Part shown: positions 1 to 64,000 of the stretch, in pieces | Layout: each line of letters opens with the position of its first letter | Numbering within the stretch: the first letter of the stretch is position 1 | Assembly: GCA_045648945.1 (NCBI GenBank) | Contig: JAZROX010000011.1 | Location: 4,679-68,678 of the forward strand | From: Candidatus Enterousia sp. | GTDB lineage: Bacteria > Pseudomonadota > Alphaproteobacteria > Rs-D84 | Length of the DNA: 64,000 bases | Direction: 5' to 3' | The notes under the pieces: generated by a model | Databases searched by the model: none | The model's input: the letters and a program-made list of their open reading frames with translations, nothing else | What the model was told of the DNA's origin: nothing | Translations under genes and position numbers: made by a program

Positions 1-15
1 TTTGCCCCCACAATA

Positions 16-597
16 TTATTTTTTCTTTGGTGGCGCGAATTGATACGCCTGTTTACAATGTTCATAACAATACGGTTTACCAACGAACACGGTTTTCCCA
101 CAGAAATGAAAATCTTCGGAATCCGGATCGCCAATCGGCCAACGACATTGGTTCGGTTTAAGGTTCGCCATTTCCAACGCATGTTGCACGATACGTTGGT
201 GCACGTTTGTGCCACGCACCGAAATGGAACGCCCCACCGCCTTTTTGGGTTTTTCATCGACAACGACCTTGGTTGTTTTTTTGGACGTTTTATCGGTCGT
301 TTTCGTGGCGGTCTTAACCGGTTTTGTATTTTTTGCGGTTTGCGTCGGTTTAATTGGCTTGGCAGAACGGGCGGGTTTAGTCGGCGGGGCCTTTTTTGCC
401 TTAACCGTCGCCTTTTTAGTCGTTTCTTGTTTAGGCTTTACCGTCGCCGATTCGGAATTCCACCCCATACGGTGCAATTTTCCAACCACCGCATTTTTAG
501 AAATCCCCAGCTTTTTACCGATTTCTGCGGTTGATAAACCCTTGCCAACCAAGGCTTTTAGTTTCTTTAAAATACCATTATCCCAAGACTTGCTCAT
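16..597 (-). CDS. gcrA: GcrA cell-cycle regulator
   Basis: N-terminal HTH (GLSTAEIGKKLGISKNAVVGKLHRMG) and C-terminal CRWPIGDP..FHFCG...PYC..H motif typical of GcrA; long K/T/A-rich linker. Confidence 0.93.
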   Translation of the reverse strand: MSKSWDNGILKKLKALVGKGLSTAEIGKKLGISKNAVVGKLHRMGWNSESATVKPKQETTKKATVKAKKAPPTKPARSAKPIKPTQTAKNTKPVKTATKTTDKTSKKTTKVVVDEKPKKAVGRSISVRGTNVHQRIVQHALEMANLKPNQCRWPIGDPDSEDFHFCGKTVFVGKPYCYEHCKQAYQFAPPKKK

Positions 598-670
598 TTT
601 CTATAAACCTTCATCGCTTTATATGATACAATAAGTGTATCATAAAATCGATTCGAAACGCAAGGAGGAA

Positions 671-1153
671 ATGATGTTTTTATACATATTTTATGCAATG
701 TTTATATTGCTGATAACACTGGCCATTTATTTGGCGTTTAAAATCGGTGCGGCCGATATGCGACGCAGAATTATCCCGGATGCCTATCTTTTTCCGTTGA
801 TGATAATTGGCGCAATTTTAACTACGTTTTTTCCATGGCCACATGATATAGGTGCGGGTGTCATCGGGATGGCGTTTGGATACATAATGGCGGCGGTAAT
901 CGGGTTGTTGTTTGACAAGATAATAACCAAAAACAATCCATCGGCCGAAACACCAATTGGCATGGGCGACATAAAACTTATTTCTGTGGGCGGATTGTGG
1001 TGTGGCCCGACCGGATTGGCGATCGCGTTGGTATTGGCATGCATATTCGGTGCAACATGGGCATATCGCAAAAAACAAAAATTTATTCCTTTTGCGCCTT
1101 TTTTCATAATCGGTGGATTTTTATCTTTGATTATAACCGCATTTTTGGTATAA
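671..1153 (+). CDS. A24-family prepilin peptidase
   Basis: Multi-TM protein with D...IIPD and GMGDIKL aspartate motifs, C-terminal IPFAPF; AGGAGG RBS before ATG at 671. Confidence 0.85.
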   Translation: MMFLYIFYAMFILLITLAIYLAFKIGAADMRRRIIPDAYLFPLMIIGAILTTFFPWPHDIGAGVIGMAFGYIMAAVIGLLFDKIITKNNPSAETPIGMGDIKLISVGGLWCGPTGLAIALVLACIFGATWAYRKKQKFIPFAPFFIIGGFLSLIITAFLV

Positions 1154-1154
1154 T

Positions 1155-2777
1155 GTGTCAGATAAAAGGGCAGAGAGATTGAGTGAACCAAACCGTATTT
1201 TAACCACGTTGATTTTGGGCGCCTGTTGCGCGCCGGTTGTATGTGCGGCACAAAATGCGCCAACGTTTATGTCCAAGTATGGTGAAATACAGTCCGTAAA
1301 TAAATATTCATCAAATCCCTTTTGGAACAGCAATAGCCCATATAACCAACGTTTCCCGCAACCAATTTATGCAACCGGTCCGGATGTGAATACCGGCGAT
1401 TGCAACCGAATCGTTCAAAACTTGATTGCCGAATATTGCGCCGATCGAAATAATTGTTCGAATCTGCGTATATCGGATGTTCGGCCGGTTGTTATGGTTC
1501 AATTGTCGCAATTGCCGGGGCATAATTTTGCAACGTCTTGCGGTGGATATATTGATTCTGTGTTTGAAGATTATAAGAAATCATACGGCAACACGTCCGC
1601 GGTTAATGTTGTTAAGCCGGCGTCTCAGACACAGCAAGTGGTGCAAATCGAAAACCCGTTTAAGCAAAAAAAATCTGAATACGAAATTGGTATCGCGGAA
1701 CGTGCGGCGGAATTGGAAAACCTTCAGCGCGTGACCACGTCGGCCGCGACAGTAACGGCAACAGAGTTTCCAAAAACGATTGATGATTTGTCTTTTACCG
1801 ACCGTATGGCCAATACAACCGCGGGATATGAACCGTATAGTAATCTGAATCCATATAAAATACCAACATTCGAAAGCGAAAAAGAATATGCCGAACGCAC
1901 GAAATCGTCATCGGAATCCAATGCAACAAATAAAAAGCCCGGCGACAAGACGACCGCGCCGGATGGAACCGATGGTGGTGCAACATATAACCCGGACGAT
2001 GTTCCAACGTGTCTTGCAAAATTAACCAATGATTCGACGTTGGTTTCAGCAATTAATTCTAAAATGTTCGGTGCACGCAAGGTAAGTACCGAAGAATTAA
2101 AAATACGCCAGGCATACACCCCAATTGCCCAGGCTGCATATGATTATTGTGTGGGCAAGGCGTCCGCCCAGGAGGTATCCGAATTTAATCATTGGATTGA
2201 CGGTCATGATACCTTGCCAATCAAATTAAAAATAAATAATGAAGAACATACATTGGAATTTAATGCCGAAGAATTGTTCGATCATTTTAGTGGATTTTTT
2301 GTGCCAATCCTTATTAAACGTGATGCCACGGTAAATGCGGCGCAACCCCAAACTATATTGACCGATGCAAATCTTAGTACTGATAATATATCCGGTTCTT
2401 GTTCTACCAAGTTTTATGCGTTTGGTAATATGGCGGGCGCGGTTGAACGTTTCGGGTCGGTGACCGGATTGCAAAGCGCCGCCAAAGAGGCATATAACAT
2501 TGCGCGTGCAATATATTTCCAAAATAACAAAGGCGTAATTGTATACAGGATGGATAATGTTGTTGTTGATGTCCTTTTGCCGGTTGGCCCGGTGACCAGC
2601 AAACCCACAGGCATCCGCGACACGAACTATATCGCCGCGCGTCGGAAAATAAAGACATTTGCCGAAAAATTAAAGGCAACATCTTGCACCAATCAAAATC
2701 TGTCCGTATTGTTGGTTGTGCCAAAAGACAAAGACGGGTCGGAATTGATTGTAAAAAGTGAACCGTTCTTCATATAG
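1155..2777 (+). CDS. hypothetical secreted protein
   Basis: 540-aa ORF with signal-peptide-like N-terminus; shares a ~47-aa FPKT..DL...DR motif with the ORF at 10076-11209; start codon uncertain. Confidence 0.75.
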   Translation: MSDKRAERLSEPNRILTTLILGACCAPVVCAAQNAPTFMSKYGEIQSVNKYSSNPFWNSNSPYNQRFPQPIYATGPDVNTGDCNRIVQNLIAEYCADRNNCSNLRISDVRPVVMVQLSQLPGHNFATSCGGYIDSVFEDYKKSYGNTSAVNVVKPASQTQQVVQIENPFKQKKSEYEIGIAERAAELENLQRVTTSAATVTATEFPKTIDDLSFTDRMANTTAGYEPYSNLNPYKIPTFESEKEYAERTKSSSESNATNKKPGDKTTAPDGTDGGATYNPDDVPTCLAKLTNDSTLVSAINSKMFGARKVSTEELKIRQAYTPIAQAAYDYCVGKASAQEVSEFNHWIDGHDTLPIKLKINNEEHTLEFNAEELFDHFSGFFVPILIKRDATVNAAQPQTILTDANLSTDNISGSCSTKFYAFGNMAGAVERFGSVTGLQSAAKEAYNIARAIYFQNNKGVIVYRMDNVVVDVLLPVGPVTSKPTGIRDTNYIAARRKIKTFAEKLKATSCTNQNLSVLLVVPKDKDGSELIVKSEPFFI

Positions 2778-2784
2778 TCATATA

Positions 2785-4707
2785 ATGAAAAAATTTTTAT
2801 TTTTTCTTTTTGTGTTTCCGTGGACTGCGTTTGCGGCGGGTGATATAAACACTACGGCAGAATTGTTGCGTATGTCGACGCAAGTGGTTGATACAACATG
2901 TGCCACAACCGAATTTAACAATGCGTTGGCGGAAAATGCGGATATGGTATCTGAATCTGATGATCGGGATGTGGTGCGTGATTGGGTTTATGATATTTTG
3001 CAATCGCCCGAGGTTTTGGGGAACGTTCTTTCATGTCCGGAAATTGCCGATGCAGAAGAAACCGCAACACTGTTTATGCCGATAAAATATACTTTTCCCG
3101 GCGGGCGCACAATTGAAATAAACTATGAAACCCAACCAAAGGTTTTGAATCAAAGGTTTATGTTGGCAACAAAAACTGAATTGCCGACCGATGATCCAAA
3201 TCCGGAAATAAGCGCCACCGACGAACACGCAACATGGGTGAACACGGACCCGGCGTGGTATGGCATTATGGTGACCCAATCGGGTGCATTGCGCGACTTT
3301 GTAGGACCGGACAAAAATAACACTGTTTCCGTTAAATGGGTGGAAGACAATATTGAAAAACTTTATCCAAAAAACTCTGACGGTTGGTGTTCCACCAAAA
3401 CCGGAATAGGCGCCAAGGTAAACAATGCGATGGTGCATAATGTTATTCGTGAACGCACCGCCGATATCGAAGGCGACAAAAATAATTACTATATTGCGGG
3501 TGACCGTGACCTGCGTTGGATTTCCGTGGCGGAAATCGCCGTTGATATTGTTCTTTCCATTGTGTCATACGGTGGTTATGCCGTGGCATCGGGGGCAATA
3601 AAGGGCGCGCGTGCCGCACGTACCGCGTCGAAACTTGGCAAATCCATGAAAACATTGACCAAGGTTGATAAAGTTCAAGATTATATCAAGGCGTCCGCAA
3701 AAATGCACAAGGTTATGCGCAACAGTGAAAACGCCGAAAAATTCGCAAAATCTTTTAAAAATGTCGCAAAATTGGAAGAACGCCTGGCCAAGACATCCAA
3801 AGGCAGCAGCAAATATAAAATCATAGAAAAACAATTGGAAAGCGCGCGCAAATTGCACCTGGACAATGCGAAAAAGTTGGGCCAGGGCGCAGACAATTTT
3901 AAAACCGTCAAAGATTTGGATAAATTAGAAGACCTTAAAAAAGTCAATGCCCAAGAAATTGAAAAAATGCAAAAAGAAATGGCGAACATGGCCAAAAACA
4001 GCGACGATGTTGCCGAATTTGTCAAAGAATATGATGCACTTAAAGATGTTATGAAATATTCCAAAGAATTAAAATCTTTCAAAGCTGCACGCACCGGAAA
4101 TGTTGCATCCCGCACATGGCAGGGTGCAAAGAACATTGGCAAAAGCGCCAAGGCCGCGCGTGGTGGGACAAAAACATTGGACCGCGCATCACGGGTTGCA
4201 CGCCAGGCATCCAAGTCCGGTCGTGCGCGCGATTGGTTGTTCCATTCGACAATGCGCAATGCGGCCCGTATTACGCGCCTGGGGGCAGATTTGGCGGCGT
4301 TGAATTTTGTTATCGGACTTATTGGTGGATTTTACGATTGGGCGGGGACAGAATCCGACGAATACACCAATGGTATATCAATCAAACCATTTTTGTTATT
4401 ATCCGCGGATTCAATCGCGGACCAAGACAATGTCGTGAATTACGGAGTGTGGTTAATGTGGTCGGGCGATTCAACAAACGGCGCCGACGATGATACCGCG
4501 TACCTGCAGGCGATGGATTTTGCACAAAAGTTTTATCAAGATCTGAGCGAGACGCAAGATGAAACCGGTCGTCATGCATGCGATGTTGATATTTATGTTG
4601 TGCGTCCGGTAATTCGTAACCCCGGCGCGAACCAAGAATTGTATTGGTTATTCATGAACGACGAACCTTGGTCCACCGCGGCCGTGCCGGCGATGGCCAC
4701 GCGATAA
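2785..4707 (+). CDS. hypothetical secreted protein with two hydrophobic segments and a central Lys-rich coiled coil
   Basis: Signal peptide MKKFLFFLFVFPWTAFA; hydrophobic segments IAVDIVLSIVSYGG and LAALNFVIGLIGG flank a coiled coil. Confidence 0.8.
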   Translation: MKKFLFFLFVFPWTAFAAGDINTTAELLRMSTQVVDTTCATTEFNNALAENADMVSESDDRDVVRDWVYDILQSPEVLGNVLSCPEIADAEETATLFMPIKYTFPGGRTIEINYETQPKVLNQRFMLATKTELPTDDPNPEISATDEHATWVNTDPAWYGIMVTQSGALRDFVGPDKNNTVSVKWVEDNIEKLYPKNSDGWCSTKTGIGAKVNNAMVHNVIRERTADIEGDKNNYYIAGDRDLRWISVAEIAVDIVLSIVSYGGYAVASGAIKGARAARTASKLGKSMKTLTKVDKVQDYIKASAKMHKVMRNSENAEKFAKSFKNVAKLEERLAKTSKGSSKYKIIEKQLESARKLHLDNAKKLGQGADNFKTVKDLDKLEDLKKVNAQEIEKMQKEMANMAKNSDDVAEFVKEYDALKDVMKYSKELKSFKAARTGNVASRTWQGAKNIGKSAKAARGGTKTLDRASRVARQASKSGRARDWLFHSTMRNAARITRLGADLAALNFVIGLIGGFYDWAGTESDEYTNGISIKPFLLLSADSIADQDNVVNYGVWLMWSGDSTNGADDDTAYLQAMDFAQKFYQDLSETQDETGRHACDVDIYVVRPVIRNPGANQELYWLFMNDEPWSTAAVPAMATR

Positions 4708-4766
4708 AAAACCTGTTGTAAAACCGTATAAATTTTTATAGAATGAAAAAAAGCAAGGGGGTTAAG

Positions 4767-5084
4767 ATGAAAAAAATTATTACCGTGTTTTTGTTGAGTA
4801 TGACGACGGCTATGTCGGCCCACGCGTACCAAGTTATGTCTTCCAAAGAATTGGGCAAAAATGACGCCAAGAACCAAAACGTTGTTGTAAAATGCACGAC
4901 CGATTTGGGCAAATTGTCGAACCAAACGTGTTCACTGCGCCGGTATGTAAAATGCACCGGCACGGGCACCAAGAAAACATGTTCCGGGTGGCAGGGATGG
5001 CGTGATTTGCGTAACCCGGAAAAACAGTATTCTGATTGGAAAACCGCCGCATCGGCATGTTGCCGTGCGTTGGGCCTGCGTTAA
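4767..5084 (+). CDS. small Cys-rich secreted hypothetical protein
   Basis: Signal peptide ending AHA, 6 Cys, RBS-like AAGGGGG, followed by a terminator. Confidence 0.7.
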   Translation: MKKIITVFLLSMTTAMSAHAYQVMSSKELGKNDAKNQNVVVKCTTDLGKLSNQTCSLRRYVKCTGTGTKKTCSGWQGWRDLRNPEKQYSDWKTAASACCRALGLR

Positions 5085-5103
5085 AGTTGTTTAACCATTA
5101 TTC

Positions 5104-5132
5104 AAACACACCGGCAAATGCCGGTGTGTTTT
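5104..5132. terminator. bidirectional intrinsic terminator
   Basis: aaacacaccggc-aaat-gccggtgtgttt between convergent genes. Confidence 0.75.
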
Positions 5133-5167
5133 GTTTCAAATAATAAATTATCTGGAATTTGTTTCCG

Positions 5168-5220
5168 GGTCTACTCCGTCACACTTCGTGTGCCGCCTCT
5201 TCAGGAAACCTGAAGGGGAT
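5168..5220 (+). repeat. REP-like double-hairpin repeat (CTACYCC-hairpin-CCYCTTCA-Nn-TGAAGGGGA)
   Basis: Same element recurs at ~8527, 9704, 9791, 27951, 29093, 33703, 45248 and 63136. Confidence 0.8.
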
Positions 5221-5226
5221 TATTTA

Positions 5227-5679
5227 TTAAAACGGGATATCGTCACCGATTTCGGAAATCGACATTTCTTCGGCCGGTGCCGGTGTCGGCGCGGACGTTG
5301 CACCACCGGACATCGCATCCATCGCCTTGGCACCCGACAAAATTACCATTGTGCCGGCGAATTGATTCAATACGACCTCGGTCGTGAAGGTATCGATACC
5401 TTGTTGATTTTGCCATTTACGCGTGCGCAGCGCGCCTTCGATATAAAGTTTTGTTCCCTTTTGCAGCATGCGTTCTGCAACCTCGACCAGATTCGGATTA
5501 AAGATAACGACGCGGTGCCATTCGGTTTGTTCTTTCTGTTCGCCGGTTGTGCGATCGCGCCACCGATCGGATGTTGCCAGTGAAAAACTTACCACCTTTT
5601 GTCCGCTTTGCATTGTGCGGATTTGCGGGTCTTGACCCACGTTACCAACCAATATTACTTTGTTTATACTTCCTGCCAT
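5227..5679 (-). CDS. ssb: single-stranded DNA-binding protein
   Basis: [18 protein letters not shown]...TEWHRVV, C-terminal DDIPF. Confidence 0.97.
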
Positions 5680-5845
5680 TTTTCTTTCCTTTGTTTCATG
5701 TGTTTCTATTGAAGCAATATTTGAAATTAAATGCAAGAAAAATCCGATGACTTGACTTTTTGCACGTAATGTATTATAATAGTGGCACAAAAAGCGACGC
5801 GTTCTGTGTCGTGGGAAATTTCCAGATATTAAAAAGGACTTTTTT

Positions 5846-7114
5846 ATGCATGTAAATGAGATCAAGGCTAAGTCGCCGCAACAGTTGTTGAAAATGGCCG
5901 AAGATATGGGTATCGAAAACCCGTCACAATTAAATGTGCAACAATTACGGTTTGCCGTTATGCGCGGATTTGCGGCCGATAAAAAGATAACACTTATTGG
6001 AGATGGCGTGTTGGAACGTATGCAGGACGGGTTCGGATTCCTGCGCGCGCCGGAAAGCAATTATTTGGCCGGGCCGGACGATTTGTATGTGTCGCCGAAT
6101 TTGGTCAAAAAATACGGCCTTAAGACCGGGGATTATGTCGAAGGGCAAATTCAGGCGCCGCAAAACGAATCGGAACGGTATTTCGCGTTGGAAACGATTG
6201 AGCGCGTAAATGGCGATAATCCGGAAAAATTGCGGCATCGTGTTTCTTTTGACGATATGACACCCCTGTATCCAGAAGAACAATTAAAGATGGAGGTGGT
6301 TGGTGATACGGACAAAGGGCGCAACCTGTCCGCGCGTGTAATCGACCTTATATCGCCGACGGGACGCGGGCAACGTTCGCTGATTGTGGCGCCACCGCGG
6401 ACCGGTAAAACGGTTATGTTGCAAAATATTGCACATTCCATCGCGACGAATTATCCCGAGGTGAAACTTATCGTATTGTTGATTGATGAACGCCCCGAAG
6501 AGGTGACAGATATGCAGCGCAGTGTCAAGGGCGAGGTTATTTCTTCCACGTTCGATGAACCCGCGACACGGCATATCCAGGTCGCAGAAATGGTTATTGA
6601 AAAGGCGAAACGCTTGGTCGAAGCCGGACAAGACGTTGTGATTTTGTTGGATTCTATCACACGTTTGGGCCGTGCGTATAACACCGTTGTCCCGTCCAGT
6701 GGCAAGGTTTTGACCGGTGGTGTCGATGCGTACGCGTTGCAACGTCCAAAGCGGTTCTTTGGTGCCGCGCGTAATATCGAAGGTGGCGGCAGTTTAACGA
6801 TTATCGCGACCGCCTTGGTCGATACGGGTTCCAAAATGGACGAAGTTATTTTCGAAGAATTCAAAGGAACCGGGAACAGCGAAATCATCCTTGACCGGAA
6901 ATTGTCCGATAAACGTGTTTATCCGGCGATTGATATTACCAAGTCCGGCACGCGCAAGGAAGATTTGTTGGTTGGCAAAGACATCCTTTCGAAAATGTAT
7001 GTGTTGCGGCGCATTATCAATCCGATGGGCACGTTAGAGGCGATGGAGTTCTTGTTGGATAAACTGCGCGTGACAAAAACGAATTCGGATTTCTTTAATT
7101 CGATGAATCAATAA
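5846..7114 (+). CDS. rho: transcription termination factor Rho
   Basis: [16 protein letters not shown]-loop, [21 protein letters not shown]. Confidence 0.99.
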
Positions 7115-7117
7115 AGT

Positions 7118-7142
7118 AAGCGCACCAAACGGTGCGTTTTTT
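7118..7142 (+). terminator. intrinsic terminator after rho
   Basis: gcgcacc-aaac-ggtgcgt followed by a T-tract. Confidence 0.65.
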
Positions 7143-7155
7143 GTTGGGGGAAAAT

Positions 7156-7380
7156 ATGAGGAAATATTTAATTATTGCCGTCGCGGTAATTATCGCGGGG
7201 GCATATTTTTTTGGTCTGCGCATGGGGCGCATGAAGTGCGAAATGAATTCTGTGCGTGCCAATATGGGCGAAATAATAAGTGTTTCAGATATAAAAAGGA
7301 ATACAGATGAAAAGGTTTTTAATACCGGTGTTGGCGATATTCGTCGCATCTTGCGCACAAAATATACCATCGCAGAATAA
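7156..7380 (+). CDS. putative i-spanin-like (Rz-like) inner-membrane protein
   Basis: 74 aa, single N-terminal TM then helical domain with one Cys; 3' end overlaps a lipoprotein gene in another frame. Confidence 0.55.
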   Translation: MRKYLIIAVAVIIAGAYFFGLRMGRMKCEMNSVRANMGEIISVSDIKRNTDEKVFNTGVGDIRRILRTKYTIAE

Positions 7381-7504
7381 GGCGGTGTGCGCGATGTCTT
7401 GCGATATAATTCGCGGGCGTGCAAATGATTGGGTTGTGATAAGTGACGATTTGGCGCGGAATATTTATCGGCATAATTTGATGTGCGAAAACGTGACGCA
7501 ATAA
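7307..7504 (+). CDS. putative o-spanin-like (Rz1-like) lipoprotein
   Basis: 65 aa, lipobox VASC, C-terminal ISDDLARNIYRHNLMC resembles the R.I..HN...C pattern of o-spanins. Confidence 0.6.
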   Translation: MKRFLIPVLAIFVASCAQNIPSQNKAVCAMSCDIIRGRANDWVVISDDLARNIYRHNLMCENVTQ

Positions 7505-8467
7505 TTATTCGCTGTAATGTTCAATCACGGCCTCGGCCGCGGTTTTAAGGCGTTCCAAAGAATTTTCATATGTGGCACAGTCGCGCGAAATCTGGGACCG
7601 GTACGCGTCGCGCAGATTTGAAGACATGTATGCGCATGCGCGCAGATGCTGCATACAATACTGGTGCCCGATGATAAATGCGTTTTGTCCGCGCATACGT
7701 TCCGACGGTTCGGGCCAATCTATGTTTAGCGCGTTGTCCAATTTGGTCCATGAATTTTCGCCGGCATAGTTTCCAACCACACTCATCCAATACTCATTCA
7801 TTTCAGATTCGGTCCATGTGCCGCCACCACGCAAATTGATGATTTGCAAAATCAGTTCGTTTATTGTTGGTTGATATTGAGAATCAATTTGGGCCAATTT
7901 CGCACTGCAATAGCATCGATTATATGCGGCATTTTCGCGTTCACAGTATCCATTCATACACGCGGTATAGTCGGCCAGACAACGCGAAGACGATACGCCC
8001 CCGTTTGTAACGGTTGTAACCGTTTCCGTTGCGCGGGTCGAATCGCCGTCACGTGCGCCACGTGTGGTTGAACGCGCAAGTGTTGTTGGGGTTGCGTTTG
8101 TCGCGGCGCGTGCGGTCGTGCCCGATTTTGCCGTGCGTGGAACTACGCGACGCGTGGATTGTGTTGTCGCCGTCGGGGTGGCGGTGCGTGCCGCGGTGGT
8201 CGCAGAATTTGCGGGCTTTGCCGTGCGTGGCACGACGCGACGTTGATTTGGCATGGCCTTGGTCTTGACCACCACGTCGATTGGATTGTTTACCATATTG
8301 ACCGTTGTGCCGGGGTTCATTTCCGTGCGCATTTTGTTGTTCAGATATGGATACATATACGCATAAGATTGTGGATCAACGTATTTTGATACGCGCCCAC
8401 GAGTTGTCGCGGCGACCGCGTTGGTGCACAGTAAAATCGCGAATAAAACGGCAAATATCCTTTCCAT
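7505..8467 (-). CDS. secreted Cys-rich hypothetical protein (paralogue of 11939-14704)
   Basis: Signal peptide, T/R/A-rich linker, then C..Y..CM...C......RC.CS motif shared with 11939-14704. Confidence 0.8.
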   Translation of the reverse strand: MERIFAVLFAILLCTNAVAATTRGRVSKYVDPQSYAYMYPYLNNKMRTEMNPGTTVNMVNNPIDVVVKTKAMPNQRRVVPRTAKPANSATTAARTATPTATTQSTRRVVPRTAKSGTTARAATNATPTTLARSTTRGARDGDSTRATETVTTVTNGGVSSSRCLADYTACMNGYCERENAAYNRCYCSAKLAQIDSQYQPTINELILQIINLRGGGTWTESEMNEYWMSVVGNYAGENSWTKLDNALNIDWPEPSERMRGQNAFIIGHQYCMQHLRACAYMSSNLRDAYRSQISRDCATYENSLERLKTAAEAVIEHYSE

Positions 8468-8526
8468 GTTCTGTATTCTAATGCAAATGACGATACGTAA
8501 CAATAAAAAAATGCAATGGCGGTTAG

Positions 8527-8643
8527 AAGTCCCCTTCAGATACTGAAGGGGGGGACCGGCGGAGCCGGCCTGTCTCGGCGGAGCGTAGCGAAGACGGATG
8601 GGGTAGACCCAGAAACAAGTTCCAGATAATTTGTTATTTGAAA
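8527..8643 (-). repeat. REP-like double-hairpin repeat with internal insert and AT-rich flank shared with 5133-5220
   Basis: 8600-8643 is a near reverse complement of 5133-5177. Confidence 0.8.
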
Positions 8644-8691
8644 TTAAACACATCAGCATTTGCCAGTGTTTTCATATAAAATCAAATTCAA

Positions 8692-9666
8692 CTAATTTCC
8701 GCTTGGCAAATAAAGGTTTTGAACCGGCCCAGCGATAAAATTCCCCGTGCCAGAATTGGTAAAGAAAGTATTTGTGACCGTATCGTACATACCCAACACT
8801 CCGTCACTATCACGTTTGGCGGGGATATAATCACGAGTAAGTGAGTTATTATTATAAATTTTAAAATAGTACATTTTAATTTTTCCGGGCACAGATGCGC
8901 TACCAGACCTGTTTAATGCGAACAGGTACATAGTATATGGCACGGTAAAACTGGTTGGATTACGAACTATTGGTGGTTGAGATACGCCATTGATAGAATA
9001 GTTTATAACGTTTTTATTCCAATCTATTTGGACTATATCATTCAGTTGCACAGAATTACCGAAAGTATAATTATTGTAGTTGAATTCAAGTTTGCTAATC
9101 CAAACATAGAGTTCAAAATTTTTATAAAGGTAACTTTCACCTGCACCAAAAAATACGTTTTCATCATCTGCCATAGAATTAATTTGAACCCTTGTTTGAA
9201 CGCCGGTTGCATTGGATGGTGTATAACCTGTATCAATCCATTGTGTACCGGTGCTTTCGATATATTCCAATGGGGTGTATCCGGCGGGCAAAGTCGGTTG
9301 TTGGGGCACCCCACGGATTTCCACCAACAAACAATCTTTGGTCGGGTCGTTGTCCACCCACGCTATACATTGAAATTCCGCCTCGATAGCGTTTTGAACG
9401 GCGGCGTTCATTGTTGCGGCGTCGACCAAGGATTCCATCTGGGCCGCATATTCGCCCGTCGCGTTATAAATTTCCCGGGTGCCAACGGTGCCGGCGGTAC
9501 CGGTATTTGTTAAAACCTGTGCTGTGCCATCGTTTGCGGGAATTTTATCCTGTTTTAATGCAACGGCGGTGTCAACGAATGCCTTACTGGTTGCAACATT
9601 TTCACCCGCCGCAAACGCCGCCCCCACACACAATGCACAGATTACCGATATCAAAAATTTTCTCAT
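8692..9666 (-). CDS. secreted fibre/adhesin-like protein, family member A
   Basis: Signal peptide, conserved GENVATSKAFVDTAV stalk, LP.GYT.LEYIESTGTQ.ID...IPA.RDSDG.LGMYD head domain; 4 paralogues in window. Confidence 0.85.
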   Translation of the reverse strand: MRKFLISVICALCVGAAFAAGENVATSKAFVDTAVALKQDKIPANDGTAQVLTNTGTAGTVGTREIYNATGEYAAQMESLVDAATMNAAVQNAIEAEFQCIAWVDNDPTKDCLLVEIRGVPQQPTLPAGYTPLEYIESTGTQWIDTGYTPSNATGVQTRVQINSMADDENVFFGAGESYLYKNFELYVWISKLEFNYNNYTFGNSVQLNDIVQIDWNKNVINYSINGVSQPPIVRNPTSFTVPYTMYLFALNRSGSASVPGKIKMYYFKIYNNNSLTRDYIPAKRDSDGVLGMYDTVTNTFFTNSGTGNFIAGPVQNLYLPSGN

Positions 9667-9686
9667 AAACCTCTCCTTTTCCTTCT

Positions 9687-9885
9687 CGTCATCCCGGCGC
9701 GGTAATTCCCCTTCAGGTTTCCTGAAGGGGGGACCGCGGGACGCGGTGGGGTAGACTGAGGCGAAAGCCTCGGCGCCCTTGGCGCCCCAACTACCCCGCC
9801 ACTTCCAGTGGCCCTCCCCTTCTTCATAAGAAGGGGACTTTTGGCCCGCGATTCGCCGGGATGACGGGTCTGCGCCGGGATGACG
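9687..9885. repeat. nested palindromic repeat cluster
   Basis: cgtcatcccggcg (9687) ... cgccgggatgacg (9854, repeated ~9873) enclosing two inverted REP-like units (9704-9756, 9791-9842). Confidence 0.8.
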
Positions 9886-10075
9886 CCCTTTATTTTTATA
9901 TAAAAAGACTGTAGCAAAAAGGAACGTTTGTGCCCACCCGGGGACCCCTTGAAAAAACAAAGTAAAATCAATGGTCGAATTTTTTAAAAAAGATGTGGAC
10001 ACAAACGTTCGTTTATGCCCAGGTTACGAATCACGCCAACCCGGCGGATTTCCGCCAGGTGAGGATCGTTTGGAT

Positions 10076-11209
10076 CTATCTATATAAAGGTTCGGATGGG
10101 ACCACGTGGCAACCGTTTTCACGTTTAAGTTTTATTCCGCGCATCCATGCCGTCAAAACATTTGGTTTATATTTTCCAGAGATTTTAACAAGAAAATCTT
10201 GCCGGAAATCCAGCCAGCGATTGTGAATATCGCCGTTATAATTTTGCACCGCCGCGACAACATTTTCATCCAATTTATCTTTGGGTGATGTATTCACGTT
10301 CAAAAATTTCCTGAATTGTCGAATCGCCGGTACGGCGCCACTGCCCATCATGGCCAAGAACAAATCGCCCGCAATTACATCCGGCAAAATTTCCATATTA
10401 TACTTTTCCCAATAATTCCGATAATATATATCTTCGGCCTCGCCCCGGGTAAGGCGTTCCAATGCCGCGCGGTCCAAACCGATTGATTTGCCCAGGCAAT
10501 TTTCCCCAATGCCATAACACGTATATCCGCACGCGTCGCCTGGCGTGTAACCACATTTTCCCTCTTTGCGGAACAGGGTGATTAATGCCTTTTCAAATGC
10601 GGGTGCTATGCGTTCATATTTTCCTGTGGTTAAAATCTCATCTTTGAAATGGTCGCTTTTGGCCGCCGGATAGCATGAACCACCACGCGTGCTGTTATTC
10701 GCAACGACCGGACCGCCGCCAATCGTTGCGCCGGAATATTGCGGCGTTGTGGCGGCCGTGGTGTGTTCTGCGTTACCGATACCGATAACATTGTCATATG
10801 CATCCGACGTCACGACACAATGTTCGTCGTCCAATGGATAATTTTCGCAGTATGTTTTGATATCCATCGTTGCGTAATCCGATTTGCTTTGGAATTCAGC
10901 CATGGCGCGCTGGCGTTCTGTAAATTCTTCCTCGCTTTCTACGACCAAATCATGATAGGCGTGTAAGTCTTGGTATGGGGCATACGATTCGGCCTTTAAT
11001 GCCACACGGTCTGCGGCCCCCAGGTCCGCCGCAGTTTTTGGAAATGCGGTCGGGCGCAGTCCCGAAAATCCGCCCGTGCCGGCGCCAATTGCCGGATTTG
11101 TCGCGGGTACACTTGGAAAAGGGACGACGTGCGTTGGGTCAAAAAGTGCCAATGACGCACATGGCGCCATCGCGCAAATTACACAAAAAATACGCAACAA
11201 ATCCCTCAT
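10076..11209 (-). CDS. secreted glycoside hydrolase family 108-like muramidase
   Basis: Signal peptide; KEG...PGD.CG.TCYGI, LTRGEAEDIYYRNYW and GW..R-like (AWMRG) segments match the GH108 lysozyme pattern. Confidence 0.75.
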   Translation of the reverse strand: MRDLLRIFCVICAMAPCASLALFDPTHVVPFPSVPATNPAIGAGTGGFSGLRPTAFPKTAADLGAADRVALKAESYAPYQDLHAYHDLVVESEEEFTERQRAMAEFQSKSDYATMDIKTYCENYPLDDEHCVVTSDAYDNVIGIGNAEHTTAATTPQYSGATIGGGPVVANNSTRGGSCYPAAKSDHFKDEILTTGKYERIAPAFEKALITLFRKEGKCGYTPGDACGYTCYGIGENCLGKSIGLDRAALERLTRGEAEDIYYRNYWEKYNMEILPDVIAGDLFLAMMGSGAVPAIRQFRKFLNVNTSPKDKLDENVVAAVQNYNGDIHNRWLDFRQDFLVKISGKYKPNVLTAWMRGIKLKRENGCHVVPSEPLYR

Positions 11210-11343
11210 GCTCTATTAAGTAATTATACCAAAAATTGCCGTGATAGAAAATAAAAAAATGGTAATGAATTGAGTTAATGCTAAAAATTTTACAAATGGC
11301 TTGCAAAACACTTAAATTTGTTTTATTATATTGCCTGCCTTGT

Positions 11344-11428
11344 GGGCATATGGCGGAATTGGTAGACGCGCTAGTTTCAGGTACTAGTGGGGCGACCCTT
11401 GGAAGTTCGAGTCTTCTTATGCCCACCA
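11344..11428 (+). tRNA. tRNA-Leu(CAG)
   Basis: Cloverleaf with long variable arm, anticodon loop TTCAGGT, CCA end. Confidence 0.95.
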
Positions 11429-11439
11429 TATAAAGTTTT

Positions 11440-11515
11440 GGGGTTGTAGCTCAGTTGATAGAGCGCTACGTTCGCATCGTAGAGGTCGTGGGTTTGAGTC
11501 CCATCAGCTCCACCA
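11440..11515 (+). tRNA. tRNA-Ala(CGC)
   Basis: G3:U70 pair, anticodon loop TTCGCAT, CCA end; T-loop reads TTTGAGT. Confidence 0.93.
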
Positions 11516-11594
11516 GAATAAAATACGTCGGTTTGACGTATTTTTTTTCTTGCACGCGGAAAAACATGCTGGTATTATATCACGCGGTTGACAC

Positions 11595-11681
11595 GGGGAT
11601 ATGGCGGAATGGTAGACGCTGAGGACTTAAAATCCTTTGGTTATTGCAACCGTGTGGGTTCAAGTCCCACTATCCCCACCA
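11595..11681 (+). tRNA. tRNA-Leu(TAA)
   Basis: Anticodon loop CTTAAAA, long variable arm, CCA end. Confidence 0.95.
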
Positions 11682-11781
11682 CCAAATTTTCAAGCAAGCT
11701 TGCGAGTGTTGAAAATTTGAGTGTCTCGGTCGCGGCCCCGTTGTGCGGGGACGGACGACGTAAAGTGTTGACTCACCTGAT

Positions 11782-11858
11782 GGATGTGTAGCTCAGTTGG
11801 TTAGAGCGCTTCGTTCACATCGAAGAGGTCGTTGGTTCGAGTCCAATCACATCCACCA
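11782..11858 (+). tRNA. tRNA-Val(CAC)
   Basis: Anticodon loop TTCACAT, GGTTCGAGTCC T-arm, CCA end. Confidence 0.95.
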
Positions 11859-11938
11859 TAAAATTAAATAAAACAAGCTTTTGTTATCATTTTTCCCTTG
11901 CCCCGGATTTATGAAATTTGGTAAAATTAACCCCAGAG

Positions 11939-14704
11939 ATGAAGAAAATTCTGATTTTTGGCGCAGTTTTGGGCTTTTTCGCCGGCGCGCCCGCGTATGC
12001 CGCGGTGCGTGATGGGGCTGCGTTGACCGGTATGCAACGTAACACGTCGGCGGTTCAATCGCGAACCGGGGGTGGTACCGTTCGTGCCGATGGGGATGCG
12101 GGACGTGCCGCAACAACCACGCAAACCCGGGTTCAAAAGACGTTGGCCACGCGTGCCGGTTCTTTGCATATTGTGCCGCGGACCGAAACTGTTACACGCA
12201 CACGGACCGCGACGGTTCGTCCCGCACGTGGGGCAACAACCACGGCACGGGCGACCACCAGGAGTGCGACCGCGCGCGCGGCGACAAACGCGACAAATAT
12301 GTCTGAAACCCGGACCGGGGCGGCGTACAATCAATGTAAAAGTGCGTATTTCCAATGCATGGATCAATTTTGCACATTGAAAAATGATGAATATCGCCGC
12401 TGTTCATGCAGTGCGCGTATAAACGACATGGTCGCGATGCGGAAAAGTTTGGACGATACGAATGCGAAACTGTCCGAATTTACGGAAAACCTGGATATGG
12501 TTGGTTTAAGCGCGGCCCAGGCGACCGCCACCCATACCGCATCCGACGGCGAAAATGCGCTGACGCGCGATGTGTCTGCGTCCAAGGCGTTGTTGACCGC
12601 GATTATGAATTCTATACGTGGCGAAGACGGAACTGTTGGCGGTAAATGGTCCGATTTGGACAGTGTGAATTTATCGTTCGATACAACAAATATGTTCGGT
12701 TTGGGTGACACGGCCCAGGTTGTTGCGTCATATAATGGGGTTGAGTTGTATAACGCGGTTTATCAATCGTGCCGCACAGTTGTCGCGTCCGATTGTAATG
12801 ATGCGTCGCTGCAAAGGGCGGTGACGGCGTACCTTATGGCGATTGAACAGGATTGTAACACGGTGCAGACTGCGTTGACCGGGAAACAGCGCGAATTAAA
12901 AACCGCAATTCGTGAAAGTGACGCTATGTTGGATTTGGCGCGCATCGAAAGCCGCAAGAAACACAATTCATCGGATATGACAACGTGCATAAACGAGGTT
13001 GAATCCGCGATTTTAAGCGAGCAGGTGTGTGGCGCGAATTACCATAAATGCCTGGATAATGGGGAATTTATTGACGTGACGACGGGGGCGCCAATTACGG
13101 GCGTTGTGAACTTTAACGAATTGGGCAAATTGTTAAAATTCGACTTTGGTAAAGATGCGGTTGACCAAAAATTATCTCAAACACCATACAACCAAAAATT
13201 CCTTAAGAACTTTGAAAACAAAACCAAGAAATTTGCGACGGACGCGTTGGATAAATGCAGGGAAATTGCCGATGATGTTTGGGCGGAATATTTGGACAAG
13301 GCGTTGTTGGACATATACTATGCGCAACAGTCCAAGGTTAAAACCATACAAAATGGGTGCTTTGATTTGATATCTGCGTGCTATGCCGAACGGGATGCGG
13401 CGATAACCGCGGCGATGGCGGCGTTGATAGATGGCGGAACGGATGTGTCGCTGGCGCCGGATAAAATCGTCCTTACCCAGCAAATGTGCAGTGATTATAT
13501 AGATTCTTGTAATGGAATGTTTGGTGACGATGTGATTGCAAAATATATAGAATCCCAGAAAAACACTGATACATTGGCAGCGTGCCGCGCGGTCGCGCAG
13601 CAATGCTTTGATAGTTTTGGTGGCGCAAATTATGAAAATTTCTATGCACCGAACAGCGGCCTGTTCACGCCAAATATTGTTGATACAACGGCGGATGATG
13701 ATAGAAAGACGGCACTGGATTGGTTTACGCTGTATGCGTATGACGCGGATGGTGCACGGTTGCCGGGGTATAAATCAATCTGTGCACAACGTGTTGCCGA
13801 TATCGCCAGTTGCGCCGACAAAGTCGAAGATGTCTTTGGTGGAATGGATGTGGTTGTTGCACATCGGGATGTTGGGGATTTGGGACAATTTGAATATGCC
13901 GCGCCGAATGGTACGAATGTGAATGCATATGGTTGGGCAAGGCGTGACAGCGAAGGTTCAATTGATTGGACGGCCACAAATTATAAATTCAAGAATCGTC
14001 GCCTGCGGCCGACCGGTGTCGCGACCGAGGTTTATAATCAGATAATCGACGGCCTTATTACCCAATGTACCAATGTCCAGGGCAAATTCGTCGAAGCACA
14101 GTTTATTGATCATAACCGGTATGGGGCCAGCGATGATGCAGGTGGCGATATATGTAAATTCAAAACAGACAACTGTAATCCAAACAATCCCAATGATCTC
14201 AACTGCGCAAAATACGGATTGTTGTATTATGAAATTTATGGTACGGCCGGACTAGAACATTACTTGCATCATGAAAATATGTGCCCTAAAAATTATGCGT
14301 TGAACGTAGATATAAACGCATGGGGAGCATGCCTATGTTGGGAAAATGGTGGCCGGCGAAGTAAGCATGGTTTTAGTGGAAAATGTACTCCAAGTTTATT
14401 TACTCGTACTCTTGCGGAAGACGACCCTAATCAGGATGCGCTTTGTGATAATAGTGGCACAGAAACTATTACACCTGTTTTTGAACACACTGCCTCGCAT
14501 TATGGTGGAGTACATTATATATTAACAAATAACCCGGCCCAATTTATTAAACATTGGTGCACGCAAACTACTGGTACTTCGATTACCCCACCTGTGCAAC
14601 CGGGTATATCTGGTGCAAATCAGGTCTGTCCGATAGATGGTTGTACCGATGTCGATGGGCACTCGCTTGTTCCAGACGGTGTTCCCGACGGAATTCTGAA
14701 TTAA
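11939..14704 (+). CDS. large secreted Cys-rich hypothetical protein
   Basis: Signal peptide ending AYA, T/R/A-rich linker, Cys-patterned helical domains; paralogous N-terminal domain to 7505-8467. Confidence 0.85.
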   Translation: MKKILIFGAVLGFFAGAPAYAAVRDGAALTGMQRNTSAVQSRTGGGTVRADGDAGRAATTTQTRVQKTLATRAGSLHIVPRTETVTRTRTATVRPARGATTTARATTRSATARAATNATNMSETRTGAAYNQCKSAYFQCMDQFCTLKNDEYRRCSCSARINDMVAMRKSLDDTNAKLSEFTENLDMVGLSAAQATATHTASDGENALTRDVSASKALLTAIMNSIRGEDGTVGGKWSDLDSVNLSFDTTNMFGLGDTAQVVASYNGVELYNAVYQSCRTVVASDCNDASLQRAVTAYLMAIEQDCNTVQTALTGKQRELKTAIRESDAMLDLARIESRKKHNSSDMTTCINEVESAILSEQVCGANYHKCLDNGEFIDVTTGAPITGVVNFNELGKLLKFDFGKDAVDQKLSQTPYNQKFLKNFENKTKKFATDALDKCREIADDVWAEYLDKALLDIYYAQQSKVKTIQNGCFDLISACYAERDAAITAAMAALIDGGTDVSLAPDKIVLTQQMCSDYIDSCNGMFGDDVIAKYIESQKNTDTLAACRAVAQQCFDSFGGANYENFYAPNSGLFTPNIVDTTADDDRKTALDWFTLYAYDADGARLPGYKSICAQRVADIASCADKVEDVFGGMDVVVAHRDVGDLGQFEYAAPNGTNVNAYGWARRDSEGSIDWTATNYKFKNRRLRPTGVATEVYNQIIDGLITQCTNVQGKFVEAQFIDHNRYGASDDAGGDICKFKTDNCNPNNPNDLNCAKYGLLYYEIYGTAGLEHYLHHENMCPKNYALNVDINAWGACLCWENGGRRSKHGFSGKCTPSLFTRTLAEDDPNQDALCDNSGTETITPVFEHTASHYGGVHYILTNNPAQFIKHWCTQTTGTSITPPVQPGISGANQVCPIDGCTDVDGHSLVPDGVPDGILN

Positions 14705-14705
14705 G

Positions 14706-14727
14706 AAACCGGGGCGTTGCCCCGGTT
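14706..14727. terminator. bidirectional terminator
   Basis: aaccggggc-gtt-gccccggtt between convergent genes. Confidence 0.65.
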
Positions 14728-14728
14728 G

Positions 14729-14754
14729 CCACTAACCACTAACACTAACCACTA
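14729..14754 (-). repeat. short tandem (TAGTGGT/TAGTGT) repeat at a gene 3' end
   Basis: tagtggttagtgttagtggttagtgg on the lpxB sense strand; related copies after prfA, argS and tolA. Confidence 0.75.
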
Positions 14755-15891
14755 AACACTTTTTAATATATCATCTGCGATGATTTTACTGGCGACACCA
14801 TTGGGGCGACCCCACATATTGTCCGCCGTGTGCAATTTATCTATCATTTTAGTACGATTTGCCGGCAGAATTAAAGAATCAAATTCATTTATAATATTTT
14901 CCGCCGTCGCATCCCCACCCAAAAATTCGGGATAAACAGGACGATTTAACAATATGTTTACTAATGATACCCAGCGAACCCGTATCAACAATCGTCCAAT
15001 CAGTGTCGTTATGCGATTCATTTTGTATGTCACAATTGCCGGCACGTGCATCATTGCCAATTCCGCCGATACGGTGCCACTGGCCACCACCGCTACATAG
15101 GTTTTTTGATATAATTCATATCGTGAATCGGCGGCAATTTGTTCCGGGATAATAGGCCAATCTTTGATTTCTTGGCGGATATATTCTGCGGTTGTTTCGA
15201 CAAGAGGAATCGCGAATTTGTAACCCATATATCCACAAGAATGAACCGTTTCAACAAAATGCCGAAATACGGGCATCAACTTTTTAACCTCGCTTATACG
15301 ACTGCCGGGGACCAGGGTGATAATCTTGTCTTTAACGCGTGGGGCGGGCGGCAAATCCAAAATATTTTCGGCAATTGGGTGCCCGACCGCCATCGTGTCC
15401 AGGCCGTATTTGGTGAAATAGGGCACTTCGAAATCAAAAAAGGCGTACAATTTATCAAACGTGCGGGCGTATTTTTTTGCGCGATGTGGACGCCATGCCC
15501 AAACCTGGGGCGCGACAATATGATGAAAACGCAGACCGTTTGCAATCATTTCGCGGCCCGCACGTGACGCGCGCAATTTCTTTATAACAGAACGCGCAAA
15601 TCCGGGGGAATCGACCGTCAAAACCAAATCTGGTTTTTCGGTGATAATTGCGTCCACCGTTTGATTTATCCGTTGCGTCAATGTGCGCAGATGGCCCAAA
15701 ACCTCAAACACGCCCATAACCGACAAATCCGCCATTGGAAATATAGAGTTTAATCCGCACGCCGTCATGGCCGTCCCGCCAATACCAACAAATTCGGCCG
15801 CGTTCGCCATGCGTTGCATAACGCGTGCCGCCAATACGTCGCCCGAGACTTCGCCGGCAATAATGAAAATCTTGATTTTTTTATTCGGCAT
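14752..15891 (-). CDS. lpxB: lipid-A-disaccharide synthase
   Basis: IAGEVSGD, VDSPGF, APQVWAWR, PGSR, ASGT motifs; directly after lpxA. Confidence 0.96.
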   Translation of the reverse strand: MPNKKIKIFIIAGEVSGDVLAARVMQRMANAAEFVGIGGTAMTACGLNSIFPMADLSVMGVFEVLGHLRTLTQRINQTVDAIITEKPDLVLTVDSPGFARSVIKKLRASRAGREMIANGLRFHHIVAPQVWAWRPHRAKKYARTFDKLYAFFDFEVPYFTKYGLDTMAVGHPIAENILDLPPAPRVKDKIITLVPGSRISEVKKLMPVFRHFVETVHSCGYMGYKFAIPLVETTAEYIRQEIKDWPIIPEQIAADSRYELYQKTYVAVVASGTVSAELAMMHVPAIVTYKMNRITTLIGRLLIRVRWVSLVNILLNRPVYPEFLGGDATAENIINEFDSLILPANRTKMIDKLHTADNMWGRPNGVASKIIADDILKSV

Positions 15892-16681
15892 TGTTTGAAG
15901 TTCCAATTCCGCGCTTTGAACGATTTTCTATAAAGTCAATTGCGTCCATCGCGTATTTATTATTTTTGACATCACGCCGAACGCGCGCCAACCGATCTGC
16001 GACCGTGCCGTCCGTTTCACGAAACACCGCGCTATAGACCGAATGAATCGCGTGCAGGTCTTCGTTGGTAAATCCGTGCCGCATTAATCCGACGCGATTT
16101 ATCGTCCGATATGTTGCGCGGGCACCGTCATATATTGCGTACGGCAAAATATCATTTCCCACGCCCGACATGCCGCCAACAAATGCGTTGCGCCCAATGC
16201 GTGAAAATTGCAGAACCATAACACCACCGGATAAAATTGCAAAATCTTCAACCTCGACATGGCCGGCAACCTGGACCAGGTTGGACATAACCACGCTGTT
16301 TCCGACCTTGCAATCATGGCCAACGTGGGCGTTCACCATAATTTGACAATCGTCGCCGATAACCGTGCCGTCCGACGCCGGGGTGCCCGAATGAATTGTT
16401 ACATATTCGCGAATGCGACAACGTTTTCCAATACGCAGGCCCGTCATAGTCGATTCATCTTGCCATTTTAAATCTTGACTCATTATGCCAAGGACGGCAA
16501 AGGGATAAACAATAGAATCATCACCGATGGATGTTTTGCCTTCAATCACCACATTTGAAACCAATTCCACCCGTTCGCCCAGGACGACATTCGGTCCCAC
16601 AATGCAAAACGGTCCAATCTTGCAATCGGCGCCAATAACGGCACCTTGGTGAATAATTGCGGTTGGATGTATGTTTGTCAT
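15881..16681 (-). CDS. lpxA: acyl-ACP--UDP-GlcNAc O-acyltransferase
   Basis: IHPTAII start, hexapeptide repeats, IREYVTIH, HVGHDC. Confidence 0.96.
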   Translation of the reverse strand: MTNIHPTAIIHQGAVIGADCKIGPFCIVGPNVVLGERVELVSNVVIEGKTSIGDDSIVYPFAVLGIMSQDLKWQDESTMTGLRIGKRCRIREYVTIHSGTPASDGTVIGDDCQIMVNAHVGHDCKVGNSVVMSNLVQVAGHVEVEDFAILSGGVMVLQFSRIGRNAFVGGMSGVGNDILPYAIYDGARATYRTINRVGLMRHGFTNEDLHAIHSVYSAVFRETDGTVADRLARVRRDVKNNKYAMDAIDFIENRSKRGIGTSNNAE

Positions 16682-16766
16682 AAGTACTTACCCCAATATT
16701 TTGGTTGTTTCATAAGTAAATACTACATAATTCAACAAGATATTTATATTCAATATATATAACGAA

Positions 16767-17786
16767 TTATAACAAAAACCCAGCACTAGGGTGATCGGAA
16801 TCGTTGTGCAAAGTGGCATACCATAAAACGCCCATCGATGTCACAACCACCAATCCCGTCAATACGCCGAACGCAATAATGGCCAGCGCAGCCGTCCGAT
16901 TTGCCAATCCATCCGGCACAGATTCCGAATGCCAAATAGACATTGCAAATAAAACAAATGCCATTATCACCGCGCCTATGAAGATTGGTACGGCCTCGGT
17001 CAATAAAAACAATATCATTGCCAGTGCGGTTACAAAACGCATCAACCATTTCAATTTAACGTATGCGCTTTGGTGAATGCGTCCACGCGGGTTTACCGTA
17101 TCCAGTGCAAATGCCGCCGCCACCAATATCCCAACGCCCAGAATCCAAATAACATGCACCGGTGTAAGGTTGCCCAATTGACCAAATCGCCATAATTCCG
17201 GCTGCATCAAAACGCCGATTGTTGTAGCCAACATAACCCCCTGTGCACATGTTGTTGGTCGCAAATGAAACCGGGAACGGCGCCCCATCAACAACCCCAG
17301 AACAATCGCGCCAATTTGTAATATCGGCCCCCACCAATTCAATGTATCACTTAATCCCACGGGCACCATTGCGATTGCGAATACCAATAAATTTATCAAC
17401 CAACGCCGACGATTTGACACGTCTCCGCGCCCATACCAAACCGGCAACTTTATTGCACGTGTATTCATTCCAACTAAAACAGATGTCACAAATAAAATTG
17501 CAGCTGTGACGAAGGGTAATAACGAAACACCATCACGCAATACATCGTAATTGCCGCCCATAAACACAATCCACAACGCGGTGAACACAATCGTCCAAAA
17601 AGTCACCCGTGCGCCCGTCACATATGGCCGCATGCCCGTTGCGTCCAAAAATTTGCGTCCGAAAACATATATTGCGATGAACAACGGTGCCGCCAAAACC
17701 GCATTCCACAGAAAAGTCGGCGCCACAACGGCGGCGTTATTAAATGCACTGACCGCGCTTGCCACTACTAAACCTTCGTCAAACAT
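16767..17786 (-). CDS. polytopic membrane protein of unknown function
   Basis: 339 aa with about ten hydrophobic segments. Confidence 0.75.
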   Translation of the reverse strand: MFDEGLVVASAVSAFNNAAVVAPTFLWNAVLAAPLFIAIYVFGRKFLDATGMRPYVTGARVTFWTIVFTALWIVFMGGNYDVLRDGVSLLPFVTAAILFVTSVLVGMNTRAIKLPVWYGRGDVSNRRRWLINLLVFAIAMVPVGLSDTLNWWGPILQIGAIVLGLLMGRRSRFHLRPTTCAQGVMLATTIGVLMQPELWRFGQLGNLTPVHVIWILGVGILVAAAFALDTVNPRGRIHQSAYVKLKWLMRFVTALAMILFLLTEAVPIFIGAVIMAFVLFAMSIWHSESVPDGLANRTAALAIIAFGVLTGLVVVTSMGVLWYATLHNDSDHPSAGFLL

Positions 17787-17806
17787 AAACTTGCCTTTTA
17801 TTTTTA

Positions 17807-18517
17807 ATGGATTATTATATAGGCGTGAAAGAAAAACAAGAATTTTTTACCATAATGGGGGGGCGCGTGAAAATGCGGCGCGGAATGTATAACCCGACAA
17901 GCGACGCGGTGTGGTTGGCGGCCTTTGTTGACGGGACACCTAAAACGGTTCTGGATGTGGGAACTGGGTCCGGGGCGGTGGCATTGTGTTTAATGGCGCG
18001 CATGCCTAATGTTAAAATGACGGCCATTGATATATCGTCCGATATGTTGGATGCTGCGCGTGACAATTTTGAACTGAACGTGCAATCGGCCGAATTTATA
18101 CAGGCCGATATAACCCGGTGGCGTACGAGTCGAACATTTGATTTGGTTATTACAAATCCGCCTTATTTCAATGGAACCCCGGCCGTGCATAATGCACATC
18201 ATAACGCGGATTTGGCCCAATGGACGCGCAAGTGTATTGCACGTGTTAAACCGGGCGGGACATTTGCAATAATTATAGACGCACAAAAAACCGCCATTGT
18301 TTTATCGGAAATGGCGCGCCATTGTGGCGATATTCACGTTTTACCATTGTTCAGTAAGAAAAATACGGCAGAAAGGGTTTTAATATCATGTCGGGCCGGT
18401 CGTGCGCCAGAAATGACATTATATTCTGGGCTGACGATGAATTGTGAAGATGTCTTGCGTGCTGGGTGGTCGGTTAGGGCGGTTTTGGATAAAACCGTCG
18501 TTGACAAGAAACGTTAA
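17807..18517 (+). CDS. SAM-dependent N6-methyltransferase (tRNA1(Val) A37 TrmN6/YfiC-like)
   Basis: DAVWLAAF, VLDVGTGSG, NPPY motifs. Confidence 0.85.
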   Translation: MDYYIGVKEKQEFFTIMGGRVKMRRGMYNPTSDAVWLAAFVDGTPKTVLDVGTGSGAVALCLMARMPNVKMTAIDISSDMLDAARDNFELNVQSAEFIQADITRWRTSRTFDLVITNPPYFNGTPAVHNAHHNADLAQWTRKCIARVKPGGTFAIIIDAQKTAIVLSEMARHCGDIHVLPLFSKKNTAERVLISCRAGRAPEMTLYSGLTMNCEDVLRAGWSVRAVLDKTVVDKKR

Positions 18518-18541
18518 GATACCAATTATCTGGCCGGGTTA

Positions 18542-20020
18542 TTATGGGACGGTCACCGTATCGTCATAGATAGAGTAGGTTGTTCCGCCAAAGTTCACTT
18601 TTAATTTGTGCGTGGTGCCGGCGTGCATAACGACGTCGGCCGTGGTCATATTGCCATAGAATATATCATTGCCGATTTTGACGTGGACGGACGGACTGGT
18701 CTTTTTTGTCCCGTGCAAATATACCGCCGCGTCACCCATGTGCAGAATATGTCCACACTGGTTCGCGTTGGACATTCCCGCCGGCGCATACAGACCCGTC
18801 GGACACGCGGTACATGTGGTTGCACCTTCGGGGCTGTATGTGTTTTCGGGGCATTGCATACACACCTTGCCACTGGCAAACTCAACGCCTGTTCCGCCGA
18901 TTTGATACTGTAAGACTGAACCATATCCCGCCGCACATGCCGTCACATATTCTGGTTTTGTGTCACACGAACTGTGCGCACCACCATATCCACCATCAGT
19001 TACATTATAATAGCATGCAGTCCAATACGTTCCGGTGTTATCATCATCTGCCAACATGGCGTAACATCCTGTAACCGTATCATGAATTCCTCTGGGGTTA
19101 TAATACCTATATCCGCCTGTGGCGCGGGATGCCAATTCGCCGGTGACGATGGGACATGCGGTACAAGATGATGCGCCGGCGGTGTCACTGTATGCTGGCC
19201 GTCGGGTGGCCACGTCGGTTGTGCATTGGGTGCATGAACTGGTGGAACCATAGTTGACGGTGTGTTCGGCGCGTGCATAACCGGCGGCACAGGTTCCCCA
19301 ATTCGTGCTGTTTTGGCCGGCGGTGCCAATGTAATGCCCGCCCGTGACGGTAATAAAGCACTGATTTTCCGCCGTCGCGCCCGCGTTGGACGTGTACCCC
19401 GTCGGACACGCTGTACATGTTCCGTTGTTATTGTAGTACCCGGCGTCACATTCCCACGGACAATCATTTGCGTCAACAACCGTGCCATCCCTGCTGTCGG
19501 GCGTGCCAACGCCGGTATAGGTCGCATTTGACGGTGCATTCGTGCACGCCGCAACTGCATCAAAATATCCTTCATTATATCTATTTGGATTTTTTAGATA
19601 ATATCCTGGCTTCGCCGTTGTGTACATTATATCACTTGCCAACCTATAAAGCCCAGATTGGCTGTCGTAAACAACAGGGAAATATATTGTTCGTGCAGCA
19701 TCATTTTGCATATCATGATACGCCAGGCAATAACCGACAGAGGTTTTAAGGGAATGCGAACCCATTGTCCAATATGTTTTGTATTGGTTTGAATTGTATG
19801 TGAATCCATACGTATCGTATGCCCATTGGTAAAAATTATCATCGATTTCTGGACAGCGATGTCTTATATCATCGCCCGGACAGTAATATGCCGCCGTTGT
19901 GTTACACGGTGCGCATTCATTATTCTCATCCAAAAAATACCCGGCGTCGCATGCGAATGCGGCATGCGTGGCGAACACGCACGTAAAGACAATCGTAAAT
20001 ATGCCGATGATTCGTTTCAA
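18542..20020 (-). CDS. secreted Cys-rich repeat surface protein (GCC2/GCC3-like repeats)
   Basis: Signal peptide ending AFA, repeated C..CP.G.Y/T...GA...C units, beta-rich C-terminal domain; TTG start with GGAGAG RBS. Confidence 0.8.
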   Translation of the reverse strand: MKRIIGIFTIVFTCVFATHAAFACDAGYFLDENNECAPCNTTAAYYCPGDDIRHRCPEIDDNFYQWAYDTYGFTYNSNQYKTYWTMGSHSLKTSVGYCLAYHDMQNDAARTIYFPVVYDSQSGLYRLASDIMYTTAKPGYYLKNPNRYNEGYFDAVAACTNAPSNATYTGVGTPDSRDGTVVDANDCPWECDAGYYNNNGTCTACPTGYTSNAGATAENQCFITVTGGHYIGTAGQNSTNWGTCAAGYARAEHTVNYGSTSSCTQCTTDVATRRPAYSDTAGASSCTACPIVTGELASRATGGYRYYNPRGIHDTVTGCYAMLADDDNTGTYWTACYYNVTDGGYGGAHSSCDTKPEYVTACAAGYGSVLQYQIGGTGVEFASGKVCMQCPENTYSPEGATTCTACPTGLYAPAGMSNANQCGHILHMGDAAVYLHGTKKTSPSVHVKIGNDIFYGNMTTADVVMHAGTTHKLKVNFGGTTYSIYDDTVTVP

Positions 20021-20112
20021 ACTGTTCTCTCCGTTTCCTTGCTATCTTTGGTGGTGGCCCCCTTTCGAAGGTTAGGGAAATGGGAAAGCAGACCACCATG
20101 TTTGTTTTTTTT

Positions 20113-20216
20113 CGTCATCCTGAACTTGGTTCGCTCGGCATAAATGCCTGCGCGCAAATTTGTAGTTGCTTGAACGTCGTTATCACTCGTTCACGCATAC
20201 AAATTTTCAGGATCTC
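20113..20216. repeat. GTCATCC-type palindromic repeat interrupted by a second hairpin element
   Basis: cgtcatcctgaa ... ttcaggatctc enclosing an aaatttgta...tacaaattt stem; related GTCATCCC palindromes at 9687 and 28032. Confidence 0.55.
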
Positions 20217-20267
20217 TTCGTTGCCGCCTGAGACGACTACTCCACCGCGAACCACTCCGCAACAACG

Positions 20268-20448
20268 AAAAACCACCGAATCGTCAGTGGTTGGAGGTTA
20301 ACGACTATAATGCTTGGAAAATAGTGGGCTTATTCAACATATTCACCACCCTCCAACCACAACCGGGTTGGGGGTTTTTTTGTCCCCGCGGACACCAAGC
20401 ATACTAAGGGTCGTTACACCCCATCGAACGGAACACCCGCCGACATAG
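20268..20448 (-). ncRNA. candidate structured leader RNA/attenuator (divergent copy X)
   Basis: TATGAT -10 upstream; 5' hairpin, long-range stem taacgac..tatgcttgg / ccaagcat..gtcgtta, antiterminator gtggttggagg / cctccaaccac overlapping terminator aaccactga-cgat-tcggtggtt-ttt. Confidence 0.6.
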
Positions 20449-20547
20449 GTATCATAACAAAAATAAAACATAAAAAACAAGCAAAAAATACAATTAAATT
20501 TGGATTGATGGTGATTACTTGACTATCCAAGATTATTTTACTATGCT

Positions 20548-21834
20548 GTGTCCGTTATGATAAATTTTATAACACGATATTTTACATCTCTGTGGGCGTT
20601 TATAACATCGCCGTTTCGGGCCGTATGGCGCGTAATTGTGCGGATTTTTCCGCCCCGCGAGTTCACGGTTATGGACACGCCACGTGGCAATGTTTATACT
20701 TTTAACCAAAGCAGTTTTTGGCGTTTTACAAAGTTCTGTGCCAAGGTTGGATTGATTATATGGGCGTCTTGGTCGACGTATGTGTTTGTTTATCATCGCC
20801 CAATGTTGCAAAATCGGACCCAGCAATTGGAACAAATGCGCGAAAAATACGCGTCTCATATGATAGATTTACGAAATTACCTTGGAAAATACAACGAATT
20901 GACCAAAAATATAAATGTTATAGACGATAAATTGTTGAAAGATACAAAACTGACCGACACGCAAAAAGAAGATTTGATTAACGAACGTCTTAAAACATGG
21001 GGAGAATTGGACTTTCTTAAAACCCGCATAACCGAAATGTTCACCGACGAAGACTATGCGCCCGAATATTCGAAAATATCAGATTTGGCAATTGAATATG
21101 AATTGATACGTGCCGAAAATTCGGAAATAAAAAAACGTGATATAGAAATCTTGGAAACCGTGGCCAAGGTTGTAGAGGCCGATACAAAAATCGTCGATTC
21201 TGTGTCAAAATTGGCGGGCGATAAAACCGCGGAATTACGGGCCGAATTAAAGAACATAAATGGAACATTGGCGACATTGGGCTTGAACGAGGCCGAATTG
21301 GTTAAAAATGCGAATAAATATTCGAACCAATTGGTTGGGGCGGCGTTTAATCCACTGGAAATCGATAAAGAATTGGATGAAAAATACCAAAAATTGGCAA
21401 ATGATATTACATTGTGGAATGGGCTGAACAAATTAAGACGTGCTTTGCCGTTGGGTGCACCGGTGAAACATGTTACCGTAACATCAAAATATGGCACACG
21501 CAAAGACCCATTTACGGGTGCACCGAAATTCCACCGCGGGATAGATTTTTCCGGCAAGGTTGGCACAGAATTGATGGCGGTGGCACCGGGGCGGGTAATA
21601 TCTGCGGGTGAACGCGTTGGGTATGGCACGACCGTTGAAATTGATCATGGTTTGGGATTCACGACGCTTTATGCGCACCTGTCCAAAATAAATGTGTCGC
21701 GTGGCGATTGGGTACGCCCGGGCACAATTGTTGGGCTTGGCGGGTCTTCGGGCCGTTCGACGGGGCCGCATTTGCACTATGAAATACGGTACAAGGGAAC
21801 ACCGTTTGATCCGGAAAAATTCATAAAGGAATAA
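20548..21834 (+). CDS. M23 family metallopeptidase with N-terminal TM and coiled coil
   Basis: HRGIDF, YAHLS, GRSTGPHLHYE. Confidence 0.92.
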   Translation: MSVMINFITRYFTSLWAFITSPFRAVWRVIVRIFPPREFTVMDTPRGNVYTFNQSSFWRFTKFCAKVGLIIWASWSTYVFVYHRPMLQNRTQQLEQMREKYASHMIDLRNYLGKYNELTKNINVIDDKLLKDTKLTDTQKEDLINERLKTWGELDFLKTRITEMFTDEDYAPEYSKISDLAIEYELIRAENSEIKKRDIEILETVAKVVEADTKIVDSVSKLAGDKTAELRAELKNINGTLATLGLNEAELVKNANKYSNQLVGAAFNPLEIDKELDEKYQKLANDITLWNGLNKLRRALPLGAPVKHVTVTSKYGTRKDPFTGAPKFHRGIDFSGKVGTELMAVAPGRVISAGERVGYGTTVEIDHGLGFTTLYAHLSKINVSRGDWVRPGTIVGLGGSSGRSTGPHLHYEIRYKGTPFDPEKFIKE

Positions 21835-21855
21835 AAGAATAAAAAGGAAAGGAAA

Positions 21856-22209
21856 ATGTTGGCATTTACAAACGCAGACGAAAAAACTTCACCAACCATA
21901 ATTGGTGCCGGTTGTAAATTGACCGGCGATATCAAGACGGACCACAGTGTTCAAATTCATGGCCATGTTGTTGGTGATATTGTTGCCGAAACGGTGGTTA
22001 TTGGTCGGGGCGGCACGGTCGAAGGAAAAATTGTTGCCGACAATTTATTCCTGCATGGAACTTTGACCGGGCCGGCAACGGTTGAAATCGCGAACGTGTT
22101 CAGTCATGCCCAGATGACGGGCCTTCTTTCATACCGCACATTAAATATAACCGCCAATACGGGACTGGAATGCAAATTGGCAAGACGCAAGGATAAAAAA
22201 CATGAATAA
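21856..22209 (+). CDS. bactofilin (polymer-forming cytoskeletal protein)
   Basis: TIIGAGCKLTGDI...VQIHGHVVGDI...VIGRGGTVEGKI beta-helix pattern; adjacent to M23 peptidase. Confidence 0.88.
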   Translation: MLAFTNADEKTSPTIIGAGCKLTGDIKTDHSVQIHGHVVGDIVAETVVIGRGGTVEGKIVADNLFLHGTLTGPATVEIANVFSHAQMTGLLSYRTLNITANTGLECKLARRKDKKHE

Positions 22210-22648
22210 AACAATCAAAAAAGTTTTCATTGCCGCCGACCATCGTGGGGTGGGACTTAAACTGTATTTAATCGAAATGTTAAGTGCGATGGGGTATAAT
22301 ATGGTGAACCTGGGGACCGATGATTTGAATACGCCGGTTGATTTCCCGGATGTTGCGAAATCGGTTGCGGACGCCATGTTGGATGAACCGGAAACCCGCG
22401 GGATATTGGTATGCGGGACGGGTGCCGGGGTCCAAATTGCCGCGAACCGTTATCGCCATATTCGGGCATCACGCTGTGACCGTCCGGACCAGGCACGCGA
22501 CGACCGTTTCCATGACGATATAAATGTTTTGGCATTGGGTGCAGATGATATTGATATAGAAATGGCGTTTTTGTGCGCCCAGGCGTTCCTTGAAAGTCCA
22601 TTTGACGATTGCGAAAAACGTCGCCGCAGAATCGAAAAGATTTCATAG
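22202..22648 (+). CDS. rpiB: ribose-5-phosphate isomerase B
   Basis: IAADHRG, VDFPD, GILVCGTGAG, ANR, HDDINVLALGA. Confidence 0.92.
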   Translation: MNKTIKKVFIAADHRGVGLKLYLIEMLSAMGYNMVNLGTDDLNTPVDFPDVAKSVADAMLDEPETRGILVCGTGAGVQIAANRYRHIRASRCDRPDQARDDRFHDDINVLALGADDIDIEMAFLCAQAFLESPFDDCEKRRRRIEKIS

Positions 22649-22661
22649 CAAAGGATAAAAA

Positions 22662-23279
22662 ATGGGTGATTTAATATTTACACTGAAACCTGCTTTGGCA
22701 ACGACCTCTATATCAATGATAGAAAAAGATAATAGGATTGCCGAATTAAAAACAAAACCCAAAGAAAATTGGCTTGTTCCAGAAGGGCTTGCCACGATTG
22801 AACAAACAAACCTTTTGAAATCATTATTAAAATATGACGACGTATATGCGTGCACATCCAGTCCGTACCTAAGAGGACGAATTGAAACCCCGAAAGTATT
22901 TGACAAGTCAATTGCTGTGCTACATTTGGCATTCAAGGAACCCTTTGACATTGAAGAAAGCATATCTATTATTGATATATGGGGCAATGGATTGACCCCA
23001 CAAATTGCACAACAACAACTTGTTAAACGGGTTACAAATATGTATGACTATGAAGATTTGTTGCTTCATTGTTATTTCAATTATAATGAATCAGCCTATG
23101 GACCAGATTTAGTCTCGCCGCCAAATCGGTTTGTTTATGATATGTACGATTCGCAAGAACTGGCTATGCATAACTTGCAACAATCGGTCACAAATAAAAG
23201 TAAAAAATTCCGTGCAGAAGTATTTTCATGTGGGCTTATATTTACAAATGTGGATTCACGCACACAAAAACAACGCTGA
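22662..23279 (+). CDS. hypothetical protein
   Basis: 205-aa ORF with AAGGA RBS, no signal peptide, basic C-terminus RTQKQR. Confidence 0.65.
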   Translation: MGDLIFTLKPALATTSISMIEKDNRIAELKTKPKENWLVPEGLATIEQTNLLKSLLKYDDVYACTSSPYLRGRIETPKVFDKSIAVLHLAFKEPFDIEESISIIDIWGNGLTPQIAQQQLVKRVTNMYDYEDLLLHCYFNYNESAYGPDLVSPPNRFVYDMYDSQELAMHNLQQSVTNKSKKFRAEVFSCGLIFTNVDSRTQKQR

Positions 23280-23328
23280 CAACCGCAGATTAGCAAAGAT
23301 TTCATAACCTTAATAGCACATAAAAACT

Positions 23329-24285
23329 ATGGAAATTGTTGTTCATAAAAACACATTGGACAAGCACGATATAAAACATCTGGATGCCCGTCGGCGACAG
23401 AAACTGTTGGATCTTACAGATACGGCGGCTATTGGTTTGTGGCGGCTTTCCAATGGGATGGTGTCCTGGGATGAATGTACGCCCGAATTTATGCGGTGGC
23501 TGGTTAAGTACTATAACCCGTTGGAGATGTTACCGCTTTTCCTGGCGCTGCGTAATGAAAACGAAATTCCCGAAGACGTTAAAATTGCCGCCGCCCACAG
23601 GGATGATTGGGGCAAAATTTTAAGAATTTTGCGCAATCCATCAAATGATGTTGTTAATGCATTACTTGAAAACGCGGGCGAATATATTTTAGACATTAAG
23701 AAACCAACGCAAAAACAATGGTGTATCGCACTTGGACACGCGCACCTTGAATATCCAAACCTGATTGCAAAATGTCCAAACCCAACCGTTAAAATGCAAA
23801 AGATTCATGTTAGGCGCCACGGTCGTGACGGACTGGATTATATTGAAAACCCGTCCGAAGCGGTGAAATTGGTTGCGGCCAAACGCGACGGCGTATATGC
23901 ATTGGGTTCCACAAAAATGCGAAACCCCAGCGAGCCGGTCTTGATGGCGGCGATTTGTCACACATATGATTCTATTGATCCGGAATATTTTTTGTATTAT
24001 ATTCCGCACCCAAATAACAAAGTTATGTGTGCAATTCGTCACCAAATAAATATGAATAAAATGGTGTTGGGCAAATTGGCGTCTGAACCAAAACCTGAAC
24101 CGGCCAAGAAAAACATAGAAGAAGAACTAGATTGGGCACGTCGGGCATGCCAAGACCCAATCGCCGCGGCAGAAATAGCGCAAAACGCCGAATCTATGCA
24201 AGACCAATTGAATCAATTAGAAAAATTGCGAACAAAAATGGTGGCGGATTTGTTTAACTTTAAAAATCCCGCATTGGCACATTAA
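23329..24285 (+). CDS. hypothetical helical-repeat protein (DUF4116-like)
   Basis: Six ~24-aa I.NP[ST]..V...A repeats followed by a short coiled coil. Confidence 0.65.
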   Translation: MEIVVHKNTLDKHDIKHLDARRRQKLLDLTDTAAIGLWRLSNGMVSWDECTPEFMRWLVKYYNPLEMLPLFLALRNENEIPEDVKIAAAHRDDWGKILRILRNPSNDVVNALLENAGEYILDIKKPTQKQWCIALGHAHLEYPNLIAKCPNPTVKMQKIHVRRHGRDGLDYIENPSEAVKLVAAKRDGVYALGSTKMRNPSEPVLMAAICHTYDSIDPEYFLYYIPHPNNKVMCAIRHQINMNKMVLGKLASEPKPEPAKKNIEEELDWARRACQDPIAAAEIAQNAESMQDQLNQLEKLRTKMVADLFNFKNPALAH

Positions 24286-24290
24286 AAAAT

Positions 24291-24312
24291 AACCGCCCGG
24301 AATAGGGCGGTT
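24291..24312. terminator. bidirectional terminator
   Basis: aaccgccc-ggaata-gggcggtt between convergent genes. Confidence 0.7.
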
Positions 24313-24315
24313 GTT

Positions 24316-26721
24316 TTACTTCTTGACTACAAAATTGACCAATTTTTTCGGGACGACGATGGTTTTAATTATTTCGGCGCCGGCCAGTTTTGCACCGGCC
24401 GCGACGCGCGCCTGTGCGATCAATTCTTCATTGGTCGCGTTCAGGTCGCCCACAAATTCGGCAACACGTTTACCATTTATCGTCACCGCAAATGTGGTTG
24501 TGGTCTGTACCAATTTAGATGCATCAAATGTCGGCCACGGTTCAAAGACCAGCATATCGGCATGTCCCAGTTTTTCCCACATTTCTTCGGTCAAATGCGG
24601 TGCAAACGGATTCAGCATTTGAATCAAAACCTCGTACGCACGCCGCGGCATTTTGTTCCCGGAAAACGCGTTCAAAAATTCCATCATAGCGGAAATTGCG
24701 GTATTAAATTTCATCCCATCAAGGCGTTCCGTCACATCGGCAACAAGGCGATTTATCAATACATCTTGGTCGGCCGTCGGCGCATCATCGGTAAGTCCGT
24801 CAAATGCTGACTCGACCCGACGCAGGAATCTTTCAACCCCACGCAATGTGTCTTCGGACCAATTCATATTATTTTGTTCCCATGGCGCAAGGTACAAAAT
24901 CGCCAATCTGCATGCGTCCGCACCAACACGTGCAACAACATCCGACGATGGTACAACATTACCGCGCGATTTGGACATCTTTTGCCCATCTGCACCCATA
25001 ATAAGGCCATTGCATGTGCGCCGCTTATACGGTTCAACCCCCGGCACATACCCCATGTCCGCCAATGCCTTGTACCAAAACCGTGAATAGAGCAGGTGGC
25101 GCGTTGTATGTTCCATGCCGCCATTGTAATGGTCAACCGGCATCCATTTATCCAATTGCGCGCGCGAACAAAATTCATTGTCATTACGCGGATCCAGATA
25201 TCGCATAAAATACCACGAAGACCCCGCCCATTGCGGCATAGTATCGTTTTCGCGTTTCGCCGCACCTCCACAATATGGACATGTTGTCTTAATCCAATCG
25301 GTTGCGCGCGCCAATGGACTTTCTCCCGTATCGGTCGGCTTGTAATCATCCATATGTGGTTGCAGCAACGGCAATTCAGATTCGTCAATGGGTTGCCATC
25401 CGCATTTTTCACAATAAACCATTGGAATTGGTTCGCCCCAATACATTTGACGCGAAAAACCCCAATCTTTTAATTTATATTTTTTTGTTCCGCGCGCAAA
25501 GCCGTGTTCAGAACCATACTTTATCGCGGTTGCAATCGCCGTTTCTTTATCCATACCATTCAAAAATTCTGAATTAATGTGTTCGCCGTCACCTTCCCAA
25601 ACCGTGTCTGGTTCGCCGCCCGCAAGAACCGGGATAATTTCCAAACCAAACTTTTTCGCAAAGTCCCAGTCGCGCGAATCATGCGCCGGCACCGCCATAA
25701 TTGCACCAAAACCATAATCCGCCAAAACATAGTCGGAAATAAAGATTGGAATTTCACGTCCATTAAACGGATTTGTCGCCATAACCCCATCAAGGCGAAC
25801 ACCCGTTTTATCCTTGGTTACATCGGTGCGTTCAATTTCGGACTTTGCCCGCGCCGCCGCAATATATTCACGCGCCGCGTCGGCGTTTTTGATTTTTCCT
25901 TCGTCCAACCATTTTTTAACCAATTTATGTTCCGGCGCAATAACACAGAACGTCACACCGAATATGGTATCAACACGTGTTGTATAAACCGTCATAATAT
26001 CGTCACCAACGCGGAAATCTACATCGGCGCCATACGAACGACCAATCCAGTTTATCTGCATAGTTTTGACTTTTTCCGGATAATCGACCAATTCCAAATC
26101 GTCAATCAAACGGTCGGCATATTTGGTAATCGCCAAATTCCATTGCAGTTTCATTTTCTTTTCAACCGGCCCATGACACCGTTCACAGCAACCATCTTCC
26201 AATTCTTCGTTGGTAAGGTTTGTTCGGCAATTCGGGCACCAATTCATCGGCAGTTCAGATTTATACGCCAATCCGGCTTTAAAGAACTGAATAAACATCC
26301 ATTGGGTCCATTTAATATATTCGGCATCCGAAGTCGCAATCTTGGAATCCGGATCAAACGAAAGCCCCATAACCGAAATATCTTTTTCAAAAATCTTAAT
26401 CAATTCCGCCACAGAATCGCGTGGATGTTTGCCGATTTTGGTGGCATATTTTTCGGACGAAATCCCCATAGAATCATATCCAATCGGAAACAAGACATCA
26501 AACCCGCGCATACGTTTATATCGCGCCATAACATCCATACCGGTATACGGCAACATATGGCCAACGTGCAAACCCGACCCAGACGGAAACGGAAATTCAA
26601 TCAAATTATAGTATTTAGGTTTTGAACCGTCATTTTTTGGCACAAACGCGCGCGCATCGCGCCAAAGGCGTTGCCACTTGGATTCGCGTTCAATTACTTT
26701 CTTGTTATCTTCGTTTGCCAT
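24316..26721 (-). CDS. leuS: leucine--tRNA ligase
   Basis: FPFPSGSGLHVGH, KMSKSRGN, DWGFSRQMYWGEPIP, APHLTEEMW. Confidence 0.97.
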   Translation of the reverse strand: MANEDNKKVIERESKWQRLWRDARAFVPKNDGSKPKYYNLIEFPFPSGSGLHVGHMLPYTGMDVMARYKRMRGFDVLFPIGYDSMGISSEKYATKIGKHPRDSVAELIKIFEKDISVMGLSFDPDSKIATSDAEYIKWTQWMFIQFFKAGLAYKSELPMNWCPNCRTNLTNEELEDGCCERCHGPVEKKMKLQWNLAITKYADRLIDDLELVDYPEKVKTMQINWIGRSYGADVDFRVGDDIMTVYTTRVDTIFGVTFCVIAPEHKLVKKWLDEGKIKNADAAREYIAAARAKSEIERTDVTKDKTGVRLDGVMATNPFNGREIPIFISDYVLADYGFGAIMAVPAHDSRDWDFAKKFGLEIIPVLAGGEPDTVWEGDGEHINSEFLNGMDKETAIATAIKYGSEHGFARGTKKYKLKDWGFSRQMYWGEPIPMVYCEKCGWQPIDESELPLLQPHMDDYKPTDTGESPLARATDWIKTTCPYCGGAAKRENDTMPQWAGSSWYFMRYLDPRNDNEFCSRAQLDKWMPVDHYNGGMEHTTRHLLYSRFWYKALADMGYVPGVEPYKRRTCNGLIMGADGQKMSKSRGNVVPSSDVVARVGADACRLAILYLAPWEQNNMNWSEDTLRGVERFLRRVESAFDGLTDDAPTADQDVLINRLVADVTERLDGMKFNTAISAMMEFLNAFSGNKMPRRAYEVLIQMLNPFAPHLTEEMWEKLGHADMLVFEPWPTFDASKLVQTTTTFAVTINGKRVAEFVGDLNATNEELIAQARVAAGAKLAGAEIIKTIVVPKKLVNFVVKK

Positions 26722-26920
26722 TTTAATTGCTCCATATTTGGGTTTGCCGGCTAAGCCTAGCAAAAAAACACTAAATTTTCAAGTTTTTTATATATGTTTT
26801 TTTATGCGGACGGGGTGGGGTGGCGTGGTATTATAATACCGTATCGATTTTTCTTGACTTTTCTGCGGGCTTGCGACATAATAGGGCGAACTTTTAATAA
26901 ACAAAAAAGGTAAAACAAAA

Positions 26921-27394
26921 ATGGCAACGACGAAATCGTTAAAAAAGTGTGAATTGGATGCCAAATGGTATCTGATTGACGCGACCGATTGCACGTTGGG
27001 ACGTTTGGCGGCATATGTTGCGAACATCCTGCGCGGCAAGAACAAGGCCACATGGACGCCGAACATGGATTGCGGCGACCATGTAATCATCATCAACGCG
27101 GACAAGGTTGCACTTTCCGGCACCAAGGCCGACAAAACAAAATTCTATTGGCACACGACATACCCGGGCGGCATCAAAGAACGCACTTTGGGTCAAATGC
27201 GCGCGGAAAAACCGACCGTTTTGGTTAAAAACGCGGTAAAGCGTATGATGGGTCGTCGCACGACGGTTGCATTGGCGGACAAACGTTTGACCAAATTGCA
27301 CGTCTATGCGGGTGCCGAACACAAACATGCCGCGCAGAATCCGGTTGTGATTGATTTCGCGGGACTGAATCGTAAAAACAAAAGGGGCGAATAA
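26921..27394 (+). CDS. rplM: 50S ribosomal protein L13
   Basis: WYLIDA...[26 protein letters not shown]. Confidence 0.98.
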
Positions 27395-27936
27395 TGGCAA
27401 CAGAAACGAAAAAAACAACTGCCAAGGCGACAACTGCTAAGAAGGCGGCCCCGGCAAAGAAAACAACCGCGACAAAACCGGCGGCAAAAACAACAACTAA
27501 AACCGTGGCGGCAAAAAAGACGACTGCAACCGTTGCAACCCCGAAATTGAATAACGCGACATACGCAACCGGCAAACGTAAGGATTCCGTTGCACGCGTA
27601 TATCTGATGCCGGGCAAGGGCAACATTGTCATCAACGAAAAAAATATGACGGAATATTTTCGTCGTCCGGTGTTACAGATGATTTTGAATCAACCGTTTG
27701 CGGTGACCAAACGCGAAGGCGCGTATGACGTGTTTGCTATGGTTATGGGCGGCGGTCTGTCGGGCCAGGCGGGCGCGGTAAAACACGGTATTTCCAAAGC
27801 GTTGGAACGCGCCGAACCGGATTTGCGTGCGGCATTAAAGGCGGCCGGGTTCTTGACCCGCGATAGCCGTGTTGTCGAACGTAAACACTATGGTTATCAC
27901 AAGGCACGTCGTTCAACCCAGTTTAGTAAGCGTTAA
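27394..27936 (+). CDS. rpsI: 30S ribosomal protein S9 with K/A/T-rich N-terminal extension
   Basis: [38 protein letters not shown]. Confidence 0.98.
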
Positions 27937-27950
27937 TGTGACTGGCGGTT

Positions 27951-28056
27951 ATTCCCCTTCAGGTTCTGAAGGGGGGGACCGCGGGACGCGGTGGGGTAGA
28001 TTAAAACGGTGGCGATCGCCACCGTTTTTTTGTCATCCCGACGAAAGTCGGGATCT
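27951..28056. repeat. REP-like double hairpin + terminator + GTCATCCC palindrome
   Basis: ccccttcaggttctgaagggg...gcggtggggtaga, then aaaacggtggcgatcgccaccgttttt and gtcatcccgacgaaagtcgggat. Confidence 0.75.
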
Positions 28057-28101
28057 GTTCGGTTCGTGCCGAAAATTCCGGCCATTCGGCCGGGTTTGGT
28101 T

Positions 28102-29079
28102 TTAGTTATTGGATGGCATATATATCATCGGGCCGGCGATGAAATTACCGGTGCCAGAATTTGTAAGAAATGTTCCCGACACCAAATCATACATTCCCAA
28201 CACACCATCACTGTCACGGCGGGCGGGAATCAGGTCCAATTTTCCCTCTACCCGAAAATAGTAAATTCGCATACTGCGTCCAGTTGAAGAAATTTCAAAG
28301 CCAGGATAATTTACGTCAAACAAATACGCATTTCTGGTTGGGGTATAAACTTCGTGAACTGTGCGTGCCCAACTTATATTTGGATACAATTGTGCGGTTT
28401 TATATGGATTTCCATACCAATTGATTATATATGGGGTTCCAATAACACATGGGGAACTCGCTGTATAATAACGCGGCACCAAATTAGTATTTGCGGTGGA
28501 ATATACCATAAATTCTAAAGGGTCCGCGCTAGGTTGTGAAAACGTAAATTTTGGGGACCGCCAATCGTTCCCATCGCTGGCCCCGAACCATTCACTTTCA
28601 ACGCTATTCAAATATACAAATTTTGCCGTTATATTTTCGGTGGACCCAATTGGCATCCCTAGGTCTATATATTGTTTTCCGGCACTTTCTAGGTACCTTA
28701 ATGCGGTATAACCACTTGGTAACTGGGCCGCGGCGACCACCCGCACCAATAAACATTCGTTGTTTGAATCGTATTGAATACATTCGAATTCTGTATCAAT
28801 AGCATTCTGAACCGCGGCGTTCATATTTTGGGCATCGACCAGGGCCGCCGTTTGATTTGCGTATTCGCCCGATGCAGTATAAATATCTTTCGTCCCGACG
28901 GTGCCGGCGGAACCGGTGTTTGTTAATACTTGTGCGGTGCCGGAATTTGCGGAAATTTTATCCTGTTTTTGTGCAACGGCGGTGTCAACAAAGGCCTTGC
29001 TGGTCGCGATATTTTCACCCGCCGCAAACGCGGAACACACGCATAATGCACAAATTATCGATATTAAAAATTTTCTCAT
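28102..29079 (-). CDS. secreted fibre/adhesin-like protein, family member B
   Basis: Same architecture as 8692-9666; close paralogue of 45316-46293; AAGGAGG RBS. Confidence 0.88.
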   Translation of the reverse strand: MRKFLISIICALCVCSAFAAGENIATSKAFVDTAVAQKQDKISANSGTAQVLTNTGSAGTVGTKDIYTASGEYANQTAALVDAQNMNAAVQNAIDTEFECIQYDSNNECLLVRVVAAAQLPSGYTALRYLESAGKQYIDLGMPIGSTENITAKFVYLNSVESEWFGASDGNDWRSPKFTFSQPSADPLEFMVYSTANTNLVPRYYTASSPCVIGTPYIINWYGNPYKTAQLYPNISWARTVHEVYTPTRNAYLFDVNYPGFEISSTGRSMRIYYFRVEGKLDLIPARRDSDGVLGMYDLVSGTFLTNSGTGNFIAGPMIYMPSNN

Positions 29080-29092
29080 ATTTTTCCTCCTT

Positions 29093-29147
29093 GGTCTACC
29101 CCGTCACACTTCGTGTGCCACCCCTTCACAATGTGAAGGGGACTTTT
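29093..29147 (-). repeat. REP-like double hairpin between leader terminator and RBS
   Basis: Identical to 33703-33757; near-identical inverted copy at 45248-45302. Confidence 0.85.
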
Positions 29148-29154
29148 GGGATTT

Positions 29155-29368
29155 AAAAACCGCCAGGAATCCTGACGGTCGGGGTGTTAGCTAATCATAC
29201 TATCAACGATTCCGATGACCTTTCTATATACGCCATCGGCACCCCGACCAATATATCGGGGGACAATATTGCGGTGCAAAAACACGAAAATCACACAGAT
29301 TACGATGCCTTGCACCGGATAGTATGGGCCAGCTACGACCCCGAACCGCGGGTTCCCACCCTGGGTTC
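29155..29368 (-). ncRNA. candidate structured leader RNA/attenuator (copy B)
   Basis: TTGCAT-N18-TAGCAT promoter; GGGA-tetraloop hairpin, covarying long-range stem, terminator accgtcagg-att-cctggcggt-tttt. Confidence 0.72.
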
Positions 29369-29495
29369 TGATTCATGCTAGCAAAGTTTTATGATTTTAT
29401 GCAAGGGCTTTTTTTGCGATATGTTTTTATTCGTGTTGTTTTATGTTTCAAAATGTGGTACTATTCCATCGAAATGCAAATGCGGGGGTAAAGAT

Positions 29496-30095
29496 ATGAA
29501 AAAAATTAGAGATAAAAAGAAAGATTTAATCAGATTGGCAAAACGTGTGTATCATCATACTGCGCCGCTGTTGCTGGGCGAGGCGTTATTGTTCATCGTT
29601 ATGGCGGTTTTGATGATGGTCCGCCCGGTCGAGATTTTGTCCGCGATAACATTTGTTGTTGGGGTAATGTTGGTCGTGTTCGGACTGTATCGCACCAGTA
29701 TGGTTTTTGTGTCGTCCCAGGGTTTTACGGCCGGAACTTCGGACGTGGTTGTCGGTTTGGCCACTTTTGTGTTGGGAATCGTATTTTGCATATATCCATA
29801 CGGCGCGACCGTTGGGGTGATATATATATTTGTAGTAATGTTTTTGATGAACGCGCTGCGAATGCTATTCTTTGCGCTTAATGTGGCGCGTGCGCGTGTT
29901 GAGCGCAGGGTTTTGGACATTGTTATATCGGGTGCGCTGTGCGTGTTGGCGTTGGGATTGCTGTTTATGCCGAATGTGGCGATTGGCGTTTTGGTGTGGT
30001 TCTTGGCGATTTATATGTTGGTCTATGCCGGCGCAGACATATATATGTTCGTGCGCCTGCGGCATTTGAATCGGACGATTCGCAATATGGAATAG
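29496..30095 (+). CDS. HdeD/DUF308-like membrane protein
   Basis: Six TM segments in two repeats with G..L...P pattern. Confidence 0.7.
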   Translation: MKKIRDKKKDLIRLAKRVYHHTAPLLLGEALLFIVMAVLMMVRPVEILSAITFVVGVMLVVFGLYRTSMVFVSSQGFTAGTSDVVVGLATFVLGIVFCIYPYGATVGVIYIFVVMFLMNALRMLFFALNVARARVERRVLDIVISGALCVLALGLLFMPNVAIGVLVWFLAIYMLVYAGADIYMFVRLRHLNRTIRNME

Positions 30096-30114
30096 GGCCA
30101 ACCGCAGAATTTTA

Positions 30115-30143
30115 TTGAAAATCGCGCGCGCATAGTGTATAAT
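30115..30143 (+). promoter_or_regulatory. sigma70 promoter upstream of hisS leader
   Basis: TTGAAA-N17-TATAAT. Confidence 0.7.
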
Positions 30144-30149
30144 CGGCGT

Positions 30150-30212
30150 ATGTTTATGCAAGACCGTATTTTTTATTTCGTCCATCATGCCCGTTTGGGC
30201 AAGTGTTTCTAG
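30150..30212 (+). CDS. putative leaderless His-His leader peptide (MFMQDRIFYFVHHARLGKCF)
   Basis: ATG 7 nt after the -10 box, tandem CAT-CAT codons, overlapping alternative hairpins, directly upstream of hisS. Confidence 0.45.
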   Translation: MFMQDRIFYFVHHARLGKCF

Positions 30213-30288
30213 CGCATAAAAATCATAAAATAATTCGGTTGGGCGGTATGCCCAAAGTCAAACAATAAAAAAGCATAAGGAATAAAAA

Positions 30289-31584
30289 ATGGATTTGAAA
30301 CCAACAAAACCTTTATCGGGATTTATAGAATTACTGCCGGCGCAGCAACGCTTTGTGGACGCGTGCGCGGCGCGTATGTTGGGTGTTTTGCGCGACTGTG
30401 GTTTTTCATATCTGGATTTACCGGCAATCGAGCGGGCCGAGGTTTTGACCGATAAAGACAACTGGGACGAAATTGAAACGCAAATGTATTTGTTTCAGAA
30501 AGGTGATACAAAAATGGGGCTGCGATATGATGGGACGGTCGGTTTGTCGCGTTATGTTGCAGGCCATCTGAATGAATTGAATTTTCCGTTCCGGGCAAGC
30601 CAGTTTTCCAAACGCTATCGCGGGGAACGAAAACAACGCGGGCGTTTTCGTGAGTTTTACCAGATGGATATGGATATCATGGATATTAATTCTTTGTCCA
30701 CTAATTATGATGCAGAAATTATTTCTGTGATTGGGCGCACTTTGGATTCTGTGTCAGAATTCATTGGTGATAATTATGTCCTGGTTGGGTCGCGACCTTT
30801 TTGGGATGCGTTGTTTAATTACCTGAATTTGACGGATGCCCAGAAGAAAGAAATTTTCATCTTGATAGATAAACGCGATAAAATTGATAATGCGGAATTT
30901 AATGCGTGGCTGTCTGATATATTAAAGAATGAAAAATTGGAAAATGAAATAAAATCTGTGTTTGCAAATGGTTATGAATATTTTAGTGGTAAATCCGCTG
31001 AATTGGACGGCGCCATTAAAGAACTGACAGATTTTATGGGAAAATTGTCGATGATGGGCGTCAAAAACGCAAAGATAGATTTGTCTATTACGCGCGGTTT
31101 GGCGTATTACACCGGGTTGGTCTTTGAATTTAAATTGTCCGAATATCCCGAATTGGGAACGGCGGCCGGCGGTGGGCGGTATGCGAACCTGGTTGAAAAA
31201 TTCAGCAAGACAAAAATTATTGGGGTCGGTGCGGCAATCGGTTTTTCAAGAATCTTTGTCACGTTGGCCGAAACCGGTAAAATTGATTTAAGTAAATTTG
31301 AATCTGGAACGGATGTTGCGGTGTTGGTTATGGGGAATGAAAATTTGCCGTATGCGATGTCTGTTTTGAACGCGCTGCGCGATGCCGGGGTACCGTCTGT
31401 GGCGTATTTGGACACCGATAAAAAGTTTAAAAACCAAATCGAATATGCCGACAAAATTATGGCTAAATTCAGTATGATAATTGGCGAAAATGAAGTAAAA
31501 GATAAAGTTGTGGCCGTCAAAGATATGCGGTCGGGCGAACAACGGACTGTGGGCATCGCAGATGCAATAAAAATGGTTAAATAA
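30289..31584 (+). CDS. hisS: histidine--tRNA ligase
   Basis: [35 protein letters not shown]. Confidence 0.97.
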
Positions 31585-31594
31585 CGGGTTGAAA

Positions 31595-32659
31595 ATGGAA
31601 ATCGATCAAAAACTTTTGGATATAAAAAAACGCGCGGATGATATCCAGGCGGCGATGAATTCGGGTGACATTTCGGGTGACGAATTGACCAAGTTATCCA
31701 AGGAATATTCGCGCCTTAACGATATTTTGCCATTGGTTGACGAATATTTTCAGATAAAGCAGGGCATATCAGATGCAACCGAAATGCAACACGATGCGGA
31801 ACTGCGCGACATTGCCACAGAACAGCTGGAAGATTTAAAACATCGTATGCCAGACGTGGAAAAACGGTTACAGATTGCCTTGCTGCCGCGGGATGATGCA
31901 GACGATAACAGTGCCATTATGGAAATTCGCGCGGGGGTGGGGGGCGAAGAATCTGCTTTGTTCGCGGGCGATTTGTTTAACCAGTATAAATCCTATGCGT
32001 TGCGGCACGGGTGGAAAATTGAAATTGTGGAAGAAAACGCGACGTCTTTGCATGGGTACAAAGAAATTATATTCAAAATCGATGGCGATGGGGTCTATGC
32101 GCGCATGAAATTTGAATCTGGAATTCATCGTGTTCAACGTGTGCCGGAAACCGAGGCGGGCGGTCGTATTCACACCAGTGCGGTTTCGGTGGCGGTAATG
32201 CCCGAGGCGCAAGATATAGACGTTCAAATCGAAGAAAAAGATATTCGTATCGACGTTTTTCGTGCGTCCGGTGCGGGTGGCCAGCATGTTAATAAAACCG
32301 ATAGCGCGGTTCGTATTACGCATTTTCCGACAGGGATTGTGGTCACATGCCAAAATGAACGCAGCCAGATTCAGAACAAGGCGACGGCGATGGCGGTTCT
32401 GCGTTCAAAGTTGTATGAAAAACAGCGCAGCGAGCAAGACGCCGCGCGCACGTCTTCGCGGCGCAGTATGGTTGGTTCGGGCGATAGAAGTGAGAAAATA
32501 CGAACCTATAATTTTCCGGAACAACGTGTGACCGATCATCGTATCAAATTAACACTGTATAAATTGGATGATATTTTGGCGGGCGGCGAAGGGTTGGATG
32601 AAATGATAGACGCATTGATTTCGGCCGATCAACTGGAACGCCTTGCCGCGATGGAATAG
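31595..32659 (+). CDS. prfA: peptide chain release factor 1
   Basis: GGQ motif, PET specificity motif (RVPETE), [11 protein letters not shown]. Confidence 0.97.
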
Positions 32660-32667
32660 GGGGGGTA

Positions 32668-32691
32668 AGTGGCTAGTGTTAGTGATTAGTG
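32668..32691 (+). repeat. short tandem TAGTG-type repeat after prfA stop
   Basis: agtggctagtgttagtgattagtg. Confidence 0.7.
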
Positions 32692-32693
32692 AG

Positions 32694-32716
32694 AAACGGC
32701 GCGTTGCGCCGTTTTT
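32694..32716. terminator. bidirectional terminator
   Basis: aaacggcgc-gtt-gcgccgtttt between convergent genes. Confidence 0.7.
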
Positions 32717-33689
32717 AGTTGTTGGATGGCAAATAAAGGTTTTGAACCGGCCCGGCAATAAAATTACCATTACCAGAGTTAGTCAAGAATGTGTTTGTCA
32801 CAATATCGTACATGCCAAGTGTGCCGTCACTGTCCCGCTGCGCAGGGACGTAGTCGTGTACAATGGATGTGTTTTCCGATAATTTGAAATTATAAATTCG
32901 TGCAACGGCATTGTGGTACGCCCCACCACCACTAGGATAATTACTTGTAAACAAATAAAAATTCGATGGGTTTGAAAATGTGGCATTGGGAATAGAACAA
33001 CGCGTATTACCATCAATTGTGATAAGTTTATCATTCATATAATTTATTGTCCCAAGATGTCGTCCGATTCGTGTATTGTCGGTGGAGGCACAAGTATAAC
33101 CGGTTCCCGTTTTATGTGCGAAATACATATAGTCACCTATGCGAAAAAGCACAGTATTTGGGCCTATTACCCCAAACAAAATTTGTTCGTTTGAATTGGT
33201 ATTAGTATATTGAAAATCAAATTTGGCACCATAGGTATCATTTATTGTAATCCCCGTATCAATATATTGCTCCCCTGTGCTTTCTAAATATTCCAATTCT
33301 GTATACCCAGTGGGTAATGTGGATTTCCCAGTTGAACCGAATATATCCACCAACCAGCAATCGTTCGGATCGTTTGGATTATATTGAACACATTTAAATT
33401 CTGCATTTATGGCGTTTTGGACGGCGGTGTTCATGGTTACGGCGTCAACCAATGCGTCCGTTTGGTCGGAATAGGTGGCGGTTGAATCATAGACATTTTT
33501 CGTGCCGACGTTGCCGGCGGTGCCGGTATTGGTTAAAACCTGGGTCGTGCCGGAATTTGCGGGGATTTTGTCCTGTTTTAATGCAACGACGGTGTCAACA
33601 AAGGCTTTACTGGTCGCGACGTTTTCGCCCGCCGCAAACGCGGGCAGGGCCATTGCCGCGCAGATAACCGAGATTAAAAATGCCTTCAT
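32715..33689 (-). CDS. secreted fibre/adhesin-like protein, family member D
   Basis: Conserved stalk and head-domain framework with a divergent core; AAGGAGG RBS. Confidence 0.88.
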   Translation of the reverse strand: MKAFLISVICAAMALPAFAAGENVATSKAFVDTVVALKQDKIPANSGTTQVLTNTGTAGNVGTKNVYDSTATYSDQTDALVDAVTMNTAVQNAINAEFKCVQYNPNDPNDCWLVDIFGSTGKSTLPTGYTELEYLESTGEQYIDTGITINDTYGAKFDFQYTNTNSNEQILFGVIGPNTVLFRIGDYMYFAHKTGTGYTCASTDNTRIGRHLGTINYMNDKLITIDGNTRCSIPNATFSNPSNFYLFTSNYPSGGGAYHNAVARIYNFKLSENTSIVHDYVPAQRDSDGTLGMYDIVTNTFLTNSGNGNFIAGPVQNLYLPSNN

Positions 33690-33702
33690 ATTTTTCCTCC
33701 TT

Positions 33703-33757
33703 GGTCTACCCCGTCACACTTCGTGTGCCACCCCTTCACAATGTGAAGGGGACTTTT
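33703..33757 (-). repeat. REP-like double hairpin between leader terminator and RBS
   Basis: Identical to 29093-29147. Confidence 0.85.
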
Positions 33758-33765
33758 GGGATTTT

Positions 33766-33977
33766 AAAAACCGCCAGGAATCCTGACGGTCGGGGTGTTG
33801 GTATAATCAAATCAGCTAAGATTCCCATGGCCTTTATATATACGCCACAGGCACCCCGACCAAAATCGGGGGATATATCACGGTGCAAAAACATGAAAAA
33901 TCGAACAGATTACGATGCCTTGCACCGGCTGATTTGGGCCTACCACAGCCCCGAACCACGGGTTCCCACCTGGGTTC
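33766..33977 (-). ncRNA. candidate structured leader RNA/attenuator (copy D)
   Basis: TTGCCA-N17-TATCAT promoter; same architecture as copies B and C with compensatory changes. Confidence 0.72.
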
Positions 33978-34430
33978 AATTTGGATGATATTATATTTTC
34001 AAAATTATGGCAAGTGTTTTTTATGAATGTGTGCCAAAATTGCTGAATTTTCACGCAAAAATCGCCGATTTTTCGGCAAAAATCACAATTTGCATAAATT
34101 AAAAAATATTAGTAAAATTGGGACGTTAGTATAAATTGTTAAATTTTTGCTTTATGTTAGGGTGGGGCGGGGTGCGCGTTGTGCGAAAATCATCTAAAAA
34201 CGCCAGAATTTGCGGTGTGTGTCGCCAAAAATCGGGGTTGGGGCGGTCGAATGTTTTATGCATACCGTTATAGGGCGCAAAATTGGGCGTTTTATGGTGG
34301 TTTTGGTGCCGATGTTGATGGAAGTGTAGTTAAAATATTTTATAAACTTTGTAAAATAATAGTATGAATTTACTGTTAAAATTCTGATACATAAAAACAC
34401 AAATTTAATCGGTGGGGCAGCGATATACAA

Positions 34431-34458
34431 AAGGCGCATAATGTATATTATGTATAGT
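34431..34458 (+). other. dif-like XerCD recombination site
   Basis: AAGGCGCATAA-TGTATA-TTATGTATAGT versus E. coli dif GGTGCGCATAA-TGTATA-TTATGTTAAAT; lies in a ~1.2-kb non-coding gap. Confidence 0.7.
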
Positions 34459-34620
34459 TAAGTGTGCTAAAGCCCACTATAACTATACATAATATAAGAA
34501 TAAATAATAAGTGCTACGCATTATATAAGAATAAATAATAATAGTTAAGTGTGCTAAAGCCCACTATAACTATACATAATATAACGCCAGTATGAAGAGG
34601 CCTACTATAACTATATATAA
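34444..34620. repeat. 53-bp imperfect palindrome and local direct duplications next to dif
   Basis: tatattatgtatagtta (34444-34460) / taactatacataatata (34480-34496); 44-bp direct repeat 34454-34497 = 34541-34584; 19-bp repeat 34492-34510 = 34523-34541. Confidence 0.85.
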
Positions 34621-35276
34621 AACCGATTATTGTGTTTCAATGCTACATATAACATCGGTATAAAAATGTGTAATGGCAATGGCCCCTATTCTTGTTCTGG
34701 AATATATTTTTTGTGTTTTACGGCGTTCTGTGTCATTCGTTTATAGCGACGTGAACGTATAAATATATGCCAAATGAAAATTTGCTCGCTATTAGCTGCA
34801 TGGTATTTTTATCGATGGATTGTGCGCGCGGCGTCGTGACGTATAAATATGCGTTTTATAAAAATTTGCTCGCTCTCTGCATGCGGATAATTTTGTTTCT
34901 TTTTGTGTTTTTAACCAGAAATTTTTGTTGGCGTTTTTTGCCGTTGTTTTTTTATTGCATCTTAAAAATAATTTCTTGAGAGTTTTGAATTTGTATCGTG
35001 TCGTGTGCCTTTGTTGTTGTACGAATGTTTTTGTGGTTTTGCTAAAAACATGGTCGTTTCGGGCAAAAAAATGCGAAAACCGCCCTATTCTGCCACTAAA
35101 AATCAAAAAAATGGCGGATTTTTGCGGGTTTGCGGCGGTTTTTGCGCCTAAAATGCCCTATTTTGTTGTGTTTTTGTGGTTTTTATTAGAATTTTTGTGA
35201 AAATTCTATTGATTTGATTTTGCACTTGCGCCATGGGGTCGCAAAGTGGTATAATTTGCACCAAGGAAAGGATGTA

Positions 35277-36359
35277 TTGGTGGGGCGGATAAAGTGTATT
35301 TTTGTTGCCTTGGTTGGCGTGTTCGCGGTGTGTGCCGCGCATGCGGATTCTTGTAATCCCGGTGAATATATGGTTTGTGATCCGGATCCCTATGATAATT
35401 CTTGTACGGATTGCGGGTGTGCAAGTTGCCTGGTTGGCCAGACCAGTGATGGGAGGGGTGTTGTTTATCGTTGCCCATATGAAACGGGCGACAGTGGTTG
35501 TCATGACGCCGGTTATTGTGCGGGATTTGACACTTGTCCCGATGATGTTCCGTTGGCTCAATATCGTAAATGCAAACCGGTAACAGATTGTGGTGGGGTT
35601 GGCGGTTGCACAGGCTATAAGCTTTGTAATATCGTTAATGGTGAAGAGGCGGGATTTTTTATTCCGGCCGATAATCAGGTGTGCCATTTAGAAGGTTCAA
35701 CGTGTTATGCAAATGAACGGGCGTGCAATTTGTTTGATGTTTCCGCCGATGATTATGGTCAATGGAGTTGCCAAAAGTCCCACCAGACAGGAAATGCGCA
35801 ATGGACCCCAAGTAAAAATGCGTGGGATACATCCTATTGTCATTGTTCTATGACAAATATGAATATTGATACAACACTGGGGACGACGGTGAAATGTCAA
35901 AACGCCAATGCGACGTATCGGGTTGCCGATGCGTATAAATACAATACCAAGAAAGTTACGGATCCCGTATATTATATTCCGGCAAAGCGCTATTGCGCGC
36001 GATGCTATCCGGGCTATGTGCCGCATTCGGTCAATCCGTTTAGTGTTTGGCAGGACGGTGGCGAAACATATTATTTGATTCAATATCCCAGTGGTGGTCA
36101 AGGCAATGGTTTGTATGGTGTTGTGGCGTGCGATAATTTGGTGGTCGCGCCGTACTATGCGGATGGGTGCGTAATAGATTGGACAAAACCATCCGGAACG
36201 GCGGCCCAGAACGCGTGTAAAATATCATGTGATACAGGGATGGAGACAGTTGAAAACGGTGCAACCGGCGCAAGCGATTGTGTGCCGGCTGGTGCGACCT
36301 ATACCGATGCGACCGGAACGTTCCGATTGGGGTCGGATTCGGGTGTTTGTGGTAATTGA
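35277..36359 (+). CDS. secreted Cys-rich surface protein
   Basis: Signal peptide ending AHA, dense Cys, C-terminal GAT...C......DATGTF motif; TTGCGC..TATAAT promoter and AAGGA RBS; exact start uncertain. Confidence 0.78.
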   Translation: MVGRIKCIFVALVGVFAVCAAHADSCNPGEYMVCDPDPYDNSCTDCGCASCLVGQTSDGRGVVYRCPYETGDSGCHDAGYCAGFDTCPDDVPLAQYRKCKPVTDCGGVGGCTGYKLCNIVNGEEAGFFIPADNQVCHLEGSTCYANERACNLFDVSADDYGQWSCQKSHQTGNAQWTPSKNAWDTSYCHCSMTNMNIDTTLGTTVKCQNANATYRVADAYKYNTKKVTDPVYYIPAKRYCARCYPGYVPHSVNPFSVWQDGGETYYLIQYPSGGQGNGLYGVVACDNLVVAPYYADGCVIDWTKPSGTAAQNACKISCDTGMETVENGATGASDCVPAGATYTDATGTFRLGSDSGVCGN

Positions 36360-36418
36360 TTAAAATAGAAAAACCGCCCTGCCCTTGGCATTGGCGGTTT
36401 TTCAGACCTTATACGATT

Positions 36419-37729
36419 TTATTTTGCGTTCGCCGGTTGAAACAATTCGGTCGCCTTTACGGCCTTTTCTTTCTGTTTCACGTGGGACAACATCGCGTCC
36501 AGGGCTTTGCGTTCAAAAATCATCCCGCGCAGCATATTAAGGGCGTTTTGATTTTTGTTATAAAATTCGAATATCTGTTTCGGATCTGGATAGCGTGCGG
36601 CCTCGGCCCAAATTGCCTGTTGCAGGTCATCGCGGGTCACTTCGACTTTATTCGCGGAACCCCATTCGGCCAAAATAAGGCCCAATTTCACGCGGCGTTC
36701 GGCGTCTTTGCGTTCCTGTTTTTCGTCAAATTTGCAATCGCCGTCACATTTGCCGTCACAGTGCGCGTGACGATGTTCGTGTTCGTTCCGCGCCATTTGC
36801 AATTCTTGTTCGACCACAACTTCGGGTAAATCCAGTTTCACTTTGTCGGCCAAAATATCCAGCAATTCGTTGCGCATTTCGGATTTTGCGGCCTCGACAT
36901 ATTGTTCATTCAGAATGTTGCGAATGTGTTCGCGTAATTTCTCGACCGTTTCTTGACCAATGGATTTCGCAAATTCATCGTTCAGTTCCGGCAAGATATG
37001 TTTGCGAACCTCGTGCACGACAACCGCAAAGCGTGCCGCCTTGCCGGCCAGGTTTTCTGCATGATAATCCTTGGGGAATTTTACATTAACGTCAAATTCG
37101 TCGCCCGCCTTGTGGCCAATAACCTGGTCTTCGAATCCTGGGATAAACGCGCCGGAACCCAAAACCAAGTGGTGCATTTTTGCGGCGCCGCCTTCGAACG
37201 CGGTGTCACCAATGTAACCGGTAAAGTCAATAACCGCGGTATCGCCGTTTTGTGCGACATAGTCCGCCGGTTGTTTTTCGGCGACGCTGCGTGTGCGGCG
37301 AATGTTTTCCAATGCTTTATCAACCTCGGCCTCGTCCAGGGTTGTTGTTTTTTTCGTAACCGTGAATTTTTCCAAATCAATTTCCGGCAAAGTCGGCAAA
37401 ATATCAAATTCCAGTGTGTATTCGGCATCTGACCCGATTTCCCATTTCCCCAGGTCCGCGCGCGGTGCGCCCGCAAGGCGGATTTTCTTCTCGGTTGCAT
37501 ATTTTTCCAAATCGGCGTTCATCAGTTTATCAATGGCGTCCGCCATGGCCGATGCATTATATTTTTGGCGCAGGACGGAAAGTGGCACGTGGCCCTTGCG
37601 AAAACCGGGCATTTTAACATCTGCACCGTATTTATTCAAAACTTCGTCGGCGGCCGCCTGAATTTCGTCTGCGGTCAATGTGCCGGTCATAGAATAATGT
37701 AAATCTTTGATTTTTTCTTTTTTTATCAT
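36419..37729 (-). CDS. tig: trigger factor
   Basis: GFRKGHVP ribosome-binding motif, FKBP domain (IDFTG...FEGG, GSGAFIPGFEDQ). Confidence 0.97.
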   Translation of the reverse strand: MIKKEKIKDLHYSMTGTLTADEIQAAADEVLNKYGADVKMPGFRKGHVPLSVLRQKYNASAMADAIDKLMNADLEKYATEKKIRLAGAPRADLGKWEIGSDAEYTLEFDILPTLPEIDLEKFTVTKKTTTLDEAEVDKALENIRRTRSVAEKQPADYVAQNGDTAVIDFTGYIGDTAFEGGAAKMHHLVLGSGAFIPGFEDQVIGHKAGDEFDVNVKFPKDYHAENLAGKAARFAVVVHEVRKHILPELNDEFAKSIGQETVEKLREHIRNILNEQYVEAAKSEMRNELLDILADKVKLDLPEVVVEQELQMARNEHEHRHAHCDGKCDGDCKFDEKQERKDAERRVKLGLILAEWGSANKVEVTRDDLQQAIWAEAARYPDPKQIFEFYNKNQNALNMLRGMIFERKALDAMLSHVKQKEKAVKATELFQPANAK

Positions 37730-38009
37730 GATTTTCCCTTTGTCTAAGACGGATTTGCCGAGATAGTATACACGCTTTTTTTATTAATTCAACATATTTT
37801 GTGGTAATTATATGGCTACTCGACCCATTTTTGTAAAAGTATTGTATTTCTAGGTGTTTCAGAATATTATTATTTAACATTCAAATGTATTTATCAGATG
37901 AAAATGTGTTGAATGCTAGCAAAAAAATGAAAAATACCGATTTTTTGTGAAAAACGGTATTTTTTATTATTTTGGTGGCATAAACGCACCCAACGGTTCA
38001 AATAATCTA

Positions 38010-38381
38010 TTAAATTTCTCTTTGTGGTGTTCCAAAAGTAAATCCTGAATTAGTTTTTGTTTTTTTACCGAATGAAACACTTTTCAATTTGAACTGTTTT
38101 ATCATAGAATTAAAGAATTTCGCAATTTCTGCTGTATTTACTAATGTTGCGCCATGATTAGTGTGAACATATTCGCCGTTTGGGTCTTGAACTATCGCGT
38201 CATTACCAACTTCCAAACGCCACGTGTTTTCGGCGCCACTATGATAATATGGTGTAAAAACAGCCACAATATCTTTTCCAGAAAACAACTGCAAAACCTT
38301 TTCGTGGTCTTTGTTTTCTGCTACTTGGGTGGATGTATAATACACATCATCAAATCCAGGTATTTTATTTCCAAATTTCAT
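38010..38381 (-). CDS. hypothetical protein (transposon cargo)
   Basis: 123-aa ORF with GGAG RBS, downstream of 38399-38872. Confidence 0.65.
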   Translation of the reverse strand: MKFGNKIPGFDDVYYTSTQVAENKDHEKVLQLFSGKDIVAVFTPYYHSGAENTWRLEVGNDAIVQDPNGEYVHTNHGATLVNTAEIAKFFNSMIKQFKLKSVSFGKKTKTNSGFTFGTPQREI

Positions 38382-38398
38382 ATTTAAGCTCCGATTTT

Positions 38399-38872
38399 TT
38401 ATCTATTATCTCTCCATTTCGCTGCAATTTGTTCTGCTTGTTGAGTATAGTCCGGTCCTGTTTTTTTCCATTTACCTTTGATTCCAGCCGCAGTCGCCTT
38501 TGTAAATTCTTCGGTTTTCTGGATAGACTGCACTTTTTTAAAAGCATTCCACAAAAGTTTTTCGTCTTCCGACATGTCTTCTTCTTTTTTATCCCCATTA
38601 CTTACGTCTGAACGTGGATGCATATATAAAAGATTTGCTATCTTTTTTAAGACATCGCCATTTGAACAACCATTTTTAATAAAAGTTTCCATGGCTTTTT
38701 TATTACCACTAAAATATGCTGGTATGCATTCGTGGTAAAATTCACCCCATTCTGCTGTGTCAGCATTATTTTTAAATTGTTCTACGAATTCTGCAAAGAC
38801 ATCAAGTGGTATCTGACTATTTGCAAAAAGTTTACTTAACGCTTTAATATCTGTGTATGCATCACCTGGCAT
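38399..38872 (-). CDS. hypothetical protein (transposon cargo)
   Basis: 157-aa helical ORF with AAGGAG RBS. Confidence 0.7.
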   Translation of the reverse strand: MPGDAYTDIKALSKLFANSQIPLDVFAEFVEQFKNNADTAEWGEFYHECIPAYFSGNKKAMETFIKNGCSNGDVLKKIANLLYMHPRSDVSNGDKKEEDMSEDEKLLWNAFKKVQSIQKTEEFTKATAAGIKGKWKKTGPDYTQQAEQIAAKWRDNR

Positions 38873-39134
38873 AATAAAACTCCTTTGTTGGTTTTGACAT
38901 GATGATTATAATAAAACCAAGATTTAATTTGATACGGCTGTTAAACAACCTATAAAACAAGAAAACCGCGATTTTCGCGTTCTTTTAAAATCCGAAAGCA
39001 TCATAAAACGGTTGATTTTTTAGTTTGGTTTAATTTCAACACTAAAAATCAAGTTCAAAACCACGCGTATTGTGGTGGTGCACGATTTTTAATTCATTTC
39101 AATAAATACGAATGAACAACCAAAAGGATTTTTT

Positions 39135-39758
39135 ATGATTTATGCGTATTGTCGTGTGTCAACAACCCACCAAACCGAAGAAAACCAACGTTTTGTGATT
39201 GAAAAATTCGCGGACGAAAATAACATTAAAATTGACGTTTGGGTCAAAGAAACGATTTCAAGTGGCAAAAAACTATCGCAACGAAAACTAGGTAAATTGA
39301 TTCCAAAGTTAAAATCTGGGGATATACTCATTACAACCGAAATATCGCGTCTAGCACGTAGTTTAATGGAGTTAATGGGTATATTACAGACCTGTCTTGA
39401 AAAAGAATGTCAAATTTGGACTTTGAAAGAAAATTTTAGATTAGGAACAGACGTTCAATCAAAAGTTTTAGCGTTCGCTTTTGGTTTATCGGCTGAATTA
39501 TCAAAATCATTATTACAGGCGCGTGTTCGTGAAAGTTTGGCACGTTTAAAAGCAGACGGAAAGAAACTTGGACGACCATTTGGTTCAAAATCGCGTGAAT
39601 TAAAACTAACAAAACACAAAAAACGGCTGGAATGGATGTTAAAACGTGGATTCAGTAAGCCAAAGATAGCCAAATTATTAGGTGTTCATAAATGCACAAT
39701 CTATAATTATTTGAAAAAATCTGCCATTTCGGCAGATTCTGGTCATTCGATTTTGTAA
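39135..39758 (+). CDS. serine recombinase (resolvase/invertase family)
   Basis: YAYCRVST catalytic Ser, GDILITTEISRLARS, GKKLGRP and C-terminal HTH. Confidence 0.93.
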   Translation: MIYAYCRVSTTHQTEENQRFVIEKFADENNIKIDVWVKETISSGKKLSQRKLGKLIPKLKSGDILITTEISRLARSLMELMGILQTCLEKECQIWTLKENFRLGTDVQSKVLAFAFGLSAELSKSLLQARVRESLARLKADGKKLGRPFGSKSRELKLTKHKKRLEWMLKRGFSKPKIAKLLGVHKCTIYNYLKKSAISADSGHSIL

Positions 39759-39820
39759 AAAAACGCAAAAACCTAAGGACGTAAAATCATAAAAACCTTG
39801 AAATTCTACCAAAATAAACT

Positions 39821-40645
39821 ATGTTTGTTTATATGAATAACAAGGTAATAACAATGAATTTTACGTCACAATATTTAAGTTTTAATGATAAGATACCTGA
39901 ACACGACGATTTTTTGATTTTTCAAAAACAACCAGATTTCAGTTATAGCAGGACCAAAACATCTGCATACCATAATATACACACAGAATTGACCGAAGAT
40001 TATTTTTGGTTGTATTCCAATTATGGTAATAAAAATCCGCGTCCAAAACAGGTAATAAATACAACCAGCGGTGTATCACATGATAATTTAAGAACAGCCG
40101 AAGAAGTCGAACCTACCGACCAACTGTTCGTATTATATAGTTTTAATGATAAAACGATGTATATTTCAAACGTTAACAGTAAAGGTTTTGTGTCTAATTT
40201 ATTGATGGAAAAGATGGGTCTTGAAAGTATCAGTATAAAAAATATTTTTATGGACCGTGAACAATTTATTAACCAATTACAAGTATTAGACGAAATAAAA
40301 TTCACATCTGTGGAACGTAATTTGTTTTCTGGCGTTAACAGTATTGGTGGTGCACTTATGGACAATTATGGTATAGAAGAACCGGAAGTTTTTACAGTTT
40401 CCGCAAAATATAAGACACCAATATCAAAAAAAGTTAAAAATATGCTGGACTTATTGTCTGGACAGAAAAAAGAAGGCAACTTAAAAAAACTAATCATAGT
40501 TGGACGAGACGACCAAAATGTTGAACAAGTTTTCAATGAAGAAGCATTTACCCAAAAAGTTGTCATATCTATTTCGGAAAATGACGAAGGGTTATTCGAT
40601 CCAGAACAGGTAAAAAACAAATTATTAGAAAAAATAACCGAATAA
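39821..40645 (+). CDS. hypothetical soluble protein (transposon cargo)
   Basis: 274-aa ORF (start may be ATG 39854), closely followed by a TM gene. Confidence 0.75.
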   Translation: MFVYMNNKVITMNFTSQYLSFNDKIPEHDDFLIFQKQPDFSYSRTKTSAYHNIHTELTEDYFWLYSNYGNKNPRPKQVINTTSGVSHDNLRTAEEVEPTDQLFVLYSFNDKTMYISNVNSKGFVSNLLMEKMGLESISIKNIFMDREQFINQLQVLDEIKFTSVERNLFSGVNSIGGALMDNYGIEEPEVFTVSAKYKTPISKKVKNMLDLLSGQKKEGNLKKLIIVGRDDQNVEQVFNEEAFTQKVVISISENDEGLFDPEQVKNKLLEKITE

Positions 40646-40657
40646 AAGGTAAATAAC

Positions 40658-41131
40658 ATGCTATATAAAAAAGACAAATGGTATTTTTACAGTTTGTTTG
40701 TTGGGGCTGTATTGCTTGGTTCATTTTGTGAATTCAAACCAAAACCGGAACTTTATTCAGACCTTATAACATTTATATCAATTTTAATTGGTTTTCAAAT
40801 AACTTCGTTTTCTATGATATTTACATCGAACGTGGTTAAAAATCTTTACAACATCAAAGATATTGAAAACAAATCTATCACATTAAAACACAGGTTAAAA
40901 AATTATTATAAATTTACGTTCAATTTAGCATTGATATCAATTGTGGCTATATTTGCTTTAAGCATGTTTAATTTCAATCAAATTTCAACTTGGTGGGGAA
41001 ATATAAGTGTGTATTGGTTTAACAGATCTATCATATTTTCCATAATAGCATTGAATATATTTGCGAACTTTAAAACAATGAATTTTTTATATAAAATTTT
41101 CATCAAAGATAACGATAAACACGAACATTAA
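40658..41131 (+). CDS. hypothetical 4-TM membrane protein (transposon cargo)
   Basis: Four hydrophobic segments including LITFISILIGFQITSFSMIF. Confidence 0.75.
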   Translation: MLYKKDKWYFYSLFVGAVLLGSFCEFKPKPELYSDLITFISILIGFQITSFSMIFTSNVVKNLYNIKDIENKSITLKHRLKNYYKFTFNLALISIVAIFALSMFNFNQISTWWGNISVYWFNRSIIFSIIALNIFANFKTMNFLYKIFIKDNDKHEH

Positions 41132-41155
41132 ACTCAATAAAACTATATAATTTGA

Positions 41156-41175
41156 AATCCGCCAAATGGCGGATT
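41156..41175. terminator. bidirectional terminator
   Basis: aatccgcca-aa-tggcggatt between convergent cargo genes. Confidence 0.6.
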
Positions 41176-41176
41176 G

Positions 41177-41557
41177 TTAACTTTCAAATTGGGCTAATAA
41201 TTGTTCCAATTCATCGTGTTCCGTCACTGGTGGCAGATCTAATTCTTTGGTATAATCCAAAAAATGTGGTCTGTGTTTTGACCTGCCGTCTGAATAGACT
41301 ATGTTCGCCAGTTCATAATCGTTATGATTGGTTTCCACAAATTTCAGATTTGGAATATGCGCCAAATTGTCTCTATCAAATAAATACGGCCATTTTGCTT
41401 TAATTTGTGACAACGACTTGATTTTTGGGTTTTGTTTTTCCCAATCCATTTCTTCATCAACTTGGTCTTCAAATAATGGAACTGGTAAAACTTCTGGTTT
41501 GTCGCCAACAATCATAACCATCACAATACCGTTTGTTAATAATCTCATAGTTTTCAC
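41177..41557 (-). CDS. hypothetical protein (transposon cargo)
   Basis: 126-aa acidic ORF; start at GTG 41557 or ATG 41548 after AAAGG. Confidence 0.6.
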   Translation of the reverse strand: MKTMRLLTNGIVMVMIVGDKPEVLPVPLFEDQVDEEMDWEKQNPKIKSLSQIKAKWPYLFDRDNLAHIPNLKFVETNHNDYELANIVYSDGRSKHRPHFLDYTKELDLPPVTEHDELEQLLAQFES

Positions 41558-41803
41558 CTTTGGTTTTGTTATCTATATCCGGACATTCCGCTAAAAAATC
41601 GTTTTAGACAACAGTTTTTTCTTGGTTTTTATCTGCGAAAATCCGCGATTTTTTAATTTTTTTATATTGTCTTTCAATGGTATTTACGAATTTTTTTAAA
41701 AAATTGAAAAAACATTTTGTAGTCGCGTTCAAGATGATGAATACTATCAACAAAGGAAAGGAGAAAAATATGAAAAAAACATAAGAAACCGAAAGGATAA
41801 AAT

Positions 41804-43429
41804 ATGAAATTAGACTTTAAAAAAATTCTAAATAGAAAACAGCAAGTAATCCCTGGAACATGGGCAGATGTAAAACAAAAATATAATACTGAACAAAAAT
41901 GTGAAAAGTTATTTTTATCACATTTATGGCCTGATGGAATTGAATGTCCGAAATGTGGTTATTTCAATCAAATAACCAACAAAATACACACAGGAATTCA
42001 AAAACAAAGTGTTGAATTCAAGTGTGCAAAATGTCACAAGAAAATTATCAGACAAACCAACTGTGTTTTTACTGGGTCACCACACACTTTTCAGACGTGG
42101 TTAGAAGCGATTTATAGAGTTCCAATAAAAGAAAAATCCACTTCTTCCCAACAATTACAGGAAGAATTGGGAATTTATCAACCAAGCGCGTGGGAATTGA
42201 TTTTAAGAATTGCCCAACTTGCTAAACAACAAGATATAACGTTAAATGGGACGGTTGAAATTGACGAATGGTATGATAACAGCGACCCAAGATATAAACA
42301 CGATTATCAACAATCTATATACGGTAGCGACAAAGGTATTATTGGTGAATCTGTTCCGATTATGGGTGGTGTTCAAAGGGCAATTACAGATATAGACGAA
42401 AACGGTAAAAAAGTTGTGATACAACCTGCACAATATGTTTTTAAACAGTTAAAACTTCGTGGAGACCGTTCAGTTGCGTCACAACACATATCAGAGTTTA
42501 GAGACCAATATATACCAGACCATGAAAACGTGAATTTTTTGACATACGATGCAAAAATATACACGACAAAGGGGTTGCTCAAACACCATAAAGCCGTCAA
42601 ACACAATGTAAAAAACGATGAAACAGAAGAATCTGATAATAATCAACAAAATCAAACCAAACAAGAAAAAACGCCACATTGTGCAAAATACGTTGATGAG
42701 GACGGAAATCATACGAATAACGTGGAAGGATTGTTTTCCAGAGTTTCAAAATATAAAAAGGGAACTCATAATTTATTATCACCAAAATATGAACAAATGT
42801 ATTTAGATATGCAGATGTTTCGTGAAAATAACAGACACCTAACCACAGAAGAAAAAATTCACAAATATCTATCATATTTGCCAATGGTTCCACATGTAAA
42901 TATAGATGACCTTATTGGTGACGAACCAACAGGATTTTTAAAGAAAACAACACGATTTGCGTGTAAGGACCATCCAAATTTGATGAAAGAATTAAATGAT
43001 GTTCCAATTGAAAAAGTCGTTTACAGAAATGATTTTCTGAAAATGGTTCAAGATATAGGTATGGATTTGGCAGGTCCAAATGCTGAAAAAACATTGGAAA
43101 GATTGTATATGCGTCAAGCAATGAAACAAGTGTTGCCAGAATTCGTGGAATTAGCCAAAAATATGGATGAAGCCACACAGGCGGAATTTTATGAACATAT
43201 TTTGAATGAATTGACAGAAATACCTTGGGATGAAAGATATTGGTTTATAAATAACGATTTGAAAAACAGGTTAGATATTGGCGAAATCGTTCATTCTGAT
43301 AAAAATGTTCCTGGTGAACCAGAACAATTTAAACAACGAATGACGGCTAGAAAACAACGGGAAAACGCGAAAAAAAGACGTCAAGAAAAGAAAGAAAACG
43401 AAAAGAAAAAATCCGAAGAAAAATCCTAA
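41804..43429 (+). CDS. divergent IS1595-family transposase-like protein with C-terminal extension
   Basis: WPDGIECPKC..CAKC Zn ribbon, SSQQLQEELGIYQPSAW HTH, VEIDEWY, TNNVEG; second catalytic motif reads LTYD; ~190-aa extra C-terminal region. Confidence 0.85.
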   Translation: MKLDFKKILNRKQQVIPGTWADVKQKYNTEQKCEKLFLSHLWPDGIECPKCGYFNQITNKIHTGIQKQSVEFKCAKCHKKIIRQTNCVFTGSPHTFQTWLEAIYRVPIKEKSTSSQQLQEELGIYQPSAWELILRIAQLAKQQDITLNGTVEIDEWYDNSDPRYKHDYQQSIYGSDKGIIGESVPIMGGVQRAITDIDENGKKVVIQPAQYVFKQLKLRGDRSVASQHISEFRDQYIPDHENVNFLTYDAKIYTTKGLLKHHKAVKHNVKNDETEESDNNQQNQTKQEKTPHCAKYVDEDGNHTNNVEGLFSRVSKYKKGTHNLLSPKYEQMYLDMQMFRENNRHLTTEEKIHKYLSYLPMVPHVNIDDLIGDEPTGFLKKTTRFACKDHPNLMKELNDVPIEKVVYRNDFLKMVQDIGMDLAGPNAEKTLERLYMRQAMKQVLPEFVELAKNMDEATQAEFYEHILNELTEIPWDERYWFINNDLKNRLDIGEIVHSDKNVPGEPEQFKQRMTARKQRENAKKRRQEKKENEKKKSEEKS

Positions 43430-43494
43430 AAAATCGTTGTCTTCCAATAAAAAATAGCGGACCGTTATAGTGTAAAAACAAAAGGATTTATACT

Positions 43495-44484
43495 ATGGCG
43501 TTTCAAAGTATTCATAAGTTAATGCAAGAATACAACACAGAAGATAAATGTCGCGAATGGTTCGTTCATCATCGTTGGCCTAACGGTGTTGAATGTCCAT
43601 TCTGCGGTAATAAAGACGGTCAAAAAACGATTTGTCGTTTAACCAAAGGTGCTGAAAAAGGCTGTTTTCTGTGTCGTGCTTGCAAAAAGAAATTTTCAGT
43701 TCGGAATAATTCATTTATGGGTAAATCACGTATTCCATATTCTAAATGGTTAATGGCGATTTATTTCGTTATCAACCATAAACGCGGTATTTCGTCTTTA
43801 CAACTGGCGCGTAATATCGGTGTCACCCAATCAACAGCATGGTTTATGGCTCAACGTATATTCAATATCGTAAATTCAGATAATGCTGTTTTGAATGGTA
43901 TTGTTGAAATGGACGAAGTTTATATCGGTGGTGCTGAAAAAAACAAACGTCCAGACAGACGCGTCAATAATTCAAACAAGTATCTTAACGATAAAATGTC
44001 TGTTTTGGGTATGTTGGAACGTGGCGGAAAAGTTATTTTACGTCAATACGAAGGCAAACAATATAAATACATGGAACCAGTTATTGAACATCATATCGGT
44101 AAAAACGCGACAGTATATACTGACGAAAGTCCACTTTATAAAGGCGGAATAAATGGTCGTCAGCATAATTGCGTAAATCACAGTAAAGGTATTTATGGAA
44201 TCGGCAGTATCACAACGAACAGGATTGAGGGTATGTTTTCACAGTTAAAACGTATGATTTTGGGTATTCACGTGTTCGTGACACGTGGACACTTTAAACG
44301 TTATGCTGATATGTTCAGTTTCAGAATGGACACGCGTGAATTGACTGAATACGAACGTTTAGATTTGTTAATGACACAAGTCAACGGAACACGTATCAAA
44401 TTTGACGAAATATCGTGTCATGGTAATCCAGGAACGAAAAAATGGTTTCCACACTACGGAAGCAAAAGAAAAATTGTTTTATAA
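43495..44484 (+). CDS. IS1595-family transposase
   Basis: RWPNGVECPFC..CRAC, ISSLQLARNIGVTQSTAW, VEMDEVYIGG, VYTDE, TTNRIEG. Confidence 0.95.
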   Translation: MAFQSIHKLMQEYNTEDKCREWFVHHRWPNGVECPFCGNKDGQKTICRLTKGAEKGCFLCRACKKKFSVRNNSFMGKSRIPYSKWLMAIYFVINHKRGISSLQLARNIGVTQSTAWFMAQRIFNIVNSDNAVLNGIVEMDEVYIGGAEKNKRPDRRVNNSNKYLNDKMSVLGMLERGGKVILRQYEGKQYKYMEPVIEHHIGKNATVYTDESPLYKGGINGRQHNCVNHSKGIYGIGSITTNRIEGMFSQLKRMILGIHVFVTRGHFKRYADMFSFRMDTRELTEYERLDLLMTQVNGTRIKFDEISCHGNPGTKKWFPHYGSKRKIVL

Positions 44485-44499
44485 CCGAAAGGATTTAAA

Positions 44500-44658
44500 A
44501 TGGGAACAGCAGTTCAAATGGGTGATGAAATAGTCGTGTCAAATTCAATCGGAAGTGTGACACGAAAATTCAAAGGACGTTTAATCAGTTATATTAACGG
44601 AATCTTGACCTATGTGCCATTCAATGGCGGTTTATGTTCAATGTATGTTGGATTATAA
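44500..44658 (+). CDS. small hypothetical protein (52 aa)
   Basis: ATG after AAAGGATTT RBS (as for the element's other genes), MGTAVQMGDEIVV...YVGL, followed by a terminator-like hairpin. Confidence 0.4.
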   Translation: MGTAVQMGDEIVVSNSIGSVTRKFKGRLISYINGILTYVPFNGGLCSMYVGL

Positions 44659-45036
44659 AATCTGTGCGATAATATGCCGCCAAACTCATAAAAAGCACCA
44701 TTTTCTTACGAAAACTGGTGTTTTTTAATTCCTTTGCCAGCATGTGTGCAAATATTATAAAAACATTTTGTAGTTCAGATTTGATTATGATAAATTCGTA
44801 TGGGAATATTTTTTCAAAAATCATGTGATAACCATAAAAATGTTTTCTCGTAAATTGTTGAAAAAATATTTTTTTGATATTTAATAGAGTTTTTGCTTTG
44901 TTTGTTCAGTAAAAACAATATGTTATATGTGTTCAAACACAATATTTAAACTACAACGAGTCGAGTAGCCATATAATTACCTATTTTGTGGTTTTCCCCT
45001 TGACCCCAAAAAAGGATTTTTGATAGAATAAGAATT

Positions 45037-45239
45037 GAACCAGGGTGGGAGCCCGCGGTTCGGGGCTGTGACAAGCCTGTGCCAGTTCGACGCAGGAAGG
45101 TTTTCCGTGTGCCGTGAAATATTCCCCGATATTTCGTCGGGGTGCCGATGGTTATAATGCGCTGTCAAAAGGCCTATCGGAATCACTTAACTGGTATGAT
45201 TTGTCAACGCCCCGACCGTCAGGATTCCTGGCGGTTTTT
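45037..45239 (+). ncRNA. candidate structured leader RNA/attenuator (copy C)
   Basis: TTGACC-N18-TAGAAT promoter; GGGT-GGGA-GCCC hairpin, tgacaag..tgccagtt / aactggta..tttgtca stem, terminator accgtcaggattcctggcggttttt. Confidence 0.72.
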
Positions 45240-45247
45240 AAAACCCC

Positions 45248-45302
45248 AAAAGTCCCCTTCACATTGTGAAGGGGTGGCACACGAAGTGTGGCGGGGTAGA
45301 CC
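45248..45302 (+). repeat. REP-like double hairpin between leader terminator and RBS
   Basis: Inverted near-identical copy of 29093-29147. Confidence 0.85.
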
Positions 45303-45315
45303 AAGGAGGAAAAAT

Positions 45316-46293
45316 ATGAGAAAATTTTTAATATTGGTAATCTGTGCAATTTTTGCCCTGCCCGCGTTCGCGGCGGGTGAAAATGTCGCGACCAGCAAGG
45401 CCTTTGTTGACACCGCCGTTGCACAAAAACAGGATAAAATTTCCGCAAATTCCGGCACGGCCCAGGTTTTAACCAACACCGGTTCCGCCGGCACCGTCGG
45501 AACAAAAGATGTCTATGATTCGTCCGCCGCATATGCAAATCAAACAACGGCCCTGGTCGACGCACAAAATATGAACGCCGCCGTGCAGGCCGCCATCGAC
45601 ACAGAATTCGAATGTATTCAATACGATTCAAACAATGAATGTTTATTGGTGCGGGTGGTCGCCCCGGCCCAATTGCCAAGTGGTTACACCGCATTAAGAT
45701 ATATCGAAAGCACCGGAACACAGTATATCGACCTTGGGATGCCAATTGGGTCCACCGAAAATATAACGGCGAAATTTGTATATTTGAATAGCGTTGGAAG
45801 TGGATGGTTCGGGGCCGCCGACGGGACCGATTGGCGGTCACCAAGATTCACGTTTTCATACCCTAGCGGCTACCCGTCAACATTCATGATATATTCCACC
45901 GCAAATACAAATTTAAACGCAATGTATTATTACGCTGGATCCCCATGTGCTATTGGAACACCATATATAATCAATTGGTATGGAAATCCATATAAAACCG
46001 CACAATTGTATCCAAATATAAGTTGGGAGGTTACATATCACGAAGTTTATACCCCAACCAGAAATGCGTATTTGTTTTACGTAAATTATCCTGGTTTTGA
46101 AATTTCTGCAACTACACGCAGTATGCGAATTTATTATTTTCGGGTAGAGGGAAAATTGGACCTGATTCCGGCGCGGCGTGATAGTGATGGCGAATTGGGG
46201 ATGTATGATTTGGTGTCGGGAACATTCCTTACAAATTCTGGCACCGGTAATTTCATCGCCGGCCCGATGATATATATGCCATCCGGAAATTAA
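45316..46293 (+). CDS. secreted fibre/adhesin-like protein, family member C
   Basis: 325 aa, close paralogue of 28102-29079 in the opposite orientation; AAGGAGG RBS. Confidence 0.88.
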   Translation: MRKFLILVICAIFALPAFAAGENVATSKAFVDTAVAQKQDKISANSGTAQVLTNTGSAGTVGTKDVYDSSAAYANQTTALVDAQNMNAAVQAAIDTEFECIQYDSNNECLLVRVVAPAQLPSGYTALRYIESTGTQYIDLGMPIGSTENITAKFVYLNSVGSGWFGAADGTDWRSPRFTFSYPSGYPSTFMIYSTANTNLNAMYYYAGSPCAIGTPYIINWYGNPYKTAQLYPNISWEVTYHEVYTPTRNAYLFYVNYPGFEISATTRSMRIYYFRVEGKLDLIPARRDSDGELGMYDLVSGTFLTNSGTGNFIAGPMIYMPSGN

Positions 46294-46332
46294 AGTCTTG
46301 CGCGGGCGCGAAAATCCGGCTATAATTCCAAT

Positions 46333-47049
46333 ATGATATATACCGATGCACATTGTCATATAGCGCCCGGTGCCGAAGTTCCGGAAATTGCGTGTCGCGT
46401 CTTTGACGCCGCGCGGCCGGCCGATTGGGAAAACGCAATTGATATTGCCGAACGTGACGATGACAAAAACTTTGCCGCGATTGGTATTCACCCATGGTAT
46501 ATTGCGGATGCCGAACCCGATTTTGCAACCACTATGGCGGACATTTTGGCGGCGCATCCGAATATGATGGTTGGGGAAATCGGCGTTGATAAATTTCATC
46601 CAAACATGCCGCGTCAGTTGGAAACCTTGGTAACCCAGTTGGAAATTGCCGCACGATTTCGGCGGCCGATTCATTTGCACTGTGTTGGTGCGTGGGACAA
46701 AGTTTTGCATATATTCCGCGAACATGAACGCGCCATGCCCCCCACCGTTGTGGCGCATAGTTTTTCGGGTGACGTGAATCAAATTCAGACAATGGCCGAC
46801 AAATACAATATGTATTTTTCATATTCCGTTGCGCACGCGGATGGCGATATGACGGCACGTATATCCGCCACGCCAATGGATAGGATTTTGGCCGAAACCG
46901 ATAGTTTTAACCCGTTGGACGAAATTTCGGAATTGGACGCGATTGTAAATATGATTGCGGGCCTGGGTGGGCGTGACGTGGACGAGGTTGCCGAACAAAT
47001 CTATCAAAATATTCAAAGGATTATAAGTTATGTCCGACCGATTGGTTAG
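46333..47049 (+). CDS. tatD: TatD family hydrolase
   Basis: DAHCH, GIHPW, VGEIGVD, HLHC, HSFSG, LAETD. Confidence 0.9.
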   Translation: MIYTDAHCHIAPGAEVPEIACRVFDAARPADWENAIDIAERDDDKNFAAIGIHPWYIADAEPDFATTMADILAAHPNMMVGEIGVDKFHPNMPRQLETLVTQLEIAARFRRPIHLHCVGAWDKVLHIFREHERAMPPTVVAHSFSGDVNQIQTMADKYNMYFSYSVAHADGDMTARISATPMDRILAETDSFNPLDEISELDAIVNMIAGLGGRDVDEVAEQIYQNIQRIISYVRPIG

Positions 47050-47707
47050 AACCCGCGCATTATTGGGTGATGAAAAAATCAAAAAATTATGGGACGCCAC
47101 CGTTATGGTTTTCGGGTGCGGTGCGGTTGGTTCTTTTGCGATTGAATCTTTGGCACGATCGGGTGTTGGAAATATAATTTTATTGGACTTTGACGTGGTC
47201 GAAGAATCAAATATAAATCGCCAAATTTTTGCGGTCGAATCAACACTGGGGCGCAAGAAAGTTGACGTTGCCCGGGAACGAATTGCCGATATTAATCCGA
47301 ATATAAATGTGACCACGTTCGATGTGTTTTTTGATGAAAATAGTGCCCTGCCCGTGCGGCCGGATTTTGTGATTGATGCGATTGATACGGTCAAATCTAA
47401 ATTGGCAATTTATCGTTGGTGCAAACAAAATAAAATACCGTTTATATCGTCTATGGGCGCGGCGCGCAAAACCGACCCGACCAAGATAAAAATCGATAAG
47501 ATTTCCAAGACTTTTGCGTGTCCTTTGGCGGCGACAATTCGCCGGATGGTCCGGAATGAACGTATTGGGGATTTCCCGGTTGTTTTTTCGACCGAAACGC
47601 CGGTGCCACACAAATCGCCGGTCAAAGACTTTGGTTCGATTATAACCGTGACCGGCGCGTTTGGGTTATTTATGGCAAATTATGCAATCAAGAAAATAAC
47701 CGCGTAA
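47030..47707 (+). CDS. tcdA: ThiF-family tRNA threonylcarbamoyladenosine dehydratase
   Basis: GCGAVGS..ESLARSG, SNINRQ, VIDAID, SSMGAA.KTDPT, CPLA, VVFSTE. Confidence 0.88.
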   Translation: MSDRLVRTRALLGDEKIKKLWDATVMVFGCGAVGSFAIESLARSGVGNIILLDFDVVEESNINRQIFAVESTLGRKKVDVARERIADINPNINVTTFDVFFDENSALPVRPDFVIDAIDTVKSKLAIYRWCKQNKIPFISSMGAARKTDPTKIKIDKISKTFACPLAATIRRMVRNERIGDFPVVFSTETPVPHKSPVKDFGSIITVTGAFGLFMANYAIKKITA

Positions 47708-47755
47708 AAAATCACCCCGCATTTGCGGGGCAATCACTTTGCTTTATTTAACGAC

Positions 47756-49522
47756 TTATTTTTCATTGATACCGAATTCTTGCGCGAAACGCCCAATCAA
47801 AGCCTTGGTATATTCCCACGCATCTTCGGCATCGGCCGCGTTCTGGTCCGCCGCGCGTTTTGCTTTTGTTGCGGCATCAAACGCGTTGCGGTCTTGTTTT
47901 TCTTGTTCTTTACACGCGTTCAATATTTGAACCTGGATTTCTTTGACGCGTGCCGCGGCCGCTTTGATTTCGGCATTGGCCGGCGAGAGTTCTTGCAAAG
48001 CGTCGTCTATGCCATAGCCAGGCTTTTGAACACGGTACAATATGGCGTCATATTTCTGTTCCGCCTGGTTTTGTTCTGCCTGGGCCTGTTTCAACTGGTC
48101 CAGCAAGGATTTTAAAATCTGATCGAACGTGCGCAGTTCTTGAACGTTTTTCGGCGTCGAAATCGGCAACACGTATTTTTTTGCTTTGTCGGTCGATTCC
48201 GCCGGTTTGGCGTTCGGTTTGTCGACCACCACCAATTTTACGGTTTTGGCCGTTTTTTTGGCCCGTTTGTTCGATTTATTGGCTGGACGGCCTCTTTTGC
48301 GTTCACCACCGAACAAAGCAATAAATTGGTCAACGAATTCAATCTTGACGGCCGATTTGTCGCCCGGTTTTTGGGTAGAAATGAACCAGTTTTTAACCTC
48401 TTCCATACGTTCGGGTGTTGCTTTTTTCAAAAACACGTCCATCCGAAAGCGTAAAGCTTTGGTGGCCAACCCCATTTTAGGTGCCAAATCCGAAATTTTA
48501 ACCGCTTTATTCGGATCAAAGCGTTTGGTTTTGGTGCGTTTTTCGGCCTTTGGTTTTTTAGCGAAAACCAAAGCGCGCAGATTCTGAAAATCTTCAAAAT
48601 ATTCGGCATAGAACCCCCGGCGGGTTGGTGTAAAATACTTTTCGACCTCTGGGAATTTCTTTTTTATGGCATATTTTATGACGGTGACTTTTTTGCACTT
48701 TTGTTGATCGTTTTCGCCGTTCAGTCCCATTTTGTCGGCCAATTGCACGATTGTCCATACGTCTTTTGAAGTTTTTACAACATGCATTTCATCGATTAAT
48801 TTTTTTAATTCTTCAAAGTGCGCCATATTGAAAAGTTTTCCGTCACTGCCGTGGCATTCGAACCATTTTTCGATTTCCGAATGGGTTTTGCTTAATTTAT
48901 ATTTGGTTTTATAAAATTGACCGATGTTTTCAAAACCCAATGCGACATACAATTCTTCGTATGTCACCCATTGTTTGGCAATTGGCACAACGCGTTCAAA
49001 ATTGTCGACCGCGTCACCCCAACGGTTCAATTCTGCGACCGCATTATCCCAGCGTTCTGCAACAATACCGTACAGAGCCATTGATTTTTGATTGGCCGCC
49101 CGTTCAATCCCAAGGCGTGACGACTGTTCGTATTTCCGTGCCCGAGAATTTGCCAAGCCTTTTTCAAGCGCTTCCGTATCTGGACGCAAGCGTTGTTTCG
49201 CGGCTTGGATGCTTTTTTGCAAGATTTTAATATCTGCATCGGACATTTTGTTCAAAATATCGGAGCAATTGACACCGTCCAACGCGATGGATATCGCGTG
49301 CATCGCATAAAAACATCTTACATTGTGATCGTCTGTCACTTGGCTCAGATTTTTTATTGTTTCCGGTTTGGTGATAAGGTCCAATGCGATATTTTTGTTA
49401 AACTGTTTCTTTTTAGCGTTCCATGCGCCCAACAAATTCGCAACAAATTCGGAATCTTGTTTGGAAATTGCCAAAAGTTTATCCTCGGCGCTTTTTTGAA
49501 CACGTTCACTCTGTTTTGTCAT
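47756..49522 (-). CDS. hypothetical protein with three HTH-like repeats, an AT-hook and a coiled coil
   Basis: Repeats beginning VTYEELYVALGF / WTIVQLADKMGL / VKISDLAPKMGL; RKRGRP motif. Confidence 0.75.
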   Translation of the reverse strand: MTKQSERVQKSAEDKLLAISKQDSEFVANLLGAWNAKKKQFNKNIALDLITKPETIKNLSQVTDDHNVRCFYAMHAISIALDGVNCSDILNKMSDADIKILQKSIQAAKQRLRPDTEALEKGLANSRARKYEQSSRLGIERAANQKSMALYGIVAERWDNAVAELNRWGDAVDNFERVVPIAKQWVTYEELYVALGFENIGQFYKTKYKLSKTHSEIEKWFECHGSDGKLFNMAHFEELKKLIDEMHVVKTSKDVWTIVQLADKMGLNGENDQQKCKKVTVIKYAIKKKFPEVEKYFTPTRRGFYAEYFEDFQNLRALVFAKKPKAEKRTKTKRFDPNKAVKISDLAPKMGLATKALRFRMDVFLKKATPERMEEVKNWFISTQKPGDKSAVKIEFVDQFIALFGGERKRGRPANKSNKRAKKTAKTVKLVVVDKPNAKPAESTDKAKKYVLPISTPKNVQELRTFDQILKSLLDQLKQAQAEQNQAEQKYDAILYRVQKPGYGIDDALQELSPANAEIKAAAARVKEIQVQILNACKEQEKQDRNAFDAATKAKRAADQNAADAEDAWEYTKALIGRFAQEFGINEK

Positions 49523-49633
49523 ATTTGCCCCCATATTTTTGGTTTCTCTATGCTATATTTATAATACAAAAAACATATATTGTCAAGTGTTTTAAGTGAA
49601 AAACATCTACAAAAATCTGTTTGGGGCGTAAAT

Positions 49634-50503
49634 TTAGCGTGACCGAATGTTGATTTTTTGCTTTAATTTATTGAAATCAGTATAAAAATTCTGCGCGTCG
49701 GCCAATTGGGCAACAATATCGAAACTGGTCCCAATGCGCGAGATATCGTGGGCATCGTCTGTCACCAAAACCGGAACGCCGGCCGTCGTTATTTGTTCGA
49801 TTTTCCGGGCGCGCGTGCCAATTTGGCCATAATTCCGATTTCCCATCAGGGCGGTGTTTATCTCGACCGGCATATTATTTTGGGCCAGCGCGCGTAGCGC
49901 GGCGTCTTCTATATCATCGGCATATTGGCCAACCTTGCGCGGCAAATCAAAGTGTGCAACCCAATTAAACCGGAAACCCATGTTGCGCCAGTCGATTTCC
50001 GCCATTTTCATCAAATTTTGATAATATTCGCGTAACATTTGCCGTGCCACGCGTGGGGTTGCGTTTTTTATATCATGCACATTCAGTACGCCATCCGCGC
50101 CCAAGTCCAAGAAGTGCAGCGCGCCAATAATATAGTCCGGATTCAGCCGCCGCACCGCGTAGTTTACCGTATCCGCCCATTCGGGGTATTGAAACCAATC
50201 CATCTCCATTCCGCACAGTATGTTCATATCTGGGTATTTTTCGCGTAATGTCCGCACAGTATCATAGTGTGGCGCAAATTTCGCAATCGCGTCTTCGACG
50301 TTATCATTATATATATTCGCATATCCGCCACGCACGGCGTATTCATACATTTTTGACTTTTTGATTTCGGGATGCACAATAAAGTGATTTGAAAAACCAA
50401 TGGTTCGGAATCCGCCCGCCCGCGCGGCATCGACCATTTCGGCAACGGTATTTTTGCCATCAAATCCGATTGTGTGCGTATGTAAAGTATAATTTACCTT
50501 CAT
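49634..50503 (-). CDS. PHP-domain phosphoesterase (HisJ-like)
   Basis: HTHT, IGFSNH, GMEMDW, IGALH, AHFD, EINT, DDAH. Confidence 0.85.
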   Translation of the reverse strand: MKVNYTLHTHTIGFDGKNTVAEMVDAARAGGFRTIGFSNHFIVHPEIKKSKMYEYAVRGGYANIYNDNVEDAIAKFAPHYDTVRTLREKYPDMNILCGMEMDWFQYPEWADTVNYAVRRLNPDYIIGALHFLDLGADGVLNVHDIKNATPRVARQMLREYYQNLMKMAEIDWRNMGFRFNWVAHFDLPRKVGQYADDIEDAALRALAQNNMPVEINTALMGNRNYGQIGTRARKIEQITTAGVPVLVTDDAHDISRIGTSFDIVAQLADAQNFYTDFNKLKQKINIRSR

Positions 50504-50612
50504 TTGCAATCCTTTTGTGTACGGGTATAAGTATGCGCCCCACCCCGCCCACATGTCAAATGAATAAATATAACTTGCGTTTGACAAAAAAAGGCGTATA
50601 ATGCGAACCATT

Positions 50613-50689
50613 CGGGGCGTAGCTCAGTCTGGTAGAGTGCTTGCTTTGGGAGCAAGATGTCGTAGGTTCGAATCCTGTCGCCCCGACCA
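50613..50689 (+). tRNA. tRNA-Pro(TGG)
   Basis: Anticodon loop TTTGGGA, C1:G72, CCA end. Confidence 0.96.
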
Positions 50690-50744
50690 TAAAATAAGAA
50701 TGTCGCCAAGGGCGGCATTATTATTTTATCGCCGCGCAGCGGCG

Positions 50745-50868
50745 TGGATTTGAACCGTAGGTTCGAAACCAAGTAGATTTCACAAGTGTAACGCAGTGAA
50801 ATCGTCACGGGTTGCGCGCAGTGTCGGCAAAGCCGACCGAGCGAATCCTGTCGCCCCGACCATAAAAT
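50745..50868 (+). repeat. tRNA-derived repeat: split copy of the tRNA-Pro 3' end
   Basis: cgtaggttcgaa at 50756-50767 and 27-bp cgaatcctgtcgccccgaccataaaat at 50842-50868 (= 50669-50695) separated by a hairpin-rich insert. Confidence 0.8.
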
Positions 50869-51045
50869 TCAAACCGACCTTTATGGGCGGTTTTTTGTTT
50901 GGTTTTCAATATTTTCACCGAGTTCGAAACTTCACTTTTTTAAAAGTGTTACTTTTAGCTCATTTTCGAACTCTTTAAATAGAATTGTATTGAAAATATC
51001 GAAATATCGGTTATTATACCAGACAAAAACAAAAAGGATTATCAG

Positions 51046-51870
51046 ATGGAATGCTATAAACTTAAAGATACAGATGTAAGAAAAGCAGATTTAAGAGATA
51101 AAGAATGGATAAACCTGAATAATGTGACAGGCCTGGGCAATACACCGGATTTTTCACAAATTGCTCCAAATGCAAAAAAAATTGAATTGGAACACGCAGA
51201 AATCCGCGATATTTATTTTGGTCCAAATGTGCAAGAAATATACCTGTGGTCTATTAAGGGACTGAAACATATAGATTTTTCACAAATCGCACCAAATGCG
51301 AAAAAAATCCATTTGGGAGATGTATTTATTGAACCGAAAGATATAAAATGTAGTCTAAAAGTGAAAGAATTTGCTATAGATACACAAATGGTATTAAAAC
51401 AAGCAATGGACTTTTCAAAAATCGCACCAAATGCAACAAAAATTACCATGATGCATTACGGTTTAAAGGATATACCTAGTATAAACTTTGGTCCGGTTGT
51501 TTCAGAAATATCTTTAGAATTCACGCAGAATCCTTTTTGGGCTGTTAAAGCAGACTTTTCAAAAATCGCACCAAACGCAACAAAAATTAGTTTAGCAAAC
51601 TCTTGTAATTTTGGTGCAATCGGATGGATATGGTTTGGTCCGAAAGTCCAAGAGATAGATATGCACAACAACCACTTACCGTCATGCTTGAATTTTGAAA
51701 CAATTGCACCAAATGCAAAACTAATTAATTTAGAGAACACACATATCCCTAATCGTGCACGAATTTCTGCACCCGTTACAACAAAACTTCTTATGGGTGG
51801 CACCCCTGGTCCAACGTCATTCGAGATAGGAAAAGATGTAATTAAAATGTATTGGGATCGTCAAAGATAA
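51046..51870 (+). CDS. leucine-rich-repeat-like protein
   Basis: Five DF..IAPNA.KI.L / FGP.V.EI.L alternating units; paralogue of 53020-53850. Confidence 0.8.
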   Translation: MECYKLKDTDVRKADLRDKEWINLNNVTGLGNTPDFSQIAPNAKKIELEHAEIRDIYFGPNVQEIYLWSIKGLKHIDFSQIAPNAKKIHLGDVFIEPKDIKCSLKVKEFAIDTQMVLKQAMDFSKIAPNATKITMMHYGLKDIPSINFGPVVSEISLEFTQNPFWAVKADFSKIAPNATKISLANSCNFGAIGWIWFGPKVQEIDMHNNHLPSCLNFETIAPNAKLINLENTHIPNRARISAPVTTKLLMGGTPGPTSFEIGKDVIKMYWDRQR

Positions 51871-52008
51871 TCTTTCATCTCTTCAATCTCTCTCTTCCAA
51901 TCTTCAAAATCTCAGTTCGCAAACCGTCACGACAGCCCGAAAATTTGATTTTTAAAACAAAAACTGCCATTTTTGAACTTTTTATGATATAATTCTGAGT
52001 GTATTTAA

Positions 52009-52794
52009 ATGGGAAATTCAATAATGCGGTTAAAATGGAAACAAAAAGATATAAAAGACGATTTAGAATTTATCTTGTTTTTACAACAAGATAACAAACC
52101 GGATTGGTGGTCTAAACGGCTTTTTGAAGCATACCCATCATTAGATTATGAATATGCAAGAAAATTGCCAGAATCTGACCGATTGGATTATATAAAAAAT
52201 GAAATGGAAAAATTGGCAATTGTATATTCTGATGATATAAAAAATTCTATAAAAATGTTCACGGAAACTTGGGGGCCAGTAGATAAGAAATTAAATCTGG
52301 TATATTCGTCGGTCTTTGGGTTCGATTGCACAGAAATTTTGAATGACATGGTCGGGTTTGTTGGATTGGACCCGGTTTGTCCACGTGATGTGCAACGACA
52401 TACTTTTGATGTGTTTTATAGATTTTCACCGGAATATGCTGTATCAACTGCTTTACACGAAATAACTCATTTTGTTTGGTTTTATTTTTGGCAAAAACAC
52501 TTTAACGACGACTCTGCGGGTTACGATTCACCAAATTTAAAATGGATTTTGTCTGAAATAGTCGTTGAAACAATAATTCGAAATTCGCAAATAAATGATT
52601 TAATTGAACAACCCAAATATATCGCATATTCGTATTTTTATGATATGACAATAAATGATGAGTTGATATTTGATACAATGAAAAAATTATACCTGGGTCG
52701 CAAAGATATTTATGATTTTATGGAAAAATCATACAATTGGATTAAAAACAACGAACCAGAATTACGCGAAAAGATAGCAAAGGCAGAGAAATAA
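52009..52794 (+). CDS. hypothetical protein with HExxH zinc-binding motif
   Basis: ALHEITHF with downstream LSE glutamate (gluzincin-like); AT-rich. Confidence 0.7.
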   Translation: MGNSIMRLKWKQKDIKDDLEFILFLQQDNKPDWWSKRLFEAYPSLDYEYARKLPESDRLDYIKNEMEKLAIVYSDDIKNSIKMFTETWGPVDKKLNLVYSSVFGFDCTEILNDMVGFVGLDPVCPRDVQRHTFDVFYRFSPEYAVSTALHEITHFVWFYFWQKHFNDDSAGYDSPNLKWILSEIVVETIIRNSQINDLIEQPKYIAYSYFYDMTINDELIFDTMKKLYLGRKDIYDFMEKSYNWIKNNEPELREKIAKAEK

Positions 52795-52798
52795 CAAA

Positions 52799-52972
52799 TT
52801 ATTTATTAAATGCCAAATTCTTAGCCTTTGCCAAAATTTGCGGGTCCAATTTTTTAGAATCGGGTTTATACAATCTGAATTTACTTTTATCTTTGGTGAT
52901 TTCTTGCCACACATCCAAAGCATCGTTTTTGAATTTCTTGGTATAATCCGCATAAAATTTTATTGAAAACAC
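52799..52972 (-). pseudogene. possible 3' gene remnant or small ORF
   Basis: Open frame FYADYTKKFKNDALDVWQEITKDKSKFRLYKP...AFNK* reads like protein but has no clear RBS. Confidence 0.3.
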
Positions 52973-53019
52973 TAAAATATCTATTATTCTATCCCATAGA
53001 AATAAAAAAGGATTATCAT

Positions 53020-53850
53020 ATGGAACGCTATTATTTAAACTATCCAGATATGAGAAAAATTAAAAACAAGGACTTAAAAGACAAAGAATGGGTAAGTTTA
53101 TACCACCCAAAAGGTCTGGGCGACAAACCGGATTTTTCGATAATCGCCCCGAACGCGAAAAAAATTGAATTGGGCGATGTCAAGATAACCGATATTAATT
53201 TTGGGCCAAATGTTGAGGCAATAGAAATGTATAGCATATCGGGGATTGACTATATTGATTTCGCCAAGGCCGCCCCAAACGCAAAAGATATAAGATTAAC
53301 AGGTTTTTATGTTCAAAACCCCGGTCAGTTAAAATTTGGTTCAAAACTGGAAGATTTGCGATTGAATGACAATGTAATAGCATCCGGCGAATGGGACTTT
53401 GCAAAGATTGCGCCAACCGCCAAACGAATTGCCCTAAAGGGTTATTGGTTTGATAAGGTTTCTTTTTTAGGCTTTGGGCCAAATTTGCAAGAATTATATC
53501 TGATTGAAACTATGTATCCTTTTCACGGTCAAGATATTGTGGATTTTAGGAAAATCGCGCCAAACGTAAAAACGGTTAGTTTCCATCGTTCAACATTGGG
53601 AAATGTGTTTTTGTGGTTTGGGAATAATGTGGAAGATATAGATTTATCCGAAACAATGGACACCCCATGCATTCAATTTGAAGAACGTGCACCAAACGCA
53701 AAGAAAATAAATTTGTACAATGCGCGCATTGATACATATTCCCGGGTTTCGGCCCCCCTTAGCGCGGAAGTCATCATCGGGGGCAGAAATGTGGGAATGT
53801 CATTGGCAATCAAAAACGGCCTGCAAATAGTGCGTCGTATGGACAGATAA
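53020..53850 (+). CDS. leucine-rich-repeat-like protein
   Basis: Same five-unit DF..IAPNAK.I architecture and AAAGGATTATCA RBS region as 51046-51870. Confidence 0.8.
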   Translation: MERYYLNYPDMRKIKNKDLKDKEWVSLYHPKGLGDKPDFSIIAPNAKKIELGDVKITDINFGPNVEAIEMYSISGIDYIDFAKAAPNAKDIRLTGFYVQNPGQLKFGSKLEDLRLNDNVIASGEWDFAKIAPTAKRIALKGYWFDKVSFLGFGPNLQELYLIETMYPFHGQDIVDFRKIAPNVKTVSFHRSTLGNVFLWFGNNVEDIDLSETMDTPCIQFEERAPNAKKINLYNARIDTYSRVSAPLSAEVIIGGRNVGMSLAIKNGLQIVRRMDR

Positions 53851-53912
53851 GTTTTTGTGTTTGATAATATTCAATATTTAGGTTAAAATTCATACCAATT
53901 AGAGGATTTTCT

Positions 53913-54461
53913 ATGAAGCGTTATATTGAATATTTAAGACATTTTCTGTCCGGGAATCAACCCCGGGGGATTAAATTCAGAACAAAAATGGCCATCGTTT
54001 TGACTTTGGTCGTCTTGGTCATAGAAATTGTGGCATATTGCACGTATTGGGATTCTATTCCGGATATAATTAAATATGATTACGATTTTTCCGGCGTGCC
54101 CAACAATATTTGCGGGAAAAAATGGATATGGTACAACCTGGTATTTCAGATATTTATTTGCGCCGGCGTATTTATAGTGAAACATTTATCGTACAAAATA
54201 AAGCGGGTTCATAATATCGTCTATGATAACAATGATAAATTAATTCCGATAATGGATAAACGATTTTCCATGTTTGCGTGGGAAACGGCGATGTTGTTTG
54301 TGACGACCGAGCAAGGCTATCTTTTCGCCCTTACCGGTATTTTTGGGGATTGTATGTGTGATGATATCGTAACGGTAATATTCCTGTTTTGGCAGATTTT
54401 ACTTGTTATAGAATTTTGCGCGGATTTAAAGATATTAAAGAAAAGGCTTTCCGGCGCATAA
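53913..54461 (+). CDS. DUF1648/SdpI-like membrane protein
   Basis: Four TM segments; YWDSIPDII...DFSGVPN...GK resembles the DUF1648 loop motif. Confidence 0.6.
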   Translation: MKRYIEYLRHFLSGNQPRGIKFRTKMAIVLTLVVLVIEIVAYCTYWDSIPDIIKYDYDFSGVPNNICGKKWIWYNLVFQIFICAGVFIVKHLSYKIKRVHNIVYDNNDKLIPIMDKRFSMFAWETAMLFVTTEQGYLFALTGIFGDCMCDDIVTVIFLFWQILLVIEFCADLKILKKRLSGA

Positions 54462-54588
54462 ATTTTTTCCTTATTTATCGCCGGTATTGCGCCCATTGAT
54501 AAGGTAACTTCAAACGTCACCTTGGTAATTGGATAGTGGTTAGTGATTTCTGGAATCATCACGCAATTATGAAATAATTCCAGATTAT

Positions 54589-54611
54589 ACTAACCACTAA
54601 CACTAGCCACT
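54589..54611 (-). repeat. short tandem TAGTG-type repeat after argS stop
   Basis: agtggctagtgttagtggttagt on the argS sense strand; opposing partial copy at ~54533-54546. Confidence 0.7.
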
Positions 54612-54614
54612 TTT

Positions 54615-56327
54615 CTACATTTCCCGTGGGATATTTAGGCCCATTAAATCCAATGTTTTTGTTAAAACGTCCACGGCAATTCGGACCAGGCCAAGGCGCA
54701 TTTCACGCGTTTCCGCCGGAATATCATCACGCAATATTGGACAGTTGTGATAGAATGTATTTATCGATTGACATAAATCGTATGCATAGTTTGCAACCAA
54801 ATCCGTTGCACGCGATTCAAATGCCGATTGAATGGTCCTATCAAAATCCAATAATTCCATAATCAGATTACGTTCATCCGGTTCCAACTTTGCATTTGTT
54901 GGTGTCTTGAAATTGCCCGCACGGCGCAGCACAGAGTTCAAACGCACCGCCGTGTATAATATATACGGACCGGTGCGACCTTCGAACGAAGTAATCTGGG
55001 CCGGGTCAAATATATAATCCGCCCGCAGGTCGTGTGATAAATCGTTAAACTTTAATGCCGCCAATGCAATCATATCGATTGTTTCGTCGTCTAGTTTCTT
55101 GCCAGATTCTGTGACGCGGTCGCGTGCCGCGGCACCAACCATTTCAATAACATCATTCAATCCCGCCGCGTTCCCATCACGGGTTTTAAATGGTTTGCCA
55201 TCGGCGCCGTTGATTGTGCCATAACCAATGTGTTCCAATGCGTCCGCCGGAAACATATTTAACAATTCGGCAACCCGGAACAGTTGTTCAAAGTGCAACG
55301 ATTGTCTTTTGTCGGTTAAATAAATTACTTTGTCCGGATTGTCCGTGATTTTACGATAGTATAACGCCATAATATCAGTTGCGTCGTATGGAACGGCGCC
55401 ACGCGAATTATAAAACATAACCGGTGGCATAGGCTTATTATCGGTATCGCGTTTTACAACAATTACTTCGGCACCGTCACTTTTGATCAACAGGTTTTTG
55501 TCGCGAATAATTTTTTCAACCGGTGCAGTATACTTTGCCGCGTTGCGTTCCCCAAGGTCATTATCAAATGGAATTATGTTTAATAATCTAACGGTCCGAT
55601 TCATAGATGCCAACGAAATCGGCATAAAAATGTTATACAAGGCATTATATCCCGCATGGCCTTGCTGTAATTTTGCAGTAATGATTTGTGCGTGTTCCAA
55701 AAAATCGTTATCTATTTTTGCCAATGCCGCCGCAGATGGATAATATGTGTCTAATTCAACGGGGTCAAATGTGTATTTCGAATAATCGGCATTTGCGTCA
55801 AAATCGTCTTGAAAAAATGGCCAATCTGGGTGTAATTTTTCAATCCAGGCAATCACGAATCCCATTGAACGGCCCCAATCACCCATGTGATTGTAAGAAA
55901 TCATTTTGTGTCCCAAACTGCGGCCAAGGCGATACAACATATCACCAACAATAGATGTTCGCATGTGTCCAATGTGCAATGATTTTGCAACATTGTATGC
56001 GCCATAGTCCATGTCTATGACCATGGGTTTGGTCGTCGGGGTGATTTCGGACGCAGTTTGCGCGGCGCGCCACAGAAAATCGTCCCGAATTTTAATGTTG
56101 ATAAAACCCGGCCCAGCAACGGATGCGGATTCTACAAAATCCAAACCTTCGATTTTGGGTAAAATTTCGCCCGCCAATTCGCGTGGGTTTTTGCCCGCCG
56201 ATTTTGCCATAACCATTGCCGCGTTTGTCGAAAAATCGCCAAATTCACGGTTGCGCGGAATTTCCAACTTGGCCCCGAAACCCAATTTTTCGTTTAATTT
56301 ATCAGATACATATTTATACAGATTCAT
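54615..56327 (-). CDS. argS: arginine--tRNA ligase
   Basis: FGDFSTN, AGPGFIN, NVAKSLHIGHMR, GKPFKTRDG, FEGRTGPYILY. Confidence 0.97.
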   Translation of the reverse strand: MNLYKYVSDKLNEKLGFGAKLEIPRNREFGDFSTNAAMVMAKSAGKNPRELAGEILPKIEGLDFVESASVAGPGFINIKIRDDFLWRAAQTASEITPTTKPMVIDMDYGAYNVAKSLHIGHMRTSIVGDMLYRLGRSLGHKMISYNHMGDWGRSMGFVIAWIEKLHPDWPFFQDDFDANADYSKYTFDPVELDTYYPSAAALAKIDNDFLEHAQIITAKLQQGHAGYNALYNIFMPISLASMNRTVRLLNIIPFDNDLGERNAAKYTAPVEKIIRDKNLLIKSDGAEVIVVKRDTDNKPMPPVMFYNSRGAVPYDATDIMALYYRKITDNPDKVIYLTDKRQSLHFEQLFRVAELLNMFPADALEHIGYGTINGADGKPFKTRDGNAAGLNDVIEMVGAAARDRVTESGKKLDDETIDMIALAALKFNDLSHDLRADYIFDPAQITSFEGRTGPYILYTAVRLNSVLRRAGNFKTPTNAKLEPDERNLIMELLDFDRTIQSAFESRATDLVANYAYDLCQSINTFYHNCPILRDDIPAETREMRLGLVRIAVDVLTKTLDLMGLNIPREM

Positions 56328-56350
56328 TTTTATCCCCGTGATTTATATTG

Positions 56351-57631
56351 TTAAATTGGTAATACCACGCGTACGCGCAGGCCGCCCAGTTCGCTGTCTT
56401 CCAAGAATATTTGGCCGCCATGGTTTTCGATTGCAGTTTTCGCAATGGACAGCCCCAGCCCCGTTCCACCGGTGTTCGCACCCCTTGCGTCATCCAGCCG
56501 GACAAATGGGCGCATCGCTTCGGCCTTTTTATTGTCGGGAATGCCCGGGCCATCGTCTTCGATTATAATTGTCGTGTCTTCGGTGCCGTCAATTTCGGTT
56601 ATTCTTATAATCTTGTGCGCATAGCGTGCCGCGTTTTCGATTATATTACTAAAGGCCTGGGCCAATGCCATAGGACGCGCATAAAACTGGACCGGGACCT
56701 CTGGGAAATTGGTCAGAATTCGTTTGTCGGGTGCCGCGTCGCGCGCAATACGCAACAACATAGGCGGCAATTCTGTCGATTGTTCGATTTCCGGCATTTC
56801 ACCGCGCGCGAACGCCAGGTATCCGGTTATCATTGCGCTCATGCGGTCAATGTCGGTCAGTAACGCATTTTTGTCTGCGCTGTCTGTTTCAATGGCAAGA
56901 CGCATCCGCGCAAGTGGCGATTTCAAATCGTGACTGACCGCGTTCAGCATATCTGTGCGGGTTCGATTGTATCGGTCAAGTCGTTCTTTCATTGTTATCA
57001 TCGCGGTCGCGGCGTCGCGTATTTCACGTGACCCGGTTGGCACGAAACCCGGCGCATCCAACCCACGCCCGAAACGATTTGCCGCATGTGCGATGCGACG
57101 GATACTGCGATTATGCAATATTATGAACGGCGAAACCAATGCGGATACAATTAAAATTGCGCCGATAAGCCATATTATAAATACTTCCGTACTGGTGGAA
57201 TAAATGCGATAAAGACTCGCGCCAAATGTTACAATTTTTCCGTTTTGTGTTGGAATATCGATGGAGATAAGGCGTGGCGCTCGGTCGATATAAATATCCG
57301 CGGAACGTTTAAGGCGTTTCGATAATTCGTTGGCCAATAATCCCGCCTCACGCGAAGAATTGTCATTGTCTTTTGGCCGGTCCAGTTTATCATGAACCGA
57401 GAAATTGATTCCAATATCGTTCGCCATTGATTCTGCGGCGTTTGTGTTTCCGGAATCCATGAAATTCATTATTGTCACAATTTCCCCGGCCAGTGTACGT
57501 GCCAAAGTCGCATGCACGCGCGCCCAATGGTTACCAAAAAACACGTTCGCAATAATCACCTGGGCCACAACCAGGGGGACCAGTATCAATAAAATCGTGC
57601 GACTAAAAAAACTGCGTGGAATCAATCTCAT
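56351..57631 (-). CDS. EnvZ-like sensor histidine kinase
   Basis: Two TMs, HAMP, VSHDLKSPL H-box, NIIENA, EDDGPGI, GTGLGL. Confidence 0.93.
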   Translation of the reverse strand: MRLIPRSFFSRTILLILVPLVVAQVIIANVFFGNHWARVHATLARTLAGEIVTIMNFMDSGNTNAAESMANDIGINFSVHDKLDRPKDNDNSSREAGLLANELSKRLKRSADIYIDRAPRLISIDIPTQNGKIVTFGASLYRIYSTSTEVFIIWLIGAILIVSALVSPFIILHNRSIRRIAHAANRFGRGLDAPGFVPTGSREIRDAATAMITMKERLDRYNRTRTDMLNAVSHDLKSPLARMRLAIETDSADKNALLTDIDRMSAMITGYLAFARGEMPEIEQSTELPPMLLRIARDAAPDKRILTNFPEVPVQFYARPMALAQAFSNIIENAARYAHKIIRITEIDGTEDTTIIIEDDGPGIPDNKKAEAMRPFVRLDDARGANTGGTGLGLSIAKTAIENHGGQIFLEDSELGGLRVRVVLPI

Positions 57632-57635
57632 GTAT

Positions 57636-58289
57636 TTATTCCTTTGTTGTTTCGCGGCCCGTTGTTGAACATACCAATTTGTAACCACGACTGCGTATGG
57701 TTATGATGTCCAGATTTGATAATACACTATTTATTTTTCCGCGCAAGCGTTTTGCAACCATTGGTGCCGCCGCGACAATATTACCGACCGGACATGTTAA
57801 ATTGGTTAACAATTTCTTTTCTTCGCCCGAAAGCGTCAATATGCGCATTTCTCCGTCGGGCGATTTAACAAAAAACTCGTTTTCGTTCAGAATCAATCCG
57901 TCGGGCATTTGCGGCGCATTTTCTATGTTGTGGCGCGTGATATTGTTAAGACGCAGTATCAATTCTTGTAATTTGAACGGTTTGGCCAAGTAATCATCGG
58001 CCCCGCCGGTCAATCCCGCAATTGCATTTTCGGCCCCGCCCATCGCGGTCAACATTATTGTTGGCGTATTATTTCCCGCCGCACGCAAATTTTTAAGAAA
58101 TGTTAGGCCATCCATTCCCGTCATCATTCGGTCCAGAATAATCGCGTCAACCGTTATGCGGGCCAGTATTTCGGCGCCTTCTTCGGCGCTGCGTGCGCCA
58201 ATAACATTAAAACCGGCCATACGCAACCCGCGCGCAAGCGTGCCGCGTAACATATCATCGTCGTCAATAATAATAATCGTTTTATTCAT
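57636..58289 (-). CDS. OmpR-family response regulator with shortened output domain
   Basis: Receiver IDDD/ILDRMM/MLTA/AKPF; C-terminal KRLRGKI...ITIRSRGYKL. Confidence 0.9.
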   Translation of the reverse strand: MNKTIIIIDDDDMLRGTLARGLRMAGFNVIGARSAEEGAEILARITVDAIILDRMMTGMDGLTFLKNLRAAGNNTPTIMLTAMGGAENAIAGLTGGADDYLAKPFKLQELILRLNNITRHNIENAPQMPDGLILNENEFFVKSPDGEMRILTLSGEEKKLLTNLTCPVGNIVAAAPMVAKRLRGKINSVLSNLDIITIRSRGYKLVCSTTGRETTKE

Positions 58290-58360
58290 CCAAATGGGCC
58301 CTTTGTGTTATCTTAGGCGCATTTTGTGCCAATTTCAAGCCCGATGCATAAAATGTGTAT

Positions 58361-59266
58361 TTATTTTTGTAACGGTTCGACCGCATATTCGCCCGGCTGG
58401 ATTGTCTGGATAAGGTTGTCGTTTTCGTCAACCGCCGCACGGAACTGCATCCCGCCCGTTGTGAATTCGGTCTTGAACAGTGCGTAACCCGTCCCGCCCC
58501 CGGTGGTTGGTCCCTGGGTGCCCAATGAATAATATCCGCCCAGAATGCCATAGTCCAAATCAATGTAATCCAGATTTACCAACAGTGATACATTGCTGAA
58601 CCCGTCACTGGTCATATTGCATGCGAATTCCCGATTCGATAATGTTGCCGATGCATTGTTCGGTATAACAATATCCATAATTGTGGGTTCGCATACGCGG
58701 CTTATACCGTTTACCAGCATTTCATAGGTCATATTTACCGTTGCGCGTGAAAGACCCGTGGAAACGTTAACCTGGGAAATTGTGGCCTTTGGGATTTTAA
58801 CCAGCGCATTTGCAATACCGGAACGCACCGGGAAAGAAATGCCAGATTGCAGGCAATCGCGCGAAAATGGGTCGGCTTCACATATATAAAGACGTGAATG
58901 CGCGTTCATCATAAATGTGTTAACAAGGCTATTGAACAAAAACGTCCGCGTAATTTTGTCATTCAGGCGTGTGCACCCAAAATTGCGACATACAATCATT
59001 GGGCGTTCCGCAAACATTACACCGGGATGGGCGGCGGCCTCGGCATCACGGGCGTTGATTATATTTTCGTCATAATCCAAACTATCGGCGCGTTGCATAA
59101 ACTCGGTTTCCGGAACAAAGTTCGGATCGTCGGGGTATGCATAGTACGATTGAACCGGTGTTTCGGTATAGATTGTTTGATAATTTTCTTCAATATATTG
59201 GGTTGCGCCGAATGCATTTGTCGCCAAAATTACGCCCAATATCGCCGTTAGACTTGATTTTCTCAT
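58361..59266 (-). CDS. secreted hypothetical protein
   Basis: Signal peptide, six Cys, beta-rich; RBS GAAGGG. Confidence 0.72.
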   Translation of the reverse strand: MRKSSLTAILGVILATNAFGATQYIEENYQTIYTETPVQSYYAYPDDPNFVPETEFMQRADSLDYDENIINARDAEAAAHPGVMFAERPMIVCRNFGCTRLNDKITRTFLFNSLVNTFMMNAHSRLYICEADPFSRDCLQSGISFPVRSGIANALVKIPKATISQVNVSTGLSRATVNMTYEMLVNGISRVCEPTIMDIVIPNNASATLSNREFACNMTSDGFSNVSLLVNLDYIDLDYGILGGYYSLGTQGPTTGGGTGYALFKTEFTTGGMQFRAAVDENDNLIQTIQPGEYAVEPLQK

Positions 59267-59415
59267 TTTATTTGCCCTTCCCTTGATATATTTATATTGG
59301 TATTTTAAAACATTATGGGTATTCGTGTCAAAGCAAAAATTTTTATTGAAATTTGATGGCGTTTTGTTCTATAAGATATAAAGACATATTAAATAAAACG
59401 GAAAGGTGTTATACA

Positions 59416-60075
59416 ATGGTTGACATTATTATATCTGGGGAAGCGGGAAAATTACACGCGGTATATCATAAATCTTTGACCGAGGGCGCGCCTTTGGCGG
59501 TGGTGTTGTCGGGCAATCCGCGGCAAAAGCATCATATGAACGATAGGATTTCTTATGCGATGTTCCGGGCGTTTATGGATATCGGGTTTTCCGTTGTGCG
59601 GTTTAACTATCGTGGCGTTGGTGATTCCGAAGGTGCGCTGGGGACGACGGCGGATAATATGCTGGATATTGCCACGGTCATAGATTGGATACAAAATCAC
59701 AACGAAGATAGCGATAAAATATGGCTGGCGGGGCATCAATTGGGTGCGTGGTATGTTCTGCAAACGCTTATGCGTCGGCCCGAGGTTTCTGGTTTCGCCC
59801 TGGTATCGCCGGACGCATCGATGTCAGATTTTGCATTTTTATCGCCGCGGCCGAATCGCGGACTGTTATTACAGGGCGCCGAAGAATCCGAAGATGCCAA
59901 GGCGTTTTCGACACATTTAACCCAGGTCTTGAAAAAACAGGCACAGATTAGTTTAGAGACTATACGTATCAAAGGCGCAAATGAAACGTATGCCACGCCC
60001 GCGGATTTGCGGCAATTCTATAATGACCTTAAGGCATATGTTGGTCGTGAAAATGCGGATACGAAATTGTTGTAA
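59416..60075 (+). CDS. alpha/beta-hydrolase-fold protein, catalytic residues degenerate
   Basis: [17 protein letters not shown] and MRRPE motifs of the conserved alphaproteobacterial family; nucleophile elbow reads GHQLG. Confidence 0.82.
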
Positions 60076-60091
60076 TAAATTGGATATAGAG

Positions 60092-61081
60092 ATGGAAAAC
60101 GCAAACAGATTTATGGACCCAAATATTCCGGATGAAATGGCGGCGACAATTCGCCCAAAAACACTTGGTGATTTTATTGGTCACGATGCGTTAAAGCAGA
60201 ATTTGTCGGTCTTTATATCCGGTGCGCGTGCGCGTGGCGAACCGATGGACCATGTTTTGTTATATGGGCCGCCGGGGTTGGGAAAAACCACGTTGGCGCA
60301 TATTGTTGCAAATGAATTGGGTGCAAATTTCCGGGCGACATCTGCGCCTATGTTGACCAAGCAAGGCGATTTGGCCGCGATATTGACTGCGCTGGAACCG
60401 ATGGATGTGCTGTTTATCGATGAAATTCACCGTTTACCAACCGCCATAGAAGAAGTTCTTTATTCTGCGATGGAAGATTTCAAATTGGATATTATGCTGG
60501 GCGAAGGACCCTCGGCAAAAAGTGTAAGAATCGACCTGCCCCCGTTTACGTTGGTGGGGGCGACGACCCGAACGGGGTTGCTGTCGAATCCTTTGCGGGA
60601 CCGGTTTGGAATTGATTTGCGGCTTAGTTTCTATCCGCCCGAAGATTTGGCAAAAATTATTCGCCGCAGTGCCGGTATATTGGGAACCGAAATTGATGCG
60701 GCGGGCGCGTTGGCGTTGGCGAAAAGTTCGCGCGGAACACCGCGTATCGCCAATCGATTGTTGAAACGTGCGCGCGATTTTGCCGCGGCAATGGGTTCCG
60801 GGATAATTACTGCGGACGTGATAAAGACCACGTTGGCACAGCTGCATATTGATGACAGTGGTTTGGACCAAATTGACCGCGAATATATAAATGCGATTAT
60901 ACGGCACTATGCGGGTGGGCCGGTTGGAATTGATAATTTGGCGGCGGCACTTTCCGAACCCGCCGACACGATTGAAGACGTAATTGAACCATACTTAATG
61001 CAATTGGGTTTGATTCAGCGTACGCCCCGTGGCCGTATTGTGACGGATGCGGGATATCGCCACATGGGATTGGAGAAATAA
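60092..61081 (+). CDS. ruvB: Holliday junction branch migration helicase RuvB
   Basis: [41 protein letters not shown]. Confidence 0.98.
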
Positions 61082-61083
61082 TC

Positions 61084-61464
61084 ATGAAAAAACATACATT
61101 TAATTTTTCGGTTGCCTATGCCGACACCGATGCGGGTGGCATTATGTATCATGGGCGATATATAGAGATTGCGGAACGCGCGCGTATGGATTGGTTGGGG
61201 CAAAATGCGCGACCGAATCCGGCGGACGTCGGTTTGGTTATTCGTAATTTAAGTATTCAATATATTCGGCCGATGTTTTTGGCGGACAGGTTTGTCGTAG
61301 AAACCGTTGTAACCGGCGTTGGGGCGGCATCTGTGTCGGTTGAACAAAAATTCGTGAAAAATGATGAAATTTGTGCTATACTTACCGGGACGGCGGCGTA
61401 TCTGAATGCGGACGGGCGTCCGACACGTATGCCCGATATTTTGGTGCGCGCCTTGGAAAATTAG
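61084..61464 (+). CDS. ybgC: YbgC-like acyl-CoA thioesterase
   Basis: DTDAGGIMYHGRY...ERAR; located between ruvB and tolQ. Confidence 0.88.
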   Translation: MKKHTFNFSVAYADTDAGGIMYHGRYIEIAERARMDWLGQNARPNPADVGLVIRNLSIQYIRPMFLADRFVVETVVTGVGAASVSVEQKFVKNDEICAILTGTAAYLNADGRPTRMPDILVRALEN

Positions 61465-61483
61465 GAAAAAAAAAGGAATAAAA

Positions 61484-61924
61484 ATGAATGCGTTTTCTTT
61501 GTGGCGGTTGTTTACGACCGATGTTGTGACCGCGGTTGCCTCGATTGTTTTGGTGGTGCTTAGTGTTATGTCGTGGGCGGTGATTGTTGAAAAAATCCGC
61601 CTGTTTCATGGGGTTAAGCATAATAAAATAGTGGGCAATCCCGACGAAGCGATTCGGCCGTTTGATAAAAACCTGTGGTTTTTGGCGATGTGTGCGTATG
61701 TTTCGCCGTTCATAGGATTATTTGGAACGGTTTGGGGCGTTATGGATTCTTTTGCGTCAATTGGCGCGAACCAATCGGTCAGTATCGGCGTTATTGCGCC
61801 GGGTTTGGCGATCGCGTTGGGAACGACGGCATTGGGGTTGATTGTGGCGATACCTGCGGCAATCGCGCACCAGGTTTTCTCTAAACGGGCCGACGAATTA
61901 TATGAAAAAATCGGGGGAAAATAA
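61484..61924 (+). CDS. tolQ: TolQ (MotA/TolQ/ExbB family), shortened
   Basis: SPFIGLFGTVWGVM, IAPG.A.AL.TTALGL.VAIPA. Confidence 0.88.
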   Translation: MNAFSLWRLFTTDVVTAVASIVLVVLSVMSWAVIVEKIRLFHGVKHNKIVGNPDEAIRPFDKNLWFLAMCAYVSPFIGLFGTVWGVMDSFASIGANQSVSIGVIAPGLAIALGTTALGLIVAIPAAIAHQVFSKRADELYEKIGGK

Positions 61925-61925
61925 T

Positions 61926-62327
61926 ATGTCACGGCGCACACGCAGAATTTCGGATGCAGCGATATCTTTGACGCCAATGATTGACGTTATGACGGTGTTG
62001 TTGGCGGTCTTTATGGTGACTACGCCAATGATGACGAACGGTATAGATTTGGATTTGCCAAACGCCGGGACCACGGTTTTGACGGGAACGGACCACGCAA
62101 TGCAAATAAGTGTCGATTCGGCGGGGCGTTATTATATTGGTACGAACCAGTTACCGTTGGATGATGTTATTAAACGGGCGGTCGCAATGCGTGGGGAAAA
62201 TTCCCAATTGGCGATTATGATAAATGGCGACCGGCGTGCGGACTATGGCGCGGTTATGGCGGTTATGGGCAAATTAAAGGGCGCGGGATTTGAACGCGTG
62301 GGGCTGCGGACGAAATTGGATAAATAG
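61926..62327 (+). CDS. tolR: TolR (ExbD/TolR family)
   Basis: LTPMIDVMTVLL..FMVT.PM, GDRRADYG.VM. Confidence 0.9.
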   Translation: MSRRTRRISDAAISLTPMIDVMTVLLAVFMVTTPMMTNGIDLDLPNAGTTVLTGTDHAMQISVDSAGRYYIGTNQLPLDDVIKRAVAMRGENSQLAIMINGDRRADYGAVMAVMGKLKGAGFERVGLRTKLDK

Positions 62328-62329
62328 AA

Positions 62330-63079
62330 ATGGGAAAAATTAACCATTTTTTGGCGGAAAATTTTGGGTTTTCGATATTGGGGCACCTTGTTGTTTTGGG
62401 TGCGATTGTTTTATTGGCGGATGTCGTTTTTGATAAATTTGAACGCTTTGTCGCACCGGACCGGATTCAAATTACGATGATAGATTTGAACTCTGTGCGG
62501 GTTACGGGTGATGAAACGGTGCTTTATAATACAAATGTGAATGAACCGGACCGGACAAAGGTAAAGGAACCGGAAAACAAGAAAACCCCGGAACAAAATG
62601 CCGCGGCCGATAAACCGGAAGAATTGAAATCTACGACCCTGGTTTCAGACGCGGAAAGTAAAAAGGATGACGGGGCAAGCAAGGAAAAAAATCCGGACGA
62701 ATCCCCGGCCCAGAAAACCAAGACGGTTGTGCGTGTAAATCGCAATGTTGTGTCGTTGGATCGGACGTTGACCGTGTCGGTTGTTGACGCGTTGCGTGTG
62801 GCGATGACCCGTTGTTGGAATATCGATACGTCGCATCCGGGAATCGAAGGAATCCGTGCGGTTGCGCATTTGACAATGCGGCAAAATGGAACCGTATCCG
62901 AGATTTGGTTCGAATCGGCGGCGCGGGCCGAGACCGATTCGGCGTTTGCATATGTGTTGGAAACGATTCGGTCCGCCATAAATGTGTGCCAGCCTTTACG
63001 TATGTTGCCGGCGGGCGAATACGGCAAATGGCAAAAGATTCAATTGACATTTTATCCCACAACTGGGGCGGTGATGTAG
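62330..63079 (+). CDS. tolA: TolA-like energy transducer
   Basis: N-terminal TM with S...H motif (SILGH), charged linker, C-terminal RCWN...CQPL..LP...Y..W..I.LTF domain. Confidence 0.8.
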   Translation: MGKINHFLAENFGFSILGHLVVLGAIVLLADVVFDKFERFVAPDRIQITMIDLNSVRVTGDETVLYNTNVNEPDRTKVKEPENKKTPEQNAAADKPEELKSTTLVSDAESKKDDGASKEKNPDESPAQKTKTVVRVNRNVVSLDRTLTVSVVDALRVAMTRCWNIDTSHPGIEGIRAVAHLTMRQNGTVSEIWFESAARAETDSAFAYVLETIRSAINVCQPLRMLPAGEYGKWQKIQLTFYPTTGAVM

Positions 63080-63187
63080 AGTGGTTAGTGGATAGTGTTA
63101 GTGGTTAGTGCGGGCGCAGACGCGCCCGTTTTTTACTATCCCACCGGCTCCGCCGGTCCACCCCCTTCACAATGTGAAGGGGAATTT
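63080..63187 (+). repeat. TAGTG-type tandem repeat, terminator and REP-like double hairpin
   Basis: agtggttagtggatagtgttagtggttagtg; cgggcgc-agac-gcgcccg-tttttt; ctatcccaccggctccgccggt...ccccttcacaatgtgaagggg. Confidence 0.75.
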
Positions 63188-63219
63188 AAAACGCCCCCTT
63201 GCGGGGACGAATTGCCGTT

Positions 63220-63555
63220 ACAGTCGAATGATAAGCCGGATTCTGTTCCGCCCAAATTCCGTGTTGTTCCGGCGCGTTCAACACCAAACATTGGGTGGCA
63301 AGCATAATTAATCTGCACATCGTGTTACCACAAAGTGTCAAGCCTTCTACCCGCCCCCGATTCGGGACAAATCATTAGGGGCCTATTTGAAGTTGCTGCA
63401 CACAGAGATTGCCCGTTTCACTCAGGTCGAACCTGCTTCGTCACTGTTGCTCTAATCGTCAGATTGCTCTGCCCGGCCGTTAGCCGGTGTGTCGTCCCGT
63501 ACAGTCCGGACTTTCCTCCGCCACGGGGGGTGACGGCTATGCTTTGTTCGACTGT
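63220..63555 (-). ncRNA. rnpB: RNase P RNA (class A)
   Basis: GAGGAAAGTCCGG near the 5' end, ACAGAATCCGGCTTA near the 3' end, complementary termini acagtcgaa/ttcgactgt. Confidence 0.95.
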
Positions 63556-63694
63556 CGCGGCCATCATAACCACAAAAAAAATAAATGCAAGCAAGAAAAT
63601 TTTATTTTATATATAAAAAAATAAATTTTATCTGTTGACGCATTTGCGAGAATTTTCTATGCTGGGGATTAGGAAAGGAAGGATTGGAGATTTT

Positions 63695-64000
63695 ATGTCA
63701 GGTTTCTTGCGGAAAATCGGTATTTTTTTGATTGTTGGGATTGTTGCGTGTTTCGCGCATGTGGTTCCCGGCGTTGCCGAACAGGCGCAATACAGCTATA
63801 CCTTGGATGACCAGGGCGCCACAATCCCCAGTGTTCCCAGTACGGTGAATTATCCGGTTTCTGTGTTATCTTCATTGCCGTATAAACCGGGCTATGCCTA
63901 TGGTGGACATTATACCAGTACGGGTTGTTCCGGGACCCAGTCTATTGATCATACCGGTCATGTCCAAGGTGCGGTGCGTTCAACCACATTATATGCGTGT
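63695..64000 (+). CDS. secreted protein with an InlB B-repeat-like domain (5' part only; runs off the window)
   Basis: GGAGA RBS, signal peptide, LPYKPGYAYGGHY...GTQ.ID..G...TTLYA pattern; open to the window end. Confidence 0.65.
   Translation, partial: MSGFLRKIGIFLIVGIVACFAHVVPGVAEQAQYSYTLDDQGATIPSVPSTVNYPVSVLSSLPYKPGYAYGGHYTSTGCSGTQSIDHTGHVQGAVRSTTLYAC

Follow-up and report, generated by a model that had tools for sequence, protein, structure and literature searches.

A leader RNA of about 200 bases was found between a promoter and many surface-protein genes in Candidatus Enterousia sp., and this RNA is real and structured. We judge it to be an attenuator-type leader and a variant of an RNA family that is known but was misread, and whose mechanism was previously not understood. 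It is likely that the leader acts in cis, at the 5' end of the transcript, as a two-state transcription attenuator, and it probably serves as an on/off switch of transcription. One state, a four-way junction that keeps the terminator intact (state A), was supported by covariation, and the rival state, a 10-bp helix that takes the base of the terminator (state B), was supported by one strongly covarying pair.

Leader copies, spread and downstream genes

Three copies of the leader (B, C and D) had been predicted in the window, which is the whole stretch of 64,000 nucleotides that was analysed, and their positions were borne out. The features of the copies were as follows.

29375..29404 (-): copy B promoter, read in the sequence; -35 TTGCAT (29399-29404), 18-nt spacer, -10 TAGCAT (29375-29380)
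29153..29370 (-): copy B leader RNA, spanning the approximate transcription start through the terminator U-tract; 210 bits with model R1, minimum free energy (MFE) -99.8 kcal/mol, z = -7.2
29345..29366 (-): copy B P0, the 5' hairpin with a GGGA tetraloop, from the fold of the genome copies
29339..29345 (-): copy B S1, TTCGGGG, partner of S4 in state A (helix P1)
29318..29335 (-): copy B 5' strands of P2 (29329-29335) and P2b (29318-29325), hypervariable and copy-specific
29272..29317 (-): copy B P3, an optional hairpin that some relatives and class II have in short form or lack
29240..29262 (-): copy B P4 hairpin, S2 CCCCCGA (29256-29262) with S3 GGTCGGGGTG (29240-29249), S3 being the strand common to both folds
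29212..29239 (-): copy B P5 hairpin
29188..29204 (-): copy B 3' strands of P2b (29197-29204) and P2 (29188-29194), with a conserved TGATT in between
29177..29186 (-): copy B S4, CACCCCGACC, partner of S1 (state A) or S3 (state B); the terminator stem has its base in the final 3 nt of S4
29154..29179 (-): copy B intrinsic terminator, ACCGTCAGG-ATT-CCTGGCGGT and U-tract
29080..29152 (-): copy B 73-nt two-hairpin module, from the terminator to the start codon, including the Shine-Dalgarno (SD) sequence AAGGAGG
28102..29079 (-): gene P0001 downstream of copy B, a 325-aa secreted protein of unknown family
33985..34013 (-): copy D promoter; -35 TTGCCA (34008-34013), 17-nt spacer, -10 TATCAT (33985-33990)
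33764..33980 (-): copy D leader RNA; S3 33852-33861, S4 33788-33797, terminator 33765-33790; 211.6 bits with model R1
33690..33763 (-): copy D 73-nt module and SD
32715..33689 (-): gene P0002 downstream of copy D, a 324-aa secreted paralogue
45000..45029 (+): copy C promoter; -35 TTGACC (45000-45005), 18-nt spacer, -10 TAGAAT (45024-45029)
45034..45241 (+): copy C leader RNA, in which P3 is shortened; S3 45135-45144, S4 45208-45217, terminator 45215-45240; 149.8 bits with model R1
45242..45315 (+): copy C 73-nt module and SD
45316..46293 (+): gene P0004 downstream of copy C, a 325-aa secreted paralogue, 86% identical to P0001

The identity between copies B and C was mosaic, with 55% in the promoter, 72% in the leader core, 96% in S4, terminator and module, and 88% in the coding sequence. 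The 73-nt module 3' of the terminator was a separate repeat, which was also present elsewhere in the genome.

The pattern TTGnnn-N16-18-TAnnnT was found just 5' of 98 of 128 leaders, compared with 323 of 5000 random windows (6.5%), which agreed with the structured RNA close to a sigma70-like promoter that had been predicted. In 71 of those 98 leaders, the -10 element ended 3-5 nt before the start of the model match. Transcription would start a few bases 3' of this sigma70-type promoter, and the 5' end of the leader was placed there presumptively. The predicted terminator was confirmed ahead of the ribosome-binding site: its 25-nt string was identical in B, C and D and occurred exactly three times in the window, with none expected (100 shuffles), and at least six T were present within the last 12 nt of 121 of the 128 leaders. 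An SD sequence and an open reading frame (ORF) in the same orientation followed 120 of 133 matches, with a median of 23 nt from the match end to the ORF start. Because this distance was 13-37 nt for 96 of the 120 ORFs, no room for a second promoter is left in most copies, and a separate promoter past the terminator, which the original prediction had set against its own reading, finds little space.

The 1.25-Mb genome contained at least 19 copies, 18 as model matches and one more by motif. All 24 sampled genomes of the genus carried the leader, one of them with 49 matches. In other genera of the order, it was present in 5 of 6 and 2 of 2 genomes of two genera and in 0/7 in the other seven genera sampled; 14 further alphaproteobacterial genera (150 sampled) also carried it. 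The hosts were gut Alphaproteobacteria with reduced genomes, and the relatives with the leader were labelled Candidatus Enterousia or Rs-D84. These relatives were uncultured gut Alphaproteobacteria of about 1 Mb.

The 120 downstream ORFs fell into 67 protein clusters, mostly secreted or envelope proteins, glycosyltransferases, DNA methylases and small HTH regulators. Pfam assigned 36 families across 89 ORFs, with no common pathway, and the regulon included outer-membrane beta-barrels, YadA anchors, glycosyltransferases, LicD, an acyltransferase, DNA methylases and HTH regulators. The “variable adhesin family” of the original prediction was therefore too narrow for these 67 unrelated clusters, and the window's own protein family matched no entry in Pfam, NCBIfam, PHROG or PDB, which leaves the adhesin label putative. 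The leader is a candidate shared control element for 10 to about 50 genes in each genome, mostly for envelope or surface proteins or surface-modifying enzymes.

Two predicted folds around the terminator

Alignment and RNAalifold analysis of 10 genome copies predicted 53 pairs, 26 of which had compensatory double changes. Three elements of the original prediction were recovered in this fold: the 5' hairpin with the GGGA loop, the long-range stems (P2 and P2b) that differ in sequence yet stay paired, and the covarying inner hairpin (P5). In 31 relatives taken from other genomes, 94.5% of the cells were paired compared with 41-46% when the partners were slid, the paired percentages in this set, as in the other alignments, being inflated by the fitting of the alignment to the model. 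Double changes were found in 47 of the 53 pairs, and the values observed in the 31 relatives were reached by none of 500 shuffles. For copy B, none of 200 shuffles folded as well. The P2b helix was hypervariable in the six close copies, with a mean identity of 0.44 compared with 0.70 in unpaired columns. GGGA, of the GNRA type, was the commonest P0 loop among the relatives and was near-invariant, and GAATCA, TGATTT and GCCC were conserved as unpaired nucleotides. The internal loop of P5 appeared by eye to be conserved and of the type UAUACAACA...GAAAG. Helix P1 (S1:S4) was almost without independent covariation. Two auxiliary hairpins of state B, P6 (GAATCA/TGATTT) and P7 (GGGGC/GCCC), were weakly supported, and some controls came close to their likewise inflated values of 83-85% paired.

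The proposed mechanism rests on four short complementary segments of the RNA: S1 (TTCGGGG), S2 (CCCCGA), S3 (GGTCGGGGNG) and S4 (CNCCCCGACC). In state A, S1 would pair with S4 (P1) and S2 with S3 (P4), and these helices together with P2/P2b, P3 and P5 would close a four-way junction. The hairpin that follows S4 directly would then be complete, transcription would terminate about 20 nt ahead of the SD sequence, and the gene would be off. In state B, S3 and S4 would form a 10-bp helix closing a three-way junction, which corresponds to the fold of sRNA-Xcc1; the terminator would lose its three lowest base pairs to this helix, RNA polymerase would read through, and the gene would be on.

The CCCCGA/TCGGGG hairpin of the original prediction is P4, the 3' arm of which can alternatively pair with S4, and this alternative pairing was itself found to covary. 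The S3:S4 helix was paired in 98.5% of the cells of 84 sequences, a value subject to the same inflation. The pair of this helix that lies outside both P1 and P4 was AU in 34, UA in 20, GU in 18, GC in 3, UG in 3 and other in 4 of 82 sequences; its position was unconstrained in the search pattern, by which the remaining helix was fixed in alignment A3. The 31-sequence set agreed on this covarying pair. In class II copies, S2, S3 and S4 were altered together, to CTCCAA, GGTTGGAGG and CCTCCAACC, respectively. The S3:S4 helix overlapped the 5' arm of the terminator by 3 nt and therefore excludes the terminator.

When the leaders were truncated right after S4, the MFE structure paired S4 with S1 in 48 of 49 cases. 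Forcing S3:S4 cost a median of 7.7 kcal/mol in leaders cut after S4 and 12.1 kcal/mol at full length. State A is therefore the predicted ground state and the default would be off, and the original default-off proposal fits these thermodynamics. Several points speak against the attenuator. The case for state B leans mainly on one covarying pair, the other positions of the helix being nearly invariant, and state B is 8-12 kcal/mol less stable in the nearest-neighbour model, so that its formation without a factor is hard to explain. S3:S4 could also belong to a small RNA that is released, instead of forming an antiterminator; in Xanthomonas, RACE and Northern blots mapped an sRNA-Xcc1 species of 88 nt (PMC2996969). 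We infer that termination and read-through really occur and that the balance between A and B is shifted by something.

Relation to sRNA-Xcc1 and other regulatory RNAs

The original prediction had recognised no known Rfam family. This was correct at the gathering score, which is 53 bits for sRNA-Xcc1 (RF02221), and no Rfam riboswitch family matched among the leaders; below that threshold, consistent matches showed that the leader is related to sRNA-Xcc1. The Rfam annotation of RF02221 is that of a trans-acting sRNA of Xanthomonas borne on integrons or plasmids. Its best score was 34.7 bits, in class II, and class I scored 21-22.5 bits. All six sub-threshold matches in the genome (21-34.7 bits) lay exactly on S3..S4 of a leader, and the Rfam consensus closing stem aligned to S3:S4. 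Conversely, model R1, made from the window family only, matched 2 of 20 bona fide sRNA-Xcc1 loci (E = 1.6e-6 and 2.8e-4) over the full length and in register, the RF02221 part falling on S3..S4, and missed the other 18.

Both RNAs have a three-way junction in which a 9-10-bp G-rich/C-rich closing stem (S3:S4 of the leader) surrounds two hairpins, the first with an internal loop of the AUACAA.../GAA.AG type, with a joiner of about 6 nt. Like the leader, the sRNA-Xcc1 loci had a promoter and a 5' hairpin, and their 5' half complemented variable parts of the 3' half (18/18); in each of the 18 bona fide loci, a stretch of 7 nt or more in the 3' half of the RNA was perfectly complementary to the region upstream of the RNA at the same locus. 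The Rfam model of sRNA-Xcc1 covers the 3' half only, unlike the whole leader. The intrinsic terminator directly 3' of S4 distinguished the window family, which also had far more copies per genome and headed envelope genes instead of genes of the phage antirepressor type (Bro-N or Rha in 4 of 10 scanned). The variable loop of sRNA-Xcc1 was complementary to the gene's own translation start in 10 of 18 loci, which was not so in the window family. As judged from sequence and predicted fold, the window family is a distant relative of sRNA-Xcc1 and state B is the sRNA-Xcc1 fold, and sRNA-Xcc1 itself appears to form the 3' half of a longer cis leader with two states.

The variable loops of the c4 antisense RNA of phages P1/P7 (immI region) are reportedly complementary to sequences upstream of it on its own transcript and set specificity (Citron and Schuster 1990; Biere et al. 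1992). The leader would resemble it as a co-transcribed structured RNA with variable parts complementary to upstream sequence. Unlike c4, the leader had no ribosome-binding-site target downstream: the mean duplex energy of its variable strands was -6.29 kcal/mol with their own start regions and -5.93 kcal/mol with those of others (Wilcoxon p = 0.43, n = 94). The output also differs, being an intrinsic terminator in the leader and translational repression followed by Rho-dependent termination in c4. E-value scans with limits of E = 10 or 1 gave no match of the leaders to Rfam C4 (RF01695). Ant is regulated by C4 RNA and Icd (PMC8201110). IsrK of Salmonella Gifsy-1, likened here by architecture and not by sequence, is also a promoter-proximal RNA with its own terminator; it gives rise to a short RNA as well as a read-through mRNA, and alternative structures decide its activity (PMC4825925). 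IsrK acts in trans on the translation of the long isoform and is a single prophage locus, unlike the multi-copy leader family. The leader also resembles terminator/antiterminator riboswitches and PyrR-type attenuators in its promoter-proximal, mutually exclusive helices ahead of the SD, but its regulon has no metabolic theme.

Candidate triggers and biological meaning

An RNA-RNA event of the c4/IsrK type at the copy-specific P2/P2b “address” is a possible trigger of the attenuator, which we put forward tentatively. In one RNA-only form, which we regard as a long shot, each leader would be a self-addressed bistable switch. Terminated leaders would be processed to free the 3' three-way-junction (sRNA-Xcc1-like) RNA. 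Its exposed P2b-3' (loop) and P2-3' (joiner) strands would bind, in trans, the 5' half of nascent transcripts from the same locus only and prevent the cis pairing of P2/P2b. The nascent 3' half would then fold alone into S3:S4, and polymerase would read through. If true, this would give locus-specific positive feedback and an RNA-based phase variation independent of the DNA sequence, by which surface, glycosyltransferase and methylase genes would be switched on independently in a bacterium with very few regulators; the hypervariable P2/P2b would be orthogonal addresses that keep 10-50 switches from cross-talk.

A small-molecule or ion ligand is a rather doubtful trigger for the two-state attenuator, and so is a classical riboswitch, in which the four-way (or state-B three-way) junction would be an aptamer and the ligand would shift A/B and thereby termination. 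The multi-helix junction with its conserved unpaired nucleotides, the conserved P5 internal loop and the near-invariant GGGA tetraloop fit an aptamer, and the terminator/antiterminator fits an expression platform. No candidate protein partner was found in this genome (one NusG only, no Hfq and no CsrA). However, the ligand cannot be named, the regulon has no metabolic theme, and the genes downstream of sRNA-Xcc1 loci include the phage antirepressor types. The usual global-signal ligands are also not made here, as GGDEF, DAC and RelA/SpoT domains were not found in this 93.6%-complete genome, in which the controls were detected.

A protein as the trigger has a similarly small chance. A dedicated RNA-binding protein would decide termination as an antiterminator, as a PyrR-like stabiliser of the anti-antiterminator or as a processive antitermination factor. 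The logic of anti-antiterminator (P4), antiterminator (S3:S4) and terminator is that of the PyrR/BglG-type three-hairpin design, a single factor could co-regulate a heterogeneous envelope regulon, and the conserved loops are possible protein sites. Against this, the NusG family (PF02357) had one match in the 93.6%-complete genome and no paralogue (RfaH/LoaP/UpxY), Hfq was not found, and CsrA gave nothing above the cut-off. An ANTAR search gave no match here, but its control also matched in 0/14 genomes. No conserved neighbouring regulator gene was seen, and the class II units were single genes amid housekeeping genes.

It is unlikely that the leader is chiefly a small-RNA gene of the sRNA-Xcc1/c4/IsrK kind, the terminated and perhaps processed RNA acting in trans and gene expression being read-through. 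The sRNA-Xcc1 fold of the 3' half and the 88-nt species argue for it, as does the IsrK precedent, in which the short terminated RNA acts on the read-through mRNA of the same leader (PMC4825925), and the hypervariable P2b is the expected look of an address sequence. The location of the 120 matches directly ahead of an SD and ORF points instead to a cis role, the variable strands lack copy-specific complementarity to their own translation start region, and in state A the “address” strands are paired with each other in cis and hence are not free. Quite improbable are a fixed leaky terminator without any trigger and a constitutive structured 5' cassette (insulator, leaky terminator or mRNA-stabilising structure) spread with its promoter by recombination ahead of accessory genes: the mosaic copies, the 67 unrelated clusters and the strongly favoured state A would suit such a cassette, but a strong terminator 20 nt ahead of the SD would merely silence the genes, S3:S4 covaries though it lies outside state A, and S2, S3 and S4 change together between the classes.

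For the two-state attenuator, the modular, addressable design of the leader offers a compact test case of a switch. sRNA-Xcc1, listed as trans-acting since 2010-2012, can be re-read as the 3' half of a cis leader ahead of mobile-element genes across Proteobacteria. The genes headed by the leader, which encode outer-membrane and adhesin-like proteins, enzymes for surface sugars and DNA methylases, resemble what host-associated bacteria typically have as a contingency set. Because this gene set is typical and few regulators were found in this genome, the leader is a strong candidate for the control of the surface. One RNA device over 10 to about 50 genes per genome would be a candidate main control layer in these gene-poor bacteria.

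Architecture, placement and distribution of the leader

Analysis of the window placed the three leader copies where the original prediction had put them:

29153-29370, minus strand: leader copy B
33764-33980, minus strand: leader copy D
45034-45241, plus strand: leader copy C

In each copy, a sigma70-like promoter was followed by a structured stretch of about 210 nt, an identical hairpin (ACCGTCAGG-ATT-CCTGGCGGT) with a run of Ts, a 73-nt spacer, a strong Shine-Dalgarno (SD) site and a gene for a signal-peptide protein of 324-325 aa. The 25-mer of the terminator occurred exactly three times in the window and in none of 100 shuffles. The fold of copy B (-99.8 kcal/mol) was 7.2 SD below its own shuffles. 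RNAalifold analysis of ten copies from the window's own genome revealed a 5' hairpin, P0, and two helices formed by four short complementary segments, in which S1 (TTCGGGG) was paired with S4 (CCCCGA) to form P1 and S2 (CCCCGA) with S3 (TCGGGG) to form P4. P2 and P2b were long-range helices with sequences that varied from copy to copy, the hairpins P3, P4 and P5 ringed a four-way junction, and the terminator completed the fold (state A). All five structural points predicted originally (the 5' hairpin, a long-range stem that changes in sequence and stays paired, covarying inner hairpins, a hairpin arm with a second possible partner, and the identical terminator) were borne out by sequence reading, the alignment and the fold. 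With up to 3 mismatches allowed, a 30-nt string from the 5' hairpin of copy B matched nothing besides itself because the other copies differ by indels, and this is no evidence against the hairpin. By eye, an NTG that might begin a candidate leader peptide was noticed within the 5' arm of P5, following the SD-like S3.

The placement of the leaders was analyzed across genomes. The pattern TTGnnn-N16-18-TAnnnT was found just upstream of 98 of the 128 leaders with enough flank, compared with 6.5% of random windows. In 71 of these 98, the match began 3-5 nt after the end of the -10 element. At least six Ts were present within the last 12 nt of 121 of 128 leaders. An SD site and an open reading frame (ORF) of at least 45 aa followed 120 of 133 matches on the same strand. 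The start codon lay at a median distance of 23 nt from the match end, and 96 of the 120 fell within 13-37 nt, which left no room for a second promoter. The element is a cis leader rather than a free-standing gene. The window copies were among 15 with a longer spacer because a separate 73-nt repeat was inserted there, between the terminator and the start codon:

29080-29152, minus strand: 73-nt repeat
33690-33763, minus strand: 73-nt repeat
45242-45315, plus strand: 73-nt repeat

This repeat, which had no Rfam match, opened with a CCCCTTCA-n5-TGAAGGGG hairpin; a second hairpin, whose arms showed compensatory changes from copy to copy, came next and was followed by GGGGTAGAC. About 20 further loci were seen in the own genome, many of them away from any leader and some followed by a terminator of their own. 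Tandem TTAGTG(G) arrays were also present in the window:

about 14730-14756, minus strand: TTAGTG(G) array
about 32672-32691, plus strand: TTAGTG(G) array
about 63084-63110, plus strand: TTAGTG(G) array

These arrays of 3-9 units were intergenic, numbered 64 genome-wide, and in several cases directly flanked leaders or leader promoters. They may serve as protein-binding sites or may be repeats prone to slippage.

BLAST against the own genome (1.25 Mb in 61 contigs, 93.6% complete, 44% G+C) revealed further leader copies beyond the window. R1, a covariance model built solely from the ten copies of this genome, gave 19 matches there, one of which was a weak opposite-strand echo of another. The remaining 18 comprised 11 class I copies (100-213 bits) and 7 shorter class II copies (150-190 nt, 23-38 bits), and a motif scan added one class II-like copy. 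Matches in other genomes were distributed as follows:

Leader matches by taxon
Own genus: 24 of 24 genomes
Two other genera of the same order: 5 of 6 and 2 of 2 genomes
Other seven sampled genera of the order: 0 of 7 genomes
Further alphaproteobacterial genera: 14 genera (150 genera sampled, one genome per family)

The matches in these 14 genera were mostly full-length with the parts in the same order, and one genome of the own genus, of about 1 Mb, carried 49 matches. A gapped motif scan over one genome per GTDB species found at least 119 stretches. Among the 80 motif matches listed, nearly all came from Candidatus Enterousia, Alphaproteobacteria or Rickettsiales metagenome-assembled genomes from animal and human guts, and 79 of the 80 loci were confirmed by R1, the exception being one "Planctomycetota" contig. 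Ca. Enterousia (order Rs-D84) has been described as a group of uncultured, fermentative gut bacteria with genomes mostly below 1 Mb (2025; PMC12306168). The bacterium from which the window comes is probably a member of this group.

Covariation and the two competing folds

In the MAFFT alignment of the ten own-genome copies, RNAalifold predicted 53 pairs, and compensatory double changes were present in 26 of these. The covariance model proposed with the original prediction found relatives, and covariation was measured on 31 matches from other genomes. Standard pairs occupied 94.5% of cells in this set, compared with 41-46% when the partners were slid by 1-3 columns, in an alignment fitted to R1, which favours pairing values. 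Double changes were seen in 47 of the 53 pairs, and none of 500 shuffles reached any observed measure. The ten-copy alignment, which was not fitted to a model, showed the same helices. P2b was the most variable part: among six close copies its mean pairwise identity was 0.44, and the corresponding values were 0.70 in unpaired columns and 0.86-1.00 in P3, P4 and P1. It is nearly certain that the copies make up a true family of structured leaders.

A second fold (state B) is predicted from the segments S3 and S4. When the flanking bases are included, S3, the 3' arm of P4 (GGTCGGGGNG), and S4 (CNCCCCGACC) were complementary over their full length, and the last three bases of S4 formed the bottom of the terminator stem. 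The resulting 10-bp S3:S4 helix was incompatible with P1 and with P4, and from the topology it should exclude P2 as well, because P2 is linked to S4 by just 1-2 nt. One N:N pair of this helix lay outside both P1 and P4, at positions left free in the motif search pattern. In 84 sequences the pair was AU in 34, UA in 20, GU in 18, GC in 3, UG in 3 and other in 4 (2 gapped). Slid controls showed almost no covariation, and the independent 31-sequence set agreed with the covariation observed. In class II, S2, S3 and S4 were altered together, to CTCCAA, GGTTGGAGG and CCTCCAACC, respectively. Two further hairpins, P6 (GAATCA with TGATTT) and P7 (S1 with GCCC), may possibly complete state B; they were 83-85% paired with a few compensatory changes, but support for them was weak and their controls were not clean.

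The balance between the two folds was calculated for 49 leaders with canonical segments. When these were cut right after S4, S4 was paired with S1 in the minimum free energy structure of 48. Forcing the S3:S4 helix cost a median of 7.7 kcal/mol in the cut form and 12.1 kcal/mol at full length, in an energy model that leaves out pseudoknots and folding kinetics. Together, these results make the terminator state the predicted default, in agreement with the default-off attenuation proposed originally. By the same model, gene expression must need something that favours state B, unless the terminator simply leaks. The element is real. It shows conservation, a strong structure, a position fit for a leader that attenuates transcription, and two folds in competition. 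Default-off attenuation as a whole is the best-supported reading of these sequences, and we consider it moderately probable.

Genes behind the leaders

The 120 downstream ORFs fell into 67 clusters, 48 of them singletons, and a crude test found a hydrophobic N-terminus in 79. A Pfam scan of 89 complete ORFs, all from other genomes, identified outer-membrane beta-barrel (5), Opacity porin (2), YadA anchor (2) and Listeria-Bacteroides repeat (3) proteins, family-2 and family-9 glycosyltransferases, RgpF, LicD, acyltransferase-3 and polysaccharide pyruvyl transferase, EcoRI-type and N6/N4 DNA methylases, and helix-turn-helix (HTH) proteins. In the own genome, the protein family of the window lay behind seven class I copies. 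In this family, a variable middle part was enclosed by a conserved C-terminus and a conserved stretch of about 110 aa at the N-terminus, and no match to the family was found in Pfam, NCBIfam, PHROGs or PDB sequences. The "variable adhesin family" of the original prediction was too narrow a description, given the 67 clusters and a window family without a match in these databases. By analogy, the leader-headed genes resemble the surface and contingency repertoire of bacteria that live with a host.

Five class II copies of the own genome headed paralogous HTH (XRE-like) proteins of 71-73 aa:

C52:103616: class II leader with HTH gene
C13:4373: class II leader with HTH gene
C13:28306: class II leader with HTH gene
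C12:25369: class II leader with HTH gene
C27:78596: class II leader with HTH gene

Each of these genes stood alone among housekeeping genes, such as mutL/yajC and mutS/infC. The five proteins form an unusual set of putatively RNA-gated mini-regulators.

Relation to sRNA-Xcc1 and candidate triggers

The proposed Rfam search was run over the whole window, and at the gathering score it matched no leader and just ordinary features:

63216-63555 (minus strand), 11344-11855 (plus strand) and 50613-50686 (plus strand): class A RNase P RNA (185 bits) together with five tRNA genes, of which four form a single cluster

In an E-value Rfam scan of copy B, the sole match was MicL at 14.3 bits, which was dismissed as chance. 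Class II copies repeatedly matched sRNA-Xcc1 (RF02221) below the threshold, at 32-34.7 bits (gathering score 53). All six RF02221 matches up to E = 1 in the own genome, two of them class I copies, sat exactly on the stretch from S3 to S4, and the consensus closing stem of the family aligned to S3:S4. The claim that the leader belongs to no known Rfam family stood at the gathering score, but it has to be qualified by these consistent sub-threshold matches.

sRNA-Xcc1 exceeded the cut-off in 24 of 151 sampled Proteobacteria. When R1 was run against 20 sRNA-Xcc1 loci (L181-L200), two were matched at full length and in register (E = 1.6e-6 and 2.8e-4) and the other 18 were not found. In the two matched loci, the roughly 100 nt upstream of the Rfam match fell on P0-S1-P2-P2b-P3. 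Of the 20 loci, 18 had a downstream ORF, and in every one of these the 3' half of the RNA was perfectly complementary, over 7 nt or more, to the locus's own upstream region (mean 8.8 nt, compared with 6.2 nt for the upstream regions of other loci), in which the variable loop of the second hairpin and the joiner were complementary to sequence about 100 nt upstream. In 10 of the 18, such complementarity also extended to the locus's own translation start region (mean 6.6 compared with 5.0 nt), with the same loop and joiner complementary to the stretch from the SD site to the start codon of the next gene. These sequences point to a cis anti-start-site and decoy design for sRNA-Xcc1 rather than a free trans-acting sRNA. 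Bro-N/P22-antirepressor and Rha proteins were encoded after 4 of the 10 loci scanned. sRNA-Xcc1 has been reported upstream of symE in integron cassettes (bioRxiv 10.1101/2025.06.18.660453) and upstream of an ORF6N gene in APSE phages (bioRxiv 10.1101/2020.03.17.996009), and an 88-nt species was mapped in Xanthomonas (PMC2996969).

From these comparisons we conclude that Rfam sRNA-Xcc1 is probably just the 3' half of a longer leader acting in cis; the leader family of the window would be a distant, expanded relative of sRNA-Xcc1. The leader type itself appears to be misfiled as a trans-acting sRNA. The window leader is not a categorically new RNA but a new, highly amplified variant of this type. 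In phages P1 and P7, the variable loops of the c4 RNA can pair with sites that lie on either side of them, upstream and downstream, in their own transcript. For IsrK, both a short RNA that ends at a terminator and a long read-through RNA have been described (PMC4825925). The design of both RNAs recalls the window family, but the latter lacked copy-specific complementarity to its own start region (p = 0.43), by which translation-start targeting by the variable strands was rejected for this family, and its predicted output is the terminator. By eye, two alphaproteobacterial relatives (L210 and L212) had no terminator; their S4 (CTCCCC) lay about 15 nt before a GGGGGA SD site, S3 and S1 resembled SD mimics and S4 an anti-SD. 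Translational versions of the leader switch may thus exist. Among the Enterousia papers listed, titles and abstract openings made no mention of the leader RNA, and passages from part of the sRNA-Xcc1 literature described no cis two-state leader; judged by the literature under these two names and by Rfam, the leader is probably not in print.

Two kinds of trigger would suit the leader. The conserved GGGA tetraloop, the conserved junction bases and the conserved internal loop of P5, which by eye was shared with sRNA-Xcc1, would fit a compact sensor. The hypervariable, self-complementary P2 and P2b and the antisense relatives of the leader family would fit an RNA-RNA mechanism. Nucleotide second messengers were rejected as the ligand, since no GGDEF, DAC or RelA/SpoT domains were found in the own genome, which argues against the usual global nucleotide signals. 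Among regulatory proteins, the genome encoded Rho and a single NusG; Hfq was not found, and no CsrA exceeded the cut-off (best 20.3 bits, inside a 584-aa frame). An ANTAR-domain search gave no match in this genome, and its control gave none in any of 14 genomes. The scale of the leader family, the set of genes behind it and the question of its trigger make experiments worthwhile.

Follow-up and report, generated by a model that had tools for sequence, protein, structure and literature searches.

A cargo-carrying IS1595-type transposon with two paralogous transposases and a serine recombinase, placed upstream of a promoter in a gut alphaproteobacterium

Introduction

IS1595 elements have terminal inverted repeats (IRs) and generate 8-bp target duplications, and some of them carry passenger genes. 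Resolvases typify replicative Tn3-like elements, and the IRs of Tn3 are ~38 bp long with a target duplication of 5 bp.

Passenger-carrying IS1595 elements are named transporter IS (tIS) in the TnCentral preprint (10.1101/2021.05.26.445724), the source being Siguier, Gagnevin & Chandler 2009 Res Microbiol, as cited in PMC3129680. Mobile insertion cassettes (MICs) and MITEs are mobilised in trans (PMC3129680, PMC3281130). According to Guerillot et al. 2014 (PMC3942029), TnGBS, ISLre2 and ISKra4, which use Mutator-like DDE transposases, target sigma-A/sigma-70 promoters, inserting 15-17 bp upstream of the -35 box.

Here we describe an element in a 64-kb stretch of DNA (the window, meaning the whole stretch that was analysed) from the MAG of a Candidatus Enterousia-like gut alphaproteobacterium. 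By the description in the TnCentral preprint, it resembles a tIS in its terminal IRs, its 8-bp duplication, its IS1595-type transposase with a zinc ribbon and a DDE domain, and its cargo ORFs, which lie inside the IRs as passengers of a tIS do. By the same description, it differs from tIS as follows: First, it has two paralogous transposases, one near-invariant and one hypervariable. Second, its core includes a conserved serine recombinase and a small ORF. Third, the insertions lie upstream of -35 boxes, at a distance of exactly 10 bp. A sequence-only reading of this DNA had proposed an unusual class of transposon; passenger-carrying IS1595 elements are an already named kind, and judged by the preprint's description of tIS the novelty lies in the core architecture only, not in the class.

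Results

The element is a single intact unit

The left repeat (IRL, 37803-37824, + strand) and the right repeat (IRR, 44960-44981, - strand) form a perfect 22-bp inverted repeat, GGTAATTATATGGCTACTCGAC, and the similarity runs on to 47 nt with 83% complementarity, reaching 37849 on the left and beginning at 44935 on the right. We take the tips, GGTAATTAT, to resemble the ISNwi1-group consensus. The 8-bp duplication TATTTTGT abuts both ends, at 37795-37802 and 44982-44989. The unit delimited by the perfect repeats is 7,179 bp long and AT-rich, with a GC content of 0.28-0.37 inside the element and 0.45-0.52 in the flanks. When up to three mismatches were allowed, exactly two end matches were found in the 64-kb window, compared with none in 100 shuffles, and exactly two in the whole 1.25-Mb assembly; the element is therefore single-copy and has no internal copy of its ends. 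The earlier proposals that 37795..44989 is an intact transposon and that it is one unit rather than a composite of two IS were thus both confirmed.

The unit lies between the promoter of tig on the left and a rightward promoter on the right, and the boxes of both promoters are intact, as the sequence-only reading had stated. An exact empty site, proposed earlier as a check, was absent from 80 tig loci of relatives, and the right flank of the window element was adjacent in none of them. In L049 and L028 the tig side is conserved as far as the target duplication, and the right-flank leader belongs to a multicopy family. A search of plasmid and phage DNA with the whole element gave no match. Parts of the window were present in 20 sequencing runs from 13 studies (top share 0.38, in assembled contigs). 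No transposition, cointegrate, excision or inversion was observed; the runs compared consist of assembled contigs only. Some bins were left uncovered, and the metagenome contig X5 carries a single opposite-strand joint, 37912/44743.

Gene content of the window element

From IRL inwards, the element contains two leftward cargo genes, ORF123 (38010..38381, - strand), homologues of which adjoin IRL in L097 and L145, and ORF157a (38399..38872, - strand), which was found in this element alone among those compared. A spacer (38873..39134) separates them from the gene of a small serine recombinase of 207 aa (39135..39758, + strand). The following pair, ORF274 (39821..40645, + strand) and its partner ORF157b (40658..41131, + strand), which encodes a membrane protein with at least two hydrophobic segments, forms an optional internal cassette; ORF274 is present in the window and in L096 and absent from L095 and L110. 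ORF126 (41177..41548, - strand) is a conserved core gene, 123 aa from its ATG, and is divergent from the gene of TnpL. Beyond a non-coding block of ~60 bp (41558..41620) that is invariant in all four full elements described below, the genes of TnpL (41804..43429, + strand), a long IS1595-type transposase paralogue of 541 aa, and TnpS (43495..44484, + strand), a canonical IS1595 transposase of 329 aa, complete the unit. The gene content read earlier, namely an IS1595 transposase, a divergent second one, a serine resolvase and five or six further genes, was borne out, with a serine recombinase and five further ORFs.

None of the five ORFs matched a Pfam family at E<=0.01, and PADLOC gave no match for the window's nine ORFs. 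ORF274 had only a weak RexA-like lead from a language model (clusters 0.94-0.97, low recognition of 1908), and neither ORF274 nor ORF157b matched the families of the RexA/RexB abortive infection pair in Pfam even at E<=10 or in PADLOC. The predicted structure of ORF126 (pLDDT 48.9) was too low in quality to use; the ESM Atlas returned for it kinase-like leads only, all below 0.9, and PDB sequence searches with ORF126 and TnpL yielded nothing meaningful.

Related full elements share a core and differ in cargo

Three further full elements of 9.6-10.9 kb were found in other species of the same genus: L095 (9,798 bp, duplication AAAAAGAC), L096 (9,576 bp, duplication CAAAAAAT) and L110 (10,889 bp, duplication CATTTTTT). 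They share with the window element the ends, the 8-bp duplications and a core consisting of the serine recombinase (Inv), a 123-129-aa ORF, TnpL and TnpS, and the gene order in all three is Inv, ORF126/129 (- strand), TnpL, TnpS. Among the four elements, ORF126 is 82-99% identical and the recombinase 87-99%. The cargo differs: a variable bay adjoins IRL, and the optional cassette is internal. L096 carries a type II restriction-modification pair (REase_II 2.3e-102, MTase_II 2.4e-103) and a Panacea-domain gene, and the gene sets of L095 and L110 differ again.

In addition, six IR-bounded cassettes of 0.8-2.4 kb have the same ends, one to three passenger genes and no transposase. Perfect 8-bp duplications flank five of the six, L145 being the one with no matching duplication, and nine of the ten two-ended elements. 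In two cassettes, an internal deletion fused the recombinase gene to the right tip. With their family IRs, duplications and passengers, the cassettes resemble the MICs and MITEs of PMC3129680 and PMC3281130; unlike those described there, they derive from an IS1595-type element and two of them keep a recombinase gene.

Among 257 genomes from the genus, 22 contain the end sequences, and 17 of these 22 gave no TnpL match. IR-pattern matches outside the clade, 4 of 27 (L154, L158, L159 and L173), had no element sequence past the 22-mer and were rejected; they fall within the 1-48 matches that chance predicts. As far as searched, the family is confined to Candidatus Enterousia-like gut Alphaproteobacteria.

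One transposase is near-invariant and the other hypervariable

Both transposases contain the IS1595 domain pair, a zinc ribbon at the N-terminus (PF12760) and a DDE domain of the ISXO2-like kind (PF12762), with scores above the cut-offs (105.8 bits for PF12762 and 31.9 bits for PF12760 in TnpS; 40.0 and 28.4 bits in TnpL). The IS1595 model NF033547 (cut-off 75) is matched by TnpS above its threshold (159.9 bits) and by TnpL below it (64.4 bits). The aligned catalytic columns of TnpS hold D, D and E. Among TnpL sequences, 13 of 13 homologues and the L110 copy keep the triad, and the window copy has Y248 for the second catalytic D, through which its catalysis is probably lost. TnpL also appears to have a ~45-aa insertion within its catalytic domain and, at the C-terminus, a predicted helical extension of ~150-190 aa. 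Its predicted structure has a pLDDT of 61, and a Foldseek search of this model against the PDB gave nothing at E<=0.001, the weak top rows being DDE transposases. The prediction of a TnpL and TnpS complex scored 0.00 and 0.00, bearing neither way on binding.

The two proteins evolve very differently. TnpS is 96-99% identical among the four elements (dN/dS 0.02-0.08), and TnpL only 27-55%, with a dN/dS of 0.29-0.79, the higher values of which depend on saturated dS; this range would also fit relaxed selection. Full-length relatives of TnpL number only 16 among 5.8 billion proteins, and single-transposase IS1595 relatives have 17,787 representatives at E<=0.001. Among annotated relatives, the nearest are IS1595 transposases of Bacteroides and Phocaeicola plasmids, with at most 37.5% identity. 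TnpL was found in five of 328 genomes of the order, each time adjoining TnpS; co-conservation of the two transposases, which the sequence-only reading had made its own refutation test, therefore holds in all five. Searches for TnpL recovered no locus in viral contigs and one short contig, L097, among metagenome contigs. Two metagenome contigs, X2 and X5, align with the sequence on either side of TnpL and not with its body. Solo short IS1595 genes in G056, G063, G026, G280 and G325 have other ends.

In a quick maximum-likelihood tree of 59 rows, drawn with a midpoint root and with long TnpL branches, TnpL forms a clade (SH-aLRT 99) that is sister to TnpS plus P0034, the joint branch having a support of 97; P0034, the nearest relative of TnpS, had no locus among genome contigs. 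Two same-family transposase genes side by side might arise if an IS1595 element encoding TnpL had inserted beside a simple TnpS IS, with outer ends that match by accident. This origin is highly improbable given the sister relationship of the two lineages, the absence of internal ends, the same pair in the same order in every genome with TnpL, and the location of the four full elements, each of which occupies a different site where an 8-bp duplication of its own spans the whole unit.

More plausible, and still somewhat unlikely in our judgement, is an ordinary single-enzyme tIS in which TnpS alone transposes, TnpL is dispensable, drifting or regulatory, and the recombinase is a passenger. The Y248 of the window copy, the divergence of TnpL beside the near-identity of TnpS, the abundance of single-transposase relatives, the L097 variant, which has no recombinase gene, and a target geometry common to the transposase-less cassettes and all TnpL variants point in this direction. 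However, the TnpL reading frame is intact in all four full elements and in the 16 database relatives, its triad is otherwise kept, its dN/dS among the three closer copies is ~0.3, and it never occurs without TnpS in the 328 genomes. Its position is likewise fixed, with the invariant 60-bp block on one side and TnpS on the other. The two-subunit transposase suggested earlier stays hypothetical. TnpL is hypervariable, and with D248Y a two-subunit catalytic enzyme cannot be at work in the window copy unless its neighbour D249 substitutes.

The recombinase is closest to DNA invertases

The serine recombinase domain is clear (PF00239, 101.3 bits), and this part of the earlier label, resolvase, stood. 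The specific assignment gained no support: the best curated family is the Mpi master invertase of Bacteroides (NF009949), matched over its full length (residues 1-199 of 203 model positions) with 260.9 bits, yet below the cut-off of 272; relatives have paralogues, 71-74% identical, in divergent orientation beside genes of YadA-anchor adhesins; and L097 lacks the gene, which is kept in all four complete elements. The protein also matches phrog_125, 'DNA invertase' (3.2e-42), and its nearest solved structure is the DNA invertase 4m6f (2e-6).

These matches, together with the adhesin-side layout typical of phase variation, raise the alternative that the enzyme flips an internal segment, for example a promoter located where the cargo bay meets the core, and so switches the expression of cargo or transposase. 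The spacer 5' of the recombinase gene, proposed earlier as the candidate res site, contains blocks conserved in all four full elements, and inverted AAACCAA/TTGGTTT cores ~100 nt apart are present there and in L150. Against inversion, the inverted repeats are weak and only 11-13 nt long, the family score falls short of its cut-off, and no opposite-strand joint was found in the spacer in four runs of contigs, which can hide minor forms; we consider this alternative unlikely. The spacer also contains a terminator-like hairpin (38967-38979), and CGCGATTTTCGCG-type repeats were rejected as recombination sites because they are terminator-like hairpins.

Insertions lie at a fixed distance upstream of promoters

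On the left of the window element, the -35 hexamer of the tig promoter (TTGAAT-16-TATACT, 37765..37792, - strand) starts 10 nt outside the IRL tip. On the right, the TG-extended promoter of the flanking multicopy-leader gene (TTGACC-18-TAGAAT, 45000..45029, + strand) is intact. Across the family, 38 distinct ends were compared, and in 20 of them TTG stands at offset 11-13, counted outwards from the tip (background 2.67% for each position; binomial 7e-22); no other outward offset has it in more than five ends. These 20 promoter-side ends include three from one orthologous site (L128, L131 and L132). A TANNNT sequence follows at a 15-19 nt spacer in 17 of the 20, compared with a background of 11%. 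Since TTG lies at 11-13 nt and is mostly followed by a -10 box, the insertions are placed 10 bp upstream of sigma-70 -35 boxes, a placement that the sequence-only reading had not noticed. By our own reading of the listed flanks, all ten two-ended elements have this geometry on exactly one side. Either orientation of insertion occurs; in each, one tip lies upstream of a sigma-70-type -35 hexamer at a distance of exactly 10 bp, and the 8-bp duplication sits in the A/T-rich stretch upstream of this hexamer, leaving the core promoter intact.

A CTTGA-like DNA motif that is read directly, and not promoter function, could also explain the TTG signal. In this alternative, which we rate only a little below an even chance, the transposase recognises a short asymmetric motif (an A/T-rich 8 bp, N, C and a TTGA-like sequence) rather than a working promoter or bound RNA polymerase. 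By our own count from the flanks, 15 of the 20 ends with TTG have C at position 10, the duplicated 8-mers are A/T-rich, and three of the 20 ends have no simple TANNNT box. However, the sequence after TTG varies (ACA, AAT, CTT, ATT, CAT, TTT), and a reader of the -35 region alone would need none of the -10-like hexamers found in the other 17. The latter objection is weakened in that a TTGAC found in an AT-rich spacer mostly belongs to a promoter anyway.

As described in PMC3942029, TnGBS, ISLre2 and ISKra4 likewise insert at a fixed short distance upstream of -35 boxes and spare genes, and, as in the present family, those whose IRs are near-perfect insert in both orientations. They differ in the transposase (p-MULT there, IS1595 here), in the distance (15-17 bp there, 10 bp here), and in having one transposase and no serine recombinase by that account. 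The window element works like them but is not a member, since Pfam and NCBIfam assign IS1595 models. Our literature search found no paper on fixed-distance promoter targeting in the IS1595 family.

Discussion

We favour, with moderate confidence, the reading that the window element is intact and belongs to a small family of IS1595 unit transposons with cargo (tIS), in which the core, the cassettes, the promoter placement and the following roles belong together. TnpS would bind the IRs and carry out cleavage and strand transfer, because TnpS and the IRs are the near-invariant parts, and it may mobilise the transposase-less cassettes in trans. TnpL would go back to an old tandem duplication in the TnpS lineage and would have been retained as an auxiliary subunit or a regulator. 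The placement at promoters would be due to the conserved machinery or to RNA polymerase bound at the promoter, rather than to the variable part of TnpL. The recombinase would most likely resolve cointegrates or dimers from replicative transposition, the weakest step of the scheme.

A more elaborate version, a new class of transposon that reads promoters, in which a heteromeric TnpS/TnpL machine docks on sigma-70 promoters, appears quite doubtful. In it, the invariant TnpS would cut and join at the IRs, and the helical C-terminal extension of the fast-evolving TnpL would make contact with a host-specific factor, for example RNA polymerase bound at a promoter. Insertion, exactly 10 bp upstream of the -35 box, would take a replicative route, and the recombinase would resolve the cointegrates. 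A DDE transposase and a small serine recombinase in one passenger-carrying, IR-bounded unit do recall Tn3. In contrast to Tn3, the transposases here (329 and 541 aa) are IS1595-type and match IS1595 models only, the IRs are 22 bp with an 8-bp duplication, and the recombinase is nearer to invertases.

A frozen and a fast-evolving transposase together with a recombinase make an unusual core for an IS-type element, one that blurs the border between IS and unit transposon more than the known tIS do. IS1595 would be a second, unrelated transposase family with the habit of inserting at promoters, so that how a DDE enzyme finds promoters becomes testable. In practice, the family would move restriction-modification, toxin-antitoxin-like and other accessory genes, without breaking genes, among the tiny (~1 Mb) genomes of uncultured gut Alphaproteobacteria.

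The window element is a unit transposon

The window element is a real and intact-looking unit transposon. Its 7,179 bp are bounded by the same 22-bp string, GGTAATTATATGGCTACTCGAC, at 37803-37824 on the plus strand (left inverted repeat, IRL) and at 44960-44981 on the minus strand (right inverted repeat, IRR), and the 8-bp target duplication TATTTTGT abuts the outer side of both repeats. The complementarity of the two ends runs on to 47 nt at 83%, and the GC content is 0.28-0.37 within the element vs 0.45-0.52 in the flanks. When up to three mismatches were allowed, the 22-bp end matched the 64-kb window only twice, at the two element tips (none in 100 shuffles), and these were also the only matches in the full assembly of the host (1.25 Mb, 61 contigs), in which the element is single-copy. 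The sequence-only reading had described an IS1595 transposon bounded by perfect inverted repeats and an 8-bp duplication, with no internal copy of the ends; each of these points is confirmed, and its structural reading of the element was right.

The element encodes a clear IS1595 transposase of 329 aa (TnpS, 43495-44484), a 541-aa paralogue that matches the same two Pfam domains more weakly (TnpL, 41804-43429), and a small serine recombinase (39135-39758; PF00239, NF009949 and phrog_125 'DNA invertase'). With a threshold of E ≤ 0.01, searches of Pfam, PHROG, NCBIfam and PADLOC gave no family for ORF123, ORF157a, ORF274, ORF157b and ORF126. By language-model features alone (0.94-0.97, low recognition), ORF274 and the membrane protein ORF157b (39821-41131) fell with RexA-like, DUF4747 and DUF6731 clusters; they have no match in Pfam or PADLOC, and are possibly a two-gene abortive-infection cargo.

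Full-length relatives share a conserved core and a variable cargo bay

A search of 5.8 billion proteins gave no more than 16 full-length relatives of TnpL, at 44-84% identity. A profile of these relatives led to two loci in the species-genome collection, and a genome search within the genus added two genomes with TnpL. TnpL is present in five of 328 genomes of the order (G000, G066, G067, G128 and G192), all of this genus, and in all five it is followed directly by a TnpS gene encoding 329 aa.

Three relatives are complete elements, namely L095 (3306-13103; 9,798 bp; duplication AAAAAGAC), L096 (3535-13110; 9,576 bp; CAAAAAAT) and L110 (4976-15864; 10,889 bp; CATTTTTT), each occupying a separate site that bears a distinct 8-bp duplication, and their ends match those of the window element with 0-3 mismatches. 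The full elements have a common gene order of recombinase, ORF126/129 (on the minus strand), TnpL and TnpS. Both the leftmost ~180 bp and the whole region from the recombinase spacer through to the right end are conserved, and they enclose a variable cargo bay. ORF274 and ORF157b make up an optional cassette of the window element and L096 (absent from L095 and L110). Further cargo comprises a type II restriction-modification pair with a Panacea-domain gene in L096, and an FtsK/HerA-like ATPase, unknown genes and a transpeptidase-domain protein in L095 and L110, the last assignment scoring far under every NCBIfam cut-off. The co-conservation of the two transposases, on which the sequence-only reading depended, stands, because the TnpL-TnpS pair and its order are kept across elements and genomes.

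TnpS is nearly invariant and TnpL has diverged

Among the four elements, the amino acid identity is 96-99% for TnpS (dN/dS 0.02-0.08), 87-99% for the recombinase and 82-99% for ORF126. The identity of TnpL is 54-55% among the window element, L095 and L096 (dN/dS 0.29-0.33), and 27-29% between these and L110 (dN/dS 0.43-0.79, with dS saturated for the higher values). In the contigs of two gut runs, both flanks of TnpL align and the TnpL body does not.

Two further features were seen around this gene. A non-coding block of ~60 bp between ORF126 and TnpL (window 41558-41620) shows no difference among the four full elements, and adjoins TnpL genes that are only 27-55% identical between elements. 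At the A-rich 3’ end of TnpL (window 43340-43433) the reading frame differs among family members, and the tail ...NPKKSLSSNKK is kept at the DNA level, out of frame in the window's TnpL.

Compared with TnpS, TnpL has an extra insertion in the catalytic domain and a C-terminal extension, which is predicted to form five helices (residues 402-540; mean pLDDT of the model 61). We placed both proteins in a quick maximum-likelihood tree of 59 rows with a midpoint root, containing 12 TnpL sequences, TnpS with its nearest relative P0034, and 43 other IS1595 representatives (every third of TnpS's best 150 relatives, limited to 280-345 aa). All 12 TnpL sequences group in a single clade (SH-aLRT 99), which is sister to TnpS and P0034 (95), and the joint branch is separated from the 43 other representatives with a support of 97. 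This topology, obtained with long branches, a quick search and a midpoint root, fits an old tandem duplication that gave rise to TnpL and was followed by fast divergence.

The DDE columns of the alignment are D154, D248 and E308. Column 248 is D in 13/13 TnpL homologues and in TnpS and is Y in the window's TnpL, while the distant TnpL of L110 keeps D, D and E. The mechanism proposed from the sequence, in which a two-subunit enzyme is coupled to the resolution of cointegrates, may apply; for the window copy, D248Y weakens it.

Transposase-less cassettes carry the same ends

Of 257 genomes in the genus, 22 contain the end sequence (up to three mismatches), and 17 of these had no TnpL match. Six units with both ends, 823-2,377 bp long, contain one to three passenger genes without a transposase, and perfect 8-bp duplications flank all of them except L145. 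Among the passenger products are an ankyrin-repeat protein and the pair of an AAA_5 ATPase and a DUF7192 protein. Two of the six cassettes, L144 (2150-2771) and L145 (1712-2333), keep the recombinase gene, whose 3’ end is fused to the final ~30 bp of the right end so that the inverted repeat encodes the last codons; judged from the sequence, this fusion looks like an internal deletion. Another variant, L097 (333-2735 of a 2.7-kb metagenome contig), has IRL, an ORF123 homologue, ORF126 and TnpL without the recombinase, and a second IRL copy breaks its TnpL at residue ~329, reflecting either a nested self-insertion or a misassembly.

Over 185,579 species (one genome each), the end pattern gave 27 matches, 23 of them in Enterousia-like MAGs; the other four have no element sequence past the 22-mer, the chance expectation being 1-48.

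The serine recombinase

Of the curated families, the recombinase scores best with the Mpi master DNA invertase model NF009949 (260.9 bits vs a cut-off of 272), and its solved relatives by sequence are the DNA invertase 4m6f (2e-6) and the Tn3 and gamma-delta resolvases (5e-5 to 9e-4). Homologues that share 71-74% amino acid identity are found in further genomes of the genus, outside any element bounded by inverted repeats. At both loci examined (L149, 5923-8516; L150, 5456-8029), the homologue and a YadA-anchor adhesin gene are arranged divergently, as is typical of phase-variation invertases. Upstream of the element's recombinase, the 262-bp spacer has blocks conserved in all four elements; inverted cores are present only as short ones, the CGCG repeats are terminator-like hairpins, and no inversion joint was seen in the assembled contigs. 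Since the gene has a fixed place in the conserved core, cointegrate resolution is weakly favoured over a role as an invertase or a passenger.

Insertion next to promoters

To characterize target choice, we read the flanks outward from all distinct ends (n = 38). TTG occupies outward offsets 11-13 in 20 of them (background 2.67% per position; binomial 7e-22), three of these (L128, L131 and L132) being one orthologous site, and at any other offset from 1 to 50 it was counted at no more than five ends. A TANNNT hexamer follows with a 15-19-nt spacer in 17/20 TTG ends (background 11%). TTG at this position together with -10-like hexamers therefore places the tip 10 bp upstream of a -35 hexamer (the 8-bp duplication plus 2 nt), and the neighboring promoter, directed away from the element, is left intact. 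By reading of the flanks, the signal lies on exactly one side in 10/10 two-ended elements: on the left in the window element, L110, L143, L144 and L146, and on the right in L095, L096 and L145. A palindromic target consensus is excluded because the signal is asymmetric.

The orthologous site of L128, L131 and L132 (genomes G177, G199 and G205) bears the end variant GGTGATTATATGGCTACTCGCC next to AATATGTC AC TTGAAA, reflecting an old insertion passed on by descent or else a hotspot.

In the window, the targeted promoter is that of tig (trigger factor). A consensus scan placed the tig promoter at 37792-37765 on the minus strand (TTGAAT-16-TATACT) and a rightward promoter at 45000-45029 (TTGACC-18-TAGAAT), with the element located between them. 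Relatives 75-90% identical to this tig are found in many gut MAGs (ruminant, horse and others) that carry the label Candidatus Enterousia or uncultured Alphaproteobacteria. In the close relatives L049 and L028, the region upstream of tig is conserved through ...CAACATATTTTG, as far as the duplicated 8-mer, and diverges beyond it. The suggested search for empty sites yielded no exact one among 80 tig loci, because none joins the window's right flank to tig and the right-flank leader is multicopy. The start of the right-flank gene, together with its 5’ leader (window 45118-45500), recurs in the same contig at ~28895-29270 (87% identical), and of the 256 other genomes in the genus, 19 have several copies each.

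PMC3942029 describes a similar behavior for the Mutator-like elements TnGBS, ISLre2 and ISKra4, which target promoters at a fixed distance, those with near-perfect inverted repeats likewise inserting in both orientations; the distance is 15-17 bp there vs 10 bp in the Enterousia family. No report of fixed-distance promoter targeting by IS1595 elements was found in open-access literature text.

A cargo-carrying IS1595 element is a kind already known, named tIS (transporter IS) in the TnCentral preprint (10.1101/2021.05.26.445724). Although catalogued precedents may exist, three features are apparently new: a four-gene core with one frozen and one fast-evolving transposase paralogue, the association of a serine recombinase with an IS1595 core, and IS1595 insertion 10 bp from the promoter -35. 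The promoter targeting is the strongest new result of the analysis.
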